Source of the DNA: an archaeon
Lineage (GTDB): Archaea > Iainarchaeota > Iainarchaeia > Iainarchaeales > 1-14-0-10-31-34
NCBI GenBank assembly: GCA_043819075.1
Contig: JBDRFE010000002.1
Span: forward strand, 82,653 to 146,652
Direction: 5' to 3'
DNA length: 64,000 nucleotides
Part shown: one piece after another, positions 1-64,000 of the stretch
How the letters are laid out: every line of letters starts with the position of its first letter
Position numbering within the stretch: the first letter of the stretch is position 1
Program-made: the position numbers and the translations under genes
The notes under the pieces: model-generated
Database searches by the model: none
What the model was told of the DNA's origin: nothing
Seen by the model: only the letters and a program-made list of their open reading frames with translations

Positions 1-366
1 TCGCATTCAACCGGTTCGGCTTGCTCTTTTTCGCAGAAAGCGGCTTTAGCTGCATTTGATTCAGATAAAATAGAGCTGCAAAAACAGGTTCAGGAATTCA
101 AAAAAAGAAGGGATTTGATTGCAGCACAATTAAAGAACTCAAAAATAAAATTTATTTTGCCGCAAGGAGCATTTTATTTCTTTTTTAATTTAAAGGAAAT
201 AACAAAAGATGATGTAAAGTTTTGTGCTGATTTGCTTGAAAAAAAGTATGTTGCATTGGTTCCGGGAACGCCTTTCGGCATGAAAGGATACGCAAGAATG
301 AGTTATGCGTGTTCTTTGGATGAAATAACTGAAGGAATAAAAAGAATAAAGGAATTCGTTCAGTGA
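1..366 (+). CDS. PLP-dependent class I/II aminotransferase, C-terminal part (5' end outside window)
   Basis: Frame open from base 1 (SHSTGSACSFSQKAALAA); PQGAFYFF and VALVPGTPFG..GYARMSYA are typical fold-type I C-terminal motifs. Confidence 0.85.
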   Translation, partial: SHSTGSACSFSQKAALAAFDSDKIELQKQVQEFKKRRDLIAAQLKNSKIKFILPQGAFYFFFNLKEITKDDVKFCADLLEKKYVALVPGTPFGMKGYARMSYACSLDEITEGIKRIKEFVQ

Positions 367-420
367 AGTTTTTCCAAAAAAATAGTTTTTTAATACTATT
401 TTAATTTATTTGATTATACT

Positions 421-720
421 ATGAAGAAAATTTGCCCTCAATGCGGAATCATTTTTGAAGTTGCTTCAGACCCGGCTTTTTGTTCAGTTAAATGCAAGAA
501 TCTTTTCCAGCAGCCAGGCTTTTTTGCAGCCAAAGGAAGCGCTGGTTTAAGAGCCAAATCTTTTTGGGAAGACGCCCAGACAGAAGTTTTTAAAGGAAAA
601 GGAATAAATCCAGTTCAATCTGATTCAAGCCAGCCAAAGTTTGCGAAAACAGAAAAAAAAGAAATTAAAGCACAAGAAACAGAAGACTTTGAAATAATCG
701 TGGCAAAAAAAAAGAACTAA
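421..720 (+). CDS. Hypothetical protein with N-terminal Zn-finger
   Basis: CPQC-x12-CSVKC motif, ATG after AT-rich promoter-like stretch. Confidence 0.6.
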   Translation: MKKICPQCGIIFEVASDPAFCSVKCKNLFQQPGFFAAKGSAGLRAKSFWEDAQTEVFKGKGINPVQSDSSQPKFAKTEKKEIKAQETEDFEIIVAKKKN

Positions 721-726
721 AAAAAA

Positions 727-1389
727 CTATTTGTTTAATTCAGCCAGAATTGCTTCCCTTAATTTTCCCCAGCTATCCACTTTTTTTCCGTTAACAAAAA
801 AAGTCGGTGTTCCGCCTACCCCGTCTTTTGTTCCCTGTAAAACCTGTGAATTAATCAAAGAGTCTTTTGTGTTTCCATCCAAGGTTTCAGTGAATTTTTC
901 TGTATCCAAACCAAGTTCTTCTGCATACTTAATCAAGTCTTCTCTAAGCAAATGATCCTGGTTTTCAAATAACTTGTCATGGTATTCCCAGAATTTTCCC
1001 TGGTCGTTTGCTGCTTCAGCTGCAACAGCTGCCTTAAAAGCAAAAGGATGAATTGAAGTTAAAGGAAAATGCCTGAACTCAAATTTTATCTGGTCACCAA
1101 ATTCATTAATGACATTCTTGCTGTAAGAATAAGCTGCACCGCACGCAGGGCACTGGAAATCAGAGTACTCTATTACAACAACTTTGGCTTCAGGATTGCC
1201 TTTGAATGGCCTTCCGTTATCGGTTATTCCTGTATCTGCATCAGGATGGCCTAATAAATAAAATCCTGTTATTGGTCCGCCAAAAACCAATACCCCTAAA
1301 ACAGCTATAACAAGTATTCCTATAATAATTTTTCCAAAATTATTGTCTTCTTTTTTTGATTCAATTTTTTTTTCTTTCAGTTTACTCAA
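727..1389 (-). CDS. Membrane-anchored DsbA/BdbD-type thiol-disulfide oxidoreductase
   Basis: N-terminal TM, YSDFQCPAC, RHFPL, GTPTFFVNG. Confidence 0.9.
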   Translation of the reverse strand: MSKLKEKKIESKKEDNNFGKIIIGILVIAVLGVLVFGGPITGFYLLGHPDADTGITDNGRPFKGNPEAKVVVIEYSDFQCPACGAAYSYSKNVINEFGDQIKFEFRHFPLTSIHPFAFKAAVAAEAANDQGKFWEYHDKLFENQDHLLREDLIKYAEELGLDTEKFTETLDGNTKDSLINSQVLQGTKDGVGGTPTFFVNGKKVDSWGKLREAILAELNK

Positions 1390-1534
1390 AAAAACACCTT
1401 TTATGTAGACTTTTCCTTTAATATTCTGGCAGGCAAAGATTTAAATTAATAATTTTTTGCTTAGTTTTCGCCCCTTTTTTAATACCATTCTTTTTTATTT
1501 CTTTTTTCATCCAATTTGTACAAGAGTTTTTTTT

Positions 1535-2650
1535 ATGCCTTCAGATAAAATGGTTTTGCCAACAAAACAGATTGCTTTTGCAGTAATAATTATTCTTGCG
1601 CTTTTAGCTGTTTCTTTTTTATGGATTCAGTTTTCTAATTCAGGAAACAACAATTCCGATGACTTGAACACATCAGACAATAATTCTGTTGTTGGCCCGC
1701 ATTTCATTAATTTAACTATTGTAGAAAAAAATGACTGCCTTGAATGCATTTCATTGGATGCATTAGTTACTGCAATAGAAAGCTTTGATGTTAACATTCT
1801 TGGGGTAAAAACAGTTGACGCTGATTCAACTGAAGGAAAAAACTTAATTGCAATGCACAATATTTCAAAGCTTCCCGTGCTTATTGTCAACGGAAGCTTT
1901 CAGGAAACAGACTTACAGCAGGCTTGGTCTGAAATAGGCGATGAATCAAACGGAGTATTAGTATTAAGAAAAGTCTTTCCCCCGTTTTATTCTTTGGAAG
2001 AAAACATGCTTGTAGGAAAAGTAAATTTGCTTGAAATCAAGAACTCTTCTTGTACTGACTGCATTGACTTAAACTTTGTTTTCACTGACTTAAGCCAGTT
2101 AGGCGTATTATTTGAAAGCCACAGAACAATTGAATTTGATTCAGCTGAAGCAAAAGACTTAATTGAATTTTATTTAATTGACAGAATTCCTGTTGTGCTT
2201 TTAGGCGGGGATGTAATTGAATATGATTTCATTACTTCTGTCTGGGACCAGGTCGGAATAATCGATGAAGACGGAACATTTGTTTACAATGAGGCTGTTC
2301 CATACTATGACTTGTTTTCTGGCGAGACAAAAGGATTAGTTGAAGTAACTAAATTAGTTGATGCAAACTGCTCTGATTGCCTTGACGTAAACCTTTTGCT
2401 TCTTCCATTAAACCAGTTTGGGGTAAAAATAACCAAAGAAACAACAATTGATGTTTCTTCTGAAGAAGGCAAAGCTTTAATTGAAAAATATTTAATTCAA
2501 AAAGTGCCTACAATAATTGTTTCAAGCGAGGCAGAAGAATACCTTGCTTTTTTTGTTTCATGGCCTGATCTTGGCTCTCAGGAAGAAGACGGAAAATTTG
2601 TTTTCAGAAACCTGGAAGCAGTCGGCCAGCCGTTCAAGACACTAGAATAA
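1535..2650 (+). CDS. Membrane-anchored protein with three tandem CxxC thioredoxin-like repeats
   Basis: N-terminal TM; CLEC, CTDC, CSDC each followed by similar S.EGK.LI..Y.I.K.P segment; start moved to ATG 1535. Confidence 0.7.
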   Translation: MPSDKMVLPTKQIAFAVIIILALLAVSFLWIQFSNSGNNNSDDLNTSDNNSVVGPHFINLTIVEKNDCLECISLDALVTAIESFDVNILGVKTVDADSTEGKNLIAMHNISKLPVLIVNGSFQETDLQQAWSEIGDESNGVLVLRKVFPPFYSLEENMLVGKVNLLEIKNSSCTDCIDLNFVFTDLSQLGVLFESHRTIEFDSAEAKDLIEFYLIDRIPVVLLGGDVIEYDFITSVWDQVGIIDEDGTFVYNEAVPYYDLFSGETKGLVEVTKLVDANCSDCLDVNLLLLPLNQFGVKITKETTIDVSSEEGKALIEKYLIQKVPTIIVSSEAEEYLAFFVSWPDLGSQEEDGKFVFRNLEAVGQPFKTLE

Positions 2651-3895
2651 TTTTTCCAGAACTAATTCTGTTTCCCCTGTAAAAGAATTATTTTTTGTTC
2701 TTGCAAGAAAACTGACTTCTTTTCCCCTGATTTCTTCATTTAATTCTTTTATCAGTTCCTCTATTATTATTTCTTCTGCCCTTGTCTCTATTTCTTTTGT
2801 TGTTTTTCCAATAATTGTTTCAGCTTTTTTTCCGTAAACAATTGCGTTCATTAAAGCGGTTTCATCCTCTAATTCAAATGAAACAACAAGCTTTCTTTCA
2901 GGCTTTAATACCTGCCCGCAGTTTCTGCAGAAAAAACTGTTGTTTTCTTCTTCAAGTTTTTTTCCGCATTCAGGGCACACATTAAATAAAAGCCTGGTTT
3001 TATTCAATCCTTTTATTTTTCCGCTTGCAACAAACTTTTGCCCTGTGCCCGCATTATTCAGTTCGGTTTTTCCGAAAAAATTAATGCATAATTCTTTTAA
3101 TTCTTTTAATGCTGTTTCCTGTAATTCCTTTATTTGAGAGCTTTCAGCTGAATGCAGTTCAATTGCGCCAAAATTTTTTTTTGCGTTAAAGCCTTTTAAT
3201 TCAACGGCTTTCCCTTCAGTTATTTTTTCTTTTGCTTTTTCGTTCCATAAAACCGCATTAATCGCCCCTGTTCCGTCAATTAATTCAATTCTTTTAAGCA
3301 TTCCGTTTTTTCCGTTGGATTCAAATTCTTTTAAAGGGAATTCCTTTAAAACCCTTGCCTGAACTGAAACATTTTTTTCCCATTCCTTTACTTCAGAAAT
3401 ATTTTTTGTTTTTGTTTCAGTTTCTTTTTCATTTATTTTTTCCTTTAATTCCATTACTCCGTTAAACCCTTTCTTTAACTGCAATCTTCCGTTAAATTCA
3501 CCCGCAGAAAACTCTTTTAACTCAATTCTTTTTCCTTCATCTTTTTCGCTTAACATTGTGGTATCATTATTCCATAATACTAGGGTTGCCTCGCCTGTTT
3601 TGTCTTTTATTAAAGCGTTTTTTACTTTGCCTTTTTTTCCTTTTGACTCAAATTCCCTTTCAGGGTAAACTGAAACAATTTCTGCTTTCAGGTTAACTGT
3701 TTCATTGCTTTTTATTTCAGAAATTGTTTTGTATTCCTGTTCTGAGTTAACTCCTGTTTCCCTTGCAATAAGGTATAATGCGGCTTCTTCGTTAAGCATT
3801 CCGGAAAACTTTTTCACTTTTTCCCTTATTTTTTCGTTTAATTCTTTTTCGCTGAGTTTTCCTTTTTCAAGGATTTCTTCCCTTAATTTCTGCAT
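2642..3895 (-). CDS. rpa: Replication protein A (multi-OB-fold ssDNA-binding protein with Zn ribbon)
   Basis: Repeated D.TG....VLWN OB folds; CPEC..CRNC Zn finger in the C-terminal OB fold. Confidence 0.9.
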   Translation of the reverse strand: MQKLREEILEKGKLSEKELNEKIREKVKKFSGMLNEEAALYLIARETGVNSEQEYKTISEIKSNETVNLKAEIVSVYPEREFESKGKKGKVKNALIKDKTGEATLVLWNNDTTMLSEKDEGKRIELKEFSAGEFNGRLQLKKGFNGVMELKEKINEKETETKTKNISEVKEWEKNVSVQARVLKEFPLKEFESNGKNGMLKRIELIDGTGAINAVLWNEKAKEKITEGKAVELKGFNAKKNFGAIELHSAESSQIKELQETALKELKELCINFFGKTELNNAGTGQKFVASGKIKGLNKTRLLFNVCPECGKKLEEENNSFFCRNCGQVLKPERKLVVSFELEDETALMNAIVYGKKAETIIGKTTKEIETRAEEIIIEELIKELNEEIRGKEVSFLARTKNNSFTGETELVLEKLF

Positions 3896-3947
3896 TACAT
3901 AGTTAACTCCAGAAAACCTTTAATTCCTTTTATTGCCCAGTTATTTA

Positions 3948-4592
3948 ATGCCATTGCTTAATCCAATAAAAAACGTTTTTCTCTTTAAAACAGCCGAATT
4001 TTCCTGTAACTCCTATTTAATCAAAGGAAAACAGAATGTTTTGGTTGATTCAGGTTCTGCTTCCTCAATTCCAGAGCATGTTTTAATGCTCAAAGAACTT
4101 AATTTGAAGCCTTTAGATATTGATTTTGTTTTTCACACTCATGGCCATTACGACCATTTTGAGGCAGACAAAATTTACGGCAATGCAAAAAAGTTCATCA
4201 GCAAAACTGAAGCAGAATTACTTGAAAACAACAGGCAGGAATTTACTAAAAGCAGTTTTTCTTTTGTTCCAGAATTCTCTTTTTTTTCAGAAAACCAATT
4301 GCTTGAATTTTTTCCTTTTGCCTTGAAAGTAATTTTTACCCCGGGCCATTCCAAAGGCTCTGTTTGTTTTTTTGAAGAAAAAAAGAAATGGCTTTTTTCC
4401 GGCGACACTTTGTTCGAAAAAACAATTGGCAGAACTGATTTGCCAAGCTCTTCTTTTGATGAACTAAAAAACTCGATTAAACTGCTTTCAGAACTTGAAA
4501 TAAGTTTTTTGTTTCCAGGCCACGGAAAAATAATTTCCGGAATAAAAGAAAACAAAGAAAACTTTAATTTTATTAATAAAAACTTTTTTTAG
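3948..4592 (+). CDS. MBL-fold metallo-hydrolase (glyoxalase II-like)
   Basis: THGHYDH, TPGHS, FSGDTLF, PGHG. Confidence 0.9.
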   Translation: MPLLNPIKNVFLFKTAEFSCNSYLIKGKQNVLVDSGSASSIPEHVLMLKELNLKPLDIDFVFHTHGHYDHFEADKIYGNAKKFISKTEAELLENNRQEFTKSSFSFVPEFSFFSENQLLEFFPFALKVIFTPGHSKGSVCFFEEKKKWLFSGDTLFEKTIGRTDLPSSSFDELKNSIKLLSELEISFLFPGHGKIISGIKENKENFNFINKNFF

Positions 4593-4599
4593 CCAGAAA

Positions 4600-4611
4600 C
4601 ACCGGCAGTCA
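4600..4611 (+). promoter_or_regulatory. CACCGG upstream motif, copy 1 (CACCGGCAGTCA)
   Basis: 54 nt before PIN ATG; identical 12-mer at 36055. Confidence 0.55.
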
Positions 4612-4653
4612 ACCATCAAAGCAAATAAAAACAGGCAAAACAAGTTTTTTTCT

Positions 4654-5079
4654 ATGCCTCAAAGAATTTACCTTGACTCAAATGTATTGATTTCTTTGTT
4701 AAGGGATGAAATTGACAAAAGCTTCAGGCTTCTTTCAGCTGAAGCACAGCAGTTTTTTGATTACGCAAGAAAGCATGGCGGCATTCTTGTTTTGTCAGAT
4801 TTGTTTTACAAAGAAATCAAAGACATAATCAAACTGGATAAAAAATCAGTAAATCAGTTTTTCTTTTCAGTTAAAGTATTTTTTGAGGAAACTGAATTCG
4901 CTGAACAAGATTTTAGAGAATCAAAAAAACTAGAATCTTTTGGAGTGCATTATCCTGACTCGCTTCATGCGGCAATTGCAATCAGGACAAAATGTAATTC
5001 TATTGCAACTTTTAATTCAAAAGACTTTAAAGGACTTAGAGAAAAGATTAAGGTTGTTGAACCAAGAGACTTTATTTGA
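4654..5079 (+). CDS. PIN-domain (VapC-like) ribonuclease
   Basis: IYLDSNVLI, E, DSLHAAIA, TFNSKDF acidic PIN tetrad pattern. Confidence 0.85.
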   Translation: MPQRIYLDSNVLISLLRDEIDKSFRLLSAEAQQFFDYARKHGGILVLSDLFYKEIKDIIKLDKKSVNQFFFSVKVFFEETEFAEQDFRESKKLESFGVHYPDSLHAAIAIRTKCNSIATFNSKDFKGLREKIKVVEPRDFI

Positions 5080-5362
5080 ATCCTTTTTCTCTCATAAATT
5101 CGTTTGCAATCCTTTCTTTTTCTTTTCTTGGAATTGAAATTGTTTTTCCATCCCAGCCTCTTGATTTAGCTTTTTTTGCCAGTCTTTTTGCAGCAGCCCT
5201 TATGTCGCTTAAATCATCGTTAAGTTTCATTAGTTCAGCTAGCTTTTCCCTTACAGCATCTTTAATGAATTCGCTTCTAGAAGAATACAATTTAGAAGAT
5301 TTAATTACTGTGTCAAGGGTTTTCACATACTCTGAATCCACAGCAACAGTTAATGTTTTCAT
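5072..5362 (-). CDS. Ribbon-helix-helix (CopG/NikR-like) protein, possible antitoxin
   Basis: TLTVAVD...LD...YSSRSEFIKDAVRE RHH signature. Confidence 0.8.
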   Translation of the reverse strand: MKTLTVAVDSEYVKTLDTVIKSSKLYSSRSEFIKDAVREKLAELMKLNDDLSDIRAAAKRLAKKAKSRGWDGKTISIPRKEKERIANEFMREKGFK

Positions 5363-5497
5363 ATTACTAACATATGAGTCAAATACTATTTAAATCTTTT
5401 TATTTTGTTTTTTTCCCGCAATGCCTTGTTATTTTAATTTTTTTTCTTTTAAACCATCTTTAAATACTTTTTCCACATAATTTTTGAGTGATTTTTT

Positions 5498-6286
5498 ATG
5501 TTTGAAGAGCATTTTGGCAAAACATTTAAGCGTGTTTTAAAAGAAATTGATGAAAAAAAAGGTTTAGTGTTTTTGGTTATTGACCCTCCTGACCAGTCTC
5601 CTGAAGAAGCAGGAATAATAGCTGAGTTAGCTGAGAAAGCAGGAGTTTCTGCTTTTGCTGTTGGAGGTTCTGTTGGAGCACAAGGCTCTACTTTAGATAA
5701 AACCATTAAAGAAATCAAATCAAATTCTTCTCTGCCTGTCATATTGTTCCCAGGAAATATTGCTACTTTAAGCCCTAAAGCTGATGCAGCTTATTTTATG
5801 TCAATGCTTAATTCAAGGGACCCTTATTTTATTTCCGGGGCGCAGACTGCTTCTTCGCTTCCAATAAAAAAAATGAAGTTAGAGACTATTCCGACTTCTT
5901 ATCTTGTTTTTGAGCCAGGAAAAGCTGTTGGCTGGATTGGCCAGGCTAATTTGATTCCAAGAGATGTTCCATACATTGGGGTGGCAGCTGCTCTGGCAGG
6001 ACAGTTCATGGGCTCTCATTTAGTTATACTTGAATCTGGTTCTGGTGCACCTTCCTGTGTTCCTCCTGAAAACGTTAAAGCAATTGCTTCTGTAATTGAC
6101 ATTCCGATTGTTGTTGCAGGAGGCGTTAAAACCCCTAAACTGGCTTTTGATGCAATTTCTGCCGGAGCATCAATTGTTCATGTCGGTACAGCAATAGATA
6201 ATGTGCATAAAAACAAATCCAAGGCATTAGAGTTAATGAAAGAGTTTGTTGCTTCAGCTGAAAAAGGCGGAAAAAACAGGAACTAG
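5498..6286 (+). CDS. Geranylgeranylglyceryl phosphate synthase (group II-like)
   Basis: VIDP, VGGS, PVILFPG, MLNSRDPYFI, LESGSGA, VAGG motifs. Confidence 0.9.
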   Translation: MFEEHFGKTFKRVLKEIDEKKGLVFLVIDPPDQSPEEAGIIAELAEKAGVSAFAVGGSVGAQGSTLDKTIKEIKSNSSLPVILFPGNIATLSPKADAAYFMSMLNSRDPYFISGAQTASSLPIKKMKLETIPTSYLVFEPGKAVGWIGQANLIPRDVPYIGVAAALAGQFMGSHLVILESGSGAPSCVPPENVKAIASVIDIPIVVAGGVKTPKLAFDAISAGASIVHVGTAIDNVHKNKSKALELMKEFVASAEKGGKNRN

Positions 6287-7167
6287 TTTTTTGCGTTTAA
6301 TTCTTTTATTGTTTCTTTTACTGCGTCTTCAGTTGAATACTTTGCTTTCCATCCCAGTTTATTTATTTTTTCTGTTGAATAATTTCTTTCCCTTACAAGC
6401 CTTTGAATGTATTCATTCCTTAAAATAGAGCTTCCTTTAAAGAAAGCATAAATTCTTGCAAGGAAAACCGGAAGCACTTTAATTTTTTTTTCTATTCCTA
6501 GTTCTTTTTGGATTAAACAATATAAGTTAACAAGTTTTTTTGGCTTTTCTTCTGCCACAATAAATGTCTCGTTTTCTGTTTCAGCTTTCTTTAAACAAAA
6601 AAGTATTGCTGAAACCAAGTCCTTGTAATAGATTACCTGAAAATTATTTTTTCCTTCGCCAATCAACGGAAACCCTTTTTTTATTAATTCAGTTATCTGT
6701 TTCCAGTACTTGTTTGGCCCTAAAACAAGTGCGCTCCGGATTATTGTAATTGGGATTAGCTCCTGGAATTCATTGACTTTTTTTTCTGCTTCAGCTTTTG
6801 TTTTCTCGTATTTTGTTTGTGGATTCAAAGAAGTGTTTTCATCCGCCTGCTTTGTTATGTTTCCCATTACCCCTACTGTACTCAAGTAAATGAATTTTTT
6901 TATTTTGAATTCAACGCATTTCTCTAAAAGCAGTTCAGTTCCTTTTACATTAACTGTATTTAATTCTTCCAGTGTTTTGCTTTCATCAAGGAGTGCTGCT
7001 AAATGAATGACTATTTCAGCTCCCTTTAATGCATCCAAATCTTTTGGGTTCAATAAATTCTGTCCTTTGCTTAAATCAAACTCTATTGTATTATGTTTTT
7101 CTTTTCTCAGCTCTTTTAAAAGCTCTTTTCCGATGAATCCAGCTGAACCAGTTACAAGAATATTCAT
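6283..7167 (-). CDS. NAD-dependent epimerase/dehydratase
   Basis: TGSAGFIG, HLAA, YEKTK (YxxxK). Confidence 0.9.
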   Translation of the reverse strand: MNILVTGSAGFIGKELLKELRKEKHNTIEFDLSKGQNLLNPKDLDALKGAEIVIHLAALLDESKTLEELNTVNVKGTELLLEKCVEFKIKKFIYLSTVGVMGNITKQADENTSLNPQTKYEKTKAEAEKKVNEFQELIPITIIRSALVLGPNKYWKQITELIKKGFPLIGEGKNNFQVIYYKDLVSAILFCLKKAETENETFIVAEEKPKKLVNLYCLIQKELGIEKKIKVLPVFLARIYAFFKGSSILRNEYIQRLVRERNYSTEKINKLGWKAKYSTEDAVKETIKELNAKN

Positions 7168-7227
7168 TTAATCACTTAAAGTTTAGGTAAAAATCTTATT
7201 ATTAATTTTATTGTATTAAATGCTTTT

Positions 7228-8037
7228 ATGCCTAGGCCTGTGAAGAAAAGAAAGTTAGTTGGTGGAAGAAAACCTTCTTCAAGAACGCCTTTGCTTAGAA
7301 GCCTCCCGGCCAAAAAACCTAAAGCGTATTCACCTCCAACCAAGATGCTTTCTTTGCTTAAAAAAACTCTTTCTGATTGGAGTTCTTTGAAGTTTAGTGA
7401 TTTTAAGTCTTTTTCTTTGCTGTCAGAAAACCAGACTATTTTTTTGTGGGGCAGGCAGCACCCACTAAGAAAAGAGTTTATTTTTGGCAAAGGGCTCGCA
7501 CATCCTTTAGTTTCGCTTTTGGTTGCAAACAAAATTGTTGTTGAAAGAAATAAAACTTTAAAACAAATTGCAATAGAAGCATCTGAAATTCTTTCAAAGC
7601 GCTTTCATAGGCCTTTTAAGTTAAGTGAAAATTTTGTGAATTTAGTTAACAAAATTTTTCGGTTAAGGTCGCGTGAAGAACTGCAAAGAAAAGGAAAATG
7701 GGGCGGGGCAAGAGAAGAATTGTCTGATGCTATGAGAGCATCAATTATTAATGACTTAAAAACTTCTCGCTTGTCAATAAAAAAAATTGCAGAAAAATGT
7801 GGTGTTTCTTGGTTTTCAGTGTATTCACTTGGTGTTAATGAAGAAATCATAAAACCCAAACTAAACGAAAAGAGAGGTGTTAGGGTTCCTTTGGAAAAAG
7901 AAGCTCTTATCAGAAAACTCATTGAACAAGGAGAGCTGAATGATAAGCAGATAGCAGAACAAGCTGGCGTAAGCCATTATACAGTTTATATAAAAAGAAC
8001 AGGAAAAAACTATTACAAGCGCGCATCTTCTGCCTGA
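7228..8037 (+). CDS. Hypothetical protein, basic N-terminus, C-terminal tandem HTH-like motifs
   Basis: SIKKIAEKCGVS and NDKQIAEQAGVSHYTV. Confidence 0.6.
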   Translation: MPRPVKKRKLVGGRKPSSRTPLLRSLPAKKPKAYSPPTKMLSLLKKTLSDWSSLKFSDFKSFSLLSENQTIFLWGRQHPLRKEFIFGKGLAHPLVSLLVANKIVVERNKTLKQIAIEASEILSKRFHRPFKLSENFVNLVNKIFRLRSREELQRKGKWGGAREELSDAMRASIINDLKTSRLSIKKIAEKCGVSWFSVYSLGVNEEIIKPKLNEKRGVRVPLEKEALIRKLIEQGELNDKQIAEQAGVSHYTVYIKRTGKNYYKRASSA

Positions 8038-8078
8038 TTAAACATTTATTATTAATTTATTCCTTATAAAGTTAATTC

Positions 8079-9137
8079 ATGCAAAAAGATTTAATTCAGA
8101 TTGACGGCCGCTCTGGCGGGCAATGCCTTAGGACAGCAATTTCTTTGTCTTCTGTGCTGAAAAAGCCTGTTCTAGTATTCAATATTCGTGCAAACAGGCC
8201 TAAGACAGGCTTAGCCCAACAGCATTTAACCGGCTTGAATACTCTGGCAAAAATTTCTCGCGCAAAAGTAAAAGGAAATTTTTTGGGTTCAAAAAAAATT
8301 GTTTTTTACCCAAAAGAACTAAAAGACGGCAATTATTCTGTTAACATCGGCACAGCAGGCTCTATTACTTTATTGTTGCAGTCTTTAACCCTTCCATTGG
8401 TTTTTTCTGAAGCAAAAGCTTCTTTTAAAATTTTAGGCGGAACAGATGTTCCGTTTGCGCCTTCATTTAATTACACAAAAGACGTTTTTTTCCCGTTTAT
8501 TTCTTCTATGGGAGCAAAATTTTCTCTGGATTTGAAGAGAAGAGGTTATTACCCTGAAGGCAAAGGATTTGTTTTTTTCTCTAAGGCTTCATCTAATCTT
8601 CCGTTAAAACCGTTTTATAAAGTTGAACAAGGCAGGCTGAAATTCATTAAAATTATTTCGCATTCAACCGGTCTGCCAAAAGAGGCTTCAGCTAATATGC
8701 TGGCTTCAGCAAAAAAAACCCTTATAGAAAAGCTGTCCCCTGATTTTGAGGAAGTAACTGAATTCAATGAAGCAATAGATGAAAAAGGCGCTGGAATAAC
8801 TTTGATTGCATTTTTTGACGACAAAACAAGAATTGGGGTAAGTGCAGTGCAGGAAAAAAACAAGCGCCCGGGAAAGCTTGCGGCAGAAGAATTAATTAAA
8901 GAAATTGGGTCAAAAAAGCCTGTTGACATGCATTTATCCGACCAGTTAATTCCTTTCATGGCTTTAGCTAAAGGGCATTCAACTCTTGAAACCTCTTGTT
9001 TAACCCATCATACTTTAAACAATATTTCTGTTGCAGAAAAATTCCTTGACATAAAATTTGAGGTAAAAGGAAAAATAAGCGAGCCGGCTGAAATTTCTGT
9101 TGAAGGAATCTCTTTCAGGGGAACAAAAAATGAATAA
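8079..9137 (+). CDS. rtcA: RNA 3'-terminal phosphate cyclase
   Basis: GGQCLRTA, IRANRP..GL..QH, TAGSITL, RRGYYP.G.G, DMHLSDQL catalytic His. Confidence 0.95.
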   Translation: MQKDLIQIDGRSGGQCLRTAISLSSVLKKPVLVFNIRANRPKTGLAQQHLTGLNTLAKISRAKVKGNFLGSKKIVFYPKELKDGNYSVNIGTAGSITLLLQSLTLPLVFSEAKASFKILGGTDVPFAPSFNYTKDVFFPFISSMGAKFSLDLKRRGYYPEGKGFVFFSKASSNLPLKPFYKVEQGRLKFIKIISHSTGLPKEASANMLASAKKTLIEKLSPDFEEVTEFNEAIDEKGAGITLIAFFDDKTRIGVSAVQEKNKRPGKLAAEELIKEIGSKKPVDMHLSDQLIPFMALAKGHSTLETSCLTHHTLNNISVAEKFLDIKFEVKGKISEPAEISVEGISFRGTKNE

Positions 9138-9303
9138 GCTGTTCACCAAACTAATTGTTTTTCTTTTAATTGCATTGCTTTTGCTTATTTTTTTTCTTTC
9201 AATTTTAGGCTACACTGACATAATTAATTTCTGGATTGCAGCAGTTATTGTGACAGTTTTTGCTTTTGTTGTACTGCCAAAACTAAATAAACAAGTTAAT
9301 TAA
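9130..9303 (+). CDS. Small two-TM membrane protein
   Basis: Two hydrophobic stretches; ATG overlaps rtcA end. Confidence 0.55.
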   Translation: MNKLFTKLIVFLLIALLLLIFFLSILGYTDIINFWIAAVIVTVFAFVVLPKLNKQVN

Positions 9304-10131
9304 TAGTTCAGGGAAAGCAAGGTTAATTAATACTCCTACAAAAATAAATGGCCCGAATTTTGGCAGGTTCCTGTAAACAAATATTTCTTTTATTCCTGCT
9401 TTTTCCAGTTCTTTTTTTTCTTTTTCCCCTAAAATCCCTTTTATCCCTAAATTCAGTTTTTTTATTGTGTTTTTTTCTTCGAATTCAAATGCAATTAATT
9501 CATCTTCTTCCATTTCTTTTAATGGAATTTTTTTGAGGAAAAAATTTTTTTTAATCCCTTTTTCTAATGCAATGAATACAAGTGAAATGCTTAATGGAAT
9601 CATTAAAACAATGATTATTTTTTCCATTCCCATTGAATAAATCAGGAAAAAATAAAACAAAAGCAGTATTCCGATTCCAGCGGCTTTTTTTATTCCTTCA
9701 AGGTTTTCTTTTAATTTAATTCCTTTTCTTGCATACTTTATTGTGTAATATACCCCGTAAAATACAAGTGAGCTTATTCCAGCCCAGATTAATGCGTTTA
9801 ATACAAAAATGTTTAACGGAAATACTCCTGCGTCAAATGGCAGAAGCAGTGCAATCCCGGTAAATAATTTTACGTCTCCTCCGCCGATTTTGCCTAAAAA
9901 ATACATTCCATACCCTAAAACAAAAACCAGTATTCCGACAGAAAAAAGTTCCAAGAACTTTTCAATTGAAATTTCTTTTCCTAACTCAAATAAATTCAAG
10001 AGAATTCCTGCTGCAATCATGGGATAAGTTATTTTGTCAAAAATATATCCTGTCTTGAAATCAGTGTAAGCCCCTAACAGGCTTCCGATTAAAATCACTG
10101 CCTGCCTTAACAATAAAATCATTGTAATCAC
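9283..10131 (-). CDS. A24-family prepilin/prearchaellin peptidase
   Basis: YTDFK Asp, GGGDVK motif, multi-TM, C-terminal PKFGPFI. Confidence 0.9.
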   Translation of the reverse strand: MITMILLLRQAVILIGSLLGAYTDFKTGYIFDKITYPMIAAGILLNLFELGKEISIEKFLELFSVGILVFVLGYGMYFLGKIGGGDVKLFTGIALLLPFDAGVFPLNIFVLNALIWAGISSLVFYGVYYTIKYARKGIKLKENLEGIKKAAGIGILLLFYFFLIYSMGMEKIIIVLMIPLSISLVFIALEKGIKKNFFLKKIPLKEMEEDELIAFEFEEKNTIKKLNLGIKGILGEKEKKELEKAGIKEIFVYRNLPKFGPFIFVGVLINLAFPELLINLFI

Positions 10132-10192
10132 TTTAAATTAAACAAAGAAAAGGTTAAAAAAGACTGAAACCATTATTTTTTCAGGTAATTAA

Positions 10193-10399
10193 ATGCCTTT
10201 AACAAAAAGAAACATTAAACCGCGTTTTAGGATTGATGAATGGAATTTAAGGAGTTCTGCAGACCAGAGCACCCAAAAGCTTGCAAGAAAGTTCAGTAGC
10301 CAGCCAAGGCATTCGCTGAAAGTGTTCTTGAATATTGCAAGAAGCCATGGCTTTACTGCTTCTGAAGCAATGAAATTGTGGCAAAAAACGCAAAAATAA
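10193..10399 (+). CDS. Small basic hypothetical protein
   Basis: Fills intergenic gap, AGGT SD-like before ATG. Confidence 0.5.
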   Translation: MPLTKRNIKPRFRIDEWNLRSSADQSTQKLARKFSSQPRHSLKVFLNIARSHGFTASEAMKLWQKTQK

Positions 10400-10400
10400 T

Positions 10401-10931
10401 TTATTCAAAGAATTCTTTGCTTACTATTCCCATTAAAGCCATTAACACAGCCATTTCATTGAATTTTGTGCGGTCAACTTTTCTTTTAGTTAATTCTCCT
10501 ACTGCGCCCTGTTTTTTTCCAATGTCTTTTTCTTTTCCGAATAATTTTGCAAAAGCAGTATTAACATCGTCTTTTCCCTGTAGCAGTAAATAAGTCGCTT
10601 TTTTTGGGTACTTAAATAAAGGGCTTGTTCCGAAAAAAAATTCTTTTCCGTCAAATATTGCTGCAACAGTTATTTCCATGTAATCCAGCCCTGCAGGAAA
10701 ATAATGTATTCCTGATTCAATTCCCACAGAATAATTACAATTGCCTTGCGTGAACGCTTTTTCTGCCCTTGTTTTTGCCCCATTAACTATTTCAATTAAA
10801 TTTAATGGCTGTTCCCTGATTGTAGTTTTAGTTTCAGTTCCTTTTACTTCAACTTTTTTGAAATAGTTTTCAAAAGCATTTTTTACTGCCTTTATTTTTA
10901 CAGGGTTAGCTGAACCAACATTTATTTTCAT
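10401..10931 (-). CDS. yjjX: Inosine/xanthosine triphosphatase (YjjX family)
   Basis: VGSANPVKI.AV, EQP, GA.TRA, GIESG, GAVG.LT. Confidence 0.9.
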   Translation of the reverse strand: MKINVGSANPVKIKAVKNAFENYFKKVEVKGTETKTTIREQPLNLIEIVNGAKTRAEKAFTQGNCNYSVGIESGIHYFPAGLDYMEITVAAIFDGKEFFFGTSPLFKYPKKATYLLLQGKDDVNTAFAKLFGKEKDIGKKQGAVGELTKRKVDRTKFNEMAVLMALMGIVSKEFFE

Positions 10932-10935
10932 TTAA

Positions 10936-11604
10936 TCACCTTTTTTGTTTTTTTTCTATTCTTCTCCTTGTTTCCTGTATTCTTGTTTCTTCTATTTCTT
11001 TTAATCTTTTCCAGACTGTTGCGGTCTGGAGTTTTCTCCTAAAATACTGTAATCCTTTTTTTGTCATTCCGCCTTCAGGTTTTAAATAGCCTTTTTGCAT
11101 CATTTCTTTTTCCCATGCAGGTATTTGTGTTGCAGTTCTTTTTTCTGGAGGAGACGCCCACAACAATAATGTTGCATCTTCTCCGTGGCTTTTGATTAAT
11201 TGTAATGTACTTGCATAACCCTCTTTTTTAGAATCCAAATGTAATGATCTATTAATAGCAGTATCTGCTGTTTCTTCAGGGCTTGCATTTGTGGGTTCAG
11301 TAAAGTTGCTTCTCATTTTCCTGCGTTCCTTTATTTTTTGCTTTTCTATTTTTGGATTTTTCTGGTACCTGTTTCCGTCTGGAAACATTATTAGGTTTTG
11401 GAGGCCGTGCCTTATTTCATGTTCATCTAATTTTTGGTTTCCTGTTAAATGCACTGCGTGACTGGCGGGATCATAGTAACCAAAATAATTTACAAAGTTC
11501 TTGTACTTACGAGGCATCAAATTTTTTACCGGCACCCCTGCTATCTGAGAAAAACGTCTGAAAAGCCTATCAGTGTATGTTTTTCTTCTAACAGGTTTTT
11601 TCAT
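10936..11604 (-). CDS. Hypothetical basic protein with HExxH motif
   Basis: GYYDP...HEIRHGLQ; GGTGA SD-type junction. Confidence 0.6.
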   Translation of the reverse strand: MKKPVRRKTYTDRLFRRFSQIAGVPVKNLMPRKYKNFVNYFGYYDPASHAVHLTGNQKLDEHEIRHGLQNLIMFPDGNRYQKNPKIEKQKIKERRKMRSNFTEPTNASPEETADTAINRSLHLDSKKEGYASTLQLIKSHGEDATLLLWASPPEKRTATQIPAWEKEMMQKGYLKPEGGMTKKGLQYFRRKLQTATVWKRLKEIEETRIQETRRRIEKKQKR

Positions 11605-11608
11605 CTTT

Positions 11609-12955
11609 TCACCTGAATTTCACTTTTTTTTGTTTTCCGAATTTTTTCATTAATTTTTCCATTGCACCTTTTTTTTGCAATGCTTCCGGGTCAGACAGTT
11701 TTTTCATCTGCTTGAACATTTTCTTCATTTTCTTGTATTGCTTGATTAATTCTCTTACATCTTCTTCTTTTTTTCCAGAACCTTTTGCTATTCTTAAAAT
11801 CCTTGAATGATTTAATACTTCAGGATCTAATTTTTCTTTTTTTGTCATTGAATCCATTATTTGCTTGAATGAATCCAGTTTTTCTTCACCTAACTGCATT
11901 TGTTCTTTTGGAATCTGCTGGCTTAAGCCCATCATTTCCATTACCTTATTCAATGGACCCATTTTTCTTGCAGCCTTTAATTGCTTGTAAAATACATCTA
12001 AATTGAATTCTTTTTTCATTAATTCTTCTAAGTCAACTTCCTCGAATTCAGTTGCTTCTTTGACTTTTTCCAATAACCCTTGTAAATCGCCGTAACCCAT
12101 GATTCTGCTTAAATACCTTGTTGCATCAAATTCTTCCAAGTCATTCATTTTTTCTCCGGTTCCAATAAAATAAACCGGCGCTTTAGTAATAGAACAGGCA
12201 ATTAATGCTCCTCCTCCTTTGGCTGAACCGTCCATTTTAGTCAAAATTACGCCGTTTACTCCGACGCTTTCATGGAATGCTTTGGTTTGTTTTCCTGCTA
12301 TCTGGCCTATATCTGCTCCCAGTACAAGCAGGGTTAAATCCGGCTTTAAAGCTGAATTAATTTCTTTTATTTCTTTAACTAATTTTTCATCCAAAGAGCT
12401 TCTTCCGGCTGAATCAACGATGATTAAATCAAATTCCCTGAATTTTTTCATTCCTTCTTCTACGACTTTTGCGGCATTTTTTTCTTCTTCTAATCCAAAA
12501 AAAGGCACTTCAATTTTTTCTGACAGCTGTTTTAACTGCTCGAAAGCCGCAGGACGAAAAGTGTCAGCGCAGATTAATCCGACTTTTTTTCCTCTGTTTG
12601 AATAATATTTTGCCAGCTTGCCTGAAGTAGTTGTTTTTCCTGCTCCAAACAATCCAAGCATTAAAATTTTTTCAGGAGTTTTTTCTAATACAGGTTTTTT
12701 TCCGCCTAAAGCTTCTGCTAAAATATCGTAAGTGTTTTTTACAATAAACTCTCTTCTGTTGATTCCTGTTGGAAGGTCTTTGAATGCTGTTTCTTCAATT
12801 CTTTTTGTTAGCTGAAGCACTAATTCTATTTGCACATCAGATGAAATTAATGCTCTCTGAATTTCTTTGCTTACTTCTTTTACTGTATTCTTGTCTAACA
12901 AAGAAGAATTCCTTATTTTTTCCATTGCATTCCTTAACTGTTCGCCTAAACCCAT
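11609..12955 (-). CDS. srp54: Signal recognition particle protein SRP54
   Basis: GAGKTTT, DTFRPAA, DSAGR, TKMDGSAKGGG, Met-rich M domain. Confidence 0.97.
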   Translation of the reverse strand: MGLGEQLRNAMEKIRNSSLLDKNTVKEVSKEIQRALISSDVQIELVLQLTKRIEETAFKDLPTGINRREFIVKNTYDILAEALGGKKPVLEKTPEKILMLGLFGAGKTTTSGKLAKYYSNRGKKVGLICADTFRPAAFEQLKQLSEKIEVPFFGLEEEKNAAKVVEEGMKKFREFDLIIVDSAGRSSLDEKLVKEIKEINSALKPDLTLLVLGADIGQIAGKQTKAFHESVGVNGVILTKMDGSAKGGGALIACSITKAPVYFIGTGEKMNDLEEFDATRYLSRIMGYGDLQGLLEKVKEATEFEEVDLEELMKKEFNLDVFYKQLKAARKMGPLNKVMEMMGLSQQIPKEQMQLGEEKLDSFKQIMDSMTKKEKLDPEVLNHSRILRIAKGSGKKEEDVRELIKQYKKMKKMFKQMKKLSDPEALQKKGAMEKLMKKFGKQKKVKFR

Positions 12956-13010
12956 TTAAATCACTTTACAAAATAGTTTCTGAGAGGAAATTAATTAATA
13001 GTTTTGCAAT

Positions 13011-14480
13011 TCATTTAATGATTCTGTCTGTAATGAATTTTGGCGTGAACTCAATTAAATCCTCGTAACCTTGTCCTGTGCCGACAAAAATAACTGGTTT
13101 TTTTAGCTCGCTAACCAAAGAAATTGCTGTTCCGCCTTTTGCGTCAGTATCAATTTTAGTTAAAATAAATCCGTCAAACCCTATTTTTTCGTTGAATTCT
13201 TTTGCCTGCAAAAACAAAGAATTTCCTGCCATTGCCTCGCCTACAAAAATCTTTAAGTCAGGCTTAACTACTTTATCAATTTTTTTGAGTTCATTCATTA
13301 AATTCATGTTAGTGTCCTGTCTTCCTGCAGAGTCAATCAGCACCAAGTCAATGTTTTTTGCTTCAGCTGCTTTTACTGCATCAAATGCTACTGCAGCTGG
13401 ATCGCTTCCATACTGGTGTTTTACTAATCTTACGCCAATTCTTTCAGAGTGCTTTTCAATTTGTTCAATTGAAGCAGCACGAAAAGTGTCTGCTGCCGCA
13501 AGAATAACTGTTGTTCCCTGTTTTTTAAACTTAAATGCAATTTTTGCAATAGAAGTTGTTTTTCCCGCGCCATTTGGCCCTAAAAAAAGTATTACAAAAG
13601 GCTTTTTTGAACTCATTTTTTCTTTGAGGTTAATCTGCGGGGCATCCATTATTCTTTCAAGAATCAATGCAATCTCTTTTTTTAATTCCTCTGAAATGTT
13701 TTTTCCTGAAATCTCTTTTCCGATTAATTCTTTTTTTATTTCTTTCACAATTTTTTCAGCAGTCTGCTGTTCTACATCTGATTCAAGCAAAGCCAGCTCA
13801 AATTCTTCCAAAAAATCTTTTACGTCTTTTTCTTCTATTTTTATTTTTCCTGTGAAAAACTTTTTTATTCCTGAAGTAAGCGAAACTTTTGCCTTTAATT
13901 CTCTTTCCTTCAGCAAATCTGTTTCAGCTTTTTTCTGCGCCCAGGTTTTTTCAAGTTCAGGTTTTCCTGTTCTTTCTTCTGTTTCTTCTTCCTGTTTTTC
14001 CTGAACTTCTCTTCCTGTTTTTTTTTCTTCCAGTTCTTTTTCAATTTCTTCTTCAAATTCTTCTTCAAAAACAGGCTCTGCTTTTTCAGTTAAAGCTTCT
14101 TTTTCAGCTTTTTCTTTTATCTGCCTTTCTTTTTTTTCTTCAAATTCTTTTACTGCTTCTTTTCTTTCCTTTTTTTTCCCAGCATCTTTTTCCAGTTCTT
14201 CTTGTCTTTCTTTTTCCTTTATTTCAGCCAAAACTTCTTTTTCTTCTTCTGTCAAGCCTTCTTCCAGTTCAAGTTCTTCTTCTGCAACAGGAATTTTTTC
14301 TTTTTTTAATTCTTCTTTTAATTCAGTTTCTTTTTCTTCTTTAATCAATTCAATTAATTCTTTTTTTGTTTCTTCAGCAGGCTTGCCTTCTTCTCTTAGA
14401 ACCAGTTCTTCTTTTTTTTCAAGCTTGCTTTTAACTTTTTCTGCAAAAGAATCAATTTTTTTTTTCAGGAAGCCAAACAT
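13011..14480 (-). CDS. ftsY: SRP receptor FtsY with long acidic N-terminal region
   Basis: GPNGAGKTT, DTFRAA, DSAGR, TKIDTDAKGG, GTGQGYEDL. Confidence 0.97.
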   Translation of the reverse strand: MFGFLKKKIDSFAEKVKSKLEKKEELVLREEGKPAEETKKELIELIKEEKETELKEELKKEKIPVAEEELELEEGLTEEEKEVLAEIKEKERQEELEKDAGKKKERKEAVKEFEEKKERQIKEKAEKEALTEKAEPVFEEEFEEEIEKELEEKKTGREVQEKQEEETEERTGKPELEKTWAQKKAETDLLKERELKAKVSLTSGIKKFFTGKIKIEEKDVKDFLEEFELALLESDVEQQTAEKIVKEIKKELIGKEISGKNISEELKKEIALILERIMDAPQINLKEKMSSKKPFVILFLGPNGAGKTTSIAKIAFKFKKQGTTVILAAADTFRAASIEQIEKHSERIGVRLVKHQYGSDPAAVAFDAVKAAEAKNIDLVLIDSAGRQDTNMNLMNELKKIDKVVKPDLKIFVGEAMAGNSLFLQAKEFNEKIGFDGFILTKIDTDAKGGTAISLVSELKKPVIFVGTGQGYEDLIEFTPKFITDRIIK

Positions 14481-14491
14481 ATTAATCTCAA

Positions 14492-14923
14492 TTATTTTTT
14501 AAATGATTTTTCTGCCTGGGTTATCATCTGGCCTAATGCATTAAGGTTTGCATAGCTTGCTCTCTGCACTTTTTCCAGTTGCTCAAGCTTTTCAATTGTT
14601 TCTTTTTCTCTTTGCTCTATTTCTTCTATTGCCGCAGAGGTTTCTTTTTCTATTATCACGCCTCCGGCCCTGCTTGACTTTACTTTAGTGCTTTTGTCAA
14701 CTAATACATCCAGATAAACTCCTGCACCCAGTGAAACCATTGCTTTTTCGCCTTTCTTTGTTTTTTTTATTGCATTAAGGCTTTCTTTTGCAAACAATAT
14801 TTCTTCCAGAATAGCCTGGACTGAATTAATGCCTCTGTTTGTTTCTTCTAATCTCATTTTTTCCTGTGCAAAAGCAGTCATTATCTGGTTTCCGCTTAAT
14901 ACAACTGATTTTTCTTCTGCCAT
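14492..14923 (-). CDS. pfdA: Prefoldin subunit alpha
   Basis: Coiled coils around VSLGAGVY hairpin; conserved position between rpl18a and ftsY. Confidence 0.85.
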   Translation of the reverse strand: MAEEKSVVLSGNQIMTAFAQEKMRLEETNRGINSVQAILEEILFAKESLNAIKKTKKGEKAMVSLGAGVYLDVLVDKSTKVKSSRAGGVIIEKETSAAIEEIEQREKETIEKLEQLEKVQRASYANLNALGQMITQAEKSFKK

Positions 14924-15114
14924 TATTTCACCTTCACTTCTTTTACTTCAATTATTTCAATTAAATTTCTTTTAAGCTTGTTTTTTGAGCCGAACAGGCT
15001 GAAAACCTGTTCTATTGCAGTGTTTTCATTCAATGAATTAACTGTTTTAGAAAAGTTTTTTTCCATTTTCTTGCTTTTTATTTTTCCCTGTACTTCAAAT
15101 AATTTTTTTTCCAT
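14923..15114 (-). CDS. rpl18a: 50S ribosomal protein L18Ae/LX
   Basis: FEVQG..FSK...[19 protein letters not shown]; operon context. Confidence 0.9.
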
Positions 15115-15299
15115 GTTTATTCCCCCTCAACCGTCACGCTCGGTTGGTGTGCGTGCACTATCTTCGCTTTTGCTCGATAGAGCTTGCACGGCTTTACACC
15201 GTGCTGTGCTTTTACAGAAGGACTGAGCGCAAGCGAATGTCGTTCTCTGGTGCCAGCTGACAGTGGCAGCTGCTTCAAATAATTTTTTTTCCATGTTTA
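15093..15299. repeat. 153-bp GC-rich hairpin insert flanked by 27-bp direct repeats (15093-15119 and 15273-15299)
   Basis: CTTCAAATAATTTTTTTTCCATGTTTA occurs twice, 180 bp apart; interior shares modules with 19141-19191 and 19410-19430. Confidence 0.9.
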
Positions 15300-15959
15300 A
15301 TCTCTCCTTAAACCTTCATCTATCATGAGCATTTCAGCGTTTGAAGTGTATTCTCCTATTAATACGCCCTTGGAGTTTGCCAGTATGTCGTTTGCCACAA
15401 AAGGGTCACCGTAATTTGCTGTTGAAGGAGCTCCTTTAACTTTAAATATTGATTCGATTTCCTTTAATTCTTTTTCTTTTATTTCAGGATGCACTATAAA
15501 CCCTTTATTGCTTGCAACAATGCATGATCCAACAACTTCACTGTTGGCTATGTTCATTTGCTTTAAATTTACTCCAAGAAAACGCTTTATTTCGCTGAAA
15601 GTTTTTTTTTCAATTAAAGGGCTTGCAATTCCGCCAAAATCGTTCACTGCAACCAGATTCCCTAAAGCAGTTAATCCTTTTACCACTTTTATTTTTATTC
15701 CTTTTTCCTGAAGGAATTCAATTTCTTTTTCCTCTGTTATTTCCGGAACAATAAATCCTTTGCTGTTTCCTTTGACTAAACAGCCAATCAATGAACTGTT
15801 TGCAATGCTTGCCTGCACTACTTCTATTTCAAAAAATTCCTCTATTTTTTCTATTTCTTTTGCGTCAATCTGTACAGGAAACAATCCGATTTTTTCTGTA
15901 ACGCTTGCAAAAATTCCTATGAAAGGGCTCCCTCTCATGGATTTTTTCTGTATATTCAT
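15297..15959 (-). CDS. eif6: Translation initiation factor 6
   Basis: GSPFIGIF, SSLIG, ALGNLV..ND, VGS...SNKG..VHP, STANYG. Confidence 0.95.
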   Translation of the reverse strand: MNIQKKSMRGSPFIGIFASVTEKIGLFPVQIDAKEIEKIEEFFEIEVVQASIANSSLIGCLVKGNSKGFIVPEITEEKEIEFLQEKGIKIKVVKGLTALGNLVAVNDFGGIASPLIEKKTFSEIKRFLGVNLKQMNIANSEVVGSCIVASNKGFIVHPEIKEKELKEIESIFKVKGAPSTANYGDPFVANDILANSKGVLIGEYTSNAEMLMIDEGLRRD

Positions 15960-15965
15960 TTTATT

Positions 15966-16406
15966 TTACTCTTTTTGCTTTCTTTTGAATTCAGCTTTTT
16001 CTGCGTTCAGTTCCTTCTGCCTTTTTTCTTCAAGCTTTCTTATTTTCTCTTTCTCTTTTTCTGCGTCATCTGCTTTTTCTTCTTTTGTTTCCTCTTTTTT
16101 TGTTTCCTTCTTTTTTTCTTTTGCCTGTTTTTCCATTTCCTTTAATTCTTTTCCGCCTTTGAGGAAAACAAACGTTTTTTCGTTTATTTCTTTTAACTGA
16201 ACTTCAATTTTTCTTGGGATTCCAAACATTCCGTTCTCCCAGACTTTTTCGTTTACTTCTTTTGAAATTGAAAACTGGCTTCCCTCCAGCCTTTTATGTT
16301 TTTTAATGAATTTTCTTATTGCATTTATTGCTGCTTTTGCCCTGCCTCTTTTAGGCTTGCTGAACACGCTTTTCAAAGGAATTGTGTAATCTTCTGCCAT
16401 CTGCAA
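15966..16406 (-). CDS. rpl31e: 50S ribosomal protein L31e with charged C-terminal extension
   Basis: YTIPL...RAKAAI..IRKFIKKH, VNEKVWENG...PRKI. Confidence 0.92.
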   Translation of the reverse strand: MQMAEDYTIPLKSVFSKPKRGRAKAAINAIRKFIKKHKRLEGSQFSISKEVNEKVWENGMFGIPRKIEVQLKEINEKTFVFLKGGKELKEMEKQAKEKKKETKKEETKEEKADDAEKEKEKIRKLEEKRQKELNAEKAEFKRKQKE

Positions 16407-16604
16407 TCATTTCTCCTTGTTTTTTGATTTTAAATAAAGTTTTCCAAGGTCAACTTGTTTCCAGTGCCTTTTCTGTTTTTTGTTCCAGACTCTTTCCCCT
16501 TTTTTCTGCACAATCCATACAGGTGCATTGGTTAAGCCAGGCCCGATTTTTTTCCTGGCTGAAATCAGGAAATCTTTTTTTTCTTTTTCCTTGTATCTGG
16601 CCAT
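16407..16604 (-). CDS. rpl39e: 50S ribosomal protein L39e
   Basis: APVWIVQK...KRHWK; operon context. Confidence 0.85.
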   Translation of the reverse strand: MARYKEKEKKDFLISARKKIGPGLTNAPVWIVQKKGERVWNKKQKRHWKQVDLGKLYLKSKNKEK

Positions 16605-16636
16605 TTTTTTCACACCCTTTTTTTTTGAATAATGTT

Positions 16637-16954
16637 TTATTTTCTTTTAATGCTTATTTCTCTTTTTGCTGACAACTGCTCTAACAGTTTTTTGAGTTCT
16701 TTTTCCTGGACTTTTCCCTGCACTTTTCCTGTCTTATAAAGGTAGATAAGGCTTTGTGCTGCCTTCAAATATAATTCCCTGTTAACCAGCCTTACATTTG
16801 ACAGCCTTGCTCTTGCTTCTTCTGCCAGAACAAGCTTCATTGCAGAGTCAATCTGGTTCTCTAATTCAATCTGCCTTTCCTGCTGTTTTATTTCTTCAGA
16901 ATACCTTTCTTTCAGCTCATTTGCTTTTTTTTCCTTTATCTCTTCTGGGTTCAT
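16637..16954 (-). CDS. PDCD5/TFAR19-like dsDNA-binding protein
   Basis: LAEEARARLSNVRLV, LKKLL.....KREISIKRK; usual neighbour of S19e. Confidence 0.88.
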   Translation of the reverse strand: MNPEEIKEKKANELKERYSEEIKQQERQIELENQIDSAMKLVLAEEARARLSNVRLVNRELYLKAAQSLIYLYKTGKVQGKVQEKELKKLLEQLSAKREISIKRK

Positions 16955-17474
16955 CTTTTTCTTTCCCTTTTTCTTTCTCTTTTGCCGGTTCCTGTGAAAC
17001 AGCTTTTTCTTTTGCAAGAGTCAAATTTTTTTTCTTTTCTGTTTTTGGATGTTCTCTTAAGTAAGCTAAAACGTTTTTAGAGCTCTTATTAAGCAATACA
17101 ATTCCTTTTGTTGTAACAGTTCTTCCTTTTTTTTCTTTTTTTATTAATCCTTCTTTTTCTAGTGCCTGCAGGCAGTTCCTGATTATTTTTCCGCCTGCTT
17201 TAACATGCTTGTGTGGTTTTACTTTCCTGTTTTTTCTTCCGCCATAATAGCTTCTCAAGGATTCTGTTCCCACTGGCCCGTCAAAGTAAATTTTCCTTAA
17301 AATTGAAGCCATTCTGATGTAATACCAGTCTTCTTGTGATGGGCTTCTTTCCCTGTGGGCGCCTGTCTTAACAAAGTCAACATATTCAGGCTGAACTATG
17401 TTCTTGTTTTGCCTTAATTCTTTGGCTATTTCTTGTATTAATTCTGTTCCTGGCACGTCAAATGCTGTGGTCAT
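16917..17474 (-). CDS. rps19e: 30S ribosomal protein S19e with charged C-terminal extension
   Basis: FVKTGAHRER.P..DWYYIRMASILRK, YGGRK, GKIIR..LQALE. Confidence 0.97.
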   Translation of the reverse strand: MTTAFDVPGTELIQEIAKELRQNKNIVQPEYVDFVKTGAHRERSPSQEDWYYIRMASILRKIYFDGPVGTESLRSYYGGRKNRKVKPHKHVKAGGKIIRNCLQALEKEGLIKKEKKGRTVTTKGIVLLNKSSKNVLAYLREHPKTEKKKNLTLAKEKAVSQEPAKEKEKGKEKDEPRRDKGKKSK

Positions 17475-17579
17475 TAAAATGCCCTCCTCAATAAAAGCAT
17501 AAAAAGCATTAAAATAGCAAATAATAGAGTTAATTTGCTTTATTCTATTACTATTTTATTTAAAAGAATCTTTTTATAC

Positions 17580-18071
17580 TTATTCCTTGCGTTTTTGGGC
17601 TGTTTTTTCAAGCAGTTTTTTTTCAACTGTTTCTGGCACGAACTCTTTTACCCTGCCTTTCAGTGAAACAATTTCTTTTATAAGAGTGGAGTTAATGTAA
17701 AAGTATTTTGGCTCTGTCATTAAAAAAACTGTTTCAATGTTTTCATTCAAGCCTTTATTGACTGTTGACTGCTGGAATTCGTATTCAAAATCGCTTATTG
17801 CCCTTAACCCTCTGATAACAAACCTGTAATTTTTTTGTTTCATGTACTCTGCAAGCAATCCATGCAATACTTCAATTTTAATGTTCTTTTTTTTGCTGAA
17901 CAGCTCTTCAAGCATTTGCTTTCTTTCTTCTAAAGAAAACCAGTTTTTTTTTCTCTTGTTTTCTGCAACCAATACAATTACTTCATCAAACAGTTTTTCT
18001 GCCCTAGAAATTATGTCCATGTGCCCGAATGTAACTGGGTCAAAGCTTCCTGCATAAATCCCTGTTTTCAT
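17580..18071 (-). CDS. coaD: Pantetheine-phosphate adenylyltransferase, bacterial type
   Basis: YAGSFDPVTFGHMDI, IRGLRAISDFEYE, INSTLIKEI. Confidence 0.95.
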   Translation of the reverse strand: MKTGIYAGSFDPVTFGHMDIISRAEKLFDEVIVLVAENKRKKNWFSLEERKQMLEELFSKKKNIKIEVLHGLLAEYMKQKNYRFVIRGLRAISDFEYEFQQSTVNKGLNENIETVFLMTEPKYFYINSTLIKEIVSLKGRVKEFVPETVEKKLLEKTAQKRKE

Positions 18072-18955
18072 TTAATTTCGCCTTTAATTTTATTGCTTAA
18101 ATCATTAATTTTTTCCTGCAATTCCTTTAAAGTTCCATTGTTTTCAACCAAAAAATCGGCTTTCTTTTTTTTCCTTCCTGCAGGCAGCTGGTTTTTTAAT
18201 CTCTTTAAAACCTCTTCTTTTTGCATTCCAAGCTTTTCTTTTCTTTCAATCATTTTATCTTTTTTTGAATAAATCACTAAGATCTTGTCGCATAAATCCT
18301 GCATTCCTGATTCAAACAATAAAGGAATTTCTATTGCAACAAGTTTTTCTCCTCTGGCTTCTTCTTCAAGTTTTTTTCTCACTAAAGGATGAATTAACTC
18401 ATTTAATTCAGCTAATTTTTTCCTGTTATTAAAAACAATTTTTGCGATTTTCTGGAATTCAATTCCATGTTTTGAAACAGCTTCTATTCCAATTATTTCT
18501 TTTAACTCTTCTTTTACTTTCAGCATTTCTTTTTTGGCTATTGTATCTGCATTCAATGCTTTGAAGCCGTTTGATTCAAATTCTTTTAATACAGTGCTTT
18601 TTCCTGTTCCAATGCTTCCAGTAATGCCTAACACAATGCATTCCTTTTTTTTCTCCGGAAAAACTTTTTTTATTTTCCCGCAGTTTTTGCATTTAACCAG
18701 CAAAACCTTGTTTTTTATTCTCACTTCTTTGTCTTTGCTTTCAAGCAATAAAGAAAAACATTTTTTGCAGTAAAGTTTTTTCAGTTCTTTTGGAATTTTT
18801 ACTTTATTCCTCATCCCGATTTTTTTCATTAACTTTAAGTAATCCAAACTTCTTTCAGGATGTTTTTCCCATTCAATTAAAGCAAGGTCCATTAGCCTGT
18901 ACATTCTCTGCAATGCAATGTCTTCAATGAACTTCCTGTTATTTTTTTGCTTCAT
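18068..18955 (-). CDS. Fusion: RNase P protein component 4 (Rpp21) + dephospho-CoA kinase (CoaE)
   Basis: aa1-100 IALQRM..L, CKKC..LL, CKNCG; then GITGSIGTGKS, ADTIA, LNELIHPLV, EIPLLFE, ADFLVENNG. Confidence 0.88.
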   Translation of the reverse strand: MKQKNNRKFIEDIALQRMYRLMDLALIEWEKHPERSLDYLKLMKKIGMRNKVKIPKELKKLYCKKCFSLLLESKDKEVRIKNKVLLVKCKNCGKIKKVFPEKKKECIVLGITGSIGTGKSTVLKEFESNGFKALNADTIAKKEMLKVKEELKEIIGIEAVSKHGIEFQKIAKIVFNNRKKLAELNELIHPLVRKKLEEEARGEKLVAIEIPLLFESGMQDLCDKILVIYSKKDKMIERKEKLGMQKEEVLKRLKNQLPAGRKKKKADFLVENNGTLKELQEKINDLSNKIKGEIK

Positions 18956-19044
18956 AAAAGAATTAGTGGTTTAATTACTATAAATTAATAACCTATGCAA
19001 AGCATAGGTTGACATTTTTCGGCACTCACGCTCGAAAGCGTGAA

Positions 19045-19115
19045 TGCGCCCACCGGGAATCGAACCCGGACATTGAGCTTGGAAGGCTCACGTCATACCA
19101 CTAGACTATGGACGC
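19045..19115 (-). tRNA. tRNA-Gly(TCC)
   Basis: Cloverleaf GCGTCCA...TGAGC-CTTCCAA-GCTCA...GGTTCGATTCC...TGGGCGC-A; no encoded CCA. Confidence 0.95.
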
Positions 19116-19232
19116 AAACGTTTCGCCGTTTGAGCACGAAGCACTATCTTCGCTTTTGGCTCGATAGAGCTTGCACGGCTTTATGCCGTGCTTCGTACCG
19201 CACAGCCGAAACTGTGCCGAGCTTGCTTCGCC
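19116..19232. repeat. GC-rich hairpin module array upstream of tRNA-Gly(TCC)
   Basis: GCACTATCTTCGCTTTTGGCTCGATAGAGCTTGCACGGCTTTA nearly identical to 15155-15196; contains GCACGGC-TTTAT-GCCGTGC. Confidence 0.8.
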
Positions 19233-19357
19233 AATTGTGCAGACTAATTACTGTAATAAAAAGTTATTAAACTTTATTTTTTTTGTTTAACACAGAAATA
19301 CTGTTTTAGTCAGCACAAATTAATAACCAATTACAAAGTAATTGGTTGATGTTTTTC

Positions 19358-19525
19358 GTTTCTCGCGGGCGAAACCGCGATGCGAAGCACATACGGCTTT
19401 ATGCCGCAGCCGTCACGTTCGGCTGGTGTACGCGTACCACGTAAAGTGGTGCTAGCACGGCTTTATGCCGTGCGCCGTCACACTCGCACGGAAGCGAGTC
19501 GGTGCTCGCGCTCGAAGCGCGACGA
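19358..19525. repeat. GC-rich hairpin module array directly 3' of tRNA-Gly(GCC)
   Basis: 19382-19473 is the reverse complement of 41347-41438 (1 mismatch in 92 nt); 19474-19522 matches 41241-41290. Confidence 0.9.
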
Positions 19526-19745
19526 TGCGACTGCCGGGAATCGAACCCGAGTCCGAAGCTTACTGCACAACTTTTTTAAAAGTTGTATCAAAATGTACGG
19601 CATAAAGCCGTACTGTACTAAAACAATAAGTTTTTGCAAAGCAAAAACCGTTTTTGTTAAACCTTTTTTTGAAAAAGGTTTTTTTGATCAAACTTTTGGA
19701 AAAGTTTGTTGGCAAGCTCCAATTCTACCACTGAACCACAGTCGC
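19526..19745 (-). tRNA. tRNA-Gly(GCC) with 149-nt intron at 37/38 (exons 19710-19745 and 19526-19560; intron 19561-19709)
   Basis: Joined exons give acceptor GCGACTG/CAGTCGC, anticodon arm GGAGC-TTGCCAA-GCTTC, T-loop TTCGATT; TTGC/GCAG central helix at splice sites. Confidence 0.9.
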
Positions 19746-19773
19746 GTAAATAATGATTGAATAGAAATAGTTT

Positions 19774-19932
19774 TTAAAACTGGGGTTTTTCATCAAATTT
19801 AACCCATTTGTTTTTGCTTGGCTCTAAAGAGATTTTAGAGCATGAAGGGCACTGCCATACTTCAACTTCTTCTTCCCCTCTATGCTCTGTTCTCTGAAGC
19901 AACATTATTGAGCCGCATCTAAGGCATTTCAT
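19774..19932 (-). CDS. Small Zn-ribbon protein (52 aa, absent from ORF track)
   Basis: MKCLRCGSIM...VWQCPSCSK...KPQF*; two CxxC pairs. Confidence 0.7.
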   Translation of the reverse strand: MKCLRCGSIMLLQRTEHRGEEEVEVWQCPSCSKISLEPSKNKWVKFDEKPQF

Positions 19933-19936
19933 GCAA

Positions 19937-20194
19937 TCAACTGTTTTTCTGGCATGTCTGCCCTATCTGGCATTTTTCGTGGCATTCAATCCAGTCGCAG
20001 TCTAATTCTCCTGCCTGAATTTGCTGGTCGCAGTTGTTTGCGCATTGCTTTGATATTGCTTTTTGCTTTTGCTGTTCGTCTAAAACTGCTTTTCCTGTTG
20101 TCTGTGCATTGTTTACGCTCCAAAAAACAGCTATGATTAAAACAAAAAACACTACTCCTGCAAAAATCACTGCTCTATACATATTATTCACCAT
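19937..20194 (-). CDS. Small membrane-anchored Cys-rich protein
   Basis: GGAGGG SD, N-terminal TM, TGKAV, six Cys. Confidence 0.65.
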   Translation of the reverse strand: MVNNMYRAVIFAGVVFFVLIIAVFWSVNNAQTTGKAVLDEQQKQKAISKQCANNCDQQIQAGELDCDWIECHEKCQIGQTCQKNS

Positions 20195-20334
20195 TAAACC
20201 CTCCTAAAAGAAAGTAAATAAATAATATTATTCAATGTATTTAATGCTTTTGTTCTGCCTTTTTGAGAAAAAGGCAAGTTGCCAAAAACCATTTTTGCCT
20301 GCGGCAAAAATCAGTTTTACAAAAATTATTTAAT

Positions 20335-20406
20335 TGGGCTCGGGCGGAATCGAACCGCCAGTCTCGACCGTGTAAGGGTCGCATCATACCACTAGACCAC
20401 GAGCCC
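20335..20406 (-). tRNA. tRNA-Val(TAC)
   Basis: GGGCTCG/CGAGCCC acceptor, CGACC-CTTACAC-GGTCG anticodon arm, GTTCGATTC. Confidence 0.95.
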
Positions 20407-20527
20407 CGCCTTTTCCAAAAGGCAGGTTGCAACTTAATTCCAAAAAGGAATTAAGTGCACACTAAAACCAAAAGTTTTAGTGGTGCCAAAACGCACGGCG
20501 TAAACCCGTGCTGGCACTGTTTTTTAT

Positions 20528-21892
20528 TTACATTACGAGAGTTTTTATTTCTGGTGTTTCCTCTAGTTTTCCTTTTTTTACTCCGACAACATATTTCACT
20601 GAATGGTTTTTTGCTTCATCTAATAGCCTTTTGGTTATTATTCCGTCTAATACAATGGATTCAACTTGTTTTTGTGTTTTTAGCTCTGGAATTAATTCCC
20701 TTATTTTTGTTCTTTTTATTTCACGGCCTTTTTCATCCATTAAAACTGCTTCCATTTTTCCTTTAACTGAATCCATTATTGGATTAAATTTTGTTTTTTC
20801 TTCTTCTGTTGCTGGAAGTGAAAGAATCGGCCTAATTGGATTTTCGTCTGAAAACCTGTTCCTTGGACTGAATGGCCTGATGCTTCTTGAATCAAATGGC
20901 CTTGGCCTTTGTGAATCAAATGTTCTTGGTGAATCAAATTCTCTTGGCCTTTCAAATCCTCTGTTTAATGGTCTTGGAGTTGGGCTAAAGTTATTGCTTC
21001 TCATTTCAGTTCTTGGCCTGAAAGAAGAAGAAAATTTTGGCGGAAAGCTTCTTGGCTTCAAAAAAGTCTGTTTTCTTGCAATGTCTTTTGCCGGAATCCT
21101 TTTCCTTAAAGCCATTGTGATTTCTTTTTTTTGGAGTTCTTCAACTTCTTTTCCGTCCGGAGCTCTTGCAAGAAAATCTATTTTAGCTGAATCCATTAAC
21201 TGTCTTTGGATTAGTTCTCCGCCTCTGTCGCCGTCAGAAAACATTGTGACTGTTTTTCTTTTGCATAATTCTGGAATTGATTCAGGTATTTTTGAGCCAT
21301 TCATTCCTACAACATTTTTTACTCCGTTCCTTAAAAGGTTTAATACGTCTGCTCTTCCTTCAACTAAAATTATTTCTTCTTCTTTTTCTATGTCTGGTCC
21401 TGCGGGAAGCCTTTCAGGTCCCCATGCCTTGATTTCTGATATTCTGGCTGATTCTCTTACTTCTTCTGACATCTCGCCTGAACCAGTGCTTTCCTGCAAA
21501 AATTTTCCTAATAATTCTTTTGCTCTTTTTTTTATTTCTTCTCTTTTGTTTGTCCTAGTGTCCTCTATTTGTTCTACTGCAAACTTTGATTCATATGGGC
21601 CTACTTTTTCAATTGATTCAACTGCTGCTGCAAGAATTGATGTCTGCACCATGTCAAGAGATGAAGGCACAATTAATGAGCCGACGGTTTTTCCGTTTTC
21701 GGGGGACGGAAAAATATCTATTCTGCCGATTTTCCCGTTTTTTTGGAGTTCCCTTAAGTCAAGGTCTTCTCCGATTAAGCCTTCGCTTTGGCCGAATACT
21801 GCACCGATTATGTCGTGTTTGTCTACCAGGCCCTGTATTTCAAATTTTGCTTTGATGTTGTATTTTACTGTGTTAATGTAAGTTTTTCCCAT
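20528..21892 (-). CDS. dnaG: Archaeal DnaG-type primase / exosome-associated protein
   Basis: GAVFGQSEGL.G.DLDLRELQK.GKIGRI, TOPRIM VEGRADV, DGDRGG, APDGKEVEEL. Confidence 0.97.
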   Translation of the reverse strand: MGKTYINTVKYNIKAKFEIQGLVDKHDIIGAVFGQSEGLIGEDLDLRELQKNGKIGRIDIFPSPENGKTVGSLIVPSSLDMVQTSILAAAVESIEKVGPYESKFAVEQIEDTRTNKREEIKKRAKELLGKFLQESTGSGEMSEEVRESARISEIKAWGPERLPAGPDIEKEEEIILVEGRADVLNLLRNGVKNVVGMNGSKIPESIPELCKRKTVTMFSDGDRGGELIQRQLMDSAKIDFLARAPDGKEVEELQKKEITMALRKRIPAKDIARKQTFLKPRSFPPKFSSSFRPRTEMRSNNFSPTPRPLNRGFERPREFDSPRTFDSQRPRPFDSRSIRPFSPRNRFSDENPIRPILSLPATEEEKTKFNPIMDSVKGKMEAVLMDEKGREIKRTKIRELIPELKTQKQVESIVLDGIITKRLLDEAKNHSVKYVVGVKKGKLEETPEIKTLVM

Positions 21893-21984
21893 TAAATAAT
21901 CACCTTTTTATAATTTTGTTTTTTTTAATTTCAGTATGGCCTTGTGCCATACTTTTTGTTACACCTTTTGGAAAAGGTGTAGAA

Positions 21985-22257
21985 TCAGAGTTTCTTGTTT
22001 TTTTCTATTAACTTAATGATTTCTTTTCTTGTTTTGTTTTCAATCATTAATTTCTTGTTTTTTGATTTTAGTCCTTGAATTATTTTTACTTCGGTTTCAA
22101 GAATTTTTTTTAATTCTTTTTCCAACTCTTTGTTTGCTTTGCCTTGAATAGGTTTTTCTTTTGTTTTTATTTCAAGGATGTTATTCCATTCATTGAAACC
22201 CAGGACTTCAAATTTTTTTGAGCCAGGCTTTACATGAACGTCAATTATTTCTTTCAT
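21985..22257 (-). CDS. DUF167/YggU family protein
   Basis: VHVKPGS, P..GKANKEL, I.QG.KSK.K. Confidence 0.88.
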   Translation of the reverse strand: MKEIIDVHVKPGSKKFEVLGFNEWNNILEIKTKEKPIQGKANKELEKELKKILETEVKIIQGLKSKNKKLMIENKTRKEIIKLIEKNKKL

Positions 22258-22390
22258 TTAAAACTTTTAATTTTAATAATGAATTAAATTTTAATTAAAA
22301 AACTCTAATTCTGTTAAAGATTTAATAAAACAAACGCATATAAATTATTATGTTTAAATCCGCTTTTTGCGGAAAGAACAGGGTTTTTTT

Positions 22391-22795
22391 ATGGCTCACT
22401 ACAATAAAGGCGCTAACGCTGAAAGAGAATTGCTCAGAATAATCTATAATAATGGTTTTGGGTGTGTGAGGATTGCTGGTTCTGGTGCAACAATTTTGCC
22501 TGCCCCTGATATTGTTGCTTTGAGCCCTGAAAAAAAGCTTTCTTTTGAGTGCAAGGCATGGAATTCCAACTACTTGAATGTTTCTATTGAGCAAATGACT
22601 GAATTGATTAAATGGGGTGAGATTTCCGGCACAGAAGTTTTTGTTGCCTGGAAGATTCCCCAAAAAGGCTGGTTTTTTTTGAAGCCAGATGATTTTGCAA
22701 AAAAACCAAAATCTTATGCTATTTCAAAAAAAGATGCTTTTAGGAAATCACAAAACCTTAATGTAATTCTTGGAAAACAGGCCGTATTAAAATAA
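22391..22795 (+). CDS. hjc: Holliday junction resolvase Hjc
   Basis: KGANAERELL, RIAGSG, PDIVAL, FECK. Confidence 0.92.
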   Translation: MAHYNKGANAERELLRIIYNNGFGCVRIAGSGATILPAPDIVALSPEKKLSFECKAWNSNYLNVSIEQMTELIKWGEISGTEVFVAWKIPQKGWFFLKPDDFAKKPKSYAISKKDAFRKSQNLNVILGKQAVLK

Positions 22796-22850
22796 ACTTT
22801 TTTTTAGATAGAATTAAATACATCCAATACAACTAATATTTGGGGTAGTT

Positions 22851-23345
22851 ATGCCAGCATTGAAAATCGTTAAAAAAATTGGTACTAACTTAAAAGCAGC
22901 TGTAAGAAGATCTGGTAGAAGCCGCAGAAAACGCAGAGTTGTAAAAGCACGTAAATTTGCATTAAAGTCTAATGCAGATTGGTTATCGTGGGCCTGCGAT
23001 CCTGAAAATCGTAGTTGGTTTTTTAAAGAAGTTAATGATGTGTTGTCTGCTTTTAGAACAATAGAAAAAACAGCAAGGAAACCGCTTTCACAGACTTCTC
23101 ATGTAAGACCATTAAGAAGAAGATTGCTTCCGAAAGTAATTACTGAAATCGACCGTTTTAGCAAGGCTTTTGATTCATTGGCTCTGAAAAAAGCAACTCC
23201 AGATTTAGAAGATTTAGAAGATTTTCCATATGGCATGGGGTCAGCTTCTCTTAAGGAAGGGGCAAAAGCGCTTCTGAAAATAGTTCAGGCTATTGACCAG
23301 AAAAAAGCAGCAGAGTACAAAACACATGCTATTTTTAGGAAATAA
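22851..23345 (+). CDS. Hypothetical protein with Arg-rich N-terminus
   Basis: 164-aa ORF with own AT-rich promoter region; RRSGRSRRKRR. Confidence 0.6.
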   Translation: MPALKIVKKIGTNLKAAVRRSGRSRRKRRVVKARKFALKSNADWLSWACDPENRSWFFKEVNDVLSAFRTIEKTARKPLSQTSHVRPLRRRLLPKVITEIDRFSKAFDSLALKKATPDLEDLEDFPYGMGSASLKEGAKALLKIVQAIDQKKAAEYKTHAIFRK

Positions 23346-23491
23346 ATTCCCTTGCTTTTAGTTGAATTTTTAACCAACTTTTTTTAGGGTTCTGTCAAGA
23401 ACTCAGTTGATTTCTTGGTTTTTGGTATTTTTGTTAAGTGGCAGTTGATTTTGCAAAGTTTTATAAATAATAAATTCACATTATTTATTTA

Positions 23492-23902
23492 ATGACAAGA
23501 AAAAATAGTTTTAACAGATTTTCTTCGGGCACGAGAAAACACTTGCGTCGTATTAAAGCAACTCCAACTCAACGTGCAAAGGCTCGTGAGCAAGAGTTAA
23601 GAAAACGATTTTTAAAAGTGGTGCAAAACGGCCAAGTTCGTTTTAAAGATGTGGAACAAGTAATCAAACTTAAGCTTAATGGTGTGAAAAGCCCTGCTTT
23701 TAAACGAAAAATTTTAACGCAACTTTTTATGGAATATACCAAATACATGTATAAATTAGGGCGAGATGTAGCTAAGGCAAAAAGAGCATTGGATGCTGGC
23801 AATGGAACACTTGGTAATCTTCAAACATTAGCTGGGTTAGAGATTGCCGCCAGAAAAGCAAAAAATAAAATTGGGCAAAGAATAGATTATTTAAAGAAAT
23901 GA
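23492..23902 (+). CDS. Hypothetical highly basic protein
   Basis: 136-aa ORF after TTTATAAA box. Confidence 0.6.
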   Translation: MTRKNSFNRFSSGTRKHLRRIKATPTQRAKAREQELRKRFLKVVQNGQVRFKDVEQVIKLKLNGVKSPAFKRKILTQLFMEYTKYMYKLGRDVAKAKRALDAGNGTLGNLQTLAGLEIAARKAKNKIGQRIDYLKK

Positions 23903-24229
23903 TAAAAGAACAAGTTTCAACTCATTGCTTTTTCTGCAACAGCTTTTTTTATTAAGCTTATTCATTTGTTTTTTCCTAACTCTAATTTTATTCCTGTTTT
24001 TTGGGATGGAGTTAGCCATAAGGCTTGGTTTGGGTGGATGAAATTATGTTATGTGCGGTAATCTCTTGTGTGTTTTAAGGATATTGAAAGAATTTTAGCA
24101 TAAAAACACTTTGTTTTTTTAGTTGAATCTTTGCTTTTTTTTCCTGAAAAGCATTGATTTAAAAGCACTTTTTTACCTAATTTTTAGTGCTGTTTTGCGA
24201 ATGAATGTGATTTTTTTAAAGTGGTTTGA

Positions 24230-24373
24230 ATGCAGGTTTTAATGGAAGAATTAATCAGTAAAATTGACTTTTTGTCAAGCAAAGAAAAAGGCATTCGAAA
24301 CAAGATTTTATTGGAAAAAGCTAAAACTAACCTGCAGGAATACAATAAAACAAAAAACCAGATACTGGAATAG
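24230..24373 (+). CDS. Small hypothetical helical protein (47 aa, absent from ORF track)
   Basis: MQVLMEELISKIDFL...NQILE*, GTGGT SD-like before, T-run after. Confidence 0.4.
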   Translation: MQVLMEELISKIDFLSSKEKGIRNKILLEKAKTNLQEYNKTKNQILE

Positions 24374-24397
24374 TTTTTTTTGTTTACTTTTTTTTTT

Positions 24398-25090
24398 TTA
24401 AGTCTTTGACGCCATGAATAACAGCGCCAGAGCAACCATTATCATTCCAAAAAATATTCCTACTGTCCCTAAATCTGTTACCCCATAAGAGACATTAGAA
24501 AAAGCAAAGTATACTGCCAGAAAACCGAATATTACCCCTGAACCAATCAAAGTAAACCTTAATAACTGTAATTTTTTTGCTGTTCCTTTTAACCTTAATT
24601 CAGTTAAATCCAATTGAGCCATGTCAACTTTTTCATCTATCTGTACAGTTGAATCCTTTATTTTTTGTAGTACTCCGGTTAAAGCCATTATGTTTGAGTT
24701 AACTTTTGTCTGAAAAATGTTTATTTTGCTTAAAAGCATGTCTTTGAATCCTTCTACTTCTTTGTTTGTTTTCTGCTTGTATGAATCCAAGTCATTGCTC
24801 ATTTCCCTCATTAAGTCCTGTGAAATCTTTTTTTCCTCTATTTCGCTTTGAGTTTTAATGTATTTTTTAATCCAAGGCTCTTCTGCCAGCAAATCCTGTC
24901 TTACAATTTTTTTTATTTCTGCTTTAAGCAAGTCAAATGTGTCTGCTTCTGCCAGCAATAAAAGCCTTTTGGCTTGTTCTTCGCTTATCCCTAGTACTTT
25001 TAATTCAGAGACTATTTTTTTTTCGCTTTTGCCTTCTCTGACCATTTTAGAGATTGTTTCTATAATGCTTGCTTCTCTTTGTTCTGGCAT
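24398..25090 (-). CDS. Coiled-coil membrane protein, paralog of adjacent gene
   Basis: Shared N-terminal domain; two C-terminal TMs. Confidence 0.75.
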   Translation of the reverse strand: MPEQREASIIETISKMVREGKSEKKIVSELKVLGISEEQAKRLLLLAEADTFDLLKAEIKKIVRQDLLAEEPWIKKYIKTQSEIEEKKISQDLMREMSNDLDSYKQKTNKEVEGFKDMLLSKINIFQTKVNSNIMALTGVLQKIKDSTVQIDEKVDMAQLDLTELRLKGTAKKLQLLRFTLIGSGVIFGFLAVYFAFSNVSYGVTDLGTVGIFFGMIMVALALLFMASKT

Positions 25091-25098
25091 TATTCCAC

Positions 25099-25584
25099 CT
25101 ATAATTTTACCTCTTTAATGTGGCTTTTCTTTTTTTCTTTTTTTATCTGCTCTGATTCAAAATCATATCTTATTCCGTGAGTTGTTTCTGGGTTGCTTAA
25201 TAATTTCATTAATTCCTGCATTTTTTCTTTCTTTTTTTCGGTTTTTTCTTCGTCTTTCATTTTTCCTTCAATTACTTCCCTTAACTCGATTATTTTTTTT
25301 GAAAAAGAATCCTCTACTTTTTTTTCTTCTTCTCTTACAATTTCCACTATGAGTTTCCTGAACAAGTCTTCTTCTTTCTGCATGTCTTCTTTCACTATTT
25401 TCCTGATTTCGTTTTTTAGCAGGGCAAAAGTGTCTGCTTCACCTAATAAAAGCAGTTTTCTTGCCTGGTCTTCTTTTATTCCCAAAGACTTTAATTCGGT
25501 CAGTATTTCTTTTTGCGGCCTGCCTTCTTTGACCATTTTCTCTATTATTTCTATAATGCTTTTTTCTGTTCCCTTTAATTTCAT
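25099..25584 (-). CDS. Soluble coiled-coil protein, paralog of adjacent gene
   Basis: SIIE.I.KMV.EG...LG....A..LLLL.EADTF.LLK.EI.KIV shared. Confidence 0.75.
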   Translation of the reverse strand: MKLKGTEKSIIEIIEKMVKEGRPQKEILTELKSLGIKEDQARKLLLLGEADTFALLKNEIRKIVKEDMQKEEDLFRKLIVEIVREEEKKVEDSFSKKIIELREVIEGKMKDEEKTEKKKEKMQELMKLLSNPETTHGIRYDFESEQIKKEKKKSHIKEVKL

Positions 25585-25659
25585 TTTCTCACGAATATAA
25601 AAGTGCTTTTATATTAATAAATATTGGTGCCTTTAAAAAAATCAAGGAAAGTTCCTGCT

Positions 25660-26316
25660 TTATGGTTCAGCAGGAACAATGTCTTCGTCAAAAATTTTTT
25701 CTTGCGGAATCACAAAAACCGAGTCATTCACTGAATTCACTTTAATGTTCTTTAATTCCATTGAAATTTTCCCTGCATCTGTTGTGCTTTCGAGTTTCAC
25801 AGGAATGCCGTATTCATCTGAAATCCATGCTTTTGTCTGCAATGGGGTTGAGCCTTCTTCAGAGTAACTGAATTCAATTATTGTTGCCTGTAATCCGTTT
25901 ATTTCTTCTTTTCCTAGTTCTTTCATTGAAACATCTTTTAGTGCCTGTTCAGCTATTGCCTTGAAATCTATTGCACTTGTGTCTGTCGTGGTTTCAGTTT
26001 TATAATAAATGTCTTCTTCTTGGCTGTAATTAAAAGAGTTTGTTCCGTCAAAAATTATTTCAGATTTAAAGCCCATATACTCTGAACTCATTTTGTATTT
26101 ATTGCCTTTCTGCCATACCTGAATTGTTGCAGGCAGTTCTGTTCCGTCCAATGAAAACATTACAGTGTATTCAATGTTGTTGATGTTTTTTGCTTTTGCA
26201 AGAATTTCCTGAATTGTTTGAGCTGAAACTTTTCCTTTTGTTTCAGGCTGCTGAATGCATCCTGCTAAAACAGCCAGTAAAAAAATAACCAGAATTAAAG
26301 CAAGTGTTTTTTTCAT
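25660..26316 (-). CDS. Putative lipoprotein (LolA-like beta fold)
   Basis: Signal peptide with LAGC lipobox; GKEEING...WISDEYGIPVK..DSVFVIP pattern. Confidence 0.7.
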   Translation of the reverse strand: MKKTLALILVIFLLAVLAGCIQQPETKGKVSAQTIQEILAKAKNINNIEYTVMFSLDGTELPATIQVWQKGNKYKMSSEYMGFKSEIIFDGTNSFNYSQEEDIYYKTETTTDTSAIDFKAIAEQALKDVSMKELGKEEINGLQATIIEFSYSEEGSTPLQTKAWISDEYGIPVKLESTTDAGKISMELKNIKVNSVNDSVFVIPQEKIFDEDIVPAEP

Positions 26317-26365
26317 TTAATGCCTCCTTTAACTTCTTAATTAAAGCCCTGATTTCCTTAAAAAA

Positions 26366-27115
26366 TCATGCCCGTATTTTTCCTTTCTGCCAGTCCAGCA
26401 ATAACTGTTTTGATACAGCGTTTAAGTCAGGAATTCCTCCTTTCATTAAGCGTTTTTTCTTTAATGCAATTTCTTCAAGAATTTTTTCCGAGTCATTTAA
26501 TTCTTTTGCCCCAAGCCTTAACAGTTCTTTCGGGTTTTTTTCTTTCAAAAACTCAATTAATTTTATTGCAGCATCTTCCGGATACTCCAATTTTGACGGG
26601 TTTTTTGCTCCAATCAAAACCAGTTCATTTTCGTTTCTTTCCTCAAACGGAATTATTCCAGGTGAATCAATTAACTTGAATTTTCCTGCATTGACTATCT
26701 GCTGGCCTCTGGTTAATCCTGCTGTAATTGAAACCCTCATTTTTTTCCTGCTTAAAGCATTTATTACACTGCTTTTCCCTGTGTTCGGATACCCTATTAC
26801 GCCGACAACATTTCCCTTGTTTTTTGTTTTAATCAGGACAAGCTTTTTTAATTTCATTATCCCTTTTTTTTGCGTTGAAGAAATGAATGCACAGGGAAAT
26901 TCTTTTGAAAGCTCTTTTTTTGTTTTTAATGCATTGTTTTTTGAAACCAAATCGCTTTTATTTAATGCAACAATTAATTGTTTTCCTTTTGCTTTCACCT
27001 GTTTTTCTATTATTTTGTTCCTTGTTTTTTCCGGAAACCTTGCATCCACTACTTCAATTAATACATCAGAATTATCTATTATCCAGTAAACCCTGTCAAA
27101 AAAGCCTTTTTTCAT
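26366..27115 (-). CDS. Circularly permuted ribosome-biogenesis GTPase (YlqF/RbgA family)
   Basis: DARFP, NKSD (G4) before GYPNTGKSS (G1), DSPG (G3). Confidence 0.93.
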   Translation of the reverse strand: MKKGFFDRVYWIIDNSDVLIEVVDARFPEKTRNKIIEKQVKAKGKQLIVALNKSDLVSKNNALKTKKELSKEFPCAFISSTQKKGIMKLKKLVLIKTKNKGNVVGVIGYPNTGKSSVINALSRKKMRVSITAGLTRGQQIVNAGKFKLIDSPGIIPFEERNENELVLIGAKNPSKLEYPEDAAIKLIEFLKEKNPKELLRLGAKELNDSEKILEEIALKKKRLMKGGIPDLNAVSKQLLLDWQKGKIRA

Positions 27116-27197
27116 TTAAACCAAAAATACTCTATCTGAATGTAATTAAATAACTTTTATTAACTTTTAACTCTTATTTTCTGTATTAAGTGGTTTT

Positions 27198-27515
27198 ATG
27201 GTTGTGCCAAGAACTTCAAGAACAAGGCCTTTAATCCGCAAGTTTCCAAAAGGAAGCCCAAGATTCAGGGGAAAACAGAATGCTGGCAGTTTATCAAAAA
27301 AACTGTTCACAAAAAAATTTGGTCCTTTAGCTGAAGTAAATCCTGCTATCTTAAGCACTTTAACAGATCTTGCGCAGAGAAATCAAAGGCTGAAAAGGCA
27401 AGGGTTTGATTTGCATTTCAGTGTTTTGCGGGGCAGGCCAATCAACAGACGCGCTTTGAACAGGCTGTGGAAAACCTATCTTTTTTTGAGAAAAAACGGG
27501 TTGAAAACAAAATAA
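27198..27515 (+). CDS. Hypothetical highly basic protein
   Basis: 105-aa ORF filling gap; R/K/P-rich N-terminus. Confidence 0.55.
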   Translation: MVVPRTSRTRPLIRKFPKGSPRFRGKQNAGSLSKKLFTKKFGPLAEVNPAILSTLTDLAQRNQRLKRQGFDLHFSVLRGRPINRRALNRLWKTYLFLRKNGLKTK

Positions 27516-27530
27516 GTTTTTTTATAAAAA

Positions 27531-27881
27531 TTAAAGCAGTTTAAGTTTTCCGGTGAACTTATCTAAAATGTTTTCCGGCGCAGGGCCTAATCCGATACAG
27601 GTAATGCTTCCGGGTTCTATTTGAGTCCTTCCTGCATCTTTTATCAGCGCGGCAGGAACTTCTTTTTTTGCTTTCTCAAATAATTCAAGCAATTCTTTTT
27701 CTGATTCAACTTTTAATACAACTTTTTGTGTTCCTGTTTCCCTCCAGTTTTCAACCCATTCAGGAAACTTTGTTCTTGTTTTTTCTAATGCTTCAACAGA
27801 GGCATGAGAGCATTGCGCAGCGGTTTTCCCTTTGCCCATCTTTAAATCAGTTCTAACTATTATTGCCTGCTTGAATTCCAT
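27531..27881 (-). CDS. pth2: Peptidyl-tRNA hydrolase Pth2
   Basis: RTDLKMGKGK.AAQCSHA, KVVLK, DAGRTQI.PG. Confidence 0.96.
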   Translation of the reverse strand: MEFKQAIIVRTDLKMGKGKTAAQCSHASVEALEKTRTKFPEWVENWRETGTQKVVLKVESEKELLELFEKAKKEVPAALIKDAGRTQIEPGSITCIGLGPAPENILDKFTGKLKLL

Positions 27882-27938
27882 GAAAAGAATTAAGCCTTAA
27901 AAGAAATTAAAAACAGATGCCTTGGCTTTTTTTTAAAA

Positions 27939-28028
27939 CTATTTTTTCTTTTTTTTCTTTACCGTTTTTTTTGCCTTAGTTTTTGTTTCTGGCTCGCAAC
28001 AGCATTCACATTCACAATCTGAACCCAT
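27939..28028 (-). CDS. 29-aa Cys-rich/Lys-rich peptide (absent from ORF track)
   Basis: MGSDCECECCCEPETKTKAKKTVKKKKKK*, preceded by AGGTGA SD. Confidence 0.6.
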   Translation of the reverse strand: MGSDCECECCCEPETKTKAKKTVKKKKKK

Positions 28029-28038
28029 TTTTATCACC

Positions 28039-28368
28039 TTATGCAACCAATGACTTTAAAGTCAGTTTTTTTGTTACCCCGTTGTTTCCCCATAGTTCTG
28101 CAAAACTCTCTGATTCATCTTTTGCAATCCAAATCTGCCTGTTGGTTGGATGAACATGGCCTTTGTTAGTGTAAGTTATATCGTATTCCACTAAAATCCT
28201 GTCTTTTCCTATCTGAACCAGCTTAAAAACATTTTTTCCGTTGCCGTTTGATTCAAATAAAGCTCCTTCTTCTATTTCAAGCTCTCTTGTCTCGGTTTTT
28301 TTTTGGAAAGGGGGATTCCAGTCTTGTTTTAGTTCTTTTACTTCAATTAATGCCTTCATTTTTACCAC
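28039..28368 (-). CDS. Hypothetical protein
   Basis: 109-aa ORF; no motif recognised. Confidence 0.6.
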   Translation of the reverse strand: MVKMKALIEVKELKQDWNPPFQKKTETRELEIEEGALFESNGNGKNVFKLVQIGKDRILVEYDITYTNKGHVHPTNRQIWIAKDESESFAELWGNNGVTKKLTLKSLVA

Positions 28369-28427
28369 AAAAAAGAGTATGCGCGTTTAATTAATAATCC
28401 TTTCTCTTTTTGAATTCACGGAAGAAT

Positions 28428-29402
28428 TTAAAAATACTTGATTTTAAGTATTTCAGAGTAAAGGATGAAATCATAGTCTTTGATTATTTCAGAAAATTTT
28501 TCTTTCATTTCTTTTATTATTCCCGTGAACTCTTTGTGAGAGGAAGCAACTAATTCTATTTCAAAGTCTGCAAATCCGATGCTCTGGTCAACATAAATTA
28601 TTCTTTCATGTTCTAATGCAAAGTCAACAAGTTTATTGTATTTTTTCATGTCCTTTAAGTTAAAGTTAACTTTATAGTAATTCAATCCAAATAAGTCAAA
28701 ATTGAATTTTATTCTGAAGCCCTGGATTAAACCCTGTTTTTTCATTTTGTCCAAGGCATATTTTGCCTGAATCGGGGTAATATTGAGTTTTTTTGCGATT
28801 TCGATTGACGGAATCCTTGCATCAGCTGAAATGATTCTCAGGATTTCCCTTTCTTTTTCTGAAATCTTGATTCTTTCTTTTTTTCCTGAAACAATTTTTA
28901 TTCTTTTCTTGTTTTCATGGTTAAGGAAAGCAAGGTTGAACTGGGTTAATTCAGTGTAAACTGAAACATTCATTTTCTGGAACAAATTCCTGTAATTTAG
29001 CATGAATTTTTTCCAGAATTCATTGAATTCAAAAGAATTTTTTGCCCAGATTACAAAACACAAATCGAATTCGCCGCCAATTTTTCCAAGCCACCAGATC
29101 ATTTTGTTTTCGTGCAGGTAATTCATTAATTCGTTTTCCTGTTCAGGGTTAATGTACTGGTACTTTAAATAAACTCTGAACTGTTCAAAGCCAAGCAAAG
29201 AAGTGTCAATTGCAGTGTAATACCCTAAAATGATTTTTTTTTCTTCAAGTTTTTTTATCCTGTAATTCACTGTTCCTGGCTTCAGCCTTGCTTTTTTTGC
29301 CAGCTTGTTAACAGAAATCCTTGAATTCAGGTCAAGCTCAAACAAAATTTCTCTGTCCTTTGAATCCAAGCCGAGTTTAATGAAAACATCATCCAATGCC
29401 AT
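28428..29402 (-). CDS. Tandem (double) Lrp/AsnC transcriptional regulator
   Basis: Two HTH-RAM units: LDSKDREIL..L..NSRIS..LAKK and EREIL....DARIP..EIAKKL. Confidence 0.88.
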   Translation of the reverse strand: MALDDVFIKLGLDSKDREILFELDLNSRISVNKLAKKARLKPGTVNYRIKKLEEKKIILGYYTAIDTSLLGFEQFRVYLKYQYINPEQENELMNYLHENKMIWWLGKIGGEFDLCFVIWAKNSFEFNEFWKKFMLNYRNLFQKMNVSVYTELTQFNLAFLNHENKKRIKIVSGKKERIKISEKEREILRIISADARIPSIEIAKKLNITPIQAKYALDKMKKQGLIQGFRIKFNFDLFGLNYYKVNFNLKDMKKYNKLVDFALEHERIIYVDQSIGFADFEIELVASSHKEFTGIIKEMKEKFSEIIKDYDFILYSEILKIKYF

Positions 29403-29491
29403 GTTTAATCAAAACAATAAAAACAATTAAAATATTATCTTTTTGATTAAAAATCTGTTAAAAACTTTTAATAGGCTGATAATGTTAAGTT

Positions 29492-30268
29492 ATGTATATG
29501 ACTGGATTTAATTCTGTTGATTTTGTCTGGGATACTTGTATTGAGTTCCTTTACGACAAGGAACTTTATGCTGAGTCCATTTCCGAATTGCTTAAGGAAC
29601 AGGGTGCAAAAAAAATCCTTGACTGTTCCTGCGGGACAGGGTTTCCGTCAATCCAGCTTGCCAAAAGAGGATTTAATGTAACTGCCTCTGATGCAAGCTC
29701 CAGAATGCTTTCAAGGTTCAGAAAAAACATGGAAAAAGAAAAGCTTTCAATCCCTTTTTTTAAGTTAAAATGGAATAAGCTTGACTCTTTTTTTGATTCA
29801 GGCTTTGATGCAGTGTTGTGCAGGGGAAACTCTCTTCCTTATGCTGTTTCGTGGGAGAAAAATTCAGTTGACCTTGAAAAAGCAAGAAAAGAAATTTTTG
29901 TTTCACTCAAAAACATGTTTAACCTGCTGAAAGAAAACGGTTTTTTGTATGTTGACCTTTCTCCAAGAGAATCTTTTTCCCCTTTAAACACTGTTTTTAT
30001 CCACAAATTCAGGCCAAAAGAAATTGACGGAAAAACTGTTTTAATTGACTGGAAGATAACCCACTTTTTGGATAAAGGAAAGAGAATCTGGAATGCAAAC
30101 CTTCTGGTTAAAGAAACTAAAAAAAATTTTTCTCTGCGTTTTGAAGGCTATCATTTAAGGCACGCTGAACTGCTTTCAATTCTAAAAGAAGTTGGTTTTA
30201 AGAGAATATTTCCTTATGTTGATATTGAAGGGGAAAAAACTTATGATGTTTTTCTTGCATTCAAGTGA
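29492..30268 (+). CDS. Class I SAM-dependent methyltransferase, glycine/sarcosine N-methyltransferase-like
   Basis: ILDCSCGTG, VTASDAS..ML, FDAVLCRGNSL. Confidence 0.8.
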   Translation: MYMTGFNSVDFVWDTCIEFLYDKELYAESISELLKEQGAKKILDCSCGTGFPSIQLAKRGFNVTASDASSRMLSRFRKNMEKEKLSIPFFKLKWNKLDSFFDSGFDAVLCRGNSLPYAVSWEKNSVDLEKARKEIFVSLKNMFNLLKENGFLYVDLSPRESFSPLNTVFIHKFRPKEIDGKTVLIDWKITHFLDKGKRIWNANLLVKETKKNFSLRFEGYHLRHAELLSILKEVGFKRIFPYVDIEGEKTYDVFLAFK

Positions 30269-30274
30269 TGTTTT

Positions 30275-30616
30275 ATGAAATGCTTTCTTAAATCAAAAAT
30301 CCACAGGGCAACAGTAACTGAAGCAAACTTAAATTACATTGGAAGCATTTCAATTGACTCTGCTTTAATGCAGAAAGCAGGAATAGAGGAATTTGAAAAA
30401 GTTTTAGTTTGCAATATAAACAACGGGGAAAGAATTGAAACTTATGCAGTAAAGGCTGAAGCGGATTCAGGGACAATCTGCCTGAACGGGGCAGCAGCAA
30501 GAAAATTCCTTGCAGGGGATTTGGTGATAATCCTTGCATTTGAATATTCAGACAAGCCAGTCAAGCCAAAAATAGTTTTAGTGAATGAAAAAAACGCGTT
30601 TGCTGAATTCCTGTGA
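30275..30616 (+). CDS. panD: Aspartate 1-decarboxylase (pyruvoyl-dependent)
   Basis: KSKIHRATVT.A.LNY.GSI.ID self-cleavage site, NGERIETY, CLNGAAAR. Confidence 0.96.
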   Translation: MKCFLKSKIHRATVTEANLNYIGSISIDSALMQKAGIEEFEKVLVCNINNGERIETYAVKAEADSGTICLNGAAARKFLAGDLVIILAFEYSDKPVKPKIVLVNEKNAFAEFL

Positions 30617-30620
30617 AAAT

Positions 30621-30653
30621 CACCGGAAACCTGCCCTGAAAACATTTTTAAAT
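30621..30653 (+). promoter_or_regulatory. CACCGG motif copy 2 plus TATA-like box of nurA
   Basis: CACCGG 53 nt before ATG; TTTTTAAAT at 30645. Confidence 0.55.
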
Positions 30654-30673
30654 TAACAGAACTTGAATCTATT

Positions 30674-31774
30674 ATGAATGTTAATTCCCTGATATCTGAT
30701 GCAGTTACAAGAATAAAAGGCACTGAAAGCAAAAAAAAGCTTACCGCAAAAAAATTAACTGAATTAAAAAAACAAAAATTAACTGCATTCAGTTCCCCTG
30801 AACTGCTTGAAGAAAACTTTTTTTATGAAGTTTCTCCGACAGAATTAAACCATAAAATTGCAGGAACTGACTCTGGTTTTGTCGGCAAAAGAATGCATTC
30901 AGTTGACATAATCTTAATCAAAACTGTTTCAGCAATTTTTTCCTACAAAAAAAACAAGTTAATGAAAACAGAATACTTTCCTTCACCTACAAGTTTTCCG
31001 AAACCATTTATTTCTTCCAATACATTAGAAAACGATGAGTTTTTATGCAACCAGTCTTTGCTGAGGCTGCAGGAAGAAATTTCTTGTTCAAAAAAAGTAA
31101 TCGAAGAATTCAAGCCGGATTACTGTTTTATTGACGGAAGCATTATTCCCCAGTATGCCGACAAGGCAAGAAAAGGCTCTGCATTAAACTCTGATTATTC
31201 TTCTTTAATCAAATTGTTTGAATCATTGTATGAAACAGCTGAAAAAAATTCCTGCAGTTTAATTGCAACAGTAGAAGATTCAAGGGGCTCTAGATTCCGG
31301 AGTATTTTGCAGAAAGAAATACTGGAAAAAAACAATCTGCTTGCATCAAATGAATTAGATTGTTTTTTTGATTCAAGCCTGCTTGATTATTTGCTGTCAA
31401 AAAACCAGAGAAGCTTTTGCTTTAATTACACTTCTTCAATTAAAGAGCATCCTGTGTTAAACGATTTCAGCGAAAAATGGGCTTCAAAGATTAAAGCATT
31501 TTATTTGAAGCCTTCAATGCTTGACAGGCCGTTGAGAATAGAGTTTTTGCATAACGGAAAAAACCTTTCAGGGTACTGCAATGAAATTGCTTCAATTGTT
31601 TTGCCGCTTTCTTCTCTGCACAAAGAATACGCTTATCCAAGTGTTTTGATTGAAGCAGACTTGAGGGCAAGATTAAAGCAGAATGAAGTTGAAATTCTTT
31701 TCAATAAAATCCAGGACAAGCTTGGAAGAGAAAACGCTTTTCTTGCATTAAGAAGGAATTCAAGGCCTTTTTAA
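30674..31774 (+). CDS. nurA: DNA double-strand-break repair nuclease NurA
   Basis: IAGTDSG, FIDGSI, PLRIEF, YAYP.VLIEAD..A; near herA. Confidence 0.88.
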   Translation: MNVNSLISDAVTRIKGTESKKKLTAKKLTELKKQKLTAFSSPELLEENFFYEVSPTELNHKIAGTDSGFVGKRMHSVDIILIKTVSAIFSYKKNKLMKTEYFPSPTSFPKPFISSNTLENDEFLCNQSLLRLQEEISCSKKVIEEFKPDYCFIDGSIIPQYADKARKGSALNSDYSSLIKLFESLYETAEKNSCSLIATVEDSRGSRFRSILQKEILEKNNLLASNELDCFFDSSLLDYLLSKNQRSFCFNYTSSIKEHPVLNDFSEKWASKIKAFYLKPSMLDRPLRIEFLHNGKNLSGYCNEIASIVLPLSSLHKEYAYPSVLIEADLRARLKQNEVEILFNKIQDKLGRENAFLALRRNSRPF

Positions 31775-31827
31775 TGAAAACAAAACTGTTTTATATAGTT
31801 TGTTATATATTTGCTATAGTGAATTAT

Positions 31828-32049
31828 GTGCCTGAGGTAACTACTATCCAATTAGAAAAAAATGTCGTGGAAAAACTGAAAAAATCAAAAAGGTATTCTA
31901 GGCAGACTTACTCTGAGTTAATCAGCAATATGCTTAAAGCTTATAATTTTCACAGAAACCAGTATGACGAGTTTCTCCACAAAATCCAGCAGGAGAAAAT
32001 GAAAGAATTATGGGACAATGATGAAGATGAGGAATGGGAAAAAGCTTGA
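31828..32049 (+). CDS. Putative antitoxin
   Basis: TTIQL....KLK......TYSELI; C-terminal LWDNDEDEEW overlaps toxin start. Confidence 0.7.
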   Translation: MPEVTTIQLEKNVVEKLKKSKRYSRQTYSELISNMLKAYNFHRNQYDEFLHKIQQEKMKELWDNDEDEEWEKA

Positions 32050-32356
32050 AGCCGGAGAAGTAGTTTTAACTCAAATTCAATTTGCAGATTCTTTTGAGAC
32101 AAAAAAAAGGCCTGTGGTTGTTTTGTTTGAAGAATTCACCAATGTTATTGTCGCAGGGATTACAAGCAACCTTGAAATGAAGGGAATTCCTTTGAGCAAA
32201 AAGGAAGGTGCAATAAAAGACAGCGTCATTAAAACAAATTATATTTTTACGACATCTGAAAAAGCGATATTAAAGAAATTGTTTAAATTAAGTAAAGAAA
32301 AAAGAATTATTTTATACAATGAACTAAATCAAAAATTTGAAAAACTAAAAACCTAA
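32018..32356 (+). CDS. MazF/PemK-family toxin
   Basis: GEVVL...F.D...KKRPVVVL, AGITSN, DSVIK. Confidence 0.82.
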   Translation: MMKMRNGKKLEAGEVVLTQIQFADSFETKKRPVVVLFEEFTNVIVAGITSNLEMKGIPLSKKEGAIKDSVIKTNYIFTTSEKAILKKLFKLSKEKRIILYNELNQKFEKLKT

Positions 32357-32399
32357 TCAATTAAATTGTTTTCCCATATTATTTTTTTATTGATTTTAA

Positions 32400-33077
32400 A
32401 TGAACAAAAAATTAAAAGTAAAAGCAGTTTTTTTTGATTTATGGAATACTATTGCTTTCACTGACTCAAAAAAAGAGGTTTTCAGGGAAATGCAGATCCG
32501 CTTAGGATTGAATGAATTAACTCATTCACAGTTTTTGCAGGAATGCGAGAACGCAATAATGACAGAAGAATTTGAGTCAATTGACCACTTGAATGCAAGG
32601 CTGTTAAATCATTTTAATGTTCCGACAGGAGAAATTTTGCTTGGAGATCTGGATTTTATGTGGAATCATGCCTTAAAAAACAATAAATTGTTTCCTGAAA
32701 CAATTAAAGCCCTTGAAAAAACTAAAAAGCATTTTAAGACTGCATTAATTTCTAACTGCGAAAACTTTGGCGTTAAATCACTTTCAAAAGATTTTTCTTT
32801 AAGCAATTATTTTGATGAAGTTGTTTTGTCATGTGAAACAGGCTTGTTAAAGCCTAACCCAAAAATTTTTTTGCTTCCCTTGAAAAAACTTAAAATAAAG
32901 CCCCAGGATGCAGTAATGATTGGAGATTCAATGAGAACTGATATGGGCGGGGCAAAAAGGGCTGGGATGAAAACAATTTTAATTGACAGGAAAGGAAAAG
33001 CAAAAGGAAAAAACCTTTCAGTGGATGCAGTAATTAATTCTTTGAATGAACTGCCTGAAATAATCAGCTTCAAATAG
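32400..33077 (+). CDS. HAD-superfamily hydrolase
   Basis: FFDLWNTI, ISN, KPNP.IF, IGDS..TD..GA. Confidence 0.9.
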   Translation: MNKKLKVKAVFFDLWNTIAFTDSKKEVFREMQIRLGLNELTHSQFLQECENAIMTEEFESIDHLNARLLNHFNVPTGEILLGDLDFMWNHALKNNKLFPETIKALEKTKKHFKTALISNCENFGVKSLSKDFSLSNYFDEVVLSCETGLLKPNPKIFLLPLKKLKIKPQDAVMIGDSMRTDMGGAKRAGMKTILIDRKGKAKGKNLSVDAVINSLNELPEIISFK

Positions 33078-33088
33078 TTTTGGTGTTT

Positions 33089-33120
33089 CACCGGCATTGC
33101 ACACTGAAAGCCTTTAAATA
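33089..33120 (+). promoter_or_regulatory. CACCGG motif copy 3 plus TATA-like box of herA
   Basis: CACCGGCA 53 nt before ATG 33142; TTTAAATA at 33113. Confidence 0.55.
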
Positions 33121-33141
33121 ACCTCTAATCATTTTTTGGTT

Positions 33142-34686
33142 ATGGAAGAAAAACAGGAAATCGGCACAGTTATTTCTACAATGGATTCTCCTAGCCCATC
33201 CAAGCTAAGTTTTGTAGTTGACTCAGACAAGCCTGTTCACCGAGGCCAGTTTGTTGAACTGGATTACTCTGAAGGAACATTAATTGCTTTAGTGAACAAC
33301 GTAGTGAAAACAAACCGTTATTTTGAGAGAGCTGATTCAGTAAAAGAATTTGAATCAAATGGTTTAAGCCTCAAAGAACAGTTTCCTACCACTGAATGGG
33401 AATTTTTGATTGCAGAAACAAGACCTTTAGGTGTTTTCACTGAAAGCCTAACCAAGCGCTCTACTTTTCCTCCTTCTCCTGGCATTAAAGTCAGGGTTGC
33501 TTCGGATAAAAACCTGAAAAAATTTTTTGGTTTTGATGAAAAAAACGGATTAAGTCTTGGAAAAGTCGAATACCATGACACTGAAGTAAAAATTAATTTA
33601 ACTAAATTAATGCAAAAGCATGTTGCTGTTCTTGCAATGAGTGGTGCAGGGAAATCATATTTTGTCGGCGTCTTATTGGAGGAACTGCTTGAAAGAAAAA
33701 AAGAGCAGGGAAGGATTGCAACAATAGTGTTAGATGTTCACGGCGAATACGGTTCTTTTTGCGAGCCAACAACAGACAAAAAATTCAAAGACTATTCTTC
33801 TAAAACAAAATTAGTTAATGCAAGAAACATCCGCATCGGCGTATCAAAGCTTTCAGCAGGATTGTTTTCTTCAATTCTTCCGGGTTTAAGCGCTCCCCAG
33901 AAAAGGGATTTAGGAAGAATTATTTTTAAATTACAGCAGAAAATGAAGGAAGGTCTTGGACCGTATTCTTTGAATGACATTAAAAGAGAATTATCCAAAG
34001 ACGAGGAAGTAAAAGATGTAACAGAAAAAGCCTTGAATTCGTGGTTTGCTGAATTAGAGGAACTGAATTTGTTTTCTGAAACAGATTCTCCTTCTTTAGA
34101 GGATTTGGTTGAGCCAGGCAAAATGACTGTAGTTGATTTTTCTGATATAATTCATTTAAAGAAAAAACAGATTATAGTGAATTATTTTGCAAACAAATTG
34201 TTTGCCTTGAGAAGAAAAAAACAGATTCCGCCTTTTTTCCTTGTTCTCGAGGAAGCTCACCAGTTTATTCCAGAGCGAATGTCAAAAGAAGGCGCGATTG
34301 CAAGAAGCATTTTAGAGACAATTGCAAGAGAAGGACGAAAATTTGGTGCGGCTTTATGTTTGATTTCCCAGAGGCCAATTCAGTTAAGCACTACAGTTTT
34401 ATCTCAATGCAATACTCACATCATTTTGCGCATTACAAATCCTTATGACTTAAAGCATATCGGAGAAAGCTCTGAAGGACTAGATTCCCGTTCACTTGAA
34501 ATGATTACTGTTTTAAGAGTCGGAGAAGCATTAATCTTGGGGGAAGCAACAGGCTTTCCATTGTTTTTTAAGGTAAGGAAAAGGCTTTCAGCTGAATCAA
34601 GGCACGAGAAATCAATTGAACAAAGTGCAATAGACTTTGAGGATTCAGCAGATGAAAGAGAAAACGAGGCAAGACAGTTTCTTTAG
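33142..34686 (+). CDS. herA: HerA bipolar DNA helicase/translocase
   Basis: HAS barrel, HVAVLAMSGAGKS, DVHGEY, LEEAH, AREGRKFG, SQRP. Confidence 0.93.
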   Translation: MEEKQEIGTVISTMDSPSPSKLSFVVDSDKPVHRGQFVELDYSEGTLIALVNNVVKTNRYFERADSVKEFESNGLSLKEQFPTTEWEFLIAETRPLGVFTESLTKRSTFPPSPGIKVRVASDKNLKKFFGFDEKNGLSLGKVEYHDTEVKINLTKLMQKHVAVLAMSGAGKSYFVGVLLEELLERKKEQGRIATIVLDVHGEYGSFCEPTTDKKFKDYSSKTKLVNARNIRIGVSKLSAGLFSSILPGLSAPQKRDLGRIIFKLQQKMKEGLGPYSLNDIKRELSKDEEVKDVTEKALNSWFAELEELNLFSETDSPSLEDLVEPGKMTVVDFSDIIHLKKKQIIVNYFANKLFALRRKKQIPPFFLVLEEAHQFIPERMSKEGAIARSILETIAREGRKFGAALCLISQRPIQLSTTVLSQCNTHIILRITNPYDLKHIGESSEGLDSRSLEMITVLRVGEALILGEATGFPLFFKVRKRLSAESRHEKSIEQSAIDFEDSADERENEARQFL

Positions 34687-35660
34687 TGATGTTTTGGTTT
34701 TCTTTTAAGAGTAAGAATGCCTGATTTTTTTTTGCCTCTGCGCCCTGTTTTGTATCTGAATCCAAGCTGGTCAAATACTGCCCTGTGCATTCTGAATCCT
34801 GCTGTTGCAATTCTTTGTTTTTCTCTTGCAATAATACTGTTTTCTTCAGGAGTTCTTTTTTTTGGATCAACCAGCCTTATTTTTCCAATGCTTTTTTTAT
34901 TTTTGGGCATTCCTTTTAATAGTTTTTTATTTTCTACCAGCCTGTTCATTACAACATTTTCAGACGGCGTCATGTATGGAAGAGTTCTCGGGTTTCTTGC
35001 TTCAACTTTTATGTTGTCTGAAGCTGCTGAAACAAGAGTTTCTGCCATGAATCTGAATGCAGATGTCGCTTTTTTGCGCAAACCTAGTTTTGTCAGTGTT
35101 TTGGAAAATTCTTCTATTTCTTTTCTATTAATGCTTCCCTGAAAGTTTCCTATCACTAAAACAGGTTTTCCGTTTTTTGTAAACCTGAACCCTAAATTAA
35201 GTCTGGCTATCGGAAACTTTTCAGTTCCTTCTATTAGGTTTATTGCCAGCATGTTTCCGTCTTCGACACTCTGGCCTAAAGCAAACCTGAATTTTCCTAT
35301 TGTTTTTCCTGAAATTTTTCCCAAGGTTTCTGCAAAATTTTTTAGGACAAACCGCATGTTTGCTTTGTTTGCGCTTGCATCATCTTCATATGTTCTTTTA
35401 TATTGGCGCATAGAAGGAGAATCTGTTATAATCTGTAAACTGTGCCTGATTATTGTTCGAACAACTTCAAGGCTGCTTTTTTTGACTGAATTTAAAATTA
35501 GTTCTGAATCGTTTCTTGAAATTAATTTTGTTTTGTCATGGTAAGTTAAACTATAAAAAACATGTTCAGCAAATTTTTTTGCTTCCTGCCTTGGAATTCC
35601 TGTTTTGTTTAATTCTCCTTCGAATTCTCTTTGGGAAACAAATAATTGTGATTTTGCCAT
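34683..35660 (-). CDS. Hypothetical protein with very basic C-terminus
   Basis: 325-aa ORF, no family recognised. Confidence 0.6.
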   Translation of the reverse strand: MAKSQLFVSQREFEGELNKTGIPRQEAKKFAEHVFYSLTYHDKTKLISRNDSELILNSVKKSSLEVVRTIIRHSLQIITDSPSMRQYKRTYEDDASANKANMRFVLKNFAETLGKISGKTIGKFRFALGQSVEDGNMLAINLIEGTEKFPIARLNLGFRFTKNGKPVLVIGNFQGSINRKEIEEFSKTLTKLGLRKKATSAFRFMAETLVSAASDNIKVEARNPRTLPYMTPSENVVMNRLVENKKLLKGMPKNKKSIGKIRLVDPKKRTPEENSIIAREKQRIATAGFRMHRAVFDQLGFRYKTGRRGKKKSGILTLKRKPKHH

Positions 35661-35700
35661 AAAACAATTGTTTATTTTAAGTTAATAATGCTTCCTTTAA

Positions 35701-35952
35701 TCAAAGCCCTAATTTTTTCAGCCTTGTAATCGGGTCGTCGTTAATGTATTCTTCTAATGCTTTCTCCAATTCATCGTCTTTTTCGTAAGCCAAGCCTGAT
35801 TTTTTTTTCCCGCTCATGTCTTCAATTCTCAGCCTGACGGAATCCCTTACTGCTTCAGTCCGAGAAGCATAAAACCCTTTTTTGACAAGTTTATCAATTT
35901 CCTCTATATCTTTTTTTGAAAAATTAATTAACACAGAAATCCTTGAAGCCAA
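35701..35952 (-). CDS. Ribbon-helix-helix (CopG-like) regulator
   Basis: IDKLVKKGFYASRTEAVRDSVR; GGTGG SD, TTG start. Confidence 0.82.
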   Translation of the reverse strand: MASRISVLINFSKKDIEEIDKLVKKGFYASRTEAVRDSVRLRIEDMSGKKKSGLAYEKDDELEKALEEYINDDPITRLKKLGL

Positions 35953-36054
35953 TCAAACCACCAGTAAAACAGAACGCAATCAGAATTAATAAATATATAC
36001 TTTAATACAATCTTTATATATTTTTTATATATTAAGCTGTTTTTTTCAGATTTT

Positions 36055-36088
36055 CACCGGCAGTCATGTGTCTGCTTTTGTTTTTAAA
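36055..36088 (+). promoter_or_regulatory. CACCGG motif copy 4 plus TATA-like box
   Basis: CACCGGCAGTCA 55 nt before ATG 36110; TTTTTAAA at 36081. Confidence 0.55.
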
Positions 36089-36109
36089 CCAAAAAAATTT
36101 TCTTTTATC

Positions 36110-37597
36110 ATGCCTTTGCCCAATGCCTTTTATTTATCCAATGCGGAATATGTTGAAGAAAAAAAACGCGTGTGCGTTGAATTTTCTTCTTTGAATGAAA
36201 CCAGACGAATTTCTTTCCCTTTTATTCCATGCATTTTAGTGCATCAAACTCTTTTGGATGAATCACTTAATTCTTTTCTTTCTGATTCAGGAAAAAAAAT
36301 AAGAACAGAAAAAATTGCAAACGGCTTAAAGATTTTTTCTTCTGATTTTTCTCTTTTAAATGAAATTAATTTTCTTTCAGGAAAAAAATGCATTCTGCTT
36401 TCTCCTGAAAGGCAGTTTTTGCTTGAAAAAAACTGGAGTTTTTTTGATGAATTTGAGTTAGGCGGAGAAATAACAAAAAAAGAACTTGAAAAGCTTCCTG
36501 AAATAAAGCTTGATTTTGCTTCTGGCTCTTTAAAGGATTTTGTTTCTGAACTGCTTTCTGTTTCAGACCTTCCTGCAAAAAGCTTTCTTAACAAATTAGT
36601 TCTTTCAAATATTTTGTGTGTTAAGCCTGAACTGCTTTCTGTTTCCAAGCCTGCTTTAACAGATTTTTTCATTGAATCGGTTTTGTTCAAAAACAGTTTT
36701 GCTTTTGTGAAAAAAAACCCTAAATTTGATTCAGGTTTTTCAGGGAAAACTTCTTTTTCTAAACTAAAAGAAGTTGATTTTTCTTTTGTCTGGCCTGTGC
36801 TTTTTTCTTTTCCTTTCCATAATCTTGGTTTTGAATCAATTAATTGTTCCTGCTGCAGGCCTGAAAACCCTGCTGAAAGAAATGTCCTTCCATCATCTCT
36901 TATTGAAGTCAGGTTCATTCAGGATGGAATATACTTTGAATCAACAAACAACGAATGGGGTTCTTTTGTGCATGAAAATTCTTCTGGAAAACAAAAAAGA
37001 GTCAAGAAAATGATTGAATGGAATCTTAGAAGCATTCCTTTGGGCCCTTTTTTCAGAAACGATGTTTTGAGGGTTCCGTTAACTGATGCAGCCAAATTAA
37101 GAGATGAAGGAAAAGTTGTTTTTTTGTCTTCTCATGACCTGCACTGGGCTTGCACTAAAAAAGAGTCTTTTCTGTCTGAAAAATTAAGTGAATTAAACAA
37201 AAAAATTGTTTTTTTTGAAAGAAGGATTAATGAGCTTGAACTGAATTCGGTTAAAGAGAACGGAATTGCTTTTTCTTTGTTTCTTGACGAAGACACTGAA
37301 TTCATTTTTCTTTCAGAGTATAAAAAGGCTTTGAGGCAGCTTTTTTCTTCTGTTCCATTCCAGCTGGCTTCTTTTTCTTCTGCTTTTTTTGATTTTTCTC
37401 TTTCAAATTCAATTAAATGTGTTTTTGCATCTGTTTTAAGCAGGTTCAGGGAGTTTTCTTTGCTGAATTCAAGCGCTTCTTTTGCCCAAAAAAACACTGT
37501 TTTAATTGATTCAGATAATGCCTTGGATTTGCTGTTGGAGTTTTCCAAGTCTGAGGGAATCCCGGTTCCAGAATTAGGGCTTGCGGTAAAGCCATGA
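36110..37597 (+). CDS. Degenerate (probably inactive) family-B DNA polymerase-derived protein
   Basis: VDFSFVWP...HNLGFESINCSCC resembles PolB motif A; HWAC.K.ESFL...L.EL; no YxDTD. Confidence 0.6.
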   Translation: MPLPNAFYLSNAEYVEEKKRVCVEFSSLNETRRISFPFIPCILVHQTLLDESLNSFLSDSGKKIRTEKIANGLKIFSSDFSLLNEINFLSGKKCILLSPERQFLLEKNWSFFDEFELGGEITKKELEKLPEIKLDFASGSLKDFVSELLSVSDLPAKSFLNKLVLSNILCVKPELLSVSKPALTDFFIESVLFKNSFAFVKKNPKFDSGFSGKTSFSKLKEVDFSFVWPVLFSFPFHNLGFESINCSCCRPENPAERNVLPSSLIEVRFIQDGIYFESTNNEWGSFVHENSSGKQKRVKKMIEWNLRSIPLGPFFRNDVLRVPLTDAAKLRDEGKVVFLSSHDLHWACTKKESFLSEKLSELNKKIVFFERRINELELNSVKENGIAFSLFLDEDTEFIFLSEYKKALRQLFSSVPFQLASFSSAFFDFSLSNSIKCVFASVLSRFREFSLLNSSASFAQKNTVLIDSDNALDLLLEFSKSEGIPVPELGLAVKP

Positions 37598-37703
37598 AAC
37601 CTTGCTTTTAACAGCCCTGAAACTGCTTCTTTTTTATTTGTTTTCTTGTACTCTTATTATTGCTATTAACCGCTTTTTTTTATGGCTTTTAATTGTTGTT
37701 TGA

Positions 37704-37916
37704 GTGATTTTTTTGAGTGAATTAACAAGATTTGAAAAAACAAGATTAATCAGTGCAAGGTCTTTTCAGCTGGCTTTAGGCGCACCGCCTATGGTGAAAG
37801 CAGACAAAGACGAGTCAATGATTGATGTTGCAAGAAAAGAGCTTGAAGAAAAAAAGATTCCTTTGGCTGTTGTAAGGTTGTTTCCTTCAGGCGAAAAAGT
37901 TAGAGTTGAACCTTAA
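37704..37916 (+). CDS. rpo6: RNA polymerase subunit Rpo6 (K)
   Basis: LTRFEKTRLISARSFQLALGAP, ARKEL...IPL.V.R. Confidence 0.95.
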   Translation: MIFLSELTRFEKTRLISARSFQLALGAPPMVKADKDESMIDVARKELEEKKIPLAVVRLFPSGEKVRVEP

Positions 37917-37925
37917 GGTGATTTA

Positions 37926-38111
37926 ATGGGAAAATCTGTTCCAAAAGGAGTTAAAGTCAAGGCAGAAATCCTGCTGAAAGAAAGCAATGAATTTTCAACT
38001 GATTTTGATAAAAACAAGGAAGTAATTGATTCAATGAAATTAGGGCTTTCAAAAAAAATAAGAAACCTTATTGCCGGATTTATTGTAAGAAAAAAATCAG
38101 TGAAAGACTAG
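37926..38111 (+). CDS. rps17e: 30S ribosomal protein S17e
   Basis: FSTDFDKNK, SKKIRNLIAGFI. Confidence 0.92.
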   Translation: MGKSVPKGVKVKAEILLKESNEFSTDFDKNKEVIDSMKLGLSKKIRNLIAGFIVRKKSVKD

Positions 38112-40492
38112 TTAATTGAATTCTTTTTCGGGATAGAGCTTCCTTCGTTTTCTTTGTCTCTTTCTATTTCATAGCAGTCTCCTGAAGCGGCTTTCTCCAT
38201 TTCAGGGTCATGGGTTATTAAAAAAATCTGGTCAACCAACGAAGGTAAATGTTCTTTCATCATTGCACTCAGCTTTATTACCGCATTTTTGTCAAGATTG
38301 TGTGTCGGCTCATCCAGTATAAGCCAGCTTAAATTTTGTGTCAATACAAGGGAAAAAGCTGTCCTGATGCAGATTGCTGCGGCACTTCTTTCTCCTCCTG
38401 AAAGAATTCCTTCAACTCTGGTCCATTTACCGTTTTTTTCTTTTACTTTTATTTCATAATTTCCTTCTTCTATTTCCATTTTAGCTGAAGTAAAGTCTCC
38501 GTAAGGGTAAACCCTATTCCAGACGTCATCCATTGCGTCGTTTATTGTGTCAATCATTTCTTTTCTTAACTCTGACTGGGTTTCATTTAATGCGTTATTG
38601 AATAAAGCCATTCCTGAAACCATTTTTTCCTGTTTTTCCACTTCTTCAATTAATTCTTTTATTTTCTTTTTTTCTTTTTCAATTCTTTCAATGTTTGATT
38701 TAATGCTTTCAATTAATTCGTTTTTGGTTTTAATTTCTTTTTCAATGAATTCAACTGAAGATTTTTTTGCAGAAACAGCCTCTTTTTTTTCGCTGAAAGA
38801 GTTTTCCCTGTAATCAAGCAGGCTTTTTTCTTCTGAGGTTTTTTCAAGTTCTTTTTTCCACTGAATGTATCTGGCTAATTCGTTGAGCAGTTCAATTGTT
38901 TCCTCTGTTTTTTTTATTTTTTCTTCAAGTTCTTCTGGTTTTTTTCCGCTGAATCCGGTTTCAAGTTTTTTTTTCAGTGAATCCTTTTCGCTTATTTTTT
39001 TAATGCATTTTTCTTCTTCTTTTTCTGTTTCTTCAATTTCACTTATTTTTTCCTTTAATGAATCAACAGTGTTTTTTTCTTCACCAAGTTTTTTTATTTC
39101 AGTTTCTTTTTCTTTTGCTGTGTCTTTTTTTGTTTTTACCTCGAAAGCTATTTTTTTTTCGTCTTCTGAAAGCCCTTTGTTTATTATCCTGATTCTTGCC
39201 TGCTCTTTTTCATATGAGTTGATTACTTCAAGCTTTTTTTCCTTGCTTAATTTTGTCGAGCACACAGGGCAGTCTGCTCCTGGTTTGCTTAATTTCCTTA
39301 TATTTTCTTCGAGTTCATCAATTTTTTTTGCGTTAACCGAAAAACCGTTTCCCATTTCATTTAATTCTTTTTCTTTTGCCTCTGCTTCTTCTTTAGCCTG
39401 TTTTAATGCTTCAGAAAGCTTTTTTTCCCTGTTTTCCATTTCAGATATTTTTTCCATTATTTTTTCTGCTGAATCAATTCCTTTTAAAGAATCTTTTTTC
39501 CTGTTTTTTTCTTTTTCAAGGAATTCAAGTTTTTCTTTTTCTGCTTTTATTCCTGCTTCAAGCACGGAAATTTCTTTTGAAATTTTTTCTAACTCTGTTT
39601 TTTGTTTTTTTAACTCCTTCAGCCTTTCTTTTTCTTCTTCCGTGCCTGTTTTTTCCAGTTCGCTTTTCTTTTGCCCGAGCTTTTTTTCTGCTTCAGAGAG
39701 TTTTGATTTTAATTCGATTTCTTTTTCCTTTAATTTAGTGAATTTTTTTTCTTTTCCTTCAAGGGATAAAAGCTCTTTTAATGCTTTTTCCAGCTCTTCT
39801 TTTTCTTCACTGTTTTTTTCCCTGAGGTTGCTTATTTCTTTTTCTTTTTCTTTTTTGATTTCTTCAAGTTCTTTGAGCATGTTTTCATCAATTAATTCAG
39901 AGTTTTTTTTGATTAAGTCTTTTCTGTCTTCAGCCATTCTTTTAATCCTGTTTATTGCTGAAACACTGGTTTTTCTTGCTTTTTCATACCTGTCTAATCC
40001 AAGGATTTCATCAAACTTGTTTTTTCTCTGCATCGGGCTTAATTTAAGGAAGAAATCTATCTGGTTCTGTTCAGAGTAAACTGCTCTTGAGAAAAGGTCA
40101 TAGTTTATTTCAAGTATTTCCTCTATTTTTTCGTTTACATCGCTTGGTTTTGGCCCTGCAATCAGTTTTCCGTCTTCCAATAGTTTTGCCTGATTTGCGT
40201 TTTTTCCCAAAAAAACAGTTCTTTTTACTAAATAGTTTTTGCTGTTGTAATCGAATTCAAGCTCTACTTTTGATTCATCCATCTGATTCGGCTTGTTCAT
40301 TATTATTTCGTTTAAGCTCACTGACTTGGAGTTTAATGCTGGATATGTTCCGAATAATGCAAAACACATTGCCTCGATTACAGTGCTTTTTCCTGCGCCA
40401 ATAATTCCGGTTAAGACATTGGTTCCTTTGCTGAATTCAAGTTCAGAGTTCCTGTGGCTTTTCCAGTTGTAAAGCCGTATTTTTTTTATCAT
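38108..40492 (-). CDS. rad50: Rad50 ATPase
   Basis: GIIGAGKS, Q-loop, CPVC zinc hook in coiled coil, LSGGE, LDEPT, ITHD. Confidence 0.93.
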   Translation of the reverse strand: MIKKIRLYNWKSHRNSELEFSKGTNVLTGIIGAGKSTVIEAMCFALFGTYPALNSKSVSLNEIIMNKPNQMDESKVELEFDYNSKNYLVKRTVFLGKNANQAKLLEDGKLIAGPKPSDVNEKIEEILEINYDLFSRAVYSEQNQIDFFLKLSPMQRKNKFDEILGLDRYEKARKTSVSAINRIKRMAEDRKDLIKKNSELIDENMLKELEEIKKEKEKEISNLREKNSEEKEELEKALKELLSLEGKEKKFTKLKEKEIELKSKLSEAEKKLGQKKSELEKTGTEEEKERLKELKKQKTELEKISKEISVLEAGIKAEKEKLEFLEKEKNRKKDSLKGIDSAEKIMEKISEMENREKKLSEALKQAKEEAEAKEKELNEMGNGFSVNAKKIDELEENIRKLSKPGADCPVCSTKLSKEKKLEVINSYEKEQARIRIINKGLSEDEKKIAFEVKTKKDTAKEKETEIKKLGEEKNTVDSLKEKISEIEETEKEEEKCIKKISEKDSLKKKLETGFSGKKPEELEEKIKKTEETIELLNELARYIQWKKELEKTSEEKSLLDYRENSFSEKKEAVSAKKSSVEFIEKEIKTKNELIESIKSNIERIEKEKKKIKELIEEVEKQEKMVSGMALFNNALNETQSELRKEMIDTINDAMDDVWNRVYPYGDFTSAKMEIEEGNYEIKVKEKNGKWTRVEGILSGGERSAAAICIRTAFSLVLTQNLSWLILDEPTHNLDKNAVIKLSAMMKEHLPSLVDQIFLITHDPEMEKAASGDCYEIERDKENEGSSIPKKNSIN

Positions 40493-40641
40493 TTAATTTT
40501 ATTTGTGGCTGGAGGTTTTTAAAAAAAGAATTAGTTATGTATAAACAACTTTTAAGAAAAGGTGCAACTCAAAATTTTGTTGTTGTAACAAAATGCAGGG
40601 CATGTGTTTCACTCAGTCCAACTGCCTTTTAAGAAAAGCCC

Positions 40642-40911
40642 TTAGAGTAGGTTCATTCCAATGTTTTCAACAGAGCTTACACCTTTTATTGCGTTTAATG
40701 CCTGCTCTATTTTTTCGGTTATTCCTTCTGTTCCTTTTGCTTCAGTCACTATGGCTATTTTTATTGCTTCCAAGCCGAATGCAATTGGCTCTCTTTTCAT
40801 GTCCCTGAGTTCGCCTAATCTATTTACTTTGTCTTTTATTTCATTTTCTATTCTTTTGATTTCTTCCATGTCTTCTGGTGCAATCCTGTAAATTAAAACC
40901 ATTTTTCCCAT
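40642..40911 (-). CDS. ef1b: Elongation factor 1-beta
   Basis: EPIAFGL motif; GGTGA SD. Confidence 0.92.
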   Translation of the reverse strand: MGKMVLIYRIAPEDMEEIKRIENEIKDKVNRLGELRDMKREPIAFGLEAIKIAIVTEAKGTEGITEKIEQALNAIKGVSSVENIGMNLL

Positions 40912-40919
40912 GCTTTCAC

Positions 40920-41075
40920 CTATGGGCCGACAAAACTGCATTCAATGCATTTGTATTCTTTTGATGTTGACTTACAGTGGTCGCACCTAATTATTTTTGC
41001 GTTCCCGCACTTTGGGCACGGGAATTCAGTGAAATCAAAATTCACTTCTTTATTGCATGAACTGCATAACTTCAT
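40920..41075 (-). CDS. Small Zn-ribbon protein DUF1610 type (51 aa, absent from ORF track)
   Basis: CSSC..FPCPKCG...IIRC.HCK....YKC.EC.FVGP; usual upstream neighbour of aEF-1beta. Confidence 0.9.
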   Translation of the reverse strand: MKLCSSCNKEVNFDFTEFPCPKCGNAKIIRCDHCKSTSKEYKCIECSFVGP

Positions 41076-41165
41076 TTTAAATACCTCTGAAATTTAGCTG
41101 ACTTTAAGTTTAAATAATCAGTATTACTCAATTATTTCTGTAGTATTATCTTTAAAAAGCTTTTA

Positions 41166-41239
41166 GGACTCGTGGCGCAACCGGACAGCGCAATCCGCTT
41201 CGGACGGATAGGTTGGGGGTTCGAATCCCCTCGAGTTCA
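41166..41239 (+). tRNA. tRNA-Arg(TCG)
   Basis: GGACTCG/CGAGTTC acceptor, ATCCG-CTTCGGA-CGGAT, GGTTCGAATCC. Confidence 0.92.
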
Positions 41240-41240
41240 T

Positions 41241-41460
41241 TCGCGCTTTCGAGCGCGAGCACCGACTCGCTTCCGTGCGAGTGTGACGGCGCACGGCTTT
41301 CAGCCGAGCATGCTTCGCTTTCGCGGTTCCGTCCGCGAGCAACGGAGCACGGCATAAAGCCGTGCTAGCACCACTTTACGTGGTGCGCGTACACCAGCCG
41401 AACGTGACGGCTGCGGCATAAAGCCGTATGTGCTTCGCTTTCGTGATTTCGCTTGCGGGT
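41241..41460. repeat. GC-rich hairpin module array directly 3' of tRNA-Arg
   Basis: Inverted copy of 19382-19522 with an additional 56-nt module (41291-41346). Confidence 0.9.
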
Positions 41461-41517
41461 GTAGAGCGATATATCAAGTTATTTCGTTTCACTCAATAAC
41501 TCATTAATATTTTTTTA

Positions 41518-42897
41518 TTATTTCCTTTTAAGGTATTTTGAAAAAAACTCTTTTGCCTCGCCTTTATAGATTTTCTTTAATTTTTTTCCAGAGTAAACTG
41601 AAAATTTTTCTTTGAGCTGTCTTACAAGGAATTTTTTTGGGTTAACCTTGATTTGTTTTTCAATGAATTCTTTTACTGCAGTTTCTGCTTTAATATGCTT
41701 TCTTTTCACTTTTGCATGCAAATGCCCTTTGATTTCTTTTACTTTGTGTCTGCCGTGTTTTTCCCTGAATTTGCTTGCGTGCTCTTTCATTTCACTCGGC
41801 GGGCCTTTAACCATTTTTTCTTTTCCCAGCTGTTTTTCTTTCACTTCAACTAATAAAAGCATTTTTTCTTTCTGGTCTGTCCAGAGCTTTTCATTTAAGA
41901 CAGTGAAATCGTTTTCCTCTAATTCTTTTCTCAGCTTCCTTAAAAACTGCCTTAGCTGGCCGAATGCAACGTCTTCATGGATTTTTTTATAGCCTGTTTC
42001 AATTACTAAAATGTTTTTTCCTGAAATTTTTTTATTGAATTCTTTTTGGGAAAAAATTTTAACTGGTTTTGGAAAAAAGAAATGCATTGAAGGTTTTCTT
42101 AAAAACTCTTTTGCTTTTTCCCTGAATCTTTCATAAACTTCAGGCGAAACTGCTGCTGCAACATTCCTTTTTTCGTCTGTCGGGTCAATGAACACTAAAG
42201 GAAAAGAAAATTTTTTCGCAAGCTCTGCTTCTTTTTTTTTGTTCAGTTTTTCTGTCAGGGAAATGATTTTTTGTGGTTTCCAAGACCAAGCTTTTTTTAG
42301 AGTGTTTTCAAATGACTTGTATTTGATTACAAGCAATTCAGTTAAATAGCCTGAAAACCCCTGTGTTTTTAGTTCTGCTCCATAGCATTCAGTTCCTTTA
42401 AGGAATTTTTTCAGCAGCCGAATTTCGTTTCTGTGTGTTTCTTTTATTTTTTCCTGCACAAAACTTGTATGGAATGGAGTCCTGTCAACTGAAGACAGCA
42501 GTTCTTTTGTACTGCTTATTTTGTATGCAGGAATTAATTCAATTTTGTGGCCTTCTATTTCTGTTTTCACATAAGGGTGCTCGCCAAAATCTATTTCCCA
42601 GTTTTTGCCTGAAATCTTTTTTGCAATCCTTAATCCTTCTTTAATAAATTCTTTTCTTTCAAGTTTTTTGTCAAATAAAATGAATATGTCAATGTCTTTG
42701 TCGCCTTTTAGGTGAGTGTTCCTTGAAAGCGAGCCTGCAAGTATTGCTTCCAGATGCTTTCCCTTGCATTTATTTATTTTTTCCAGTATTTTTTCCGATA
42801 TTTCTTTTTCTTTTCTTATTTCTTCTTCTGATGGGATTACCTTTTCAAGGACCTTTTTTTTTATTTCAGCCATTTTTTGTTTTTTCACAGAAACCAT
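41518..42897 (-). CDS. cca: Class I CCA-adding enzyme
   Basis: GSLSRNTHL.GDKDIDIF, EHPYV, VDRTPFH, GFSGYLTELL, IDPTD..RNVAAA. Confidence 0.96.
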   Translation of the reverse strand: MVSVKKQKMAEIKKKVLEKVIPSEEEIRKEKEISEKILEKINKCKGKHLEAILAGSLSRNTHLKGDKDIDIFILFDKKLERKEFIKEGLRIAKKISGKNWEIDFGEHPYVKTEIEGHKIELIPAYKISSTKELLSSVDRTPFHTSFVQEKIKETHRNEIRLLKKFLKGTECYGAELKTQGFSGYLTELLVIKYKSFENTLKKAWSWKPQKIISLTEKLNKKKEAELAKKFSFPLVFIDPTDEKRNVAAAVSPEVYERFREKAKEFLRKPSMHFFFPKPVKIFSQKEFNKKISGKNILVIETGYKKIHEDVAFGQLRQFLRKLRKELEENDFTVLNEKLWTDQKEKMLLLVEVKEKQLGKEKMVKGPPSEMKEHASKFREKHGRHKVKEIKGHLHAKVKRKHIKAETAVKEFIEKQIKVNPKKFLVRQLKEKFSVYSGKKLKKIYKGEAKEFFSKYLKRK

Positions 42898-42951
42898 TAA
42901 ATATTGTGTTAATTTATTTAATATAGTTGTTGTTAAACAAGGTGTTTTTTT

Positions 42952-44562
42952 TTGGCTAAACTGGAAGAACTTAATTTCAATAAAATAATCAAAACAGAGC
43001 AGGACACTGCAATTGTTCCCATGAAAAAAGAGCTTAACCTGATTGACTCTTATGACTTGATTGAAATCTTTGAGGATTACCCTTCTTATTATTATTTTAT
43101 TAAAAAGCCTCTTCTTTCTGACAGGGAAAAACTTTTTGGTTCGGTGCTTGAAAACATTATTTTAAAAAAAGCTTCAATTCCAGACCTTTCCTCCAAGCTT
43201 GGTTTGTCAAAGGATTTTTTGAATGAACTGAATGACAGCGTAATTCATGAAATTGAGTCACAAAATTTGTTGCATGTTCTTCCAGATGATGAATCGTTTA
43301 ATGTAATAAAAGAATCTTTTTTGTCGCTTGCAAAAAAGCATTTGGATTTCATTGTCCATCCAAGTGAATTAACTGACCTTGTTTTGGGCAGGACAATTGG
43401 TTATGGTTTTTTGTCTAACATGGTGCATGATGACTGGCTTGAAGAAATAATGGTTAATGGCTATGACAAACCTGTTTTTATTTTTCACAGAAAATACGGC
43501 ATGTGTGAAACAAATGTTTTGATTAAAAAAGACGGTTTTATTCAGAGACTGCTTTACAGGATTGCTTCTACGGTAAGCAGGGAATTAACTGATTCAAGGC
43601 CTTTGCTTGATGCAAGGCTTCCTGATGGTTCCAGGGCTAATGCCACTTCGCCTTATGCGACTCCTTTTGGGCCCACACTTACAATCAGGAAGTTTTCTAA
43701 GACTCCTTTAAGCATTATTGATTTAATTAATACTGGGACAATGAATGCAGAGATTGCGGCTTTTTTGTGGGTTATGGTTGAAGGCTTTGGCATTGAGCCA
43801 ATGAACATTATTATTACCGGCGGAAGCGGTACAGGAAAAACTTCTACTTTAAATGCATTATCTGTTTTTGTAAGAAAAGAGGACAGGATTATTACAATTG
43901 AAGACACTTTAGAGCTTCATTTAGGCGAAAGGCAGAACTGGATTCAGATGGAGGCAAGGCCAGAGATTTCTGGAACACAGGAACTGTCAATGGATGACTT
44001 GCTTAAAAATGCTTTGAGAATGCGCCCTGACAGGATTATTTTAGGAGAGGTAAGAGGCCCTGAAGCACAAACCCTGTTTACTGCAATGGATATAGGTCAC
44101 AGCGGATGCATGGGGACAGTGCATTCAAATAACGGAAGGGAATTGATTACCAGATTAAAAAGTGCTCCGATGAATGTTCCTGACATAATGCTGCCTTTGC
44201 TTGACTTGATTGTAGTGCAATACAGGATGCATGCCCCTGGAAAAGGAGTTATAAGAAGAATAACCCAGATATGCGAGGTAAGTAGGATGGATGAACAGAC
44301 TTTGCTTGGAGAACTGTTTGTCTGGAGAAAAGAAGAAGACACAATAAAACAGACTTCAACTCCAGCTCATATTCTTGAAAAGATTGCTGACAGGGCAGCC
44401 AAGACAAAAAAAGATGTGATGAAAGAAATTAAAATCAGGCAGAGAATCCTTGAATGGATGACTTTGAATGGAATTCACTTGAATGCAGATGTACAGAATA
44501 TTATCCAAAAATATTATTATAATTCAACTGAACTGCTTGAACAGGTTTCAGAAGAACTTTAA
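42952..44562 (+). CDS. Type IV pilus / type II-IV secretion ATPase (CpaF/TadA-like)
   Basis: DARLPDGSR, TIRKF, GGSGTGKT, IEDTLEL, LRMRPDRIILGEVRG, GH...TVH. Confidence 0.93.
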   Translation: MAKLEELNFNKIIKTEQDTAIVPMKKELNLIDSYDLIEIFEDYPSYYYFIKKPLLSDREKLFGSVLENIILKKASIPDLSSKLGLSKDFLNELNDSVIHEIESQNLLHVLPDDESFNVIKESFLSLAKKHLDFIVHPSELTDLVLGRTIGYGFLSNMVHDDWLEEIMVNGYDKPVFIFHRKYGMCETNVLIKKDGFIQRLLYRIASTVSRELTDSRPLLDARLPDGSRANATSPYATPFGPTLTIRKFSKTPLSIIDLINTGTMNAEIAAFLWVMVEGFGIEPMNIIITGGSGTGKTSTLNALSVFVRKEDRIITIEDTLELHLGERQNWIQMEARPEISGTQELSMDDLLKNALRMRPDRIILGEVRGPEAQTLFTAMDIGHSGCMGTVHSNNGRELITRLKSAPMNVPDIMLPLLDLIVVQYRMHAPGKGVIRRITQICEVSRMDEQTLLGELFVWRKEEDTIKQTSTPAHILEKIADRAAKTKKDVMKEIKIRQRILEWMTLNGIHLNADVQNIIQKYYYNSTELLEQVSEEL

Positions 44563-45122
44563 TCATTCAGGCTGAAAGAAAAATTTTTTTTGTAGTCAGG
44601 CCCTTCTGGAAGCAATACTGATTCCATTAAATCAAATTCTTTTGCCTCAATTTTTTCCTCAAAATGAATTTTTTTTAATTTTTCAGCCAGTTCCCTGAAT
44701 TGCATTGAATTCATTTTTTTGTTTCTTGCAATAGTTATATGGGAATTAAACCTGTTGTCTGTAATTTCAAGTTTTGTGCAGATTTTTTCGTGCAGTGCGC
44801 TAATTTCTTTTTCCCCTTCTTTTATTTCAAGGAAAAGCACTCTTGAATTAAAGCTGTTTATTCCTGAAATTACTGCATGAAATTTTTCCTGCTTTATTTC
44901 ATTTATTTTTTCCTTTAATTCATTTATTTTTTCTTCAGGAAAATATCCTAAAAAAAGCAGTGTGATGTGAATGTTTTGTTCTTTTACTGCATTAACTCCT
45001 TGAGGGAATTTTTTGCAGTAGGTTTCAAATATTTTTTTCCTTGTTTTTTCGGGCAGGTTTATTGCAAAAAAAACTTTTTTCAAAGTTTTATCAAAACGCT
45101 TCGCAGAAATTCTTTTGTTCAT
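44559..45122 (-). CDS. thpR: RNA 2',3'-cyclic phosphodiesterase (2H family)
   Basis: HITL.FLG and HITIAR, MESVL..EGP.Y. Confidence 0.9.
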   Translation of the reverse strand: MNKRISAKRFDKTLKKVFFAINLPEKTRKKIFETYCKKFPQGVNAVKEQNIHITLLFLGYFPEEKINELKEKINEIKQEKFHAVISGINSFNSRVLFLEIKEGEKEISALHEKICTKLEITDNRFNSHITIARNKKMNSMQFRELAEKLKKIHFEEKIEAKEFDLMESVLLPEGPDYKKNFSFSLND

Positions 45123-45172
45123 GCATTCACTTTAATTTTTTTCCCTGTTTTTCAAATTCTTTTGGCTGCAAT

Positions 45173-45772
45173 TCACTTTAATTTTTTCCTTGCGGTTTTT
45201 TCGAATTCCTTGAACTGAAAGTAATTTTTTTCAAGTTTTTTGTTTGCTTTTTCAAGCGCTTTTTCAAGGAATTTTTTTTCTGTAATTATTTCTCCTTTTA
45301 TTTTCACCGGAAAGGCAATTGATTGTGTGCCGATTAATTCTGTAATGAATTTTCCTTCAACTGCAACCATTATTCCTGCTCTCCTTATTCCGGCTGTTTT
45401 TGCGGCTTCAAGGACTTTTTTTGCGTTTTCAAGGCTGTCGGTTCCTAAATGCAGGATAAAAGGGTCTAATTTGAACCATAATTCTTCTTCTGAATTTTGT
45501 TTGTTTATTTCTTTCATTAATTCTTTGAAAGAAATTTTTCTGTGCCATTTTGCGTGAAAAGCTGCTTCTTTTTTGTTTCCTTCTTTGTCAATGTCAAGCA
45601 AAACTATTCTTCCTGCGCAGCTGCTTGAAGTGAAAAAGTTTTTTGTTTTGGAAATAAACCTGCAGAAAGGAATTATCTGGCTGTCTGCTTTCCCTTGTTT
45701 TACTGCATCAAAAAAAGTTTTTTTGTGCCTTTCTTTTACCATTTCAAATCTTGTTTCTTCTTTGGTTTTCAT
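45173..45772 (-). CDS. taw3: tRNA wyosine-pathway methyltransferase Taw3/Tyw3
   Basis: FTSSSCAGRI, KWH, PFILH. Confidence 0.9.
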   Translation of the reverse strand: MKTKEETRFEMVKERHKKTFFDAVKQGKADSQIIPFCRFISKTKNFFTSSSCAGRIVLLDIDKEGNKKEAAFHAKWHRKISFKELMKEINKQNSEEELWFKLDPFILHLGTDSLENAKKVLEAAKTAGIRRAGIMVAVEGKFITELIGTQSIAFPVKIKGEIITEKKFLEKALEKANKKLEKNYFQFKEFEKTARKKLK

Positions 45773-46416
45773 ATTTTCATAAACTCCGTTTTTTTTGTTT
45801 TTGTATCAATTAAAGCCGCTCTGTTTTCTTTTACTGCACCAGGATTAATGCAGGTTGTTTTGCCTATTTTTTCTTTTCCAAATGATTCATGGCAGTGGCC
45901 TGAAACACTGAATTCAGGCTCAAACTCTGTAATTATTTTCCTTATCGCATCTGAGCCAATGTGTTTTCCTGAAACATTTTTGTCCAGCAGTGAATTTTTC
46001 GGCGGTGAATGGGTTATCAGAAACACTTTTTCTTTTCCTGTTTCCTGCATTAATTCTTTGAGGCTTTCATATAATTCTTTTTCAGTGAAAATTATTTCGC
46101 CCATGCAGTCTGTTGCCCCGCCAAAACCGATGAAAGTGAATTCATTGTATTTTTCTTTTTTTGAGTGAATGGAAATTCCTTCTTTTTCAAGGAATAAAAT
46201 GCTTTCTTTTGTGTCAAGGTTTCCCGGAATGGCAAAAATTTTTTTGTTAAGCTTTTTTATTTTTTCAATGATTTTTTCTGTTTCTGCCTGTCCGCCGAAA
46301 TTAGTCAGGTCGCCTGCAGCAATCACCAGGTCAATTTCTTTTTTTCCTGCTTCTGACAGCAGTTTTTCAAGGCTTTCTTTTCTTGAATGAATATCGCTTA
46401 AAACCAGTATTTTCAT
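45769..46416 (-). CDS. Calcineurin-like metallophosphoesterase
   Basis: SDIH, AGDLT, PGNLD, THSPP, GHCHE, NPG. Confidence 0.9.
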   Translation of the reverse strand: MKILVLSDIHSRKESLEKLLSEAGKKEIDLVIAAGDLTNFGGQAETEKIIEKIKKLNKKIFAIPGNLDTKESILFLEKEGISIHSKKEKYNEFTFIGFGGATDCMGEIIFTEKELYESLKELMQETGKEKVFLITHSPPKNSLLDKNVSGKHIGSDAIRKIITEFEPEFSVSGHCHESFGKEKIGKTTCINPGAVKENRAALIDTKTKKTEFMKI

Positions 46417-46466
46417 GAATAAACCTTTTTATTTGCTTTGTAAGCAGAATATATTTAGGGAAAAAT

Positions 46467-47261
46467 ATGTTTAATAAGTTTTTTTCGGTTGTTCTGGCAG
46501 TGCTTTTCCTTGTTTCTTTTGCTTCTGGGTTAAAAATCGTTTTTCCTGTTGAAGCAGAAGTTTTAGGGGGTTCTCCAGTTGAATTAGGCAGTGTTTCCCC
46601 TGGGCAGACTTTTGAGCTGATTGTTTTTGATGAAAGATTTGATTCAATTGAATTGCAGGGCAAATTCAGTGACTGGCCGCATGAAACAGAATTTTATGAA
46701 AAAAACACTGCAATAAGGATTACTGTTCCGAAAGAAATTTCTCTTGGAACAAAAAGCATTTCTTTTAAGGCATTTGATTCAAAGAATGAATCTTTAGAAC
46801 AATCTTTTAATGCAGTGCTTAATGTCAGGAAAGACTTATGGTCTGTTAATGTATCTGATTTGGTTCAGGAAACAAGAGTTGATGTTCCGGCAAAGTTTGA
46901 CCTTACTTTTTCTAATGAATCAATTGCAGGGCAAAAAATAATTGTTTTTTCAAGCCTTCCTGTTTTCTGGCTGAACCAGAAAACTTTTGTGCTTGAGCCA
47001 AAATCTGTTTCAAAACAGTTAGTTGTGGTTAATCCAAGGCATTACGGCCAAAGAGAATTTGATTTTGTTTTTGACGCACCTGATTCCAGTGAACAAAAAA
47101 AGTTCAGGGCAAGGCTTTTAATTGAATCAAGCCTTTCAAGCAAGTATTCTTCTCCCGCTTTTGGTTTTCCTTTTTTTACCCCCAGCTTGTATTCTTTTTA
47201 CCTGTTTTCTTCTGGAATTGCGGTTTCCATGCAGTCGCTTCTTGAATTTGTTTCAAAATAA
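46467..47261 (+). CDS. Secreted/surface hypothetical protein (beta-rich)
   Basis: Signal peptide, hydrophobic C-terminus. Confidence 0.65.
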   Translation: MFNKFFSVVLAVLFLVSFASGLKIVFPVEAEVLGGSPVELGSVSPGQTFELIVFDERFDSIELQGKFSDWPHETEFYEKNTAIRITVPKEISLGTKSISFKAFDSKNESLEQSFNAVLNVRKDLWSVNVSDLVQETRVDVPAKFDLTFSNESIAGQKIIVFSSLPVFWLNQKTFVLEPKSVSKQLVVVNPRHYGQREFDFVFDAPDSSEQKKFRARLLIESSLSSKYSSPAFGFPFFTPSLYSFYLFSSGIAVSMQSLLEFVSK

Positions 47262-47275
47262 TTTCCGTATTTATT

Positions 47276-48838
47276 ATGAGCTTAAAGGATTATTCAAGGG
47301 AAATAATTGAACTTATTTTGTCAGGCAAAATCTCTTCCAAAGAAGAGCTTGATAAAATTAAATTAAAGACTGCGAGAAAGCATTTTTTAGAGGTTTTTCC
47401 ATCCAACCCAGACATTATTTGTTTTGCTTCAGCGAAAGAAAGGCAGAACAAAAAACTGGACTTGCTTTCAATTAAGCCTATCCGTTCATTAAGCGGAATT
47501 GTTTCTGTTGCAATAATGCCAAAGCCTTTGCCTTGCCCTGGCAAATGCATTTACTGTCCTTCAAGCCTTTTGCCTGATGTAATCACCCCAAAAAGTTATA
47601 CTGGAAGAGAGCCAACCACTATGCGTGCGATTTCAAATGATTTTGATGCAGTGAAACAGATTCAGAACAGGATTTCACAGCTTCAGCTGACAGGCCATTC
47701 AACTGAAAAAATTGAATTAATTGTGATGGGGGGAACATTTCTTTCTGCTCCTTTAAGCTATCAGAAAAAATTCATGCTTGACTGCTTTAATGCAGTGAAC
47801 AATACCACTTCTTTTTCGCTGGAAAAAGCAATAGATAAAGCCCAGCATTCAAAGAACAGGCTGATTGGAATAACTTTTGAGACAAGGCCTGATTTTTGCG
47901 GGAAAAAAGAAATAAATAATCTGCTTTCTTTTGGCGCTACAAGAGTTGAATTAGGAGTTCAGACTTTAGACGACAAAATATATGAAAAAATAAAGAGAGG
48001 CCATAAGGTTTCAGATGTAATTAATTCAACTTCTCTTTTAAGGGATTCTTGTTTTAAGTTTGCTTATCATTTAATGCCTGGCCTGCCCGGTTCCACTCCA
48101 AAAGAAGATTTAAGGGTTTTCAAAAAAGTTTTTTCTGACCCTTGTTTTAAGCCTGATATGCTGAAAATTTATCCCTGTCTTGTAATAAAAGGAACAGAAT
48201 TGTATGAAGACTGGAAGAAAGGAAACTTTGAGCCTTATTCAACTCAAAAAGCAGCTAAATTAATTGCCAGAATGAAGTCTTTTGTCCCTGAATGGGTTAG
48301 GATTATGAGAATCCAGCGAGACATTCCTTCAACTGTTGTTTCGGGTGGAGTAAAACACACTAATTTAAGGCAGCTGATTGAAGTGGAAATGAAAAAGCAT
48401 GGCTGGAAATGCAGTTGCATTAGGTGCAGGGAAATTGGCAGGGCAAAAGAAAAAATTTCTAAGCCGGAACTTGTGGTGCAGGAATATGATGCTTCTAACG
48501 GGAAAGAATTTTTTATTTCAATAAAAGACAAAAACTCTTTGTATGGCTTTTGCAGGCTGCGTTTTCCTTTCAGTCCTTTCAGAAAAGAATTAACCAACAA
48601 AACTGCGTTGTTAAGGGAACTGCATGTTTATTCAAAGGCACTGGCTTTAAGCGAGCTTCCAGAAGAAAACGAGTTCCAGCACAAGGGTTTTGGAAAAACT
48701 CTTTTGGCTAAAGCAGAAGAAATTGCTTTGAATGCAGGATACAATAAGCTGGCAGTAATTTCTGGCGTTGGCGCAAGAGAATACTATTGGAAGCTTGGCT
48801 ACAAAAATGACGGGCCTTTTGTTTCAAAATTACTGTAA
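47276..48838 (+). CDS. elp3: Elp3 tRNA U34 carboxymethylation enzyme (radical SAM + KAT)
   Basis: CPGKCIYCP, KSYTGREP, ETRPD, RIQRDIP, RELHVY, QHKGFG. Confidence 0.96.
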   Translation: MSLKDYSREIIELILSGKISSKEELDKIKLKTARKHFLEVFPSNPDIICFASAKERQNKKLDLLSIKPIRSLSGIVSVAIMPKPLPCPGKCIYCPSSLLPDVITPKSYTGREPTTMRAISNDFDAVKQIQNRISQLQLTGHSTEKIELIVMGGTFLSAPLSYQKKFMLDCFNAVNNTTSFSLEKAIDKAQHSKNRLIGITFETRPDFCGKKEINNLLSFGATRVELGVQTLDDKIYEKIKRGHKVSDVINSTSLLRDSCFKFAYHLMPGLPGSTPKEDLRVFKKVFSDPCFKPDMLKIYPCLVIKGTELYEDWKKGNFEPYSTQKAAKLIARMKSFVPEWVRIMRIQRDIPSTVVSGGVKHTNLRQLIEVEMKKHGWKCSCIRCREIGRAKEKISKPELVVQEYDASNGKEFFISIKDKNSLYGFCRLRFPFSPFRKELTNKTALLRELHVYSKALALSELPEENEFQHKGFGKTLLAKAEEIALNAGYNKLAVISGVGAREYYWKLGYKNDGPFVSKLL

Positions 48839-48886
48839 GACTGCATTTGTTTTTATTTTCTTTCCCTCTAATTTTTTCTGGTTGAA

Positions 48887-49249
48887 ATGATTGAATTAAT
48901 TTTGTTTTCCCTGGTTTTAATTTTTGGCGCAATATCTTATTTCCTTTATTTAAAATACGCTGAACTTAAAAGTGATTTTAATGAACTTTCTTTTTCAAAG
49001 AAATCCCAGAGCGTTAAATACGGTAAGCTGACAGAGCAGTGGATTCCTTTTTCAGCTGAGTTTCCGTTTGATTCAGCTTCTTTTCGTTTTCTTGGGAATC
49101 CGGTTGACGGAATTGCTTTTACAGATAATTCAGTTGTTTTCTGCGAGTTCAAGTCAAACAAATCTGGTTTGTCCGAAAAACAGAAGAAAATAAAACAGCT
49201 TGTTCTTGAAAAAAAAGTTGAATGGCTTGAAATGCATTTAAAGAATTAA
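48887..49249 (+). CDS. Membrane-anchored Holliday-junction-resolvase-like endonuclease
   Basis: N-terminal TM; G.L.EQ..PF, RFLGNPVDGIAF, F.EFKS (PD-D/ExK). Confidence 0.8.
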   Translation: MIELILFSLVLIFGAISYFLYLKYAELKSDFNELSFSKKSQSVKYGKLTEQWIPFSAEFPFDSASFRFLGNPVDGIAFTDNSVVFCEFKSNKSGLSEKQKKIKQLVLEKKVEWLEMHLKN

Positions 49250-49941
49250 AGGAACCTGTGGAATAATTTAATTAAATTTATGCTTGGGGAAAACCCGAAG
49301 TAGCCGATTAATGCAGCAAGTATTATCACTGACCTTATCAGGACTGTCTGTATTTCAGTGTTTCCAAGAAGGTCAAGATATCCTGCAAGAAAAAACAATC
49401 CCATTGAAACTGCAACTGAATTGAACTGAATAAAAGTGCTTGTTTTTTTTGACCTGAACGCAGTTAATGCAAGTAACATAACCATTGTAAAACACGAATA
49501 CCCTAAATACTGGATTAATGTTATTGCTTCACTGCTTTGGGAATAGTATTTTACTGTCCATCCGATTACAGGCCCAGTAATTGGTGTTAAAACAATAAAA
49601 TAAATGTATAAAATTCCAAGCAAGCCAAGAATTGCCGGCAGTACTAAAATCGTTTTTCCTTTAAATGAAATCGCGCTCAAAAACAATGCAAGGCATACAA
49701 CCGGAATTACTGCAAGGCTGATTGTAATCAAAAAACTCAGTCTTGAAAGCCAGATTGAAGTGAACATCCCGCTTAAGTCAGTTAATCCTGCAAAAAAGTA
49801 TATTCCTGCAACTCCAAGCCAAAAAGTTCCGAATGCAAGATTCAATAAATTGCTTCTGTTTGGCTTTATTTTTTTTATCAGCAGAATGCTTACTATTACT
49901 ATGATTGCATCAACTATTGTGCTTGCTATTACCTGAATCAT
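49246..49941 (-). CDS. Multi-pass membrane protein (about 7 TM)
   Basis: Hydrophobic segments throughout. Confidence 0.65.
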   Translation of the reverse strand: MIQVIASTIVDAIIVIVSILLIKKIKPNRSNLLNLAFGTFWLGVAGIYFFAGLTDLSGMFTSIWLSRLSFLITISLAVIPVVCLALFLSAISFKGKTILVLPAILGLLGILYIYFIVLTPITGPVIGWTVKYYSQSSEAITLIQYLGYSCFTMVMLLALTAFRSKKTSTFIQFNSVAVSMGLFFLAGYLDLLGNTEIQTVLIRSVIILAALIGYFGFSPSINLIKLFHRFL

Positions 49942-50327
49942 TTTTTTGCCTCGTCAAAGAATTCTTCTGTCTGCTGGTTCTGCATTCTTTCTTTTACCAG
50001 GCTCATGAAATCGCTTTCCTTGTATAATTCTTCTAAGTGCATTGAAGCCCTTGCAAAACAGAATGCTGCAAAGATAATAAATGTATAAAGCAGGTAGTCA
50101 AGCAATTCGCCTTGAATGAATCCGGTTACTTCAAGCAAAAAATGAAGCACAAAGTCAACTGCAATAAGGAAAATCCCTGTTGCAAGCCATTCAACAAAGC
50201 TTGTGAGGTTTTTGTCAACAAAATCTTTTTTTGCTTTCCACATCCAGTAAGATGAAACAACTATTGAAAGCATTGTAATGGTGAGCAGCAGCAAATGCAT
50301 TTCTGTTATCGGAAAAACTAATGCCAT
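49938..50327 (-). CDS. Three-TM membrane protein
   Basis: Hydrophobic segments; ATGA overlap with next gene. Confidence 0.65.
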   Translation of the reverse strand: MALVFPITEMHLLLLTITMLSIVVSSYWMWKAKKDFVDKNLTSFVEWLATGIFLIAVDFVLHFLLEVTGFIQGELLDYLLYTFIIFAAFCFARASMHLEELYKESDFMSLVKERMQNQQTEEFFDEAKK

Positions 50328-50365
50328 TAGAATATTACGTTTTTTCTGCTTTTATATTTTTTCTT

Positions 50366-51403
50366 TTAGCCCCTGAACCTTAATACCGCGATTATGCCCC
50401 CAAAACCGTTCAAATATTCTCCTGCTTCGTGTTCTGAAGAGAAAAGCATTACTTTTCCGTTGAATGATTCAACTTTTTCCATTAACCCCTGTATTTCTTG
50501 TCTTTCCTCAAAAAATTTTTTGTCTGAGACAATGAGTTCTTCTATTGCGCCTTTTTCTGCTGCCTGTTTTATTTCTTTTAAGCCGTATTCTATTAAAGAA
50601 TTTTCTTTTCTTGCTTCAAGCATTATTTCCTGCATTTTTTTGCTTTCTTTTATTAAAATGCTTTCAAACAAAATTTTTTCTATTACTCCGTTTTTCATTA
50701 ATTCATTTAATCCGGTTTTTCCGACTGAATTCGTGTTTTCAAAAACTGCATTCAGTTTAATGCCTTTTTTTTCAAGGAATTTTTTGTAATCGTCTTTGGT
50801 GAATCCAGGCCCTGCAATAAGGGTTTTTTCTGTTTTTTCCCCGCTTACTTTTTTTGTTATTTCTTCAAAGTATTTGTTTTCTTTTGTTTTTTCTTCTTTG
50901 AATCTTTTTCCCTGTTTTCCAGACTTTATTGTTGTTTTTATTTTAATTCCTTTTTCTGTTGCCTGAGCTATTACTGCTTCTTCATCGTCTAATACAATTA
51001 AAAGCAGGTTGTTTCTTCCGGTGTTTTTCACTGCTTTTTCTATTAAGTCCAGCTGGAATTCTTTTATCTTGTTTTTCTTTATCCCTATTTTGTCTTTTGT
51101 TCCTGTTTCAATTGAATGGAATGCATTTGCTTCAAAAAATTCCATTGGCTTCATTGCTTTCATTGGGCCTGAAACCCTTAACTTTTTATAGCTTTCATGG
51201 AATTCAATTTTTTCTGCCTGAACTTCAATCCAGATAACAATTTTTTCTGCTTTTCTTCCGTCTTCTGCTTTAATCTTTCTTTCAGAGCTGCCGCTGACTA
51301 AATCCCCTTTCTCTATTATTCTCTGCAGATACCATAAATCGTCTGTTGTTTCAGGGACTAATTCCAGAAAACCATTTTTTAAGTCAACTTTAATTCTTTT
51401 CAT
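50366..51403 (-). CDS. pelA: Pelota (Dom34) ribosome rescue factor
   Basis: PETTDDLWYL..II..GD.V, LRVSG, AGPGFTK, HEAGEYL.GFGGI.A.LRF. Confidence 0.95.
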   Translation of the reverse strand: MKRIKVDLKNGFLELVPETTDDLWYLQRIIEKGDLVSGSSERKIKAEDGRKAEKIVIWIEVQAEKIEFHESYKKLRVSGPMKAMKPMEFFEANAFHSIETGTKDKIGIKKNKIKEFQLDLIEKAVKNTGRNNLLLIVLDDEEAVIAQATEKGIKIKTTIKSGKQGKRFKEEKTKENKYFEEITKKVSGEKTEKTLIAGPGFTKDDYKKFLEKKGIKLNAVFENTNSVGKTGLNELMKNGVIEKILFESILIKESKKMQEIMLEARKENSLIEYGLKEIKQAAEKGAIEELIVSDKKFFEERQEIQGLMEKVESFNGKVMLFSSEHEAGEYLNGFGGIIAVLRFRG

Positions 51404-51455
51404 ATTAATTCAGTGCCTAAAATTCTTTTTAATTGTTTTCAATTCTATTAATATT

Positions 51456-53231
51456 ATGTCTTTAAAGAAAAGGATTGCAGTACTTGATTTTGATAAATGC
51501 CATCCGCCTGAATGCGGCAATTTTTTGTGTATTAGGGTCTGCCCTGTTAACAGGAACAGCAAGGAATGCATTTCAGAAAACAAGGTGTTTCACAGGCCTG
51601 AAATTTCAGAGGAATTATGCATTGGCTGCCAGATTTGTGTGGTTAAATGCCCTTTTAATGCAATTTCAATTATAAACAAGCCGGCTGAATTAGATGAGCC
51701 AATTCATCAGTTTGGAAAAAATTCTTTCAGGCTTTATAATCTTCCTTTTCCAAAAGAATCAACTGTTGTAGGCTTAATCGGAAAAAATGGAATAGGAAAA
51801 TCAACTGTCCTTAAAATTCTTTCAAATGAAATTATCCCAAATTTAGGTAATTTCAGTGAAGCACCTTCTTTTGAAAAACTTGCCCAAAAATTCAAGGGAA
51901 AGCAGTTAATGAATTTTTTTTCTAAAATAAAGGAAAAAGAGGCAAGGCTTTCGTTTAAGCCCCAGAGAATTGAATTGCTTCCGAAAAAAGTGAAAGGAAA
52001 AGTAATTGACTTGCTGAAAAAAGCCGATGAAATGAATTTTTTTGATAAAGCAGTTGAATTGCTTGACTTAAAGGAAATTCTTGGAAAAAACATTGAAACT
52101 CTTTCCGGCGGAGAACTCCAGAGAGTTGCAATTGCCGCTGTTTCAATGAAGAATACAGACTACTATTTTTTTGATGAGCCTTCTTCTTTTCTTGACATAA
52201 AGCAGAGGCTTAAAATGTCTAAAATAATTCATTCACTTTCTGGTTCAGGGAAAAGCGTTATGCTCATAGAGCATGACCTTGCCGTGCTGGATTATTTGTC
52301 TGATTACATTCATGTTTTTTATGGTGCTCCAGGAGTTTATGGGGTTGTCAGTTCAGTTAAGAGCTCTAAGAACGGCATAAACGAATTTCTTGCAGGCTAT
52401 TTAAAAGACGAAAACATGAAGTTCAGGTCCAAAGAATTAAGTTTTGAGGTAAAGCCGCCTGCAAAAAGCATGAAAACAAGGACTTTAATTGAATATCCTT
52501 TGCTTGAAAAAAAGTTTCCTGGTTTTAAATTAAAAATCCAGTCAGGTTCGCTGAAACAAGGAGAAGTAATCGGCATTGTAGGGGGAAATGCCTTGGGCAA
52601 AACAACTTTTGTGAGAATGCTTGCAGGAGAAATAAAGCCTGACAACACTGAACTGAATTTTAATTCAAGGATTTCTTTTAAGCCCCAGCAGCTTAAATCC
52701 GGAAAAGGAACTGTAAGGCAGCTGTTTTCTTTGCCTGAAATTAACAGGGAAATTTTTTCCTCTGAGTTTGAGAAAAAGCTTTCTTTAAATTCTTTAATGG
52801 ATTCAGAATTGAGTAAGTTAAGCGGCGGGGAACTGCAAAAAGTTGCGGTTGCTTTTTGTTTAAGCAGAGAAGCAGACATTTTTTTGCTGGACGAGCCATC
52901 TGCTTTTGTTGACGTTGAAGACAGGCTGAAAATTGCTGAAGCAATAAGAAGCATTACGGAAAAAACCGGAAAAATTTCTTTGGTTGTAGACCATGACGTT
53001 TTATTCGTTGATTATGTTTCTGACAGGCTGATTGTCTTTAATGGAACTGCATCTGTTTCAGGGAAAGCAGATTCTCCAGAAGAAATGCGTTCCGGCATGA
53101 ATTCTTTTTTAAAGGAAATGGATATTACTTTCAGGCGCGACCCTGAAACAGGCAGGCCAAGGGCAAACAAGCTGAATTCAATCAAAGACAAAGAACAAAA
53201 ACAGAAAAACGAGTACTATTATTCAGTTTAA
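51456..53231 (+). CDS. rli1: ABCE1/Rli1 ribosome recycling ATPase
   Basis: Two Fe-S Cys clusters, two ABC domains (LSGGELQ), TFRRD...GRPRANK. Confidence 0.97.
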   Translation: MSLKKRIAVLDFDKCHPPECGNFLCIRVCPVNRNSKECISENKVFHRPEISEELCIGCQICVVKCPFNAISIINKPAELDEPIHQFGKNSFRLYNLPFPKESTVVGLIGKNGIGKSTVLKILSNEIIPNLGNFSEAPSFEKLAQKFKGKQLMNFFSKIKEKEARLSFKPQRIELLPKKVKGKVIDLLKKADEMNFFDKAVELLDLKEILGKNIETLSGGELQRVAIAAVSMKNTDYYFFDEPSSFLDIKQRLKMSKIIHSLSGSGKSVMLIEHDLAVLDYLSDYIHVFYGAPGVYGVVSSVKSSKNGINEFLAGYLKDENMKFRSKELSFEVKPPAKSMKTRTLIEYPLLEKKFPGFKLKIQSGSLKQGEVIGIVGGNALGKTTFVRMLAGEIKPDNTELNFNSRISFKPQQLKSGKGTVRQLFSLPEINREIFSSEFEKKLSLNSLMDSELSKLSGGELQKVAVAFCLSREADIFLLDEPSAFVDVEDRLKIAEAIRSITEKTGKISLVVDHDVLFVDYVSDRLIVFNGTASVSGKADSPEEMRSGMNSFLKEMDITFRRDPETGRPRANKLNSIKDKEQKQKNEYYYSV

Positions 53232-53444
53232 CTTTTTTTCTAATTCAAGGGTTTTTTCTGGCAAATCCTTTAAAGAAATTTTTTCTGTTGTTGGCTCGCT
53301 TGTAAAAACTTTTTTTTCACTGAATTCAACCACATTAGCTGTTTGGTAATTGTTTTTTTCAAGGAATGCGCCGAAAGCAATCACTATAACAGCTATAATG
53401 AATACTGCTTCTACTGCCAGAATAACTCTTGTTTTTTCCTGCAT
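53223..53444 (-). CDS. Small single-TM protein
   Basis: N-terminal hydrophobic helix. Confidence 0.55.
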   Translation of the reverse strand: MQEKTRVILAVEAVFIIAVIVIAFGAFLEKNNYQTANVVEFSEKKVFTSEPTTEKISLKDLPEKTLELEKKLN

Positions 53445-53541
53445 AAAAAAACCCTGTTTGATGTTTTTAACTGGCTATTTTTTTTGTTAGCCCTTTTCCT
53501 AACTTTTTTAAACTCTTTTCCATTCAATTGTTTTGGTTTAC

Positions 53542-54945
53542 ATGGGTTCTGTTTCTGGTGTGGTTTCAAAAAAAAACGAGGACGTATTTGAGCACTTAAT
53601 GGAATTGCTGTTTGATTTAAGGCACCGCGGAAAAGATTCTTTTGGCGTAATGGTTAACAGCCAGACAAAAATTTCTTTTTCGCTTCAGTCTTTAAGAAAA
53701 ACTTTCATTAAAGGCTCTATTGGAATAGCGCATTCAAGGCTTGAGATTACAGGAAAACAACCCCAGCCGTTAACTTTTGGAAATTCTTCTGGAATAATTT
53801 TTAACGGCGAAATATACAATTTTTTTGAGTTTTCTTCTTCTGGCTCTGACTCTGTTTTTGTAAGGGATTTTTTTGAAAAAGAATTAAAGAATAATTCAGT
53901 TGAATTTGCTGTAAAAAAATTCATGTCAAAAGCCAATGGAGAATACGCTGTTGCAGTCTTTCATAACAAAAAAATTTTTGTTTTCAGGGACTTGTTTGGA
54001 ATAAAGCCAGTGTGGTTTGGCGAAAACGATTCTTTTATTGCTTTTTCTTCTGAGCCAAAGCCATTAAAAAAAATGAATATTAATTTTCCCCTGCCTTTGC
54101 CTCCTGGAAGCCTTTTAGTTCTCTCTGAAAAAGGGGTTCAGGTAAAAAAAGTTTTTTCTTTTGATTTAATGAAAAAAAGCTGCTCCAAAAAAGCGTCTTT
54201 TTCTGAACTCAAAAAAAGTTTTTTTGAATCTGTTTCCCTGCGCTCAAGAAATCTTGAAAAAACAGGAGTTTTTTTTTCAGGGGGAGTTGATTCAACTTTA
54301 ATTGCAAAAGCTGTTTCATCTTTTGTTCCTAAAACAGAATTATTTACTGCTGGAATGCAGGATTCTCATGACATTGTTTCAGCTGAAAAAGCTGCAGAAG
54401 AGCTTGGATTAAAGCTTCATTTGCGGATAATTGAAGAACATGAATTAAAGGATCTTTCTTTAAAGGCTTTAAGCGTTCTATCTTTTTTTGATGAAATGCA
54501 GCTGCAATTGGCTGTTCCAGAGTATGCTGTTTGCGGGCTTGCATCAAAAAACGGAATGAAAGTAATGTTTTCCGGCCAGGGGTCAGACGAAATTTTTGGC
54601 GGTTACTCTAATTACACTAAAGTCCTTTCTTCTAATGCAAATGTTTCTGATGCAATATGGCATTCAGTGCTGAATTTGTGGAGCAGGAATTTTTACAGGG
54701 AAGATATTATTTCAATGAATTTTTCTTTAGAGCACAGGCTTCCTTTTTTGGACAAGAATTTAGTGTGCACTGCAATGAAAATTCCTGTGAAACAAAAAAT
54801 TTTCGGCCCAAAAGACAAGTTAAGGAAAAGAATTCTGAGAAAGCTTGCATTGGATTCAGGGATTTCAAAAGAAATTTCTTTTAAGCCGAAAAAAGCATTG
54901 CAGTATGGTTCAGGCGTTTCAAGGCATTTAAGCAAATTTTTTTGA
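53542..54945 (+). CDS. Asparagine synthetase B-like protein lacking N-terminal Cys
   Basis: HRG.D, FNGEIYN, RDLFGIKP, SGGVDS, SGQGSDEIFGGY, RLPFLD. Confidence 0.85.
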   Translation: MGSVSGVVSKKNEDVFEHLMELLFDLRHRGKDSFGVMVNSQTKISFSLQSLRKTFIKGSIGIAHSRLEITGKQPQPLTFGNSSGIIFNGEIYNFFEFSSSGSDSVFVRDFFEKELKNNSVEFAVKKFMSKANGEYAVAVFHNKKIFVFRDLFGIKPVWFGENDSFIAFSSEPKPLKKMNINFPLPLPPGSLLVLSEKGVQVKKVFSFDLMKKSCSKKASFSELKKSFFESVSLRSRNLEKTGVFFSGGVDSTLIAKAVSSFVPKTELFTAGMQDSHDIVSAEKAAEELGLKLHLRIIEEHELKDLSLKALSVLSFFDEMQLQLAVPEYAVCGLASKNGMKVMFSGQGSDEIFGGYSNYTKVLSSNANVSDAIWHSVLNLWSRNFYREDIISMNFSLEHRLPFLDKNLVCTAMKIPVKQKIFGPKDKLRKRILRKLALDSGISKEISFKPKKALQYGSGVSRHLSKFF

Positions 54946-54947
54946 TT

Positions 54948-55526
54948 TCAGCTTATTTTTGCAAAAGCATTTACATCAATCATATTTGACTGCTTGTCTA
55001 TTACAAAAATATTGCAGTCAAAATTGTCTGTCCTGTAGTTTGCGTCAACGGTTTTTTCAAACAAAACATTTTTGTCATAAGATATTAATGAATTAATGTC
55101 ATTTCCTATAACAATGCTTTGAATGCATTTTAAATCAAGCCTTACATTAACATCGTAAACATTTCTTTGCCCTACACTGTGAATTGTTTGTACTGGCCCT
55201 GTTTTGCTGACAGAAAAATTTTTTATAATGCAGTCTGATTTCATTAATGCAAGCATGTTATAATCATAGGAATAAATGTTTGTGTCTGGGTTGAATCCTG
55301 AAAGTGAGGTAAGGCATATTGAAGCAAACCCTGAGTCAATTATTGCATCAGAGCTTGCTTTGTCAAGCACTCTTTGTGTGTTCTGCCATTTTTTTACTGT
55401 TGTGCCAAAGCCTTCTTTTTGCGGAAGCAATGCCTGGCTTTTATTGAATGAGCTAACTGTAAACAAGGCTGTTGCCAGCACAAAGACAACCAGCACTCCG
55501 ATTAACACACTATAAAATCCTTTCAT
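54948..55526 (-). CDS. Type IV pilin-like protein
   Basis: Class III signal peptide MKG/FYSVL + hydrophobic stretch. Confidence 0.7.
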   Translation of the reverse strand: MKGFYSVLIGVLVVFVLATALFTVSSFNKSQALLPQKEGFGTTVKKWQNTQRVLDKASSDAIIDSGFASICLTSLSGFNPDTNIYSYDYNMLALMKSDCIIKNFSVSKTGPVQTIHSVGQRNVYDVNVRLDLKCIQSIVIGNDINSLISYDKNVLFEKTVDANYRTDNFDCNIFVIDKQSNMIDVNAFAKIS

Positions 55527-55861
55527 CTTAGTGCCCTCTTTCCCATGCAGTATTTTTGTTCTGATGGTTTTCCCTGGCCGTAAATTCCCCTGAAAGAATA
55601 ATTGTAGTCATATAATACAAAGCATTGAGCGTAATCAAGGTTGTTGAAATCACTGTTGTTTGGGCTTAATCCGACTTGTGATGCTGTGTTTCCAGTGTAA
55701 TAAGCTGTTATTGCCTTGTTCTGGAGTTCTTGTTTTATGAATACAAGGTTTGCTTCGTTTCCTTCTTCTATTGAATAAGGAAAGCTGAGAATTAATGTAA
55801 GAATGATTACTGTTGCAACGCCTATTACTGCGTCTGTGCTGAAAATAAATCCTTTACTCAT
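55523..55861 (-). CDS. Type IV pilin-like protein
   Basis: MSKG/FIFSTDAVI. Confidence 0.75.
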   Translation of the reverse strand: MSKGFIFSTDAVIGVATVIILTLILSFPYSIEEGNEANLVFIKQELQNKAITAYYTGNTASQVGLSPNNSDFNNLDYAQCFVLYDYNYSFRGIYGQGKPSEQKYCMGKRALR

Positions 55862-56495
55862 TTTTCCACACCAAAAATTTTATTGTTGCTGGAAACAAAT
55901 AACAGTTTGCTGCATCGTTTTGCATGCATCTTTCAAGTTCTGTTTTGCTTACTGTAAGTGTTTTTCCTGTTCCAGGAGAAACTTCATTGTGAATTAATAC
56001 ACTCAAGTCTATTGCGTAAACGTTTTTTGCCAGCGCAGGAGGAGACAATTCACAGTCAGTTAACAGCAATGCGTTTCCTGATGGTTTTCCTCCTGTTACT
56101 TTAATATAGCAAGAGTAATTTGCCGGCAACCCTAAAAATTCTTTTAAAATTGGCTTGAACGCTCTTCTGATTTTTCCGTATTTGTCCCAGGTCTTGCATG
56201 CTGAAAGGCTTCCCCCGCAGTTTGCTGTTGGCACAGCCCATTCCGGAATGCAGTTGCTTAAATATGAAAGTATTTTGTTTTCATCCCTGTAGTCAACTAA
56301 TTCGCATGTTGTTCTTGGGCTGTTCACTAAAAGAACTGAAGCTGCTTTTCCAATGGCTTGTGTTTCGTCTTTTAATTCTTTGTCCTTGAAATTATAGTTT
56401 TCTACTTCGCTTAACTGCATTATAATTCCTATTGCCAGTACAACTAATACAAGGGACATTATGAAGTCTAATGAAATCAGCTGGCCTTTTTTCAT
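55854..56495 (-). CDS. Type IV pilin-like protein
   Basis: MKKG/QLISLDFIM. Confidence 0.78.
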   Translation of the reverse strand: MKKGQLISLDFIMSLVLVVLAIGIIMQLSEVENYNFKDKELKDETQAIGKAASVLLVNSPRTTCELVDYRDENKILSYLSNCIPEWAVPTANCGGSLSACKTWDKYGKIRRAFKPILKEFLGLPANYSCYIKVTGGKPSGNALLLTDCELSPPALAKNVYAIDLSVLIHNEVSPGTGKTLTVSKTELERCMQNDAANCYLFPATIKFLVWKNE

Positions 56496-56938
56496 ATTCT
56501 TTCACCCCAACTGTCTCTGTTGGCGTCAACTGTCCTGCCGCACAAGTAATTTAAGTCTGTTGTATTCCTGAAATTAAAGTTTAAGTCTTTTTCAACTGTC
56601 ACTGTATTCATGCCGCCTGAAGCATAGCTTATCCTGATTTTTGTCGGATTAGTTCTTTTGATTGTTATATTGCAGTCCTGGCCTCCTCTTTTTTCTGGGT
56701 CAAAAATATACGGTATCTTGAATCTTACACTGAAGTTGCTGTCCCTGTTTTCATCCAGCATTTTGCTTTGGTTGATTAATTCAATTAAAGTGTTTCCAAT
56801 GTTTTCTTCTTGTGCTTTTACTCCAGTGCTTCTTTCAGAGGAAATCAGTTCTTGTGTGAATGTGCCAAAAACCTGTGCCAATAAAATTGCCACAATAACT
56901 GTTAGCATTAAGTCAAGGCTGATTTGCGCTTTTTTCAT
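56492..56938 (-). CDS. Type IV pilin-like protein
   Basis: MKKA/QISLDLML. Confidence 0.78.
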   Translation of the reverse strand: MKKAQISLDLMLTVIVAILLAQVFGTFTQELISSERSTGVKAQEENIGNTLIELINQSKMLDENRDSNFSVRFKIPYIFDPEKRGGQDCNITIKRTNPTKIRISYASGGMNTVTVEKDLNFNFRNTTDLNYLCGRTVDANRDSWGERI

Positions 56939-56979
56939 CAGATAATTATTATGGTTTAAGAATATTTAAAGCTAATGAA

Positions 56980-58497
56980 TTATCTAATTAGATTTCTTCC
57001 AGCCATTTCTTTTGGTTTTTTTATTCCAAGCAGTTTCAGCATTGTCGGGGCAATGCCAATTAACCCTGAATTTCTCCTTAATTTTGCTTTTTTTAGTTTT
57101 TCGTTTCCTGTTACAAGAATACACGGCACTTTATTCAGTGTGTGTGAAGGGCAGGCTTCCCTGTTTTGGTAAAACATTTGTTCTGCGTTCCCATGGTCTG
57201 CGGTAATTATTGCTGTTCCGTTTCTTCCAAGAATTTCTTTCACTATTTCCCCTACACAGGAATCAACGGTTTTCACTGCTTTTATTGCTGCATCTAGTTT
57301 CCCTGAATGCCCGACTAAATCCGTGTTTGCGAAATTAATTATTATTACGTCAAAAAAATCTTTTTTTATTTCCTGTATTGCTTTTTCTTTGACTTCTATT
57401 GCGCTCATTTCAGGCTTTAAATCATAGGATGGCACTTTAGGTGAATTAACCAGAATTCTTGTTTCTCCTTTGTTTGGCTTTTCTGTCTGGCTGTTGAAAA
57501 AAAATGTTACGTGAGCGTATTTTTCTGTTTCAGCTATCCTTAACTGTTTTAACCGGTTTTCTGCCAAAACACTGCCTAAATTATTTTTCACTTTTTTTTG
57601 TTCAAATGCTATTCCGGCTTTTATTTTTTTGTCATATCTTGTCATGCACACAAAATCTGTTTTTGGCGCGCCAAACTTTTTTTCTGTAAAGCATTTGGTT
57701 AACTGCCTGCTCCTGTCAGAGCGGAAATTAAAGAAAACAACCAAGTCATTTTCTTCAATCAAAGAATTTTCGTTTTTTTCTCCTTCAATTATTATTGGCT
57801 TGACATAATAGTCTGTCTGGTCGCCTCTGTTGTATGCATTCTGTATTGCCTTTAACGCATCTTTTTCTTTGAATCCTGTTCCTTTTACCAGCAGTTCTAC
57901 TGCTTGTTTTGTCCTGTCCCAGTTATTGTCCCGGTCCATTGCATAATATCTTCCTATTATTGAAGCAATTCTTCCTGTTTTGTTTTTTTTGATTTCTTTT
58001 TCTAATTCTTTTAAGTATTTTGGAGCCGATTTTTCCGGCACATCTCTTCCGTCCAGAAATGCGTGGATTAAGACTTTTTTTGCTTTCAGTTTTTTGGTTA
58101 ACTTCATTAAAGCGTATAAATGTTTTGTTGTTGCATGGACTCCTGTGTCTGATAACAATCCAAGTAAATGAATTTTTTTGTTTTCTTTTACTGCTTTTTT
58201 TATTGCATTTACTAGCACTGGATTTTTATAAAAGCTTCCATCTCTTATTGTGTTATTAATCAGCATTAATGGCTGGAATACTATTCTTCCTGCTCCGATA
58301 TGCAGGTGCCCTACTTCTGAGTTCCCCTGGCTTCCGTCCGGCAATCCCACTGCTTTTCCTGAGCATTTTAGCTCTGTGTGCGGGAATTCTTTCCAGTATT
58401 TCAGGAAATTTTCAGGCTGTGCGGCAATTACTGCATTTCCTTTTTCTTTTTTTCCTATTCCCCATCCGTCCATTATTATTAATGCAAGCGGTTTCAC
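56980..58497 (-). CDS. gpmI: 2,3-bisphosphoglycerate-independent phosphoglycerate mutase (bacterial-type GpmI)
   Basis: IMDGWG, GNSEVGH, DGRD, GRYYAMDRD, AETEKYAHVTFF, TADHGNAE. Confidence 0.96.
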   Translation of the reverse strand: MKPLALIIMDGWGIGKKEKGNAVIAAQPENFLKYWKEFPHTELKCSGKAVGLPDGSQGNSEVGHLHIGAGRIVFQPLMLINNTIRDGSFYKNPVLVNAIKKAVKENKKIHLLGLLSDTGVHATTKHLYALMKLTKKLKAKKVLIHAFLDGRDVPEKSAPKYLKELEKEIKKNKTGRIASIIGRYYAMDRDNNWDRTKQAVELLVKGTGFKEKDALKAIQNAYNRGDQTDYYVKPIIIEGEKNENSLIEENDLVVFFNFRSDRSRQLTKCFTEKKFGAPKTDFVCMTRYDKKIKAGIAFEQKKVKNNLGSVLAENRLKQLRIAETEKYAHVTFFFNSQTEKPNKGETRILVNSPKVPSYDLKPEMSAIEVKEKAIQEIKKDFFDVIIINFANTDLVGHSGKLDAAIKAVKTVDSCVGEIVKEILGRNGTAIITADHGNAEQMFYQNREACPSHTLNKVPCILVTGNEKLKKAKLRRNSGLIGIAPTMLKLLGIKKPKEMAGRNLIR

Positions 58498-58859
58498 CTG
58501 ATTACCTCTAATATTGTTTCTTTTCCTTTTGAATCAAATGCTTTGATGCTGTTTAAATTAAACGGCCAACAGATTATTAAGTGTATTTTCCCTAAAGCAG
58601 AAAAAACTTTCAGGTCTCCTGCTGAAGGAAAATTATTCGGGCTTGGATGCGAGTGAATTGTTCCTACAATGCTCCTGTCAAACGGCATCAAGTCTGCCCT
58701 GATAGAAGAATAATTTTTTCCGTACACTGATGGAAAAATTACTAATTCTGTTATCTCGTTTTTTTCATTCACTCCAAGCATTGAAATGAATTCGTTTGGG
58801 TAAACCTGTTTTGATGCAATAATAATTGACTCTATTGCTGTTTCTTTTATTTTAGCCAT
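58494..58859 (-). CDS. JAMM/MPN+ metalloprotease
   Basis: YPNEF, GTIHSHPS...PS.GD. Confidence 0.9.
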   Translation of the reverse strand: MAKIKETAIESIIIASKQVYPNEFISMLGVNEKNEITELVIFPSVYGKNYSSIRADLMPFDRSIVGTIHSHPSPNNFPSAGDLKVFSALGKIHLIICWPFNLNSIKAFDSKGKETILEVIR

Positions 58860-60096
58860 TGTTTTTTTCACTTTTTATCATAAATTTAAGGACAATTATT
58901 CCTGCAATAACAGAACCTGAAAAGAAAGCAACAAATGTGGCTATTGCTGCTCCCAACAAAGAAAACAATGGTATTAAGAGCAAATTGGAAAACCACGCAA
59001 GTATCAATACACTAAACGCAATAACCACTGAATATTTTTCTTTTTCAATCCCTATTAAAATAATGCATAAAATATAGAACATTGCAACAAAAATTGAAGC
59101 AAGACTAAGAACTTGTAATGAAGGAGAAGCCGGTGCAAACTCCCTGCCAAAAAGAATTGTCAAAATTTGAAAGCTGAAAACAAAAATTGCTATTGTCGTG
59201 GTTAAAATGAATATTATAAAATATTTGAAAGTTTTGCTCAAATTTTTTTTGAGTTCAACAATTTTTTTATTTGAAAAAGATTCTGAAACAACAGGGAATA
59301 AAGCTCCAGAAAGAGCCATCGTTAAATAATAAGGAAACCTGGCTATTTGTAGTGCTGCGTTGTATTGCCCAACAAAATAATCTTGCACTAAAATTGATTT
59401 AACTGAAAACAAACCTAAAGTAAATGAGCTCTCAAAAAGAAAACTGAAAATGGTTATTGGTATTGCTAGTTTAAGAATTTTAATTAAGTTAAAAGATTTC
59501 GTTGCTTTTTTAGTTTTAGAATAATACAAGCCTAATATTAAAGCAGATAATGGGGCTATTGCAAAACCAATAACTGCTCCCAAAACAGAGAATCCTAGCA
59601 AAACTAGTAATACAATGATAAAAAACTTTGTAATTGAATAAGAAATGGTTATTGCAGCTTGCTTTGAGTAATCTTTCAGACCATTAAAATATCCTAAAAA
59701 AACAGGGTAAAAAAAATAAATCGGAATCATTATTGAACTCATTCTTATTAAATTTCCAAGTGAAGGGTCATTTAAAATTTGGGCAATTAGATCTGCCGAC
59801 AAAAAATAAGCTATAAAAAGAATTGTTCCGCTAAATGCGCTTAGTTTAATTCCAGCGCTTTTTATTTCTTCAGATTCTTCAGGATTTTTTGAAATAAACT
59901 TACTTACCGCCCCGTTCACTCCGCTTGAAAAAATTATTATTACTAATGAAAGAAGAGACACAACAACTGCATAAATTCCATAATTTGCGGCTCCAAGTGT
60001 TTTTGCCAGAAATATATTTACTCCATAACTAAAAACCATATAAATCAAATTAGCAAAAAATAAAGATAAAGTGCCGAACAAAAGAATCCTTTTCAT
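58852..60096 (-). CDS. Polysaccharide flippase (Wzx/MOP family)
   Basis: About 12 TM; LG..NYGIY, LFP.VS, LLIP.F...GAAIAT. Confidence 0.88.
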   Translation of the reverse strand: MKRILLFGTLSLFFANLIYMVFSYGVNIFLAKTLGAANYGIYAVVVSLLSLVIIIFSSGVNGAVSKFISKNPEESEEIKSAGIKLSAFSGTILFIAYFLSADLIAQILNDPSLGNLIRMSSIMIPIYFFYPVFLGYFNGLKDYSKQAAITISYSITKFFIIVLLVLLGFSVLGAVIGFAIAPLSALILGLYYSKTKKATKSFNLIKILKLAIPITIFSFLFESSFTLGLFSVKSILVQDYFVGQYNAALQIARFPYYLTMALSGALFPVVSESFSNKKIVELKKNLSKTFKYFIIFILTTTIAIFVFSFQILTILFGREFAPASPSLQVLSLASIFVAMFYILCIILIGIEKEKYSVVIAFSVLILAWFSNLLLIPLFSLLGAAIATFVAFFSGSVIAGIIVLKFMIKSEKNNG

Positions 60097-60172
60097 TATA
60101 TATGGATAAGAATAGAAAACAAATAAAATTTGATCTAAACACACATTAAATCAGAAAAAATTGAAATAGAGG

Positions 60173-60982
60173 TTGAGTTTATTGATTAAAAAGCTAGCTA
60201 ATAAACTTAAACAAATTGTTTTCATTTTAAGGTTATTTAAAAACTGGGGGTTAATTTTGCCAACTTTTTTGGGGGTCAGTTCAAAGGACAAAATTAAATG
60301 TATTTTGAGAAATGATCTGATTTTCAATACAAGAAATAATAAAGTTGATTTAGTTGTTTTGATCGAATGCTTATCTTCAAAAGCATACACTATTTATAAA
60401 AAAATTAAGCAAGAAGATATAATAATTGATATAGGGGCGAATATTGGGGCGTTTTCTGTTTATGCGGGGTCAATTGCCAGAAAAGGAAAAATTTATTGTT
60501 TTGAACCAGAAAAAGAAAATTTTACTCTGCTTAAAGAGAACATTAAATTGAATGGTTTGTCTAATAGTAAGGCATTTAATCTTGCGGTAGGAGGTAAAGA
60601 GAAAATAGATAAAATTTTTTTATCTGAAAGTAGCAGTGAACACAGTGTTTGTCTTCCTGCAAAGGCAACTGGGAAAGTTGTTGCGGTTAAATTTGTCTCC
60701 CTTGAAAAAATATTTAATGATAATAATCTTAGTTATTGTGATTTCATGAAAATTGACTGTGAAGGAGGGGAATATGACATTTTGTTTTCTTGCCCGAAGA
60801 AAATTCTAGAAAAAATAAAATACATCGCATTAGAATTTCATGATTTTAAAGGAAGTTATAACCACCTTAAATTAAAGGAATATCTAGAAAAAAATGGCTT
60901 TAAGGTAATACTTTCAGTTCAAGAAAATTTTTATATAAAACCTTTTTTTAAGTTAGGGATGATTTATGCTGAAAGGAAATAA
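60173..60982 (+). CDS. FkbM-family methyltransferase
   Basis: IDIGANIG, FEP, MKIDCEGGE, LEFH. Confidence 0.92.
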   Translation: MSLLIKKLANKLKQIVFILRLFKNWGLILPTFLGVSSKDKIKCILRNDLIFNTRNNKVDLVVLIECLSSKAYTIYKKIKQEDIIIDIGANIGAFSVYAGSIARKGKIYCFEPEKENFTLLKENIKLNGLSNSKAFNLAVGGKEKIDKIFLSESSSEHSVCLPAKATGKVVAVKFVSLEKIFNDNNLSYCDFMKIDCEGGEYDILFSCPKKILEKIKYIALEFHDFKGSYNHLKLKEYLEKNGFKVILSVQENFYIKPFFKLGMIYAERK

Positions 60983-61862
60983 ATTTGATTTTAGTGTCGT
61001 TATTCCAGCCAAAAATGCAGAAAAGACTATTGAGAGATGCATAATTTGTTTGTTGAATCAAGATTACCCGAAAAAGAAATATGAAATAATACTAGTTGAC
61101 AATAATTCTGTAGATAATACTGTAAAAAAAGCCGGAAATTTTCCAGTTAAAATTTTTTTTAATGTAAAGAAAGGGGCAGGGCCTACAAGAAATTTAGGGG
61201 TAAAAAAAGCTAAAGGCAAAATAATCGCTTTTATTGATAGCGACCGTTTTGCTGAAAAAAATTGGCTAAAAGAAGCTAAACTTTTTTTTGAAAGAAATAA
61301 AAACTTAAACATTGTTGCAGGAAAAATTGTTTTAGACAAATATTCTATTATAAAAAAATCAATTTTTATGGCTAAAATGGATCAGGCTTTTTTTGTAGAA
61401 AATGGTTTTGCGGCAACCTGCAACATGTTTATTAAAAAGGAAACCTTCAATAAACTTGGAGGCTTTGATGAAAGATTTTTTATTACAAATGAAGATGTTG
61501 AATTTGGGGAACGAGCTAACGCTTTTGGGGAAAAAATCGCTTTGCTAGAAAAAGCTGTTGTTAGATATAATCCTCGTCCGCTTTGGAAATATCTTAAAAA
61601 TGAATTCAGAAGAGGGCAGGCGATATCTCATTTGCTTTTTCTTAAAAAGAACGGATTGAATTATGAATTTCCCAAAGTGCATAAAACATTTAATCTTGTT
61701 AAAACAGTTATGTTTGACAGGAAATATGGTCTTTTTGAATTATTGTTTTTTTTGATTATAAACGGGACAGGCAAGCTTATCTGCGTTTTCGGTAAATTAT
61801 TTGAAGACTGTTTTTTATTAATGGGTTACAGAAAAAAAGAATTGGGTTTTGATGTCAGTTAA
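60966..61862 (+). CDS. Glycosyltransferase family 2
   Basis: SVVIPAKN, VDNNSVD, FIDSD, GGFDE, ED. Confidence 0.92.
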   Translation: MLKGNKFDFSVVIPAKNAEKTIERCIICLLNQDYPKKKYEIILVDNNSVDNTVKKAGNFPVKIFFNVKKGAGPTRNLGVKKAKGKIIAFIDSDRFAEKNWLKEAKLFFERNKNLNIVAGKIVLDKYSIIKKSIFMAKMDQAFFVENGFAATCNMFIKKETFNKLGGFDERFFITNEDVEFGERANAFGEKIALLEKAVVRYNPRPLWKYLKNEFRRGQAISHLLFLKKNGLNYEFPKVHKTFNLVKTVMFDRKYGLFELLFFLIINGTGKLICVFGKLFEDCFLLMGYRKKELGFDVS

Positions 61863-62925
61863 CTTCTATTGACTTATAAGTATTTAGGTAATTTTTTATG
61901 ATTTTGTCCCAAGAATAATTCTTTTCAGCATATTTTTTTGCCTTGTTTCCAAAAGCTTTTGCTTTTTCTTTATTTTTTATTAAGAAACATATTTTTTCTA
62001 TGAATTTTTTTTTATTTCTTTCTTCTAAAAGGAAACCATTTTTTTCATTTTTGATTGCATCTTTTATTCCTTCAAGATTAGATGCTATGACAGGCAAACC
62101 ATATGATGCCGCTTCTATTGATACAACCCCAAACCCTTCCATATCTCCTTTAACCCTTATGTTTGGCATTACAAATATGTCAGAGCAAACAAAAATTTCT
62201 TCCAAAAATTTATTTTCTGTTTCCCCCAACAAAAACACATTTTTATCAAGATTTTTTTCTTTTATTATTCTTTCTATTTTATTTTTCATTACCCCTTTTC
62301 CAACAATCAGGTAAACCAAATTTTCGTGTTTTTTTAGAATTTCCGGGAGGACTTCTGATAAAAACCAATGAAATCCTTTTCTTTCCACAAGTCTTCCTAC
62401 AGAAAGTAAAATTTTTTTTCCATCTAAGTCTATTTTCAATTTTTCTTTTAATCTGTTCTTGTTGCATTTAATCTCTGTTTTTTCTTGCATTCCTATTGGG
62501 ATAAAAACGCATTTATTTATCGGAATCCTTTTTTTTTTGCATTCTTTTATGACTTCATTGCTTATGCAGATTATTTTATCATATTTTTTGATGAAAAAAG
62601 GAATTATTTTTTGATAAAAAAAATTTGGAAAAGTTACATCTAATCCGTGCAAAGTTAAAACAATTGGAAAGCCTTTAACTTTTTTTATTACAGGGCCTAA
62701 AGGGCTTAATAAGCCGTCCCCAATATGGACAACACACTTTTCTTTTTCACAAAAAGCTTTTATAAGCGCATAAAACATAAAAAATGGCAAAAAAATCTGA
62801 GGTTTTTTTAGTGCAATTACCTCACTCTTGGTTATTTTAGAAACCCTTGCTGTAACTTCATAACTTAATCTTTCCATGCCTCCAATAGAAGGAGGATATT
62901 TTCTGGTAATGAAAATTATTTTCAT
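61855..62925 (-). CDS. Glycosyltransferase family 4
   Basis: YPP.IGG.E, VGRL...KG, EGFGVV.IEA...LPVIAS. Confidence 0.92.
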   Translation of the reverse strand: MKIIFITRKYPPSIGGMERLSYEVTARVSKITKSEVIALKKPQIFLPFFMFYALIKAFCEKEKCVVHIGDGLLSPLGPVIKKVKGFPIVLTLHGLDVTFPNFFYQKIIPFFIKKYDKIICISNEVIKECKKKRIPINKCVFIPIGMQEKTEIKCNKNRLKEKLKIDLDGKKILLSVGRLVERKGFHWFLSEVLPEILKKHENLVYLIVGKGVMKNKIERIIKEKNLDKNVFLLGETENKFLEEIFVCSDIFVMPNIRVKGDMEGFGVVSIEAASYGLPVIASNLEGIKDAIKNEKNGFLLEERNKKKFIEKICFLIKNKEKAKAFGNKAKKYAEKNYSWDKIIKNYLNTYKSIEVN

Positions 62926-62927
62926 TT

Positions 62928-63811
62928 CTATTTCCCTTTCATGTCAGCAAGAAACCCAAACAGAATTACCTGCAGCCCTGTTACAATTAAAATCATTGTT
63001 AAAATCATTAAAGCAATGTGGCCTGTAATCCCTGAAGTAAGGTGCAGGAATAAAAGATATGATCCGACGAAAACCCCTAACCCTAACAGCCAAACTCCGA
63101 TTAACCCGAAAAACTTTAACGGAGCGTAATCCCTGTAAACCCTGAATAAATTGATTCCGGCTTTTATTGCATAATCAAACGGGTTTGATATCAGCCTGCT
63201 TTTATCGTCTCTTTTCCTGAAAACACAGGGAATTTCTTTCACTGAAAGCTTTTCTTTTACTGCCCTGATAATTTGCTCTTGAGTGTAGGTATAGTTTGCC
63301 CTTATATCAAGTTCTGCAACTCTTGCATTGAATGCCCTAAAACCAGTCTGTGCATCAGTTATTTTTTGTTTTGTTATATTTGAAATCACTTTAGAGAAAG
63401 CAATGTTTCCTGCTTTTTTAAGCAAAGGCATTTCCTCTATTTTTCCAAGAAACCTGCTTGCCAACACCAAGTCTGTTCCTTTTCGTATTTCTTTTATCAT
63501 TAAAGGAATTTCTTTCAAATCATACTGGCCGTCAGCGTCAGTGTGAACAATTATTTCTGGCTTAAGCTTTAATGCTTCTTTCATTTCACTTCTGAATGTT
63601 TCAGCCAAACCCATGTTTTTTGGATGGGATACAACTATTGCTCCTTCTTTTTTTGCTGTTTCAGCGGTTTTGTCTGTGCTTCCGTCATCCAATACAAGAA
63701 TCCTGTAGTCTTCATTCTTCAGGTACTGCCTTGCTTCTTTTATCACTGAAGCAATTGTTTTTTCTTCGTTGAATGCAGGAATTGAAATTAAGATTATTTT
63801 TCTCCCCTCAT
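62928..63811 (-). CDS. DPM1-like glycosyltransferase family 2 (start uncertain, possible frameshift)
   Basis: IPAFNEE upstream of GTG 63746, DDGSTD, DADGQY, DAQTGFRAF, two C-terminal TMs. Confidence 0.85.
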
Positions 63812-63870
63812 TATTTTTAATACAGAATGATATATTTATACAACAGATAAATAAAAAACAGTGTGATGCT

Positions 63871-64000
63871 TTGATTGATTTTATTGCCTTTTTGATAACT
63901 TTATTTGTTCCAGGATACTTGCTAATTGAAAAGCATTTTTCGGGATTAGAAAAATGGGCTTTAAGTGTTTTCTTGTCACTTTCAGTAACAAGTTTTTTGT
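63871..64000 (+). CDS. Membrane protein N-terminus (3' end outside window)
   Basis: TTG start: IDFIAFLITLFVPGYLL...LEKWALSVFLSLS. Confidence 0.5.
   Translation, partial: MIDFIAFLITLFVPGYLLIEKHFSGLEKWALSVFLSLSVTSFL

Follow-up and report, generated by a model that had tools for sequence, protein, structure and literature searches.

CACCGG sites upstream of nurA, herA, a PIN gene and a PolB-fold gene

The 64-kb stretch of DNA analyzed here (the window) carries, among other genes, those for the nuclease NurA, the helicase HerA, a PIN-domain protein and a 495-aa protein that has no match in Pfam or NCBIfam (Table 1). The structure model of the latter (pLDDT 89) resembles family-B polymerases (Foldseek E value 1e-8, TM about 0.5) and, as modeled, matches the fold of a family-B DNA polymerase. 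Pfam for PIN, NurA and HerA, and the structure model for the PolB-like protein, thus bear out the labels that a first-pass annotation had given to these genes. Two small genes follow nurA without a gap, and all three are probably read as one transcript.

Table 1. Promoter elements and genes at the four box-carrying loci of the window
Feature	Position	Strand	Details	Basis
Box of PIN gene	4600..4615	+	17.1 bits; -54 from ATG	Matrix scan
Weak TATA-like word, PIN promoter	4624..4630	+		Sequence
PIN-domain (VapC-like) gene	4654..5079	+	RHH gene at 5072-5362 is convergent	Pfam PF01850
Box of nurA	30621..30636	+	25.1 bits; -53 from ATG	Matrix scan
TATA box, nurA	30645..30652	+		Sequence
nurA nuclease gene	30674..31774	+		Pfam PF09376
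91-aa gene and PemK/MazF-like gene	31774-32356		No gap after nurA	Pfam PF02452, ORF coordinates
Box of herA	33089..33104	+	20.2 bits; -53 from ATG	Matrix scan
TATA box, herA	33113..33120	+		Sequence
herA helicase gene	33142..34686	+		Pfam PF01935, PF09378
Box of PolB-fold gene	36055..36070	+	15.4 bits; -55 from ATG	Matrix scan
TATA box, PolB-fold gene	36081..36088	+		Sequence
PolB-fold gene	36110..37597	+	495 aa; present in 36/41 genomes searched	Structure model

The first-pass annotation had described the hexamer CACCGG as a promoter motif set at a fixed distance before these four genes, and the coordinates of the sites, their flanks and their distances to the ATGs all proved correct. While the sites are real, CACCGG covers just the core of a degenerate box that extends to about 16 bp (CASYGGMARYSYRCYC) and occurs in one orientation only, and an exact search for the hexamer misses most box genes, radA among them. 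The adjacent TATA-like words were likewise confirmed, at 24-28 nt from the first C of CACCGG in the four window sites, with the word of the PIN promoter being a weak AATAAAA. The hexamer occurs nine times in the window against an expectation of 3.57, a count that none of 100 shuffles attained. Genome-wide, among 1269 genes, ten sense copies of CACCGG lie at most 120 nt from a called start, six of them at -53 to -57; the PolB-like site is absent from this count because the gene caller picked a later start. A description of the box as an 11-bp palindrome was dropped in view of the asymmetric matrix obtained from relatives. A 17-bp near-palindrome present in six copies in the genome has the box core in common, yet is a separate repeat.

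Genes preceded by the box in this genome

An unseeded motif search in 55 radA/nurA upstream regions of relatives returned the box as its top motif, and 46 of these 55 regions contain the box together with a TATA word 24-30 nt downstream. The matrix used for scanning was trained solely on such radA/nurA promoters of relatives, the organism's own genome being excluded. Among the 32 intergenic sites of this genome that score at least 13 bits, 16 are followed by a TATA word after 24-27 nt, compared with counts of 2, 0 and 0 for the same sites at control distances; none of 98 coding sites has one at 24-27 nt. At a threshold of at least 13.5 bits, the matrix singles out 17 of the 1319 called genes, with one further gene at 11.5 bits and all others at 9.1 bits or less. 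Positional and functional enrichment, named by the first-pass annotation as the genome-wide check on its motif, are thus both present.

The 17 box genes comprise ten with functions in repair or replication (radA, nurA, herA, hef, hel308, mcm, priL, nrdD, an exonuclease gene and the PolB-fold gene), six free-standing LAGLIDADG genes and the PIN gene, with about a third of the set being selfish nucleases, a share that the first-pass annotation had overlooked. The matrix scan of this genome found no box at rad50, rpa, hjc or dnaG, the first three of which had already been listed as lacking a site.

Conservation in relatives and in a second phylum

Orthologues held out from matrix training carry the box as well: 19 of the 24 PolB-like orthologues scored (reverse strand 0/25), two of three PIN homologues from other genomes, and eight of 13 non-intein LAGLIDADG homologues recovered by protein search (reverse strand 0/13). 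Together with the radA and nurA promoters of relatives, this provides the conservation upstream of orthologues on which the earlier proposal had been made to depend, and the box is kept at orthologues with only 30-50% protein identity. It is found across most Iainarchaeota, where a strict pattern is present in 74 of 132 genomes of the phylum (a single genome has up to 22 matches, the reversed control 0-3), and it extends to the Micrarchaeota, where 15 of 34 radA loci have it (reverse strand 0/34). A de novo motif search on the Micrarchaeota radA upstream regions did not recover the box because many of these genomes have radA in second place in an operon; it was seen once the search upstream of radA was widened to 700 nt. 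The strict pattern is nearly absent from families f2, f30 and f33 (1/14, 1/16 and 0/5 genomes); in f2 a variant word is found at both radA and the PolB-like gene, and in f33 radA sits behind another gene, so that its promoter lies out of search range. Box genes that recur in relatives include those for XPD, UvrD, a spore-photoproduct-lyase-like protein, radical-SAM-HhH proteins, Bro-N proteins and toxins, and recJ has the box in two relatives. Viral contigs yielded a single match, without a clear gene downstream.

The promoters of the PolB-like gene and of one LAGLIDADG gene (C2:38226) have 21 identical bases in common, and some local copying must therefore have happened. As an account of the box as a whole, chance or the recent copying of promoters within the genome can practically be dismissed: the unseeded motif search, the TATA spacing, the held-out orthologues and the Micrarchaeota sites refute it, the conservation extends to distant orthologues and a second phylum, and among those box-carrying LAGLIDADG proteins that can be aligned, mutual identity is only 25-34%.

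Nature of the element

What the data show is a conserved box of one orientation and regular spacing that precedes a particular set of genes; it is very probably a regulatory element. Its location ahead of BRE and TATA, at a fixed phase and without overlap, makes a putative activator site the best reading, one that we consider probable. Tight TATA spacing and fixed orientation would also be expected of a special class of basal promoters that an alternative general factor would read without any signal-dependent regulator. The box, however, starts outside the BRE, about 25 nt ahead of TATA, its distance to TATA ranges from 24 to 30 nt across orthologues, and it precedes only 17 of 1319 genes, all of which makes such a promoter class quite improbable.

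In the bacterial SOS response, LexA represses recombinase, repair, toxin and mobile-element genes from a palindromic operator and thereby puts them under one signal. The box genes resemble such a regulon in bringing recombinase, repair, toxin and mobile-element genes under a common signal, and this likeness, mobile nucleases and toxins included, would suit an SOS-box-like operator from which a repressor is freed upon damage. Unlike the LexA operator, the box is non-palindromic, with an asymmetric matrix, low reverse-strand scores and a single orientation, and it ends about 10 nt before TATA, and thus before the BRE, in an activator-like position; archaeal repressors, in the part of the literature available to us, usually overlap the core promoter (PMC5817253). 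We therefore regard a repressor operator as improbable, if marginally less so than a basal promoter class.

Comparison with known archaeal elements

The box is predicted to act like the damage-response boxes of Sulfolobus and Halobacterium, yet it is neither of them. In Sulfolobales, a non-palindromic DNA-damage-responsive element (DDRE, ANTTTC, the 'UV box') upstream of BRE/TATA defines the regulon of Orc1-2, a non-initiator Orc1/Cdc6 paralogue, and among its targets are nurA, herA and a PolB that looks degenerate (PMC6061795, PMC5817253, PMC9738581). The box likewise is non-palindromic, lies upstream of BRE and TATA and precedes nurA, herA and a PolB-type gene, and its candidate regulator would belong to the same Orc1/Cdc6 class. 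It differs in having GG in its core where the DDRE has TT, and in its position: the DDRE occupies -44 to -39 relative to the start site (PMC5817253), while the box core, measured from the ATG of genes that appear to be leaderless, begins at -53 to -56, about 9 nt further from the start. Furthermore, its gene set contains radA, mcm, nrdD and many selfish nucleases, and the promoter of the candidate regulator lacks the box, whereas orc1-2 of Sulfolobus has the element in its own promoter. Homology to the DDRE was rejected: a 3' TACTC is in common by eye, but when the published 20-bp consensus was fitted to the matrix alongside 3000 shuffles, 2571 of these fitted equally well.

UV-induced genes of Halobacterium sp. 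NRC-1 have a TTTCACTTTCA box that is also found at radA of other haloarchaea and of Methanospirillum and, as a near-match, before a transposase gene; that study does not name its regulator (PMC2556686). Both boxes occur at radA, upstream of TATA and about 50-60 nt before leaderless starts, and have TTTCAC and a later CA in common, whereas three central bases differ and the box described here has an extra C-rich 3' half. Eight of the 11 positions of the Halobacterium 11-mer are compatible with the matrix, a marginal fit that 167 and 255 of 3000 shuffles equaled (p about 0.06-0.09). The Pyrococcus mini-ORB 13-mer (PMC1904270) fits better, its middle being matched by the box core CASYGGMA, and only 23 and 27 of 3000 shuffles did as well (p about 0.008). 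Unlike ORB and mini-ORB elements, the origin repeats to which Orc1/Cdc6 proteins bind (PMC1904270), the box occurs in single promoter copies, not in arrays, and does not keep the invariant TTCC; no ORB-like arrays were found beside either cdc6 gene in 12 cdc6 loci.

Candidate regulators

Two Orc1/Cdc6 paralogues are encoded in the genome, a short one of 375 aa (C25:9377-10504) and a long one (C73:22954-24153). The short paralogue is the best candidate for the putative binder of the box, a tentative assignment in line with the mini-ORB fit and with the joint absence of the protein and the box in two lineages. In 30 Micrarchaeota radA loci, a box of at least 10 bits is present in 11 of the 17 genomes with the short paralogue and in none of the 13 without it; these 13 form a single clade (support 0.999) and hence represent one loss, in a clade from which further genes will also have disappeared. 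The second case is family f31, where the short paralogue was not found in either of the two genomes, which are only 85-86% complete and have no match to the box pattern. The short paralogue occurs in f2 (13/14), f30 (16/16) and f33 (3/5), though the strict pattern is nearly absent there. It has a conserved ISM and conserved arginines in its recognition helix, and it outscores the long paralogue on three of four PRK00411 models, with all scores below the cut-off. It evolves faster (mean identity 39% vs 48%), and the PDB chains closest to both paralogues are Orc1-1 proteins. Autoregulation of either paralogue was discarded, the box being absent from all 23 short-paralogue promoters examined and from nine of nine cdc6 promoters.

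The chances are about even that the box is real and is bound by something other than the short paralogue, either its long counterpart or some other transcription factor, a matter that touches only the identity of the regulator. The co-absence of short paralogue and box amounts to just two events, and the long paralogue is present in nearly all genomes searched, with a recognition helix still better conserved than that of the short one. However, the long paralogue persists in the very Micrarchaeota clade whose radA loci lack the box. As to other proteins, a single transcription factor gene, an Lrp-like one (C60), has a site close to the threshold; it was rejected as an autoregulated regulator since that site is kept in one of 29 loci of relatives, and a domesticated LAGLIDADG protein was ruled out for the patchily distributed C14 family (14/41) only.

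RHH dimers usually read symmetric sites. The first-pass annotation had put forward the RHH proteins encoded at 5072-5362 and 35701-35952, which adjoin two of the four window sites, as binders. This idea found no support: the box is asymmetric, a sense copy precedes neither RHH gene, and the first of these genes, convergent with the PIN gene, looks like part of a toxin-antitoxin pair. We thus hold the RHH proteins to be very unlikely binders.

Proposed mechanism and significance

We suggest, with a probability of roughly 0.6, that one activator, possibly the short Orc1/Cdc6 paralogue, turns on the box genes upon DNA damage or at stalled forks. The activator would bind the 16-bp box about 25 bases before TATA and switch on recombination, repair and replication genes together with most free-standing homing-endonuclease genes. 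As a monomeric winged-helix protein, the 375-aa paralogue would suit an asymmetric, ORB-like site. Homing endonucleases, TnpB and toxins, whose genes carry the box, would then be expressed during active recombination. Damaged DNA or replication stress as the trigger seems the likelier case in view of the genes involved and of what is seen in Sulfolobus and Halobacterium. The DNA-damage or recombination regulon envisaged by the first-pass annotation is supported; its damage induction is deduced from a gene set that also contains mcm, priL and nrdD.

These three genes, recJ in the two relatives, and the role of Orc1/Cdc6 proteins as replication factors would agree with a replication or cell-cycle program, in which one activator serves replisome and recombination genes at S-phase entry or when growth resumes on a host. 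We consider such a program unlikely: XPD, UvrD, the spore-photoproduct-lyase-like and radical-SAM-HhH proteins, Bro-N and the toxins fit damage or stress better, and dnaG and rpa lack the box. Rather doubtful, too, is a broader extension of the damage-responsive reading, according to which the box would derive from an origin box read by a non-initiator Orc1/Cdc6 protein, an ancient Orc1-driven damage program would be common to DPANN archaea and Sulfolobales, and homing endonucleases, TnpB and toxins would have been wired in repeatedly so as to cut when recombination is on.

Regulation of the archaeal damage response has been established mainly for Sulfolobales, and our literature searches found no paper on such a regulon in these DPANN lineages. 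With the box as a marker in the sequence, dozens of genes that lack annotation, the one for the PolB-fold protein included, can be assigned to DNA metabolism. The box also points to a specific pair of protein and DNA site that lends itself to in vitro tests with no need to grow the organism. A further suggestion is that selfish nucleases may time their expression to the recombination program of their host; in the literature accessible to us, such timing is hinted at only once, by the transposase gene behind the Halobacterium box (PMC2556686).

A TATA-Anchored Promoter Element of Repair, Replication and Selfish Nuclease Genes

The first-pass annotation had placed CACCGG at a fixed position before four genes, and the hexamer is indeed there: its distance to the ATG is 54 nt for the PIN gene, 53 nt for both nurA and herA, and 55 nt for the PolB-like gene. 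The window holds nine copies against 3.57 expected, a number reached in none of 100 shuffles. Judged by its relatives, the organism is an Iainarchaeota (Diapherotrites) archaeon. In its whole genome (G000; 1.24 Mb, 35% G+C, 75 contigs, 140 copies), our own simple gene caller gave 1319 genes, and TATA words peak at −29/−30 from the called starts. Ten copies lie in sense orientation no more than 120 nt from a start, six of them between −53 and −57. Pfam bears out the PIN, NurA and HerA labels. The 495-aa PolB-like protein has no match in Pfam or NCBIfam; a profile from 21 of its orthologues weakly matches a PolB chain (E 0.018), and its predicted structure (pLDDT 89) resembles archaeal family-B polymerases.

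An unseeded motif search in 55 radA and nurA upstream regions of relatives, with G000 excluded, returned the box word as its top motif; radA matched in 38 genomes and nurA in 39, and the use of only the 30 best-scoring loci per gene leaves this set short of the most distant relatives. The refined matrix describes an asymmetric element of about 16 bp (consensus CASYGGMARYSYRCYC), and in 46 of the 55 regions a TATA word stands 24–30 nt after such a site. The radA box lies far from the ATG owing to a long leader, yet keeps the usual distance to the TATA word; the element is therefore anchored to TATA and not to the start codon. In Iainarchaeales, this leader (60–125 nt) folds as a nested hairpin whose shape is similar across several families while the paired bases differ; it is possibly a cis-regulatory RNA, with folding z-scores of +0.5 to −4.8 against base-shuffled controls among 20 leaders.

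Members in the Genome

Scanned with a matrix trained on relatives only, G000 has 32 intergenic sites of at least 13 bits, 16 of which carry a TATA word at 24–27 nt. At control distances the counts are 2, 0 and 0, and none of 98 sites in coding sequence has one. When the 1319 genes were ranked, with a TATA pattern widened after the first intergenic-site result was known, 17 reached at least 13.5 bits, one reached 11.5 and the remainder at most 9.1. Ten of the 17 belong to repair or replication (radA, nurA, herA, hef, hel308, mcm, priL, nrdD, a PolB-type exonuclease and the PolB-fold gene); the positional and functional enrichment that the first-pass annotation had proposed to look for are hence both found. 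The others are one PIN gene and six of the eight free-standing LAGLIDADG genes of the genome; the remaining two have 12-bit sites at −53 and −43 without a matching TATA word. As had been stated, rad50, rpa and hjc lack the box in this ranking, and so do dnaG and the two RHH genes. The box is real, conserved and functionally coherent, and selfish nucleases are regular members of its gene set.

Several local arrangements were also seen (see the table). The PIN gene and its RHH neighbor are convergent with an 8-base overlap, and the box precedes the PIN gene only. The PolB-fold gene and one LAGLIDADG gene share 21 identical promoter bases, a sequence identity that suggests promoter capture. Behind two strong boxes with TATA words lie only ORFs of about 30 codons; these boxes may be relics or may serve small proteins or small RNAs. 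A 17-bp near-palindrome holds the box core in one arm, and its copies partly adjoin tRNA-like sequence; it might seed new boxes, because the C71 copy, in front of an SSB gene, is followed by a TATA word after 23–24 nt.

Features and their locations (G000, own genome, with contig and coordinates; G071, a relative; L, loci from relatives)
Feature	Location
PIN and RHH genes	window 4654-5362
PolB-fold gene promoter	window 36051-36071
LAGLIDADG gene promoter	G000:C2:38166-38186
radA leader	G000:C2:81686-81760; L051-L080
Strong boxes before short ORFs	G000:C74:17517, C15:4397
17-bp near-palindrome	G000:C19:17987, C32:8321, C59:27281, C59:27391, C60:6254, C71:4229
Short Orc1/Cdc6 paralogue	G000:C25:9377-10504
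Long Orc1/Cdc6 paralogue	G000:C73:22954-24153
Long cdc6 gene with divergent small gene	G000:C73:22472-24153
IS200/605 TnpB copies	G071: L332, L347, L364, L365, L367
Small acidic gene, Micrarchaeota	L286-L305
Short protein, Iainarchaeota	L216, L240, L449, L452, L460
Variant word, family f2	L080, L163, L164, L510

Conservation and Range

Among PolB-like orthologues (25 of 30 loci scorable), a site of at least 12 bits lies at −51 to −67 in 19 of 24 relatives, with none on the reverse strand of the scored loci, so that the expected conservation is found. For herA, five of 27 scored loci carry the box, all of them in the family to which G000 belongs; a sixth locus reaches 9.6 bits, and the more distant herA genes among them have no box of their own. 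Two of three PIN homologues from other genomes carry it, as do eight of 13 non-intein loci of LAGLIDADG homologues found by protein search (at least 13 bits; reverse strand 0). The LAGLIDADG family tested has a scattered distribution (14 of 41 genomes), which is what a mobile gene should show.

A strict pattern that combines box and TATA word has matches in 74 of 132 genomes across the phylum, but few or none in families f2 (1/14), f30 (1/16), f33 (0/5) and f31 (0/2). From 150 of 435 pattern rows, some duplicated, we picked 80 sites, leaving aside own-genome rows, several sites already identified and some others. Repair or replication genes follow 25 of these sites (rad50 in three cases), and genes of mobile elements or defence follow 24 (16 LAGLIDADG, three TnpB, two DUF488, one PIN, one Bro-N, one restriction-modification); the other 31 are without a label, unverified or likely to be chance matches. 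Three genomes enumerated completely show a like mixture, with several PIN and TnpB genes. In one relative, each of five IS200/605 TnpB copies is preceded by a strong box.

A scan of all GTDB species gave at least 108 stretches; the 80 matches listed are Iainarchaeota and Micrarchaeota records together with bacterial-labelled ones, some of which encode proteins more than 70% identical to the G000 RadA. In Micrarchaeota, a box of at least 10 bits lies within 700 nt upstream of radA at 15 of 34 loci against none on the reverse strand, a count that includes five genomes picked via motif hits; the evenly drawn set gives 11 of 30. In many of these genomes, a small acidic gene (70–120 aa) stands between box and radA, and its product may be related to a short protein found behind the box in several Iainarchaeota, for which no Pfam match was seen at L216 and L240.

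Relation to Known Elements and Mode of Action

The Pyrococcus mini-ORB fits the box matrix (23 of 3000 shuffles as good), the Halobacterium UV box fits marginally (167 of 3000) and the Sulfolobus DDRE does not (2571 of 3000). The present box would work in the manner of the Sulfolobales DDRE/Orc1-2 system and of the box in Halobacterium, but it differs from the former in sequence, position and autoregulation, and its sequence match to the latter is marginal; it was therefore assigned to neither. A literature search, confined to papers outside subscription and seen mostly as listed titles, gave no published account of the element. We regard it as a new form of the promoter element that serves damage responses in archaea.

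Compared with where archaeal activators and repressors bind according to PMC5817253, the box would be an activator site, given that its orientation is fixed, that it keeps a constant phase relative to TATA and that it stays clear of the BRE. Its trigger would be DNA damage or replication stress, to which the gene set points; the alternative is a cell-cycle trigger.

A Candidate Regulator

The regulator remains an unproven, albeit testable, candidate. G000 has two Orc1/Cdc6 paralogues, and no ORB array was seen beside either gene at the 12 cdc6 loci examined. The short one (375 aa) evolves faster than the long one and conserves the ISM and helix arginines. PMC3914693 describes Orc1-2 as an ancient, faster-evolving, non-origin clade, and PMC6061795 and PMC9738581 present its Sulfolobus member as the damage-response activator. 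In Micrarchaeota, the box occurs at radA in 11 of 17 genomes with the short paralogue against none of 13 without it, the latter being a single clade in which the long paralogue is still present; f31, with its incomplete genomes, is possibly a second loss. On the other side, f2, f30 and f33 keep the short paralogue although the strict box is nearly absent there, and none of 23 of its own promoters carries a box. From these sequence comparisons, we put the chance that the short paralogue binds the box at about one in three.

In two f2 genomes, the variant word TCTCGGCCARSTACCC precedes radA and the PolB-like gene, and in both the recognition helix of the short Cdc6 paralogue is changed, a possible covariation of site and binder. 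The long cdc6 gene is divergent from a small gene, presumably sepF, an arrangement also present near it in the genome G009.

What the first reader, a model, noticed from the sequence alone, without database searches (positions are those of the whole stretch)
19526..19745. tRNA-Gly(GCC) with a 149-nt intron built from tandem hairpin modules
Seen: the exons join to a normal tRNA-Gly(GCC). The intron (19561-19709) is a chain of five short inverted repeats: CAAACTTTT/AAAAGTTTG, AAACCTTTTT/AAAAAGGTTT, GTTTTTGC/GCAAAAAC, GTACGGC-TTTAT-GCCGTAC and ACAACTTTT/AAAAGTTGT. The fourth is a variant of the GCACGGC-TTTAT-GCCGTGC module in the nearby intergenic arrays. A TTGC/GCAG central helix with a TA^A bulge gives a BHB/BHL-like splice motif. 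Known: most canonical archaeal tRNA introns are tens of nt, and long ones such as euryarchaeal tRNA-Trp carry C/D guides. Inference: a hairpin repeat family has colonised or expanded an intron and is removed by the splicing endonuclease, possibly as a stable circular RNA.
Basis: partly seen in the sequence, partly recalled or inferred. Interest (0 to 1): 0.82.

Follow-up and report, generated by a model that had tools for sequence, protein, structure and literature searches.

The report
Repeat-filled intron in archaeal glycine tRNA
A glycine tRNA gene of a tiny uncultured archaeon is split by an unusually long but standard-position intron, filled with short hairpin DNA repeats that also sit at tRNA and gene ends and are swapped between introns of related species, which offers a readable case of where archaeal intron sequence comes from.

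Summary
Confirmed: a minus-strand tRNA-Gly(GCC), 19745-19526, with a 149-nt intron at 37/38 (19709-19561) in an Iainarchaeota genome. All five hairpins are there (5 versus 0.5 in shuffles). One contig from a public run spans the gene without substitutions. No intronless Gly(GCC) was found; EndA and RtcB are present. It is not a one-off: 14 tRNAs of this genome have introns of 57-185 nt, and the 73 introns kept from the genus have a median of 100 nt. Intron positions are mostly inherited while contents are replaced; nt 13-90 match a congener's Arg(TCT) intron (93.6%) better than any orthologous Gly intron. Tailed hairpins face inward, heads against the exons (55/58 and 14/15). The same modules form insertions with target duplications and empty sites in congeners, and one also occurs in giant-virus contigs. 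No mobilising enzyme was found. Best reading: selfish fold-back repeats (REP/BIME- or PIT-like) accumulating where RNA is discarded. A functional circle is unsupported and splicing is inferred. The scan reported this phenomenon before on other DNA, in this genome and others; my literature searches found no paper on it.

The parts
19710..19745 (-). tRNA-Gly(GCC) exon 1 (positions 1-37, 36 nt)
   Evidence: joined exons identical to G004 at 71/71 and 66-67/71 to other congeners
19561..19709 (-). 149-nt intron at 37/38
19526..19560 (-). tRNA-Gly(GCC) exon 2 (A38 to discriminator, 35 nt)
19679..19708 (-). Tailed hairpin B1: stem-loop 19708-19689 starting at intron nt 2, then an A-rich tail pointing into the intron
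19650..19681 (-). Tailed hairpin B2 (stem-loop 19681-19659, tail inward); with hairpin 3 it forms a compound unit also seen 5' of tRNA-Asn (C24) and in Arg(TCT) introns of congeners
19630..19648 (-). Hairpin 3, second hairpin of the B2 compound unit
19595..19613 (.). Module A hairpin (7-bp stem, 5-nt loop); 46 copies in the genome, both orientations occur in transcripts (9 and 9 in genus introns)
19567..19594 (+). Tailed hairpin B3 in reverse orientation: stem-loop 19567-19586 abuts the central-helix strand, tail points into the intron
19561..19566 (-). Intron 3' end: 4-nt central-helix strand (pairs with tRNA 32-35) plus two bulge bases
19330..19525 (.). GC-rich module chain in the 3' trailer of the gene; first hairpin starts 3 nt after the tRNA end; about 190 nt are 89% identical to the trailer of tRNA-Val(GAC) on C29 (outer limit approximate)
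19045..19115 (-). tRNA-Gly(TCC), intronless, with module chains on both sides
20335..20406 (-). tRNA-Val(TAC), intronless
20408..20491 (+). Module cassette in the 5' flank of tRNA-Val; 86.9% identical over 84 nt to nt 6-89 of the 124-nt Pro(CGG) intron of G002
15115..15272 (-). Module insertion in the start of rpl18a; the first 22 coding nt (27 with 5 upstream nt) are duplicated at 15294-15273 and 15114-15093; site empty in four congeners

Best explanation
A functional tRNA-Gly(GCC) gene whose 37/38 intron is cut by EndA at a relaxed bulge-helix-bulge motif and ligated by RtcB (inferred). The intron position is inherited in the genus (shown). Its body is a landing place for short fold-back DNA cassettes: a tailed hairpin followed by a second hairpin, set as an inward-facing pair with heads against the two exons (shown). 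These cassettes are copied between tRNA introns, leaders, trailers and gene ends (shown by cross-locus identity and empty sites). Most likely this happens at DNA level by replication or repair template switching, which also keeps the stems perfect (inferred), and not through a dedicated resident transposase. They persist because the RNA they enter is cut away; only the last six intron bases are constrained. The excised intron is probably circularised as a by-product without a role of its own.
For: Splicing constraint: central helix 4/4 in 14 and 3/4 in 4 of 18 parsed introns of this assembly; 43 at 4/4, 25 at 3/4, 2 at 2/4 of 70 in the genus. No intronless Gly(GCC) found although GGT+GGC number 8243 in crude ORF calls. 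EndA in 9 of 9 family genomes, RtcB present. Content turnover: orthologous Gly introns of 84, 85, 110, 149, 172 and 194 nt with exons 66-71/71 identical. Intron nt 13-90 are 93.6% identical to the Arg(TCT) intron of G005, bit score 112 against 78.8 for the best orthologous Gly intron. Dispersed copies: 13 genome hits at E<1e-4 versus 0 for the reversed intron. Polarity 55 of 58 and 14 of 15. First hairpin starts within 3 nt of the 5' splice site in 10 of 14 introns of this genome, 2.3 expected by rotation; 16 of 41 tRNA 3' ends have a hairpin within 4 nt, background 3.1%. Insertions with long target duplication and empty sites at rpl18a and at a gene on C56 (full in G000, G002, G003; empty in G001, G004, G005). 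Two-base changes at the stem foot are complementary in 60 of 63 B copies, the pattern template switching predicts (PMC8794818, abstract and introduction start seen). No Y1 transposase in 5 of 6 genus genomes, no reverse transcriptase in 5 of 6.
Against: No RNA evidence of splicing. The forced BHB fold lies 5.9 kcal/mol above the computed minimum; short introns here cost 0-0.7 and long ones 0-9.9. There is no canonical h' helix, while the single ~170-aa EndA has the size of the alpha4 type, which is said to need a strict motif (PMC3239211, passages). Exact abutment to RNA processing sites is easier to explain by targeting or by selection on RNA than by blind template switching. Only two target duplications were examined, both in gene starts where survival requires a long duplication; my genome-wide search for more was spoiled by a script error. 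Kin are not independent, so genus-wide counts overstate. Missing enzymes may reflect 81-96% complete assemblies.
Confidence: 0.62

Rival explanations
1. The modules are non-autonomous mobile elements (REP/REPIN- or PATE-like) moved in trans by a Y1/HUH transposase or another enzyme that targets RNA-gene boundaries and visits these genomes only at times.
For: Inward-facing paired layout like REPINs; sharp head junctions; patchy high-copy bursts across the phylum, 40 of 204 genomes with 1 to 36 copies and 0 for the reversed pattern; the same B motif in 65 viral stretches versus 0 for the reversed pattern. CGTC-type REPs also lack a dedicated transposase (PMC3733652, passages).
Against: No Y1_Tnp or TnpB-family hit in this genome; Y1 hits in only 9 of 41 relatives, and none of my four module patterns matched in the 12 transposase loci read; the two insertions studied carry duplications of tens of bases, whereas Y1-type insertion makes none (recalled).
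Confidence: 0.2
2. The hairpins are selected RNA-processing aids: a hairpin starting right after the 5' bulge, and one stacked on the central helix, replace the h' helix for a strict EndA, and similar hairpins aid RNase P or RNase Z at tRNA ends.
For: In the forced BHB fold hairpin 1 starts at intron nt 2 and hairpin 5 stacks directly on the central helix; 29 of 48 introns open with a hairpin within 3 nt, 8.0 expected; last hairpin within 5 nt of the central strand in 8 of 14, 3.1 expected; gene-end hairpins are processing signals in Mimiviridae (PMC4402537, passages).
Against: Short hairpin-free introns of 13-28 nt occur in the same genomes; many tRNAs have no flanking hairpin; modules also sit in ORFs and gene starts; both loop orientations of module A are transcribed; some opening hairpins pair with exon bases 36-37 and would hide the cut site.
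Confidence: 0.12
3. The excised intron is a functional stable circular RNA (guide or regulator).
For: Strong fold (z -6.98); archaeal tRNA introns are found as circles in Haloferax (PMC7714728, passages).
Against: No C or D box; no Rfam family; content replaced between congeners.
Confidence: 0.03
4. Disrupted pseudogene or misassembly.
For: Draft assembly of 75 contigs with some contigs from a related species; no RNA data.
Against: Contig spanning the gene; intron at the same site in four congeners and on C36; exons intact; no other Gly(GCC).
Confidence: 0.03

Closest known systems
Canonical archaeal 37/38 tRNA introns cut by EndA at a BHB motif and joined by RtcB (PMC4090602, PMC7714728; passages seen)
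   Same: Position 37/38, 4-bp central helix, 3-nt 3' bulge, EndA and RtcB in the genome.
   Different: 149 nt here and up to 196 nt in the genus, against 11-129 nt with medians of 12-25 nt in the review; no canonical h'; body made of dispersed repeats; no nested C/D guide.
Intron transposition between tRNA genes in Thermoproteales (as described in preprint 10.64898/2026.10.13.758758, passages seen)
   Same: Related intron sequence in different tRNA types.
   Different: There whole short introns recur; here sub-intron modules move and also lie outside tRNA genes, while the position mostly stays.
Bacterial REP / BIME / REPIN palindromes, including CGTC-tagged REPs (PMC3733652, passages seen)
   Same: 20-40-bp stem-loops in mosaics and inverted pairs, mostly extragenic, some in frame in genes, strain-variable; CGTC REPs lack a dedicated transposase.
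   Different: No GTAG tag at these modules and no linked RAYT; archaeal host; concentrated in tRNA introns and ends; that paper has no occurrence of 'intron'.
BoxC / PIT / TMECO intrastrand triplex repeats (PMC4666352, passages seen)
   Same: Hairpin plus a third purine tract, intergenic, inverted pairs, unstable, no link to transposons. The related C-type modules keep mirror symmetry in 25 of 25 copies.
   Different: A/T-rich instead of G/C-rich; linker 7-13 nt in C-type; the B modules of this intron offer only about five A triplets, so a triplex is untested for them.
Mimiviridae 'hairpin rule' gene-end palindromes (PMC4402537, passages seen)
   Same: A/T-rich hairpins at gene ends; the B motif occurs in contigs named as giant-virus MAGs (13 of 65 loci).
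   Different: Those signals are not conserved in sequence, whereas B is a defined repeat; no role in transcript ends is shown for the archaeon.

Membership tests
Archaeal BHB tRNA intron | Exons join to a complete tRNA, intron at 37/38 | tested here: met
Archaeal BHB tRNA intron | 4-bp central helix and 3-nt 3' bulge closed by the anticodon stem (hBH) | tested here: met
   4/4 pairs; follows the host tRNA across the genus
Archaeal BHB tRNA intron | Strict hBHBh' with h' closing a 3-nt 5' bulge | tested here: not met
   0 inner pairs with a 3-nt bulge, 4 with a 2-nt bulge; local hairpins could stack instead
Archaeal BHB tRNA intron | EndA and RtcB encoded | tested here: met
Archaeal BHB tRNA intron | Spliced product observed | not testable with these tools
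   no RNA holder listed
C/D-guide-bearing tRNA intron | C and D boxes in the intron | tested here: not met
   no snoRNA family on the intron
REP/BIME/REPIN | Multicopy short extragenic stem-loops in mosaics and inverted pairs | tested here: met
   46 A and 31 B copies; polarity
REP/BIME/REPIN | Flanked RAYT/Y1 transposase gene | tested here: not met
   genomes incomplete
REP/BIME/REPIN | Terminal GTAG or CGTC tag | tested here: inconclusive
   Not at the A or B modules in the flanks printed; a CCGTY-like word precedes some GC-rich hairpins, not counted
PIT/TMECO triplex repeat | Third strand mirrors the purine arm | tested here: inconclusive
   Met for C-type modules, 25 of 25, including the C36 copy of this intron; the B modules of the window's intron have plain A tracts that cannot discriminate
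PIT/TMECO triplex repeat | Triplex formed in vitro | not testable with these tools
   needs CD, melting or probing
MITE of a DDE transposon | Fixed short target duplication and cognate transposase | tested here: inconclusive
   Two long, unequal duplications; DDE families not searched

The most novel reading that the evidence does not exclude
The cassettes are archaeal intron generators: an inward-facing pair lands at 37/38 of an intronless tRNA, its reverse head supplies the central-helix strand, and a new EndA intron is born. They would belong to a cross-domain family of tailed fold-back repeats shared with giant viruses. Support: the Pro(CGG) intron of G002 (intronless in G000, G003, G004) is 87% identical over 84 nt to the cassette 5' of tRNA-Val in this window; the Thr(TGT) intron of this genome is covered by repeats over 155 of 156 nt and is absent in G005; in several introns the last hairpin overlaps or abuts the central strand. 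Against: most positions are shared across the genus, 4 of 7 patchy introns tested show no module match, and the genus tree is unresolved, so gain is not polarised.
Probability: 0.22. Interest if true: 0.82.

Novelty: new variant of a known kind. Interest (0 to 1): 0.56.

Why it matters
How archaeal tRNA introns arise is stated as open (PMC4090602; preprint 10.64898/2026.10.13.758758, which found no general arrival route in Asgard archaea). Here the intron sequence has identifiable donors in the same genomes, with filled and empty sites among close relatives, so gain and turnover can be traced. It also raises a direct biochemical question: how an EndA of alpha4 size cuts long introns without a canonical h' helix. 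In practice these genes are missed or miscalled by ARAGORN, so tRNA sets of Iainarchaeota are probably under-annotated.

Tried and rejected
Rfam: only tRNA above gathering score. Phage and plasmid collections: no match to the intron (the low-complexity filter may hide it). Mobilisers: Y1_Tnp 0 in G000 and 9 of 41 relatives; TnpB-family 0 in G000; RVT_1 2 of 9 and GIY-YIG 1 of 9 family genomes, none in G000; the Y2_Tnp search rang in no control and says nothing. Relics of tRNA halves beside flanking arrays (intron exit by duplication): none, apart from the two neighbouring Lys genes matching each other. Genome-wide search for more gene-start duplications: spoiled by an index error and cut output, not repeated. 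First triplex test double-counted and held only five elements; replaced. Central-helix pairing probabilities were no higher than with shuffled interiors for this intron (0.00 versus 0.11), so folding gives no support to the splice fold. rRNA introns: the 16S gene spans 1486 nt against a 1478 model, so no long intron; 23S not found. EndA tree: genus unresolved. One search folded the wrong (+) strand; replace it. Leu(TAG) was misparsed (35 nt) and left out of later counts; 5 of 78 intron calls were dropped as misparsed and 3 Pro rows left out of the helix count. Four of five viral loci could not be searched as whole records. A recalled likeness of module A to IS200/IS605 end hairpins was not tested beyond. 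Literature searches that found no description; subscription journals and bioRxiv supplements are not covered, and I read passages, not whole papers or supplements.

Full report
Observation. The gene lies on the minus strand: exon 1 19745-19710, intron 19709-19561, exon 2 19560-19526. The joined exons (71 nt) are called tRNA-Gly(gcc) with a 5/5 anticodon stem. The central helix pairs 4/4 and the 3' bulge is TA^A. The motif is relaxed, with no h' behind a 3-nt 5' bulge. The computed minimum fold takes another register, and the 3-4-3 fold costs 5.9 kcal/mol. In that fold hairpin 1 follows the 5' bulge directly and hairpin 5 stacks on the central helix. One contig of run X1 spans 19494-20450 with no substitutions; it may be the source sample.

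Organism and machinery. The assembly has 1.24 Mb in 75 contigs, 90.55% complete. The window's Toprim protein finds 5 loci at 49-72% identity, titled as Diapherotrites, Iainarchaeum, Micrarchaeota or unnamed archaeon records; I read this as Iainarchaeota. One EndA match occurs in each of 9 of 9 family genomes, in frames of 171-197 aa (137 aa in G000, cut by the contig end); both Pfam domains are in one 170-aa chain. RtcB is present with an intein. The only other Gly(GCC) in the assembly is on C36, a 3.7-kb contig about 77% identical to this region and so probably from a congener; it has a different 110-nt intron at the same site. GGT and GGC codons total 8243 in crude ORF calls, so the gene is likely needed (inference).

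Not a single case. 18 of the 41 tRNA genes I listed for this genome carry 37/38 introns, 14 of them 57-185 nt. From loci around T-arm motifs of G002-G005 (12 motif matches were not listed and some were skipped as unlikely), plus G000 and one G001 locus, I obtained 78 intron calls and kept 73: median 100 nt, 60 at least 40 nt, maximum 196 nt. A review gives 11-129 nt with medians mostly 12-25 nt (PMC4090602, passages). The last six intron bases follow the host tRNA: 43 at 4/4, 25 at 3/4 and 2 at 2/4 of 70. Across the order, 15 of the 32 genomes whose Gly(GCC) gene I read have an intron (a convenience sample).

Position stays, content turns over. Orthologous Gly(GCC) introns measure 84, 85, 110, 149, 172 and 194 nt while the exons are 66-71/71 identical. 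They share some modules and differ by whole-module gains and losses. Intron nt 13-90 are 93.6% identical to the Arg(TCT) intron of G005, better than to any orthologous Gly intron; nt 92-143 match the Thr(TGT) intron of G004 in reverse at 86.5%. This genome's own Arg(TCT) intron is made of a different, GC-rich module type. Some introns are patchy: Pro(CGG) 124 nt in G002 but absent in G000, G003 and G004; Asn 94 nt in G005 but absent in G000; Thr(TGT) absent in G005. The Pro(CGG) intron matches the cassette at window 20408-20491, 5' of tRNA-Val, at 86.9% over 84 nt; 4 of 7 patchy introns tested had no such match.

The modules. Module A has 46 copies (6 in introns, 30 non-coding, 10 in crude ORF calls) and the tailed hairpin B has 31 (9, 17, 5). 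Perfect hairpins occur at 14.8 per kb in introns, 2.9 in non-coding DNA and 1.0 in ORFs. The intron reads B, B, hairpin 3, A, reverse B. Across the genus, tailed modules in sense orientation lie in the 5' half in 55 of 58 cases and antisense ones in the 3' half in 14 of 15: heads against exons, tails inward. The first hairpin starts within 3 nt of the 5' splice site in 10 of 14 long introns here (2.3 expected by rotation) and 29 of 48 across the order (8.0 expected; kin not independent). The same abutment holds at 16 of 41 tRNA 3' ends and 10 of 41 5' ends (background 3.1%). The two variable bases at the stem foot of B are complementary in 60 of 63 copies, in five variants. A related longer module (C-type, in the C36 copy of this intron but not in the window's) keeps a mirror third strand in 25 of 25 copies, as in bacterial triplex repeats (PMC4666352, passages); the lead came from note e1-3182560.

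Movement. Two insertions duplicate a gene start: rpl18a in this window (15272-15115; empty in four congeners) and a gene on C56, where a B pair of this intron's type is present in G000, G002 and G003 and absent in G001, G004 and G005. No Y1 transposase, TnpB-family protein, reverse transcriptase or GIY-YIG nuclease was found in G000. Y1 genes occur in 9 of 41 relatives, and my module patterns did not match in the 12 loci read. The B pattern is found in 40 of 204 phylum genomes, with 0 for the reversed pattern. It is also in 65 viral stretches (38 clusters; 13 loci named as giant-virus MAGs) versus 0 reversed. Its head lies within 10 nt of a stop codon in 19 of 65, and it directly follows a tRNA-Val in one.

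Mechanism. Shown: gene structure, splice-strand covariation, shared modules, polarity, filled and empty sites. Inferred: splicing by EndA and RtcB; circularisation of the cut intron as in Haloferax (PMC7714728, passages); spread by template switching, which can make and repair perfect stems (PMC8794818, abstract). I give this 0.62, a visiting transposase 0.20, selected processing aids 0.12, a functional circle 0.03 and an artefact 0.03. The processing-aid rival draws on the statement that alpha4 EndA needs a strict motif (PMC3239211, passages), but short hairpin-free introns in the same genomes weigh against it.

Known versus new. It works like a canonical 37/38 intron and fails only the strict h' test; its contents behave like REP/BIME or PIT repeats without meeting the RAYT criterion. 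Searches found no paper describing repeat-built tRNA introns in Iainarchaeota. The REP papers have no occurrence of 'intron', the Asgard intron preprint none of 'DPANN' or 'hairpin', and the Forterrea genome paper none of 'intron'. A mobile-element model of tRNA disruption exists for Caldiarchaeum but involves a recombinase cassette (PMC3293823, passages). Earlier notes of this scan describe the same phenomenon in this genome and others and hairpin-plus-tail repeats in giant viruses; they are leads, not support. What I tested and can add: cross-tRNA content replacement, the inward polarity rule, empty-site pairs, and the shared A/T-rich motif in viral contigs. Verdict: real, a new variant of a known kind, interest 0.56.

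Noticed in passing
window 18068-18955 (-): ORF fusing an RNase P Rpr2/Rpp21 domain to dephospho-CoA kinase CoaE, next to a CoaD-like gene.
   Followed up: partly
L179 (G000:C45:2616-5432): RtcB is interrupted by an intein (982-aa frame).
   Followed up: partly
G000:C36 (3718 nt): Contig syntenic with window 18100-21500 at about 77% identity; several other contig pairs at 72-96% suggest a second species in the bin.
   Followed up: partly
window 15115-15294: GC-rich module chain inserted in the rpl18a start with a duplicated start; empty in four congeners.
   Followed up: yes
L160 (G000:C67:15070) and L161 (G000:C44:4835): B modules inside long ORFs; not checked against orthologues.
   Followed up: no
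G000:C67:12614-12687: tRNA-Ile with a TAT anticodon, also in G002-G005; G003 has a second copy with a 42-nt intron.
   Followed up: no
L139, L146 (G006): Stand-alone Y1 transposase copies with shared hairpin-rich flanks; one hairpin has a 5-nt loop like module A's class.
   Followed up: no
L135 (G033): tRNA-Gly(TCC) with an apparent insertion in the D-arm region, a non-canonical position.
   Followed up: no
L016, L111, L112, L078 (G020, G045, G006): Gly tRNA introns built from a different hairpin module that also follows tRNA-Leu(CAA) in G000.
   Followed up: no
L348, L355 (viral contigs): Small viral contigs with several B modules between genes of no Pfam family; L355 carries tRNA-Arg and an intron-bearing tRNA-Asn.
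   Followed up: no
G092, G122 (family f30): High B-module counts (36 and 18) in a distant family whose close kin have none.
   Followed up: no
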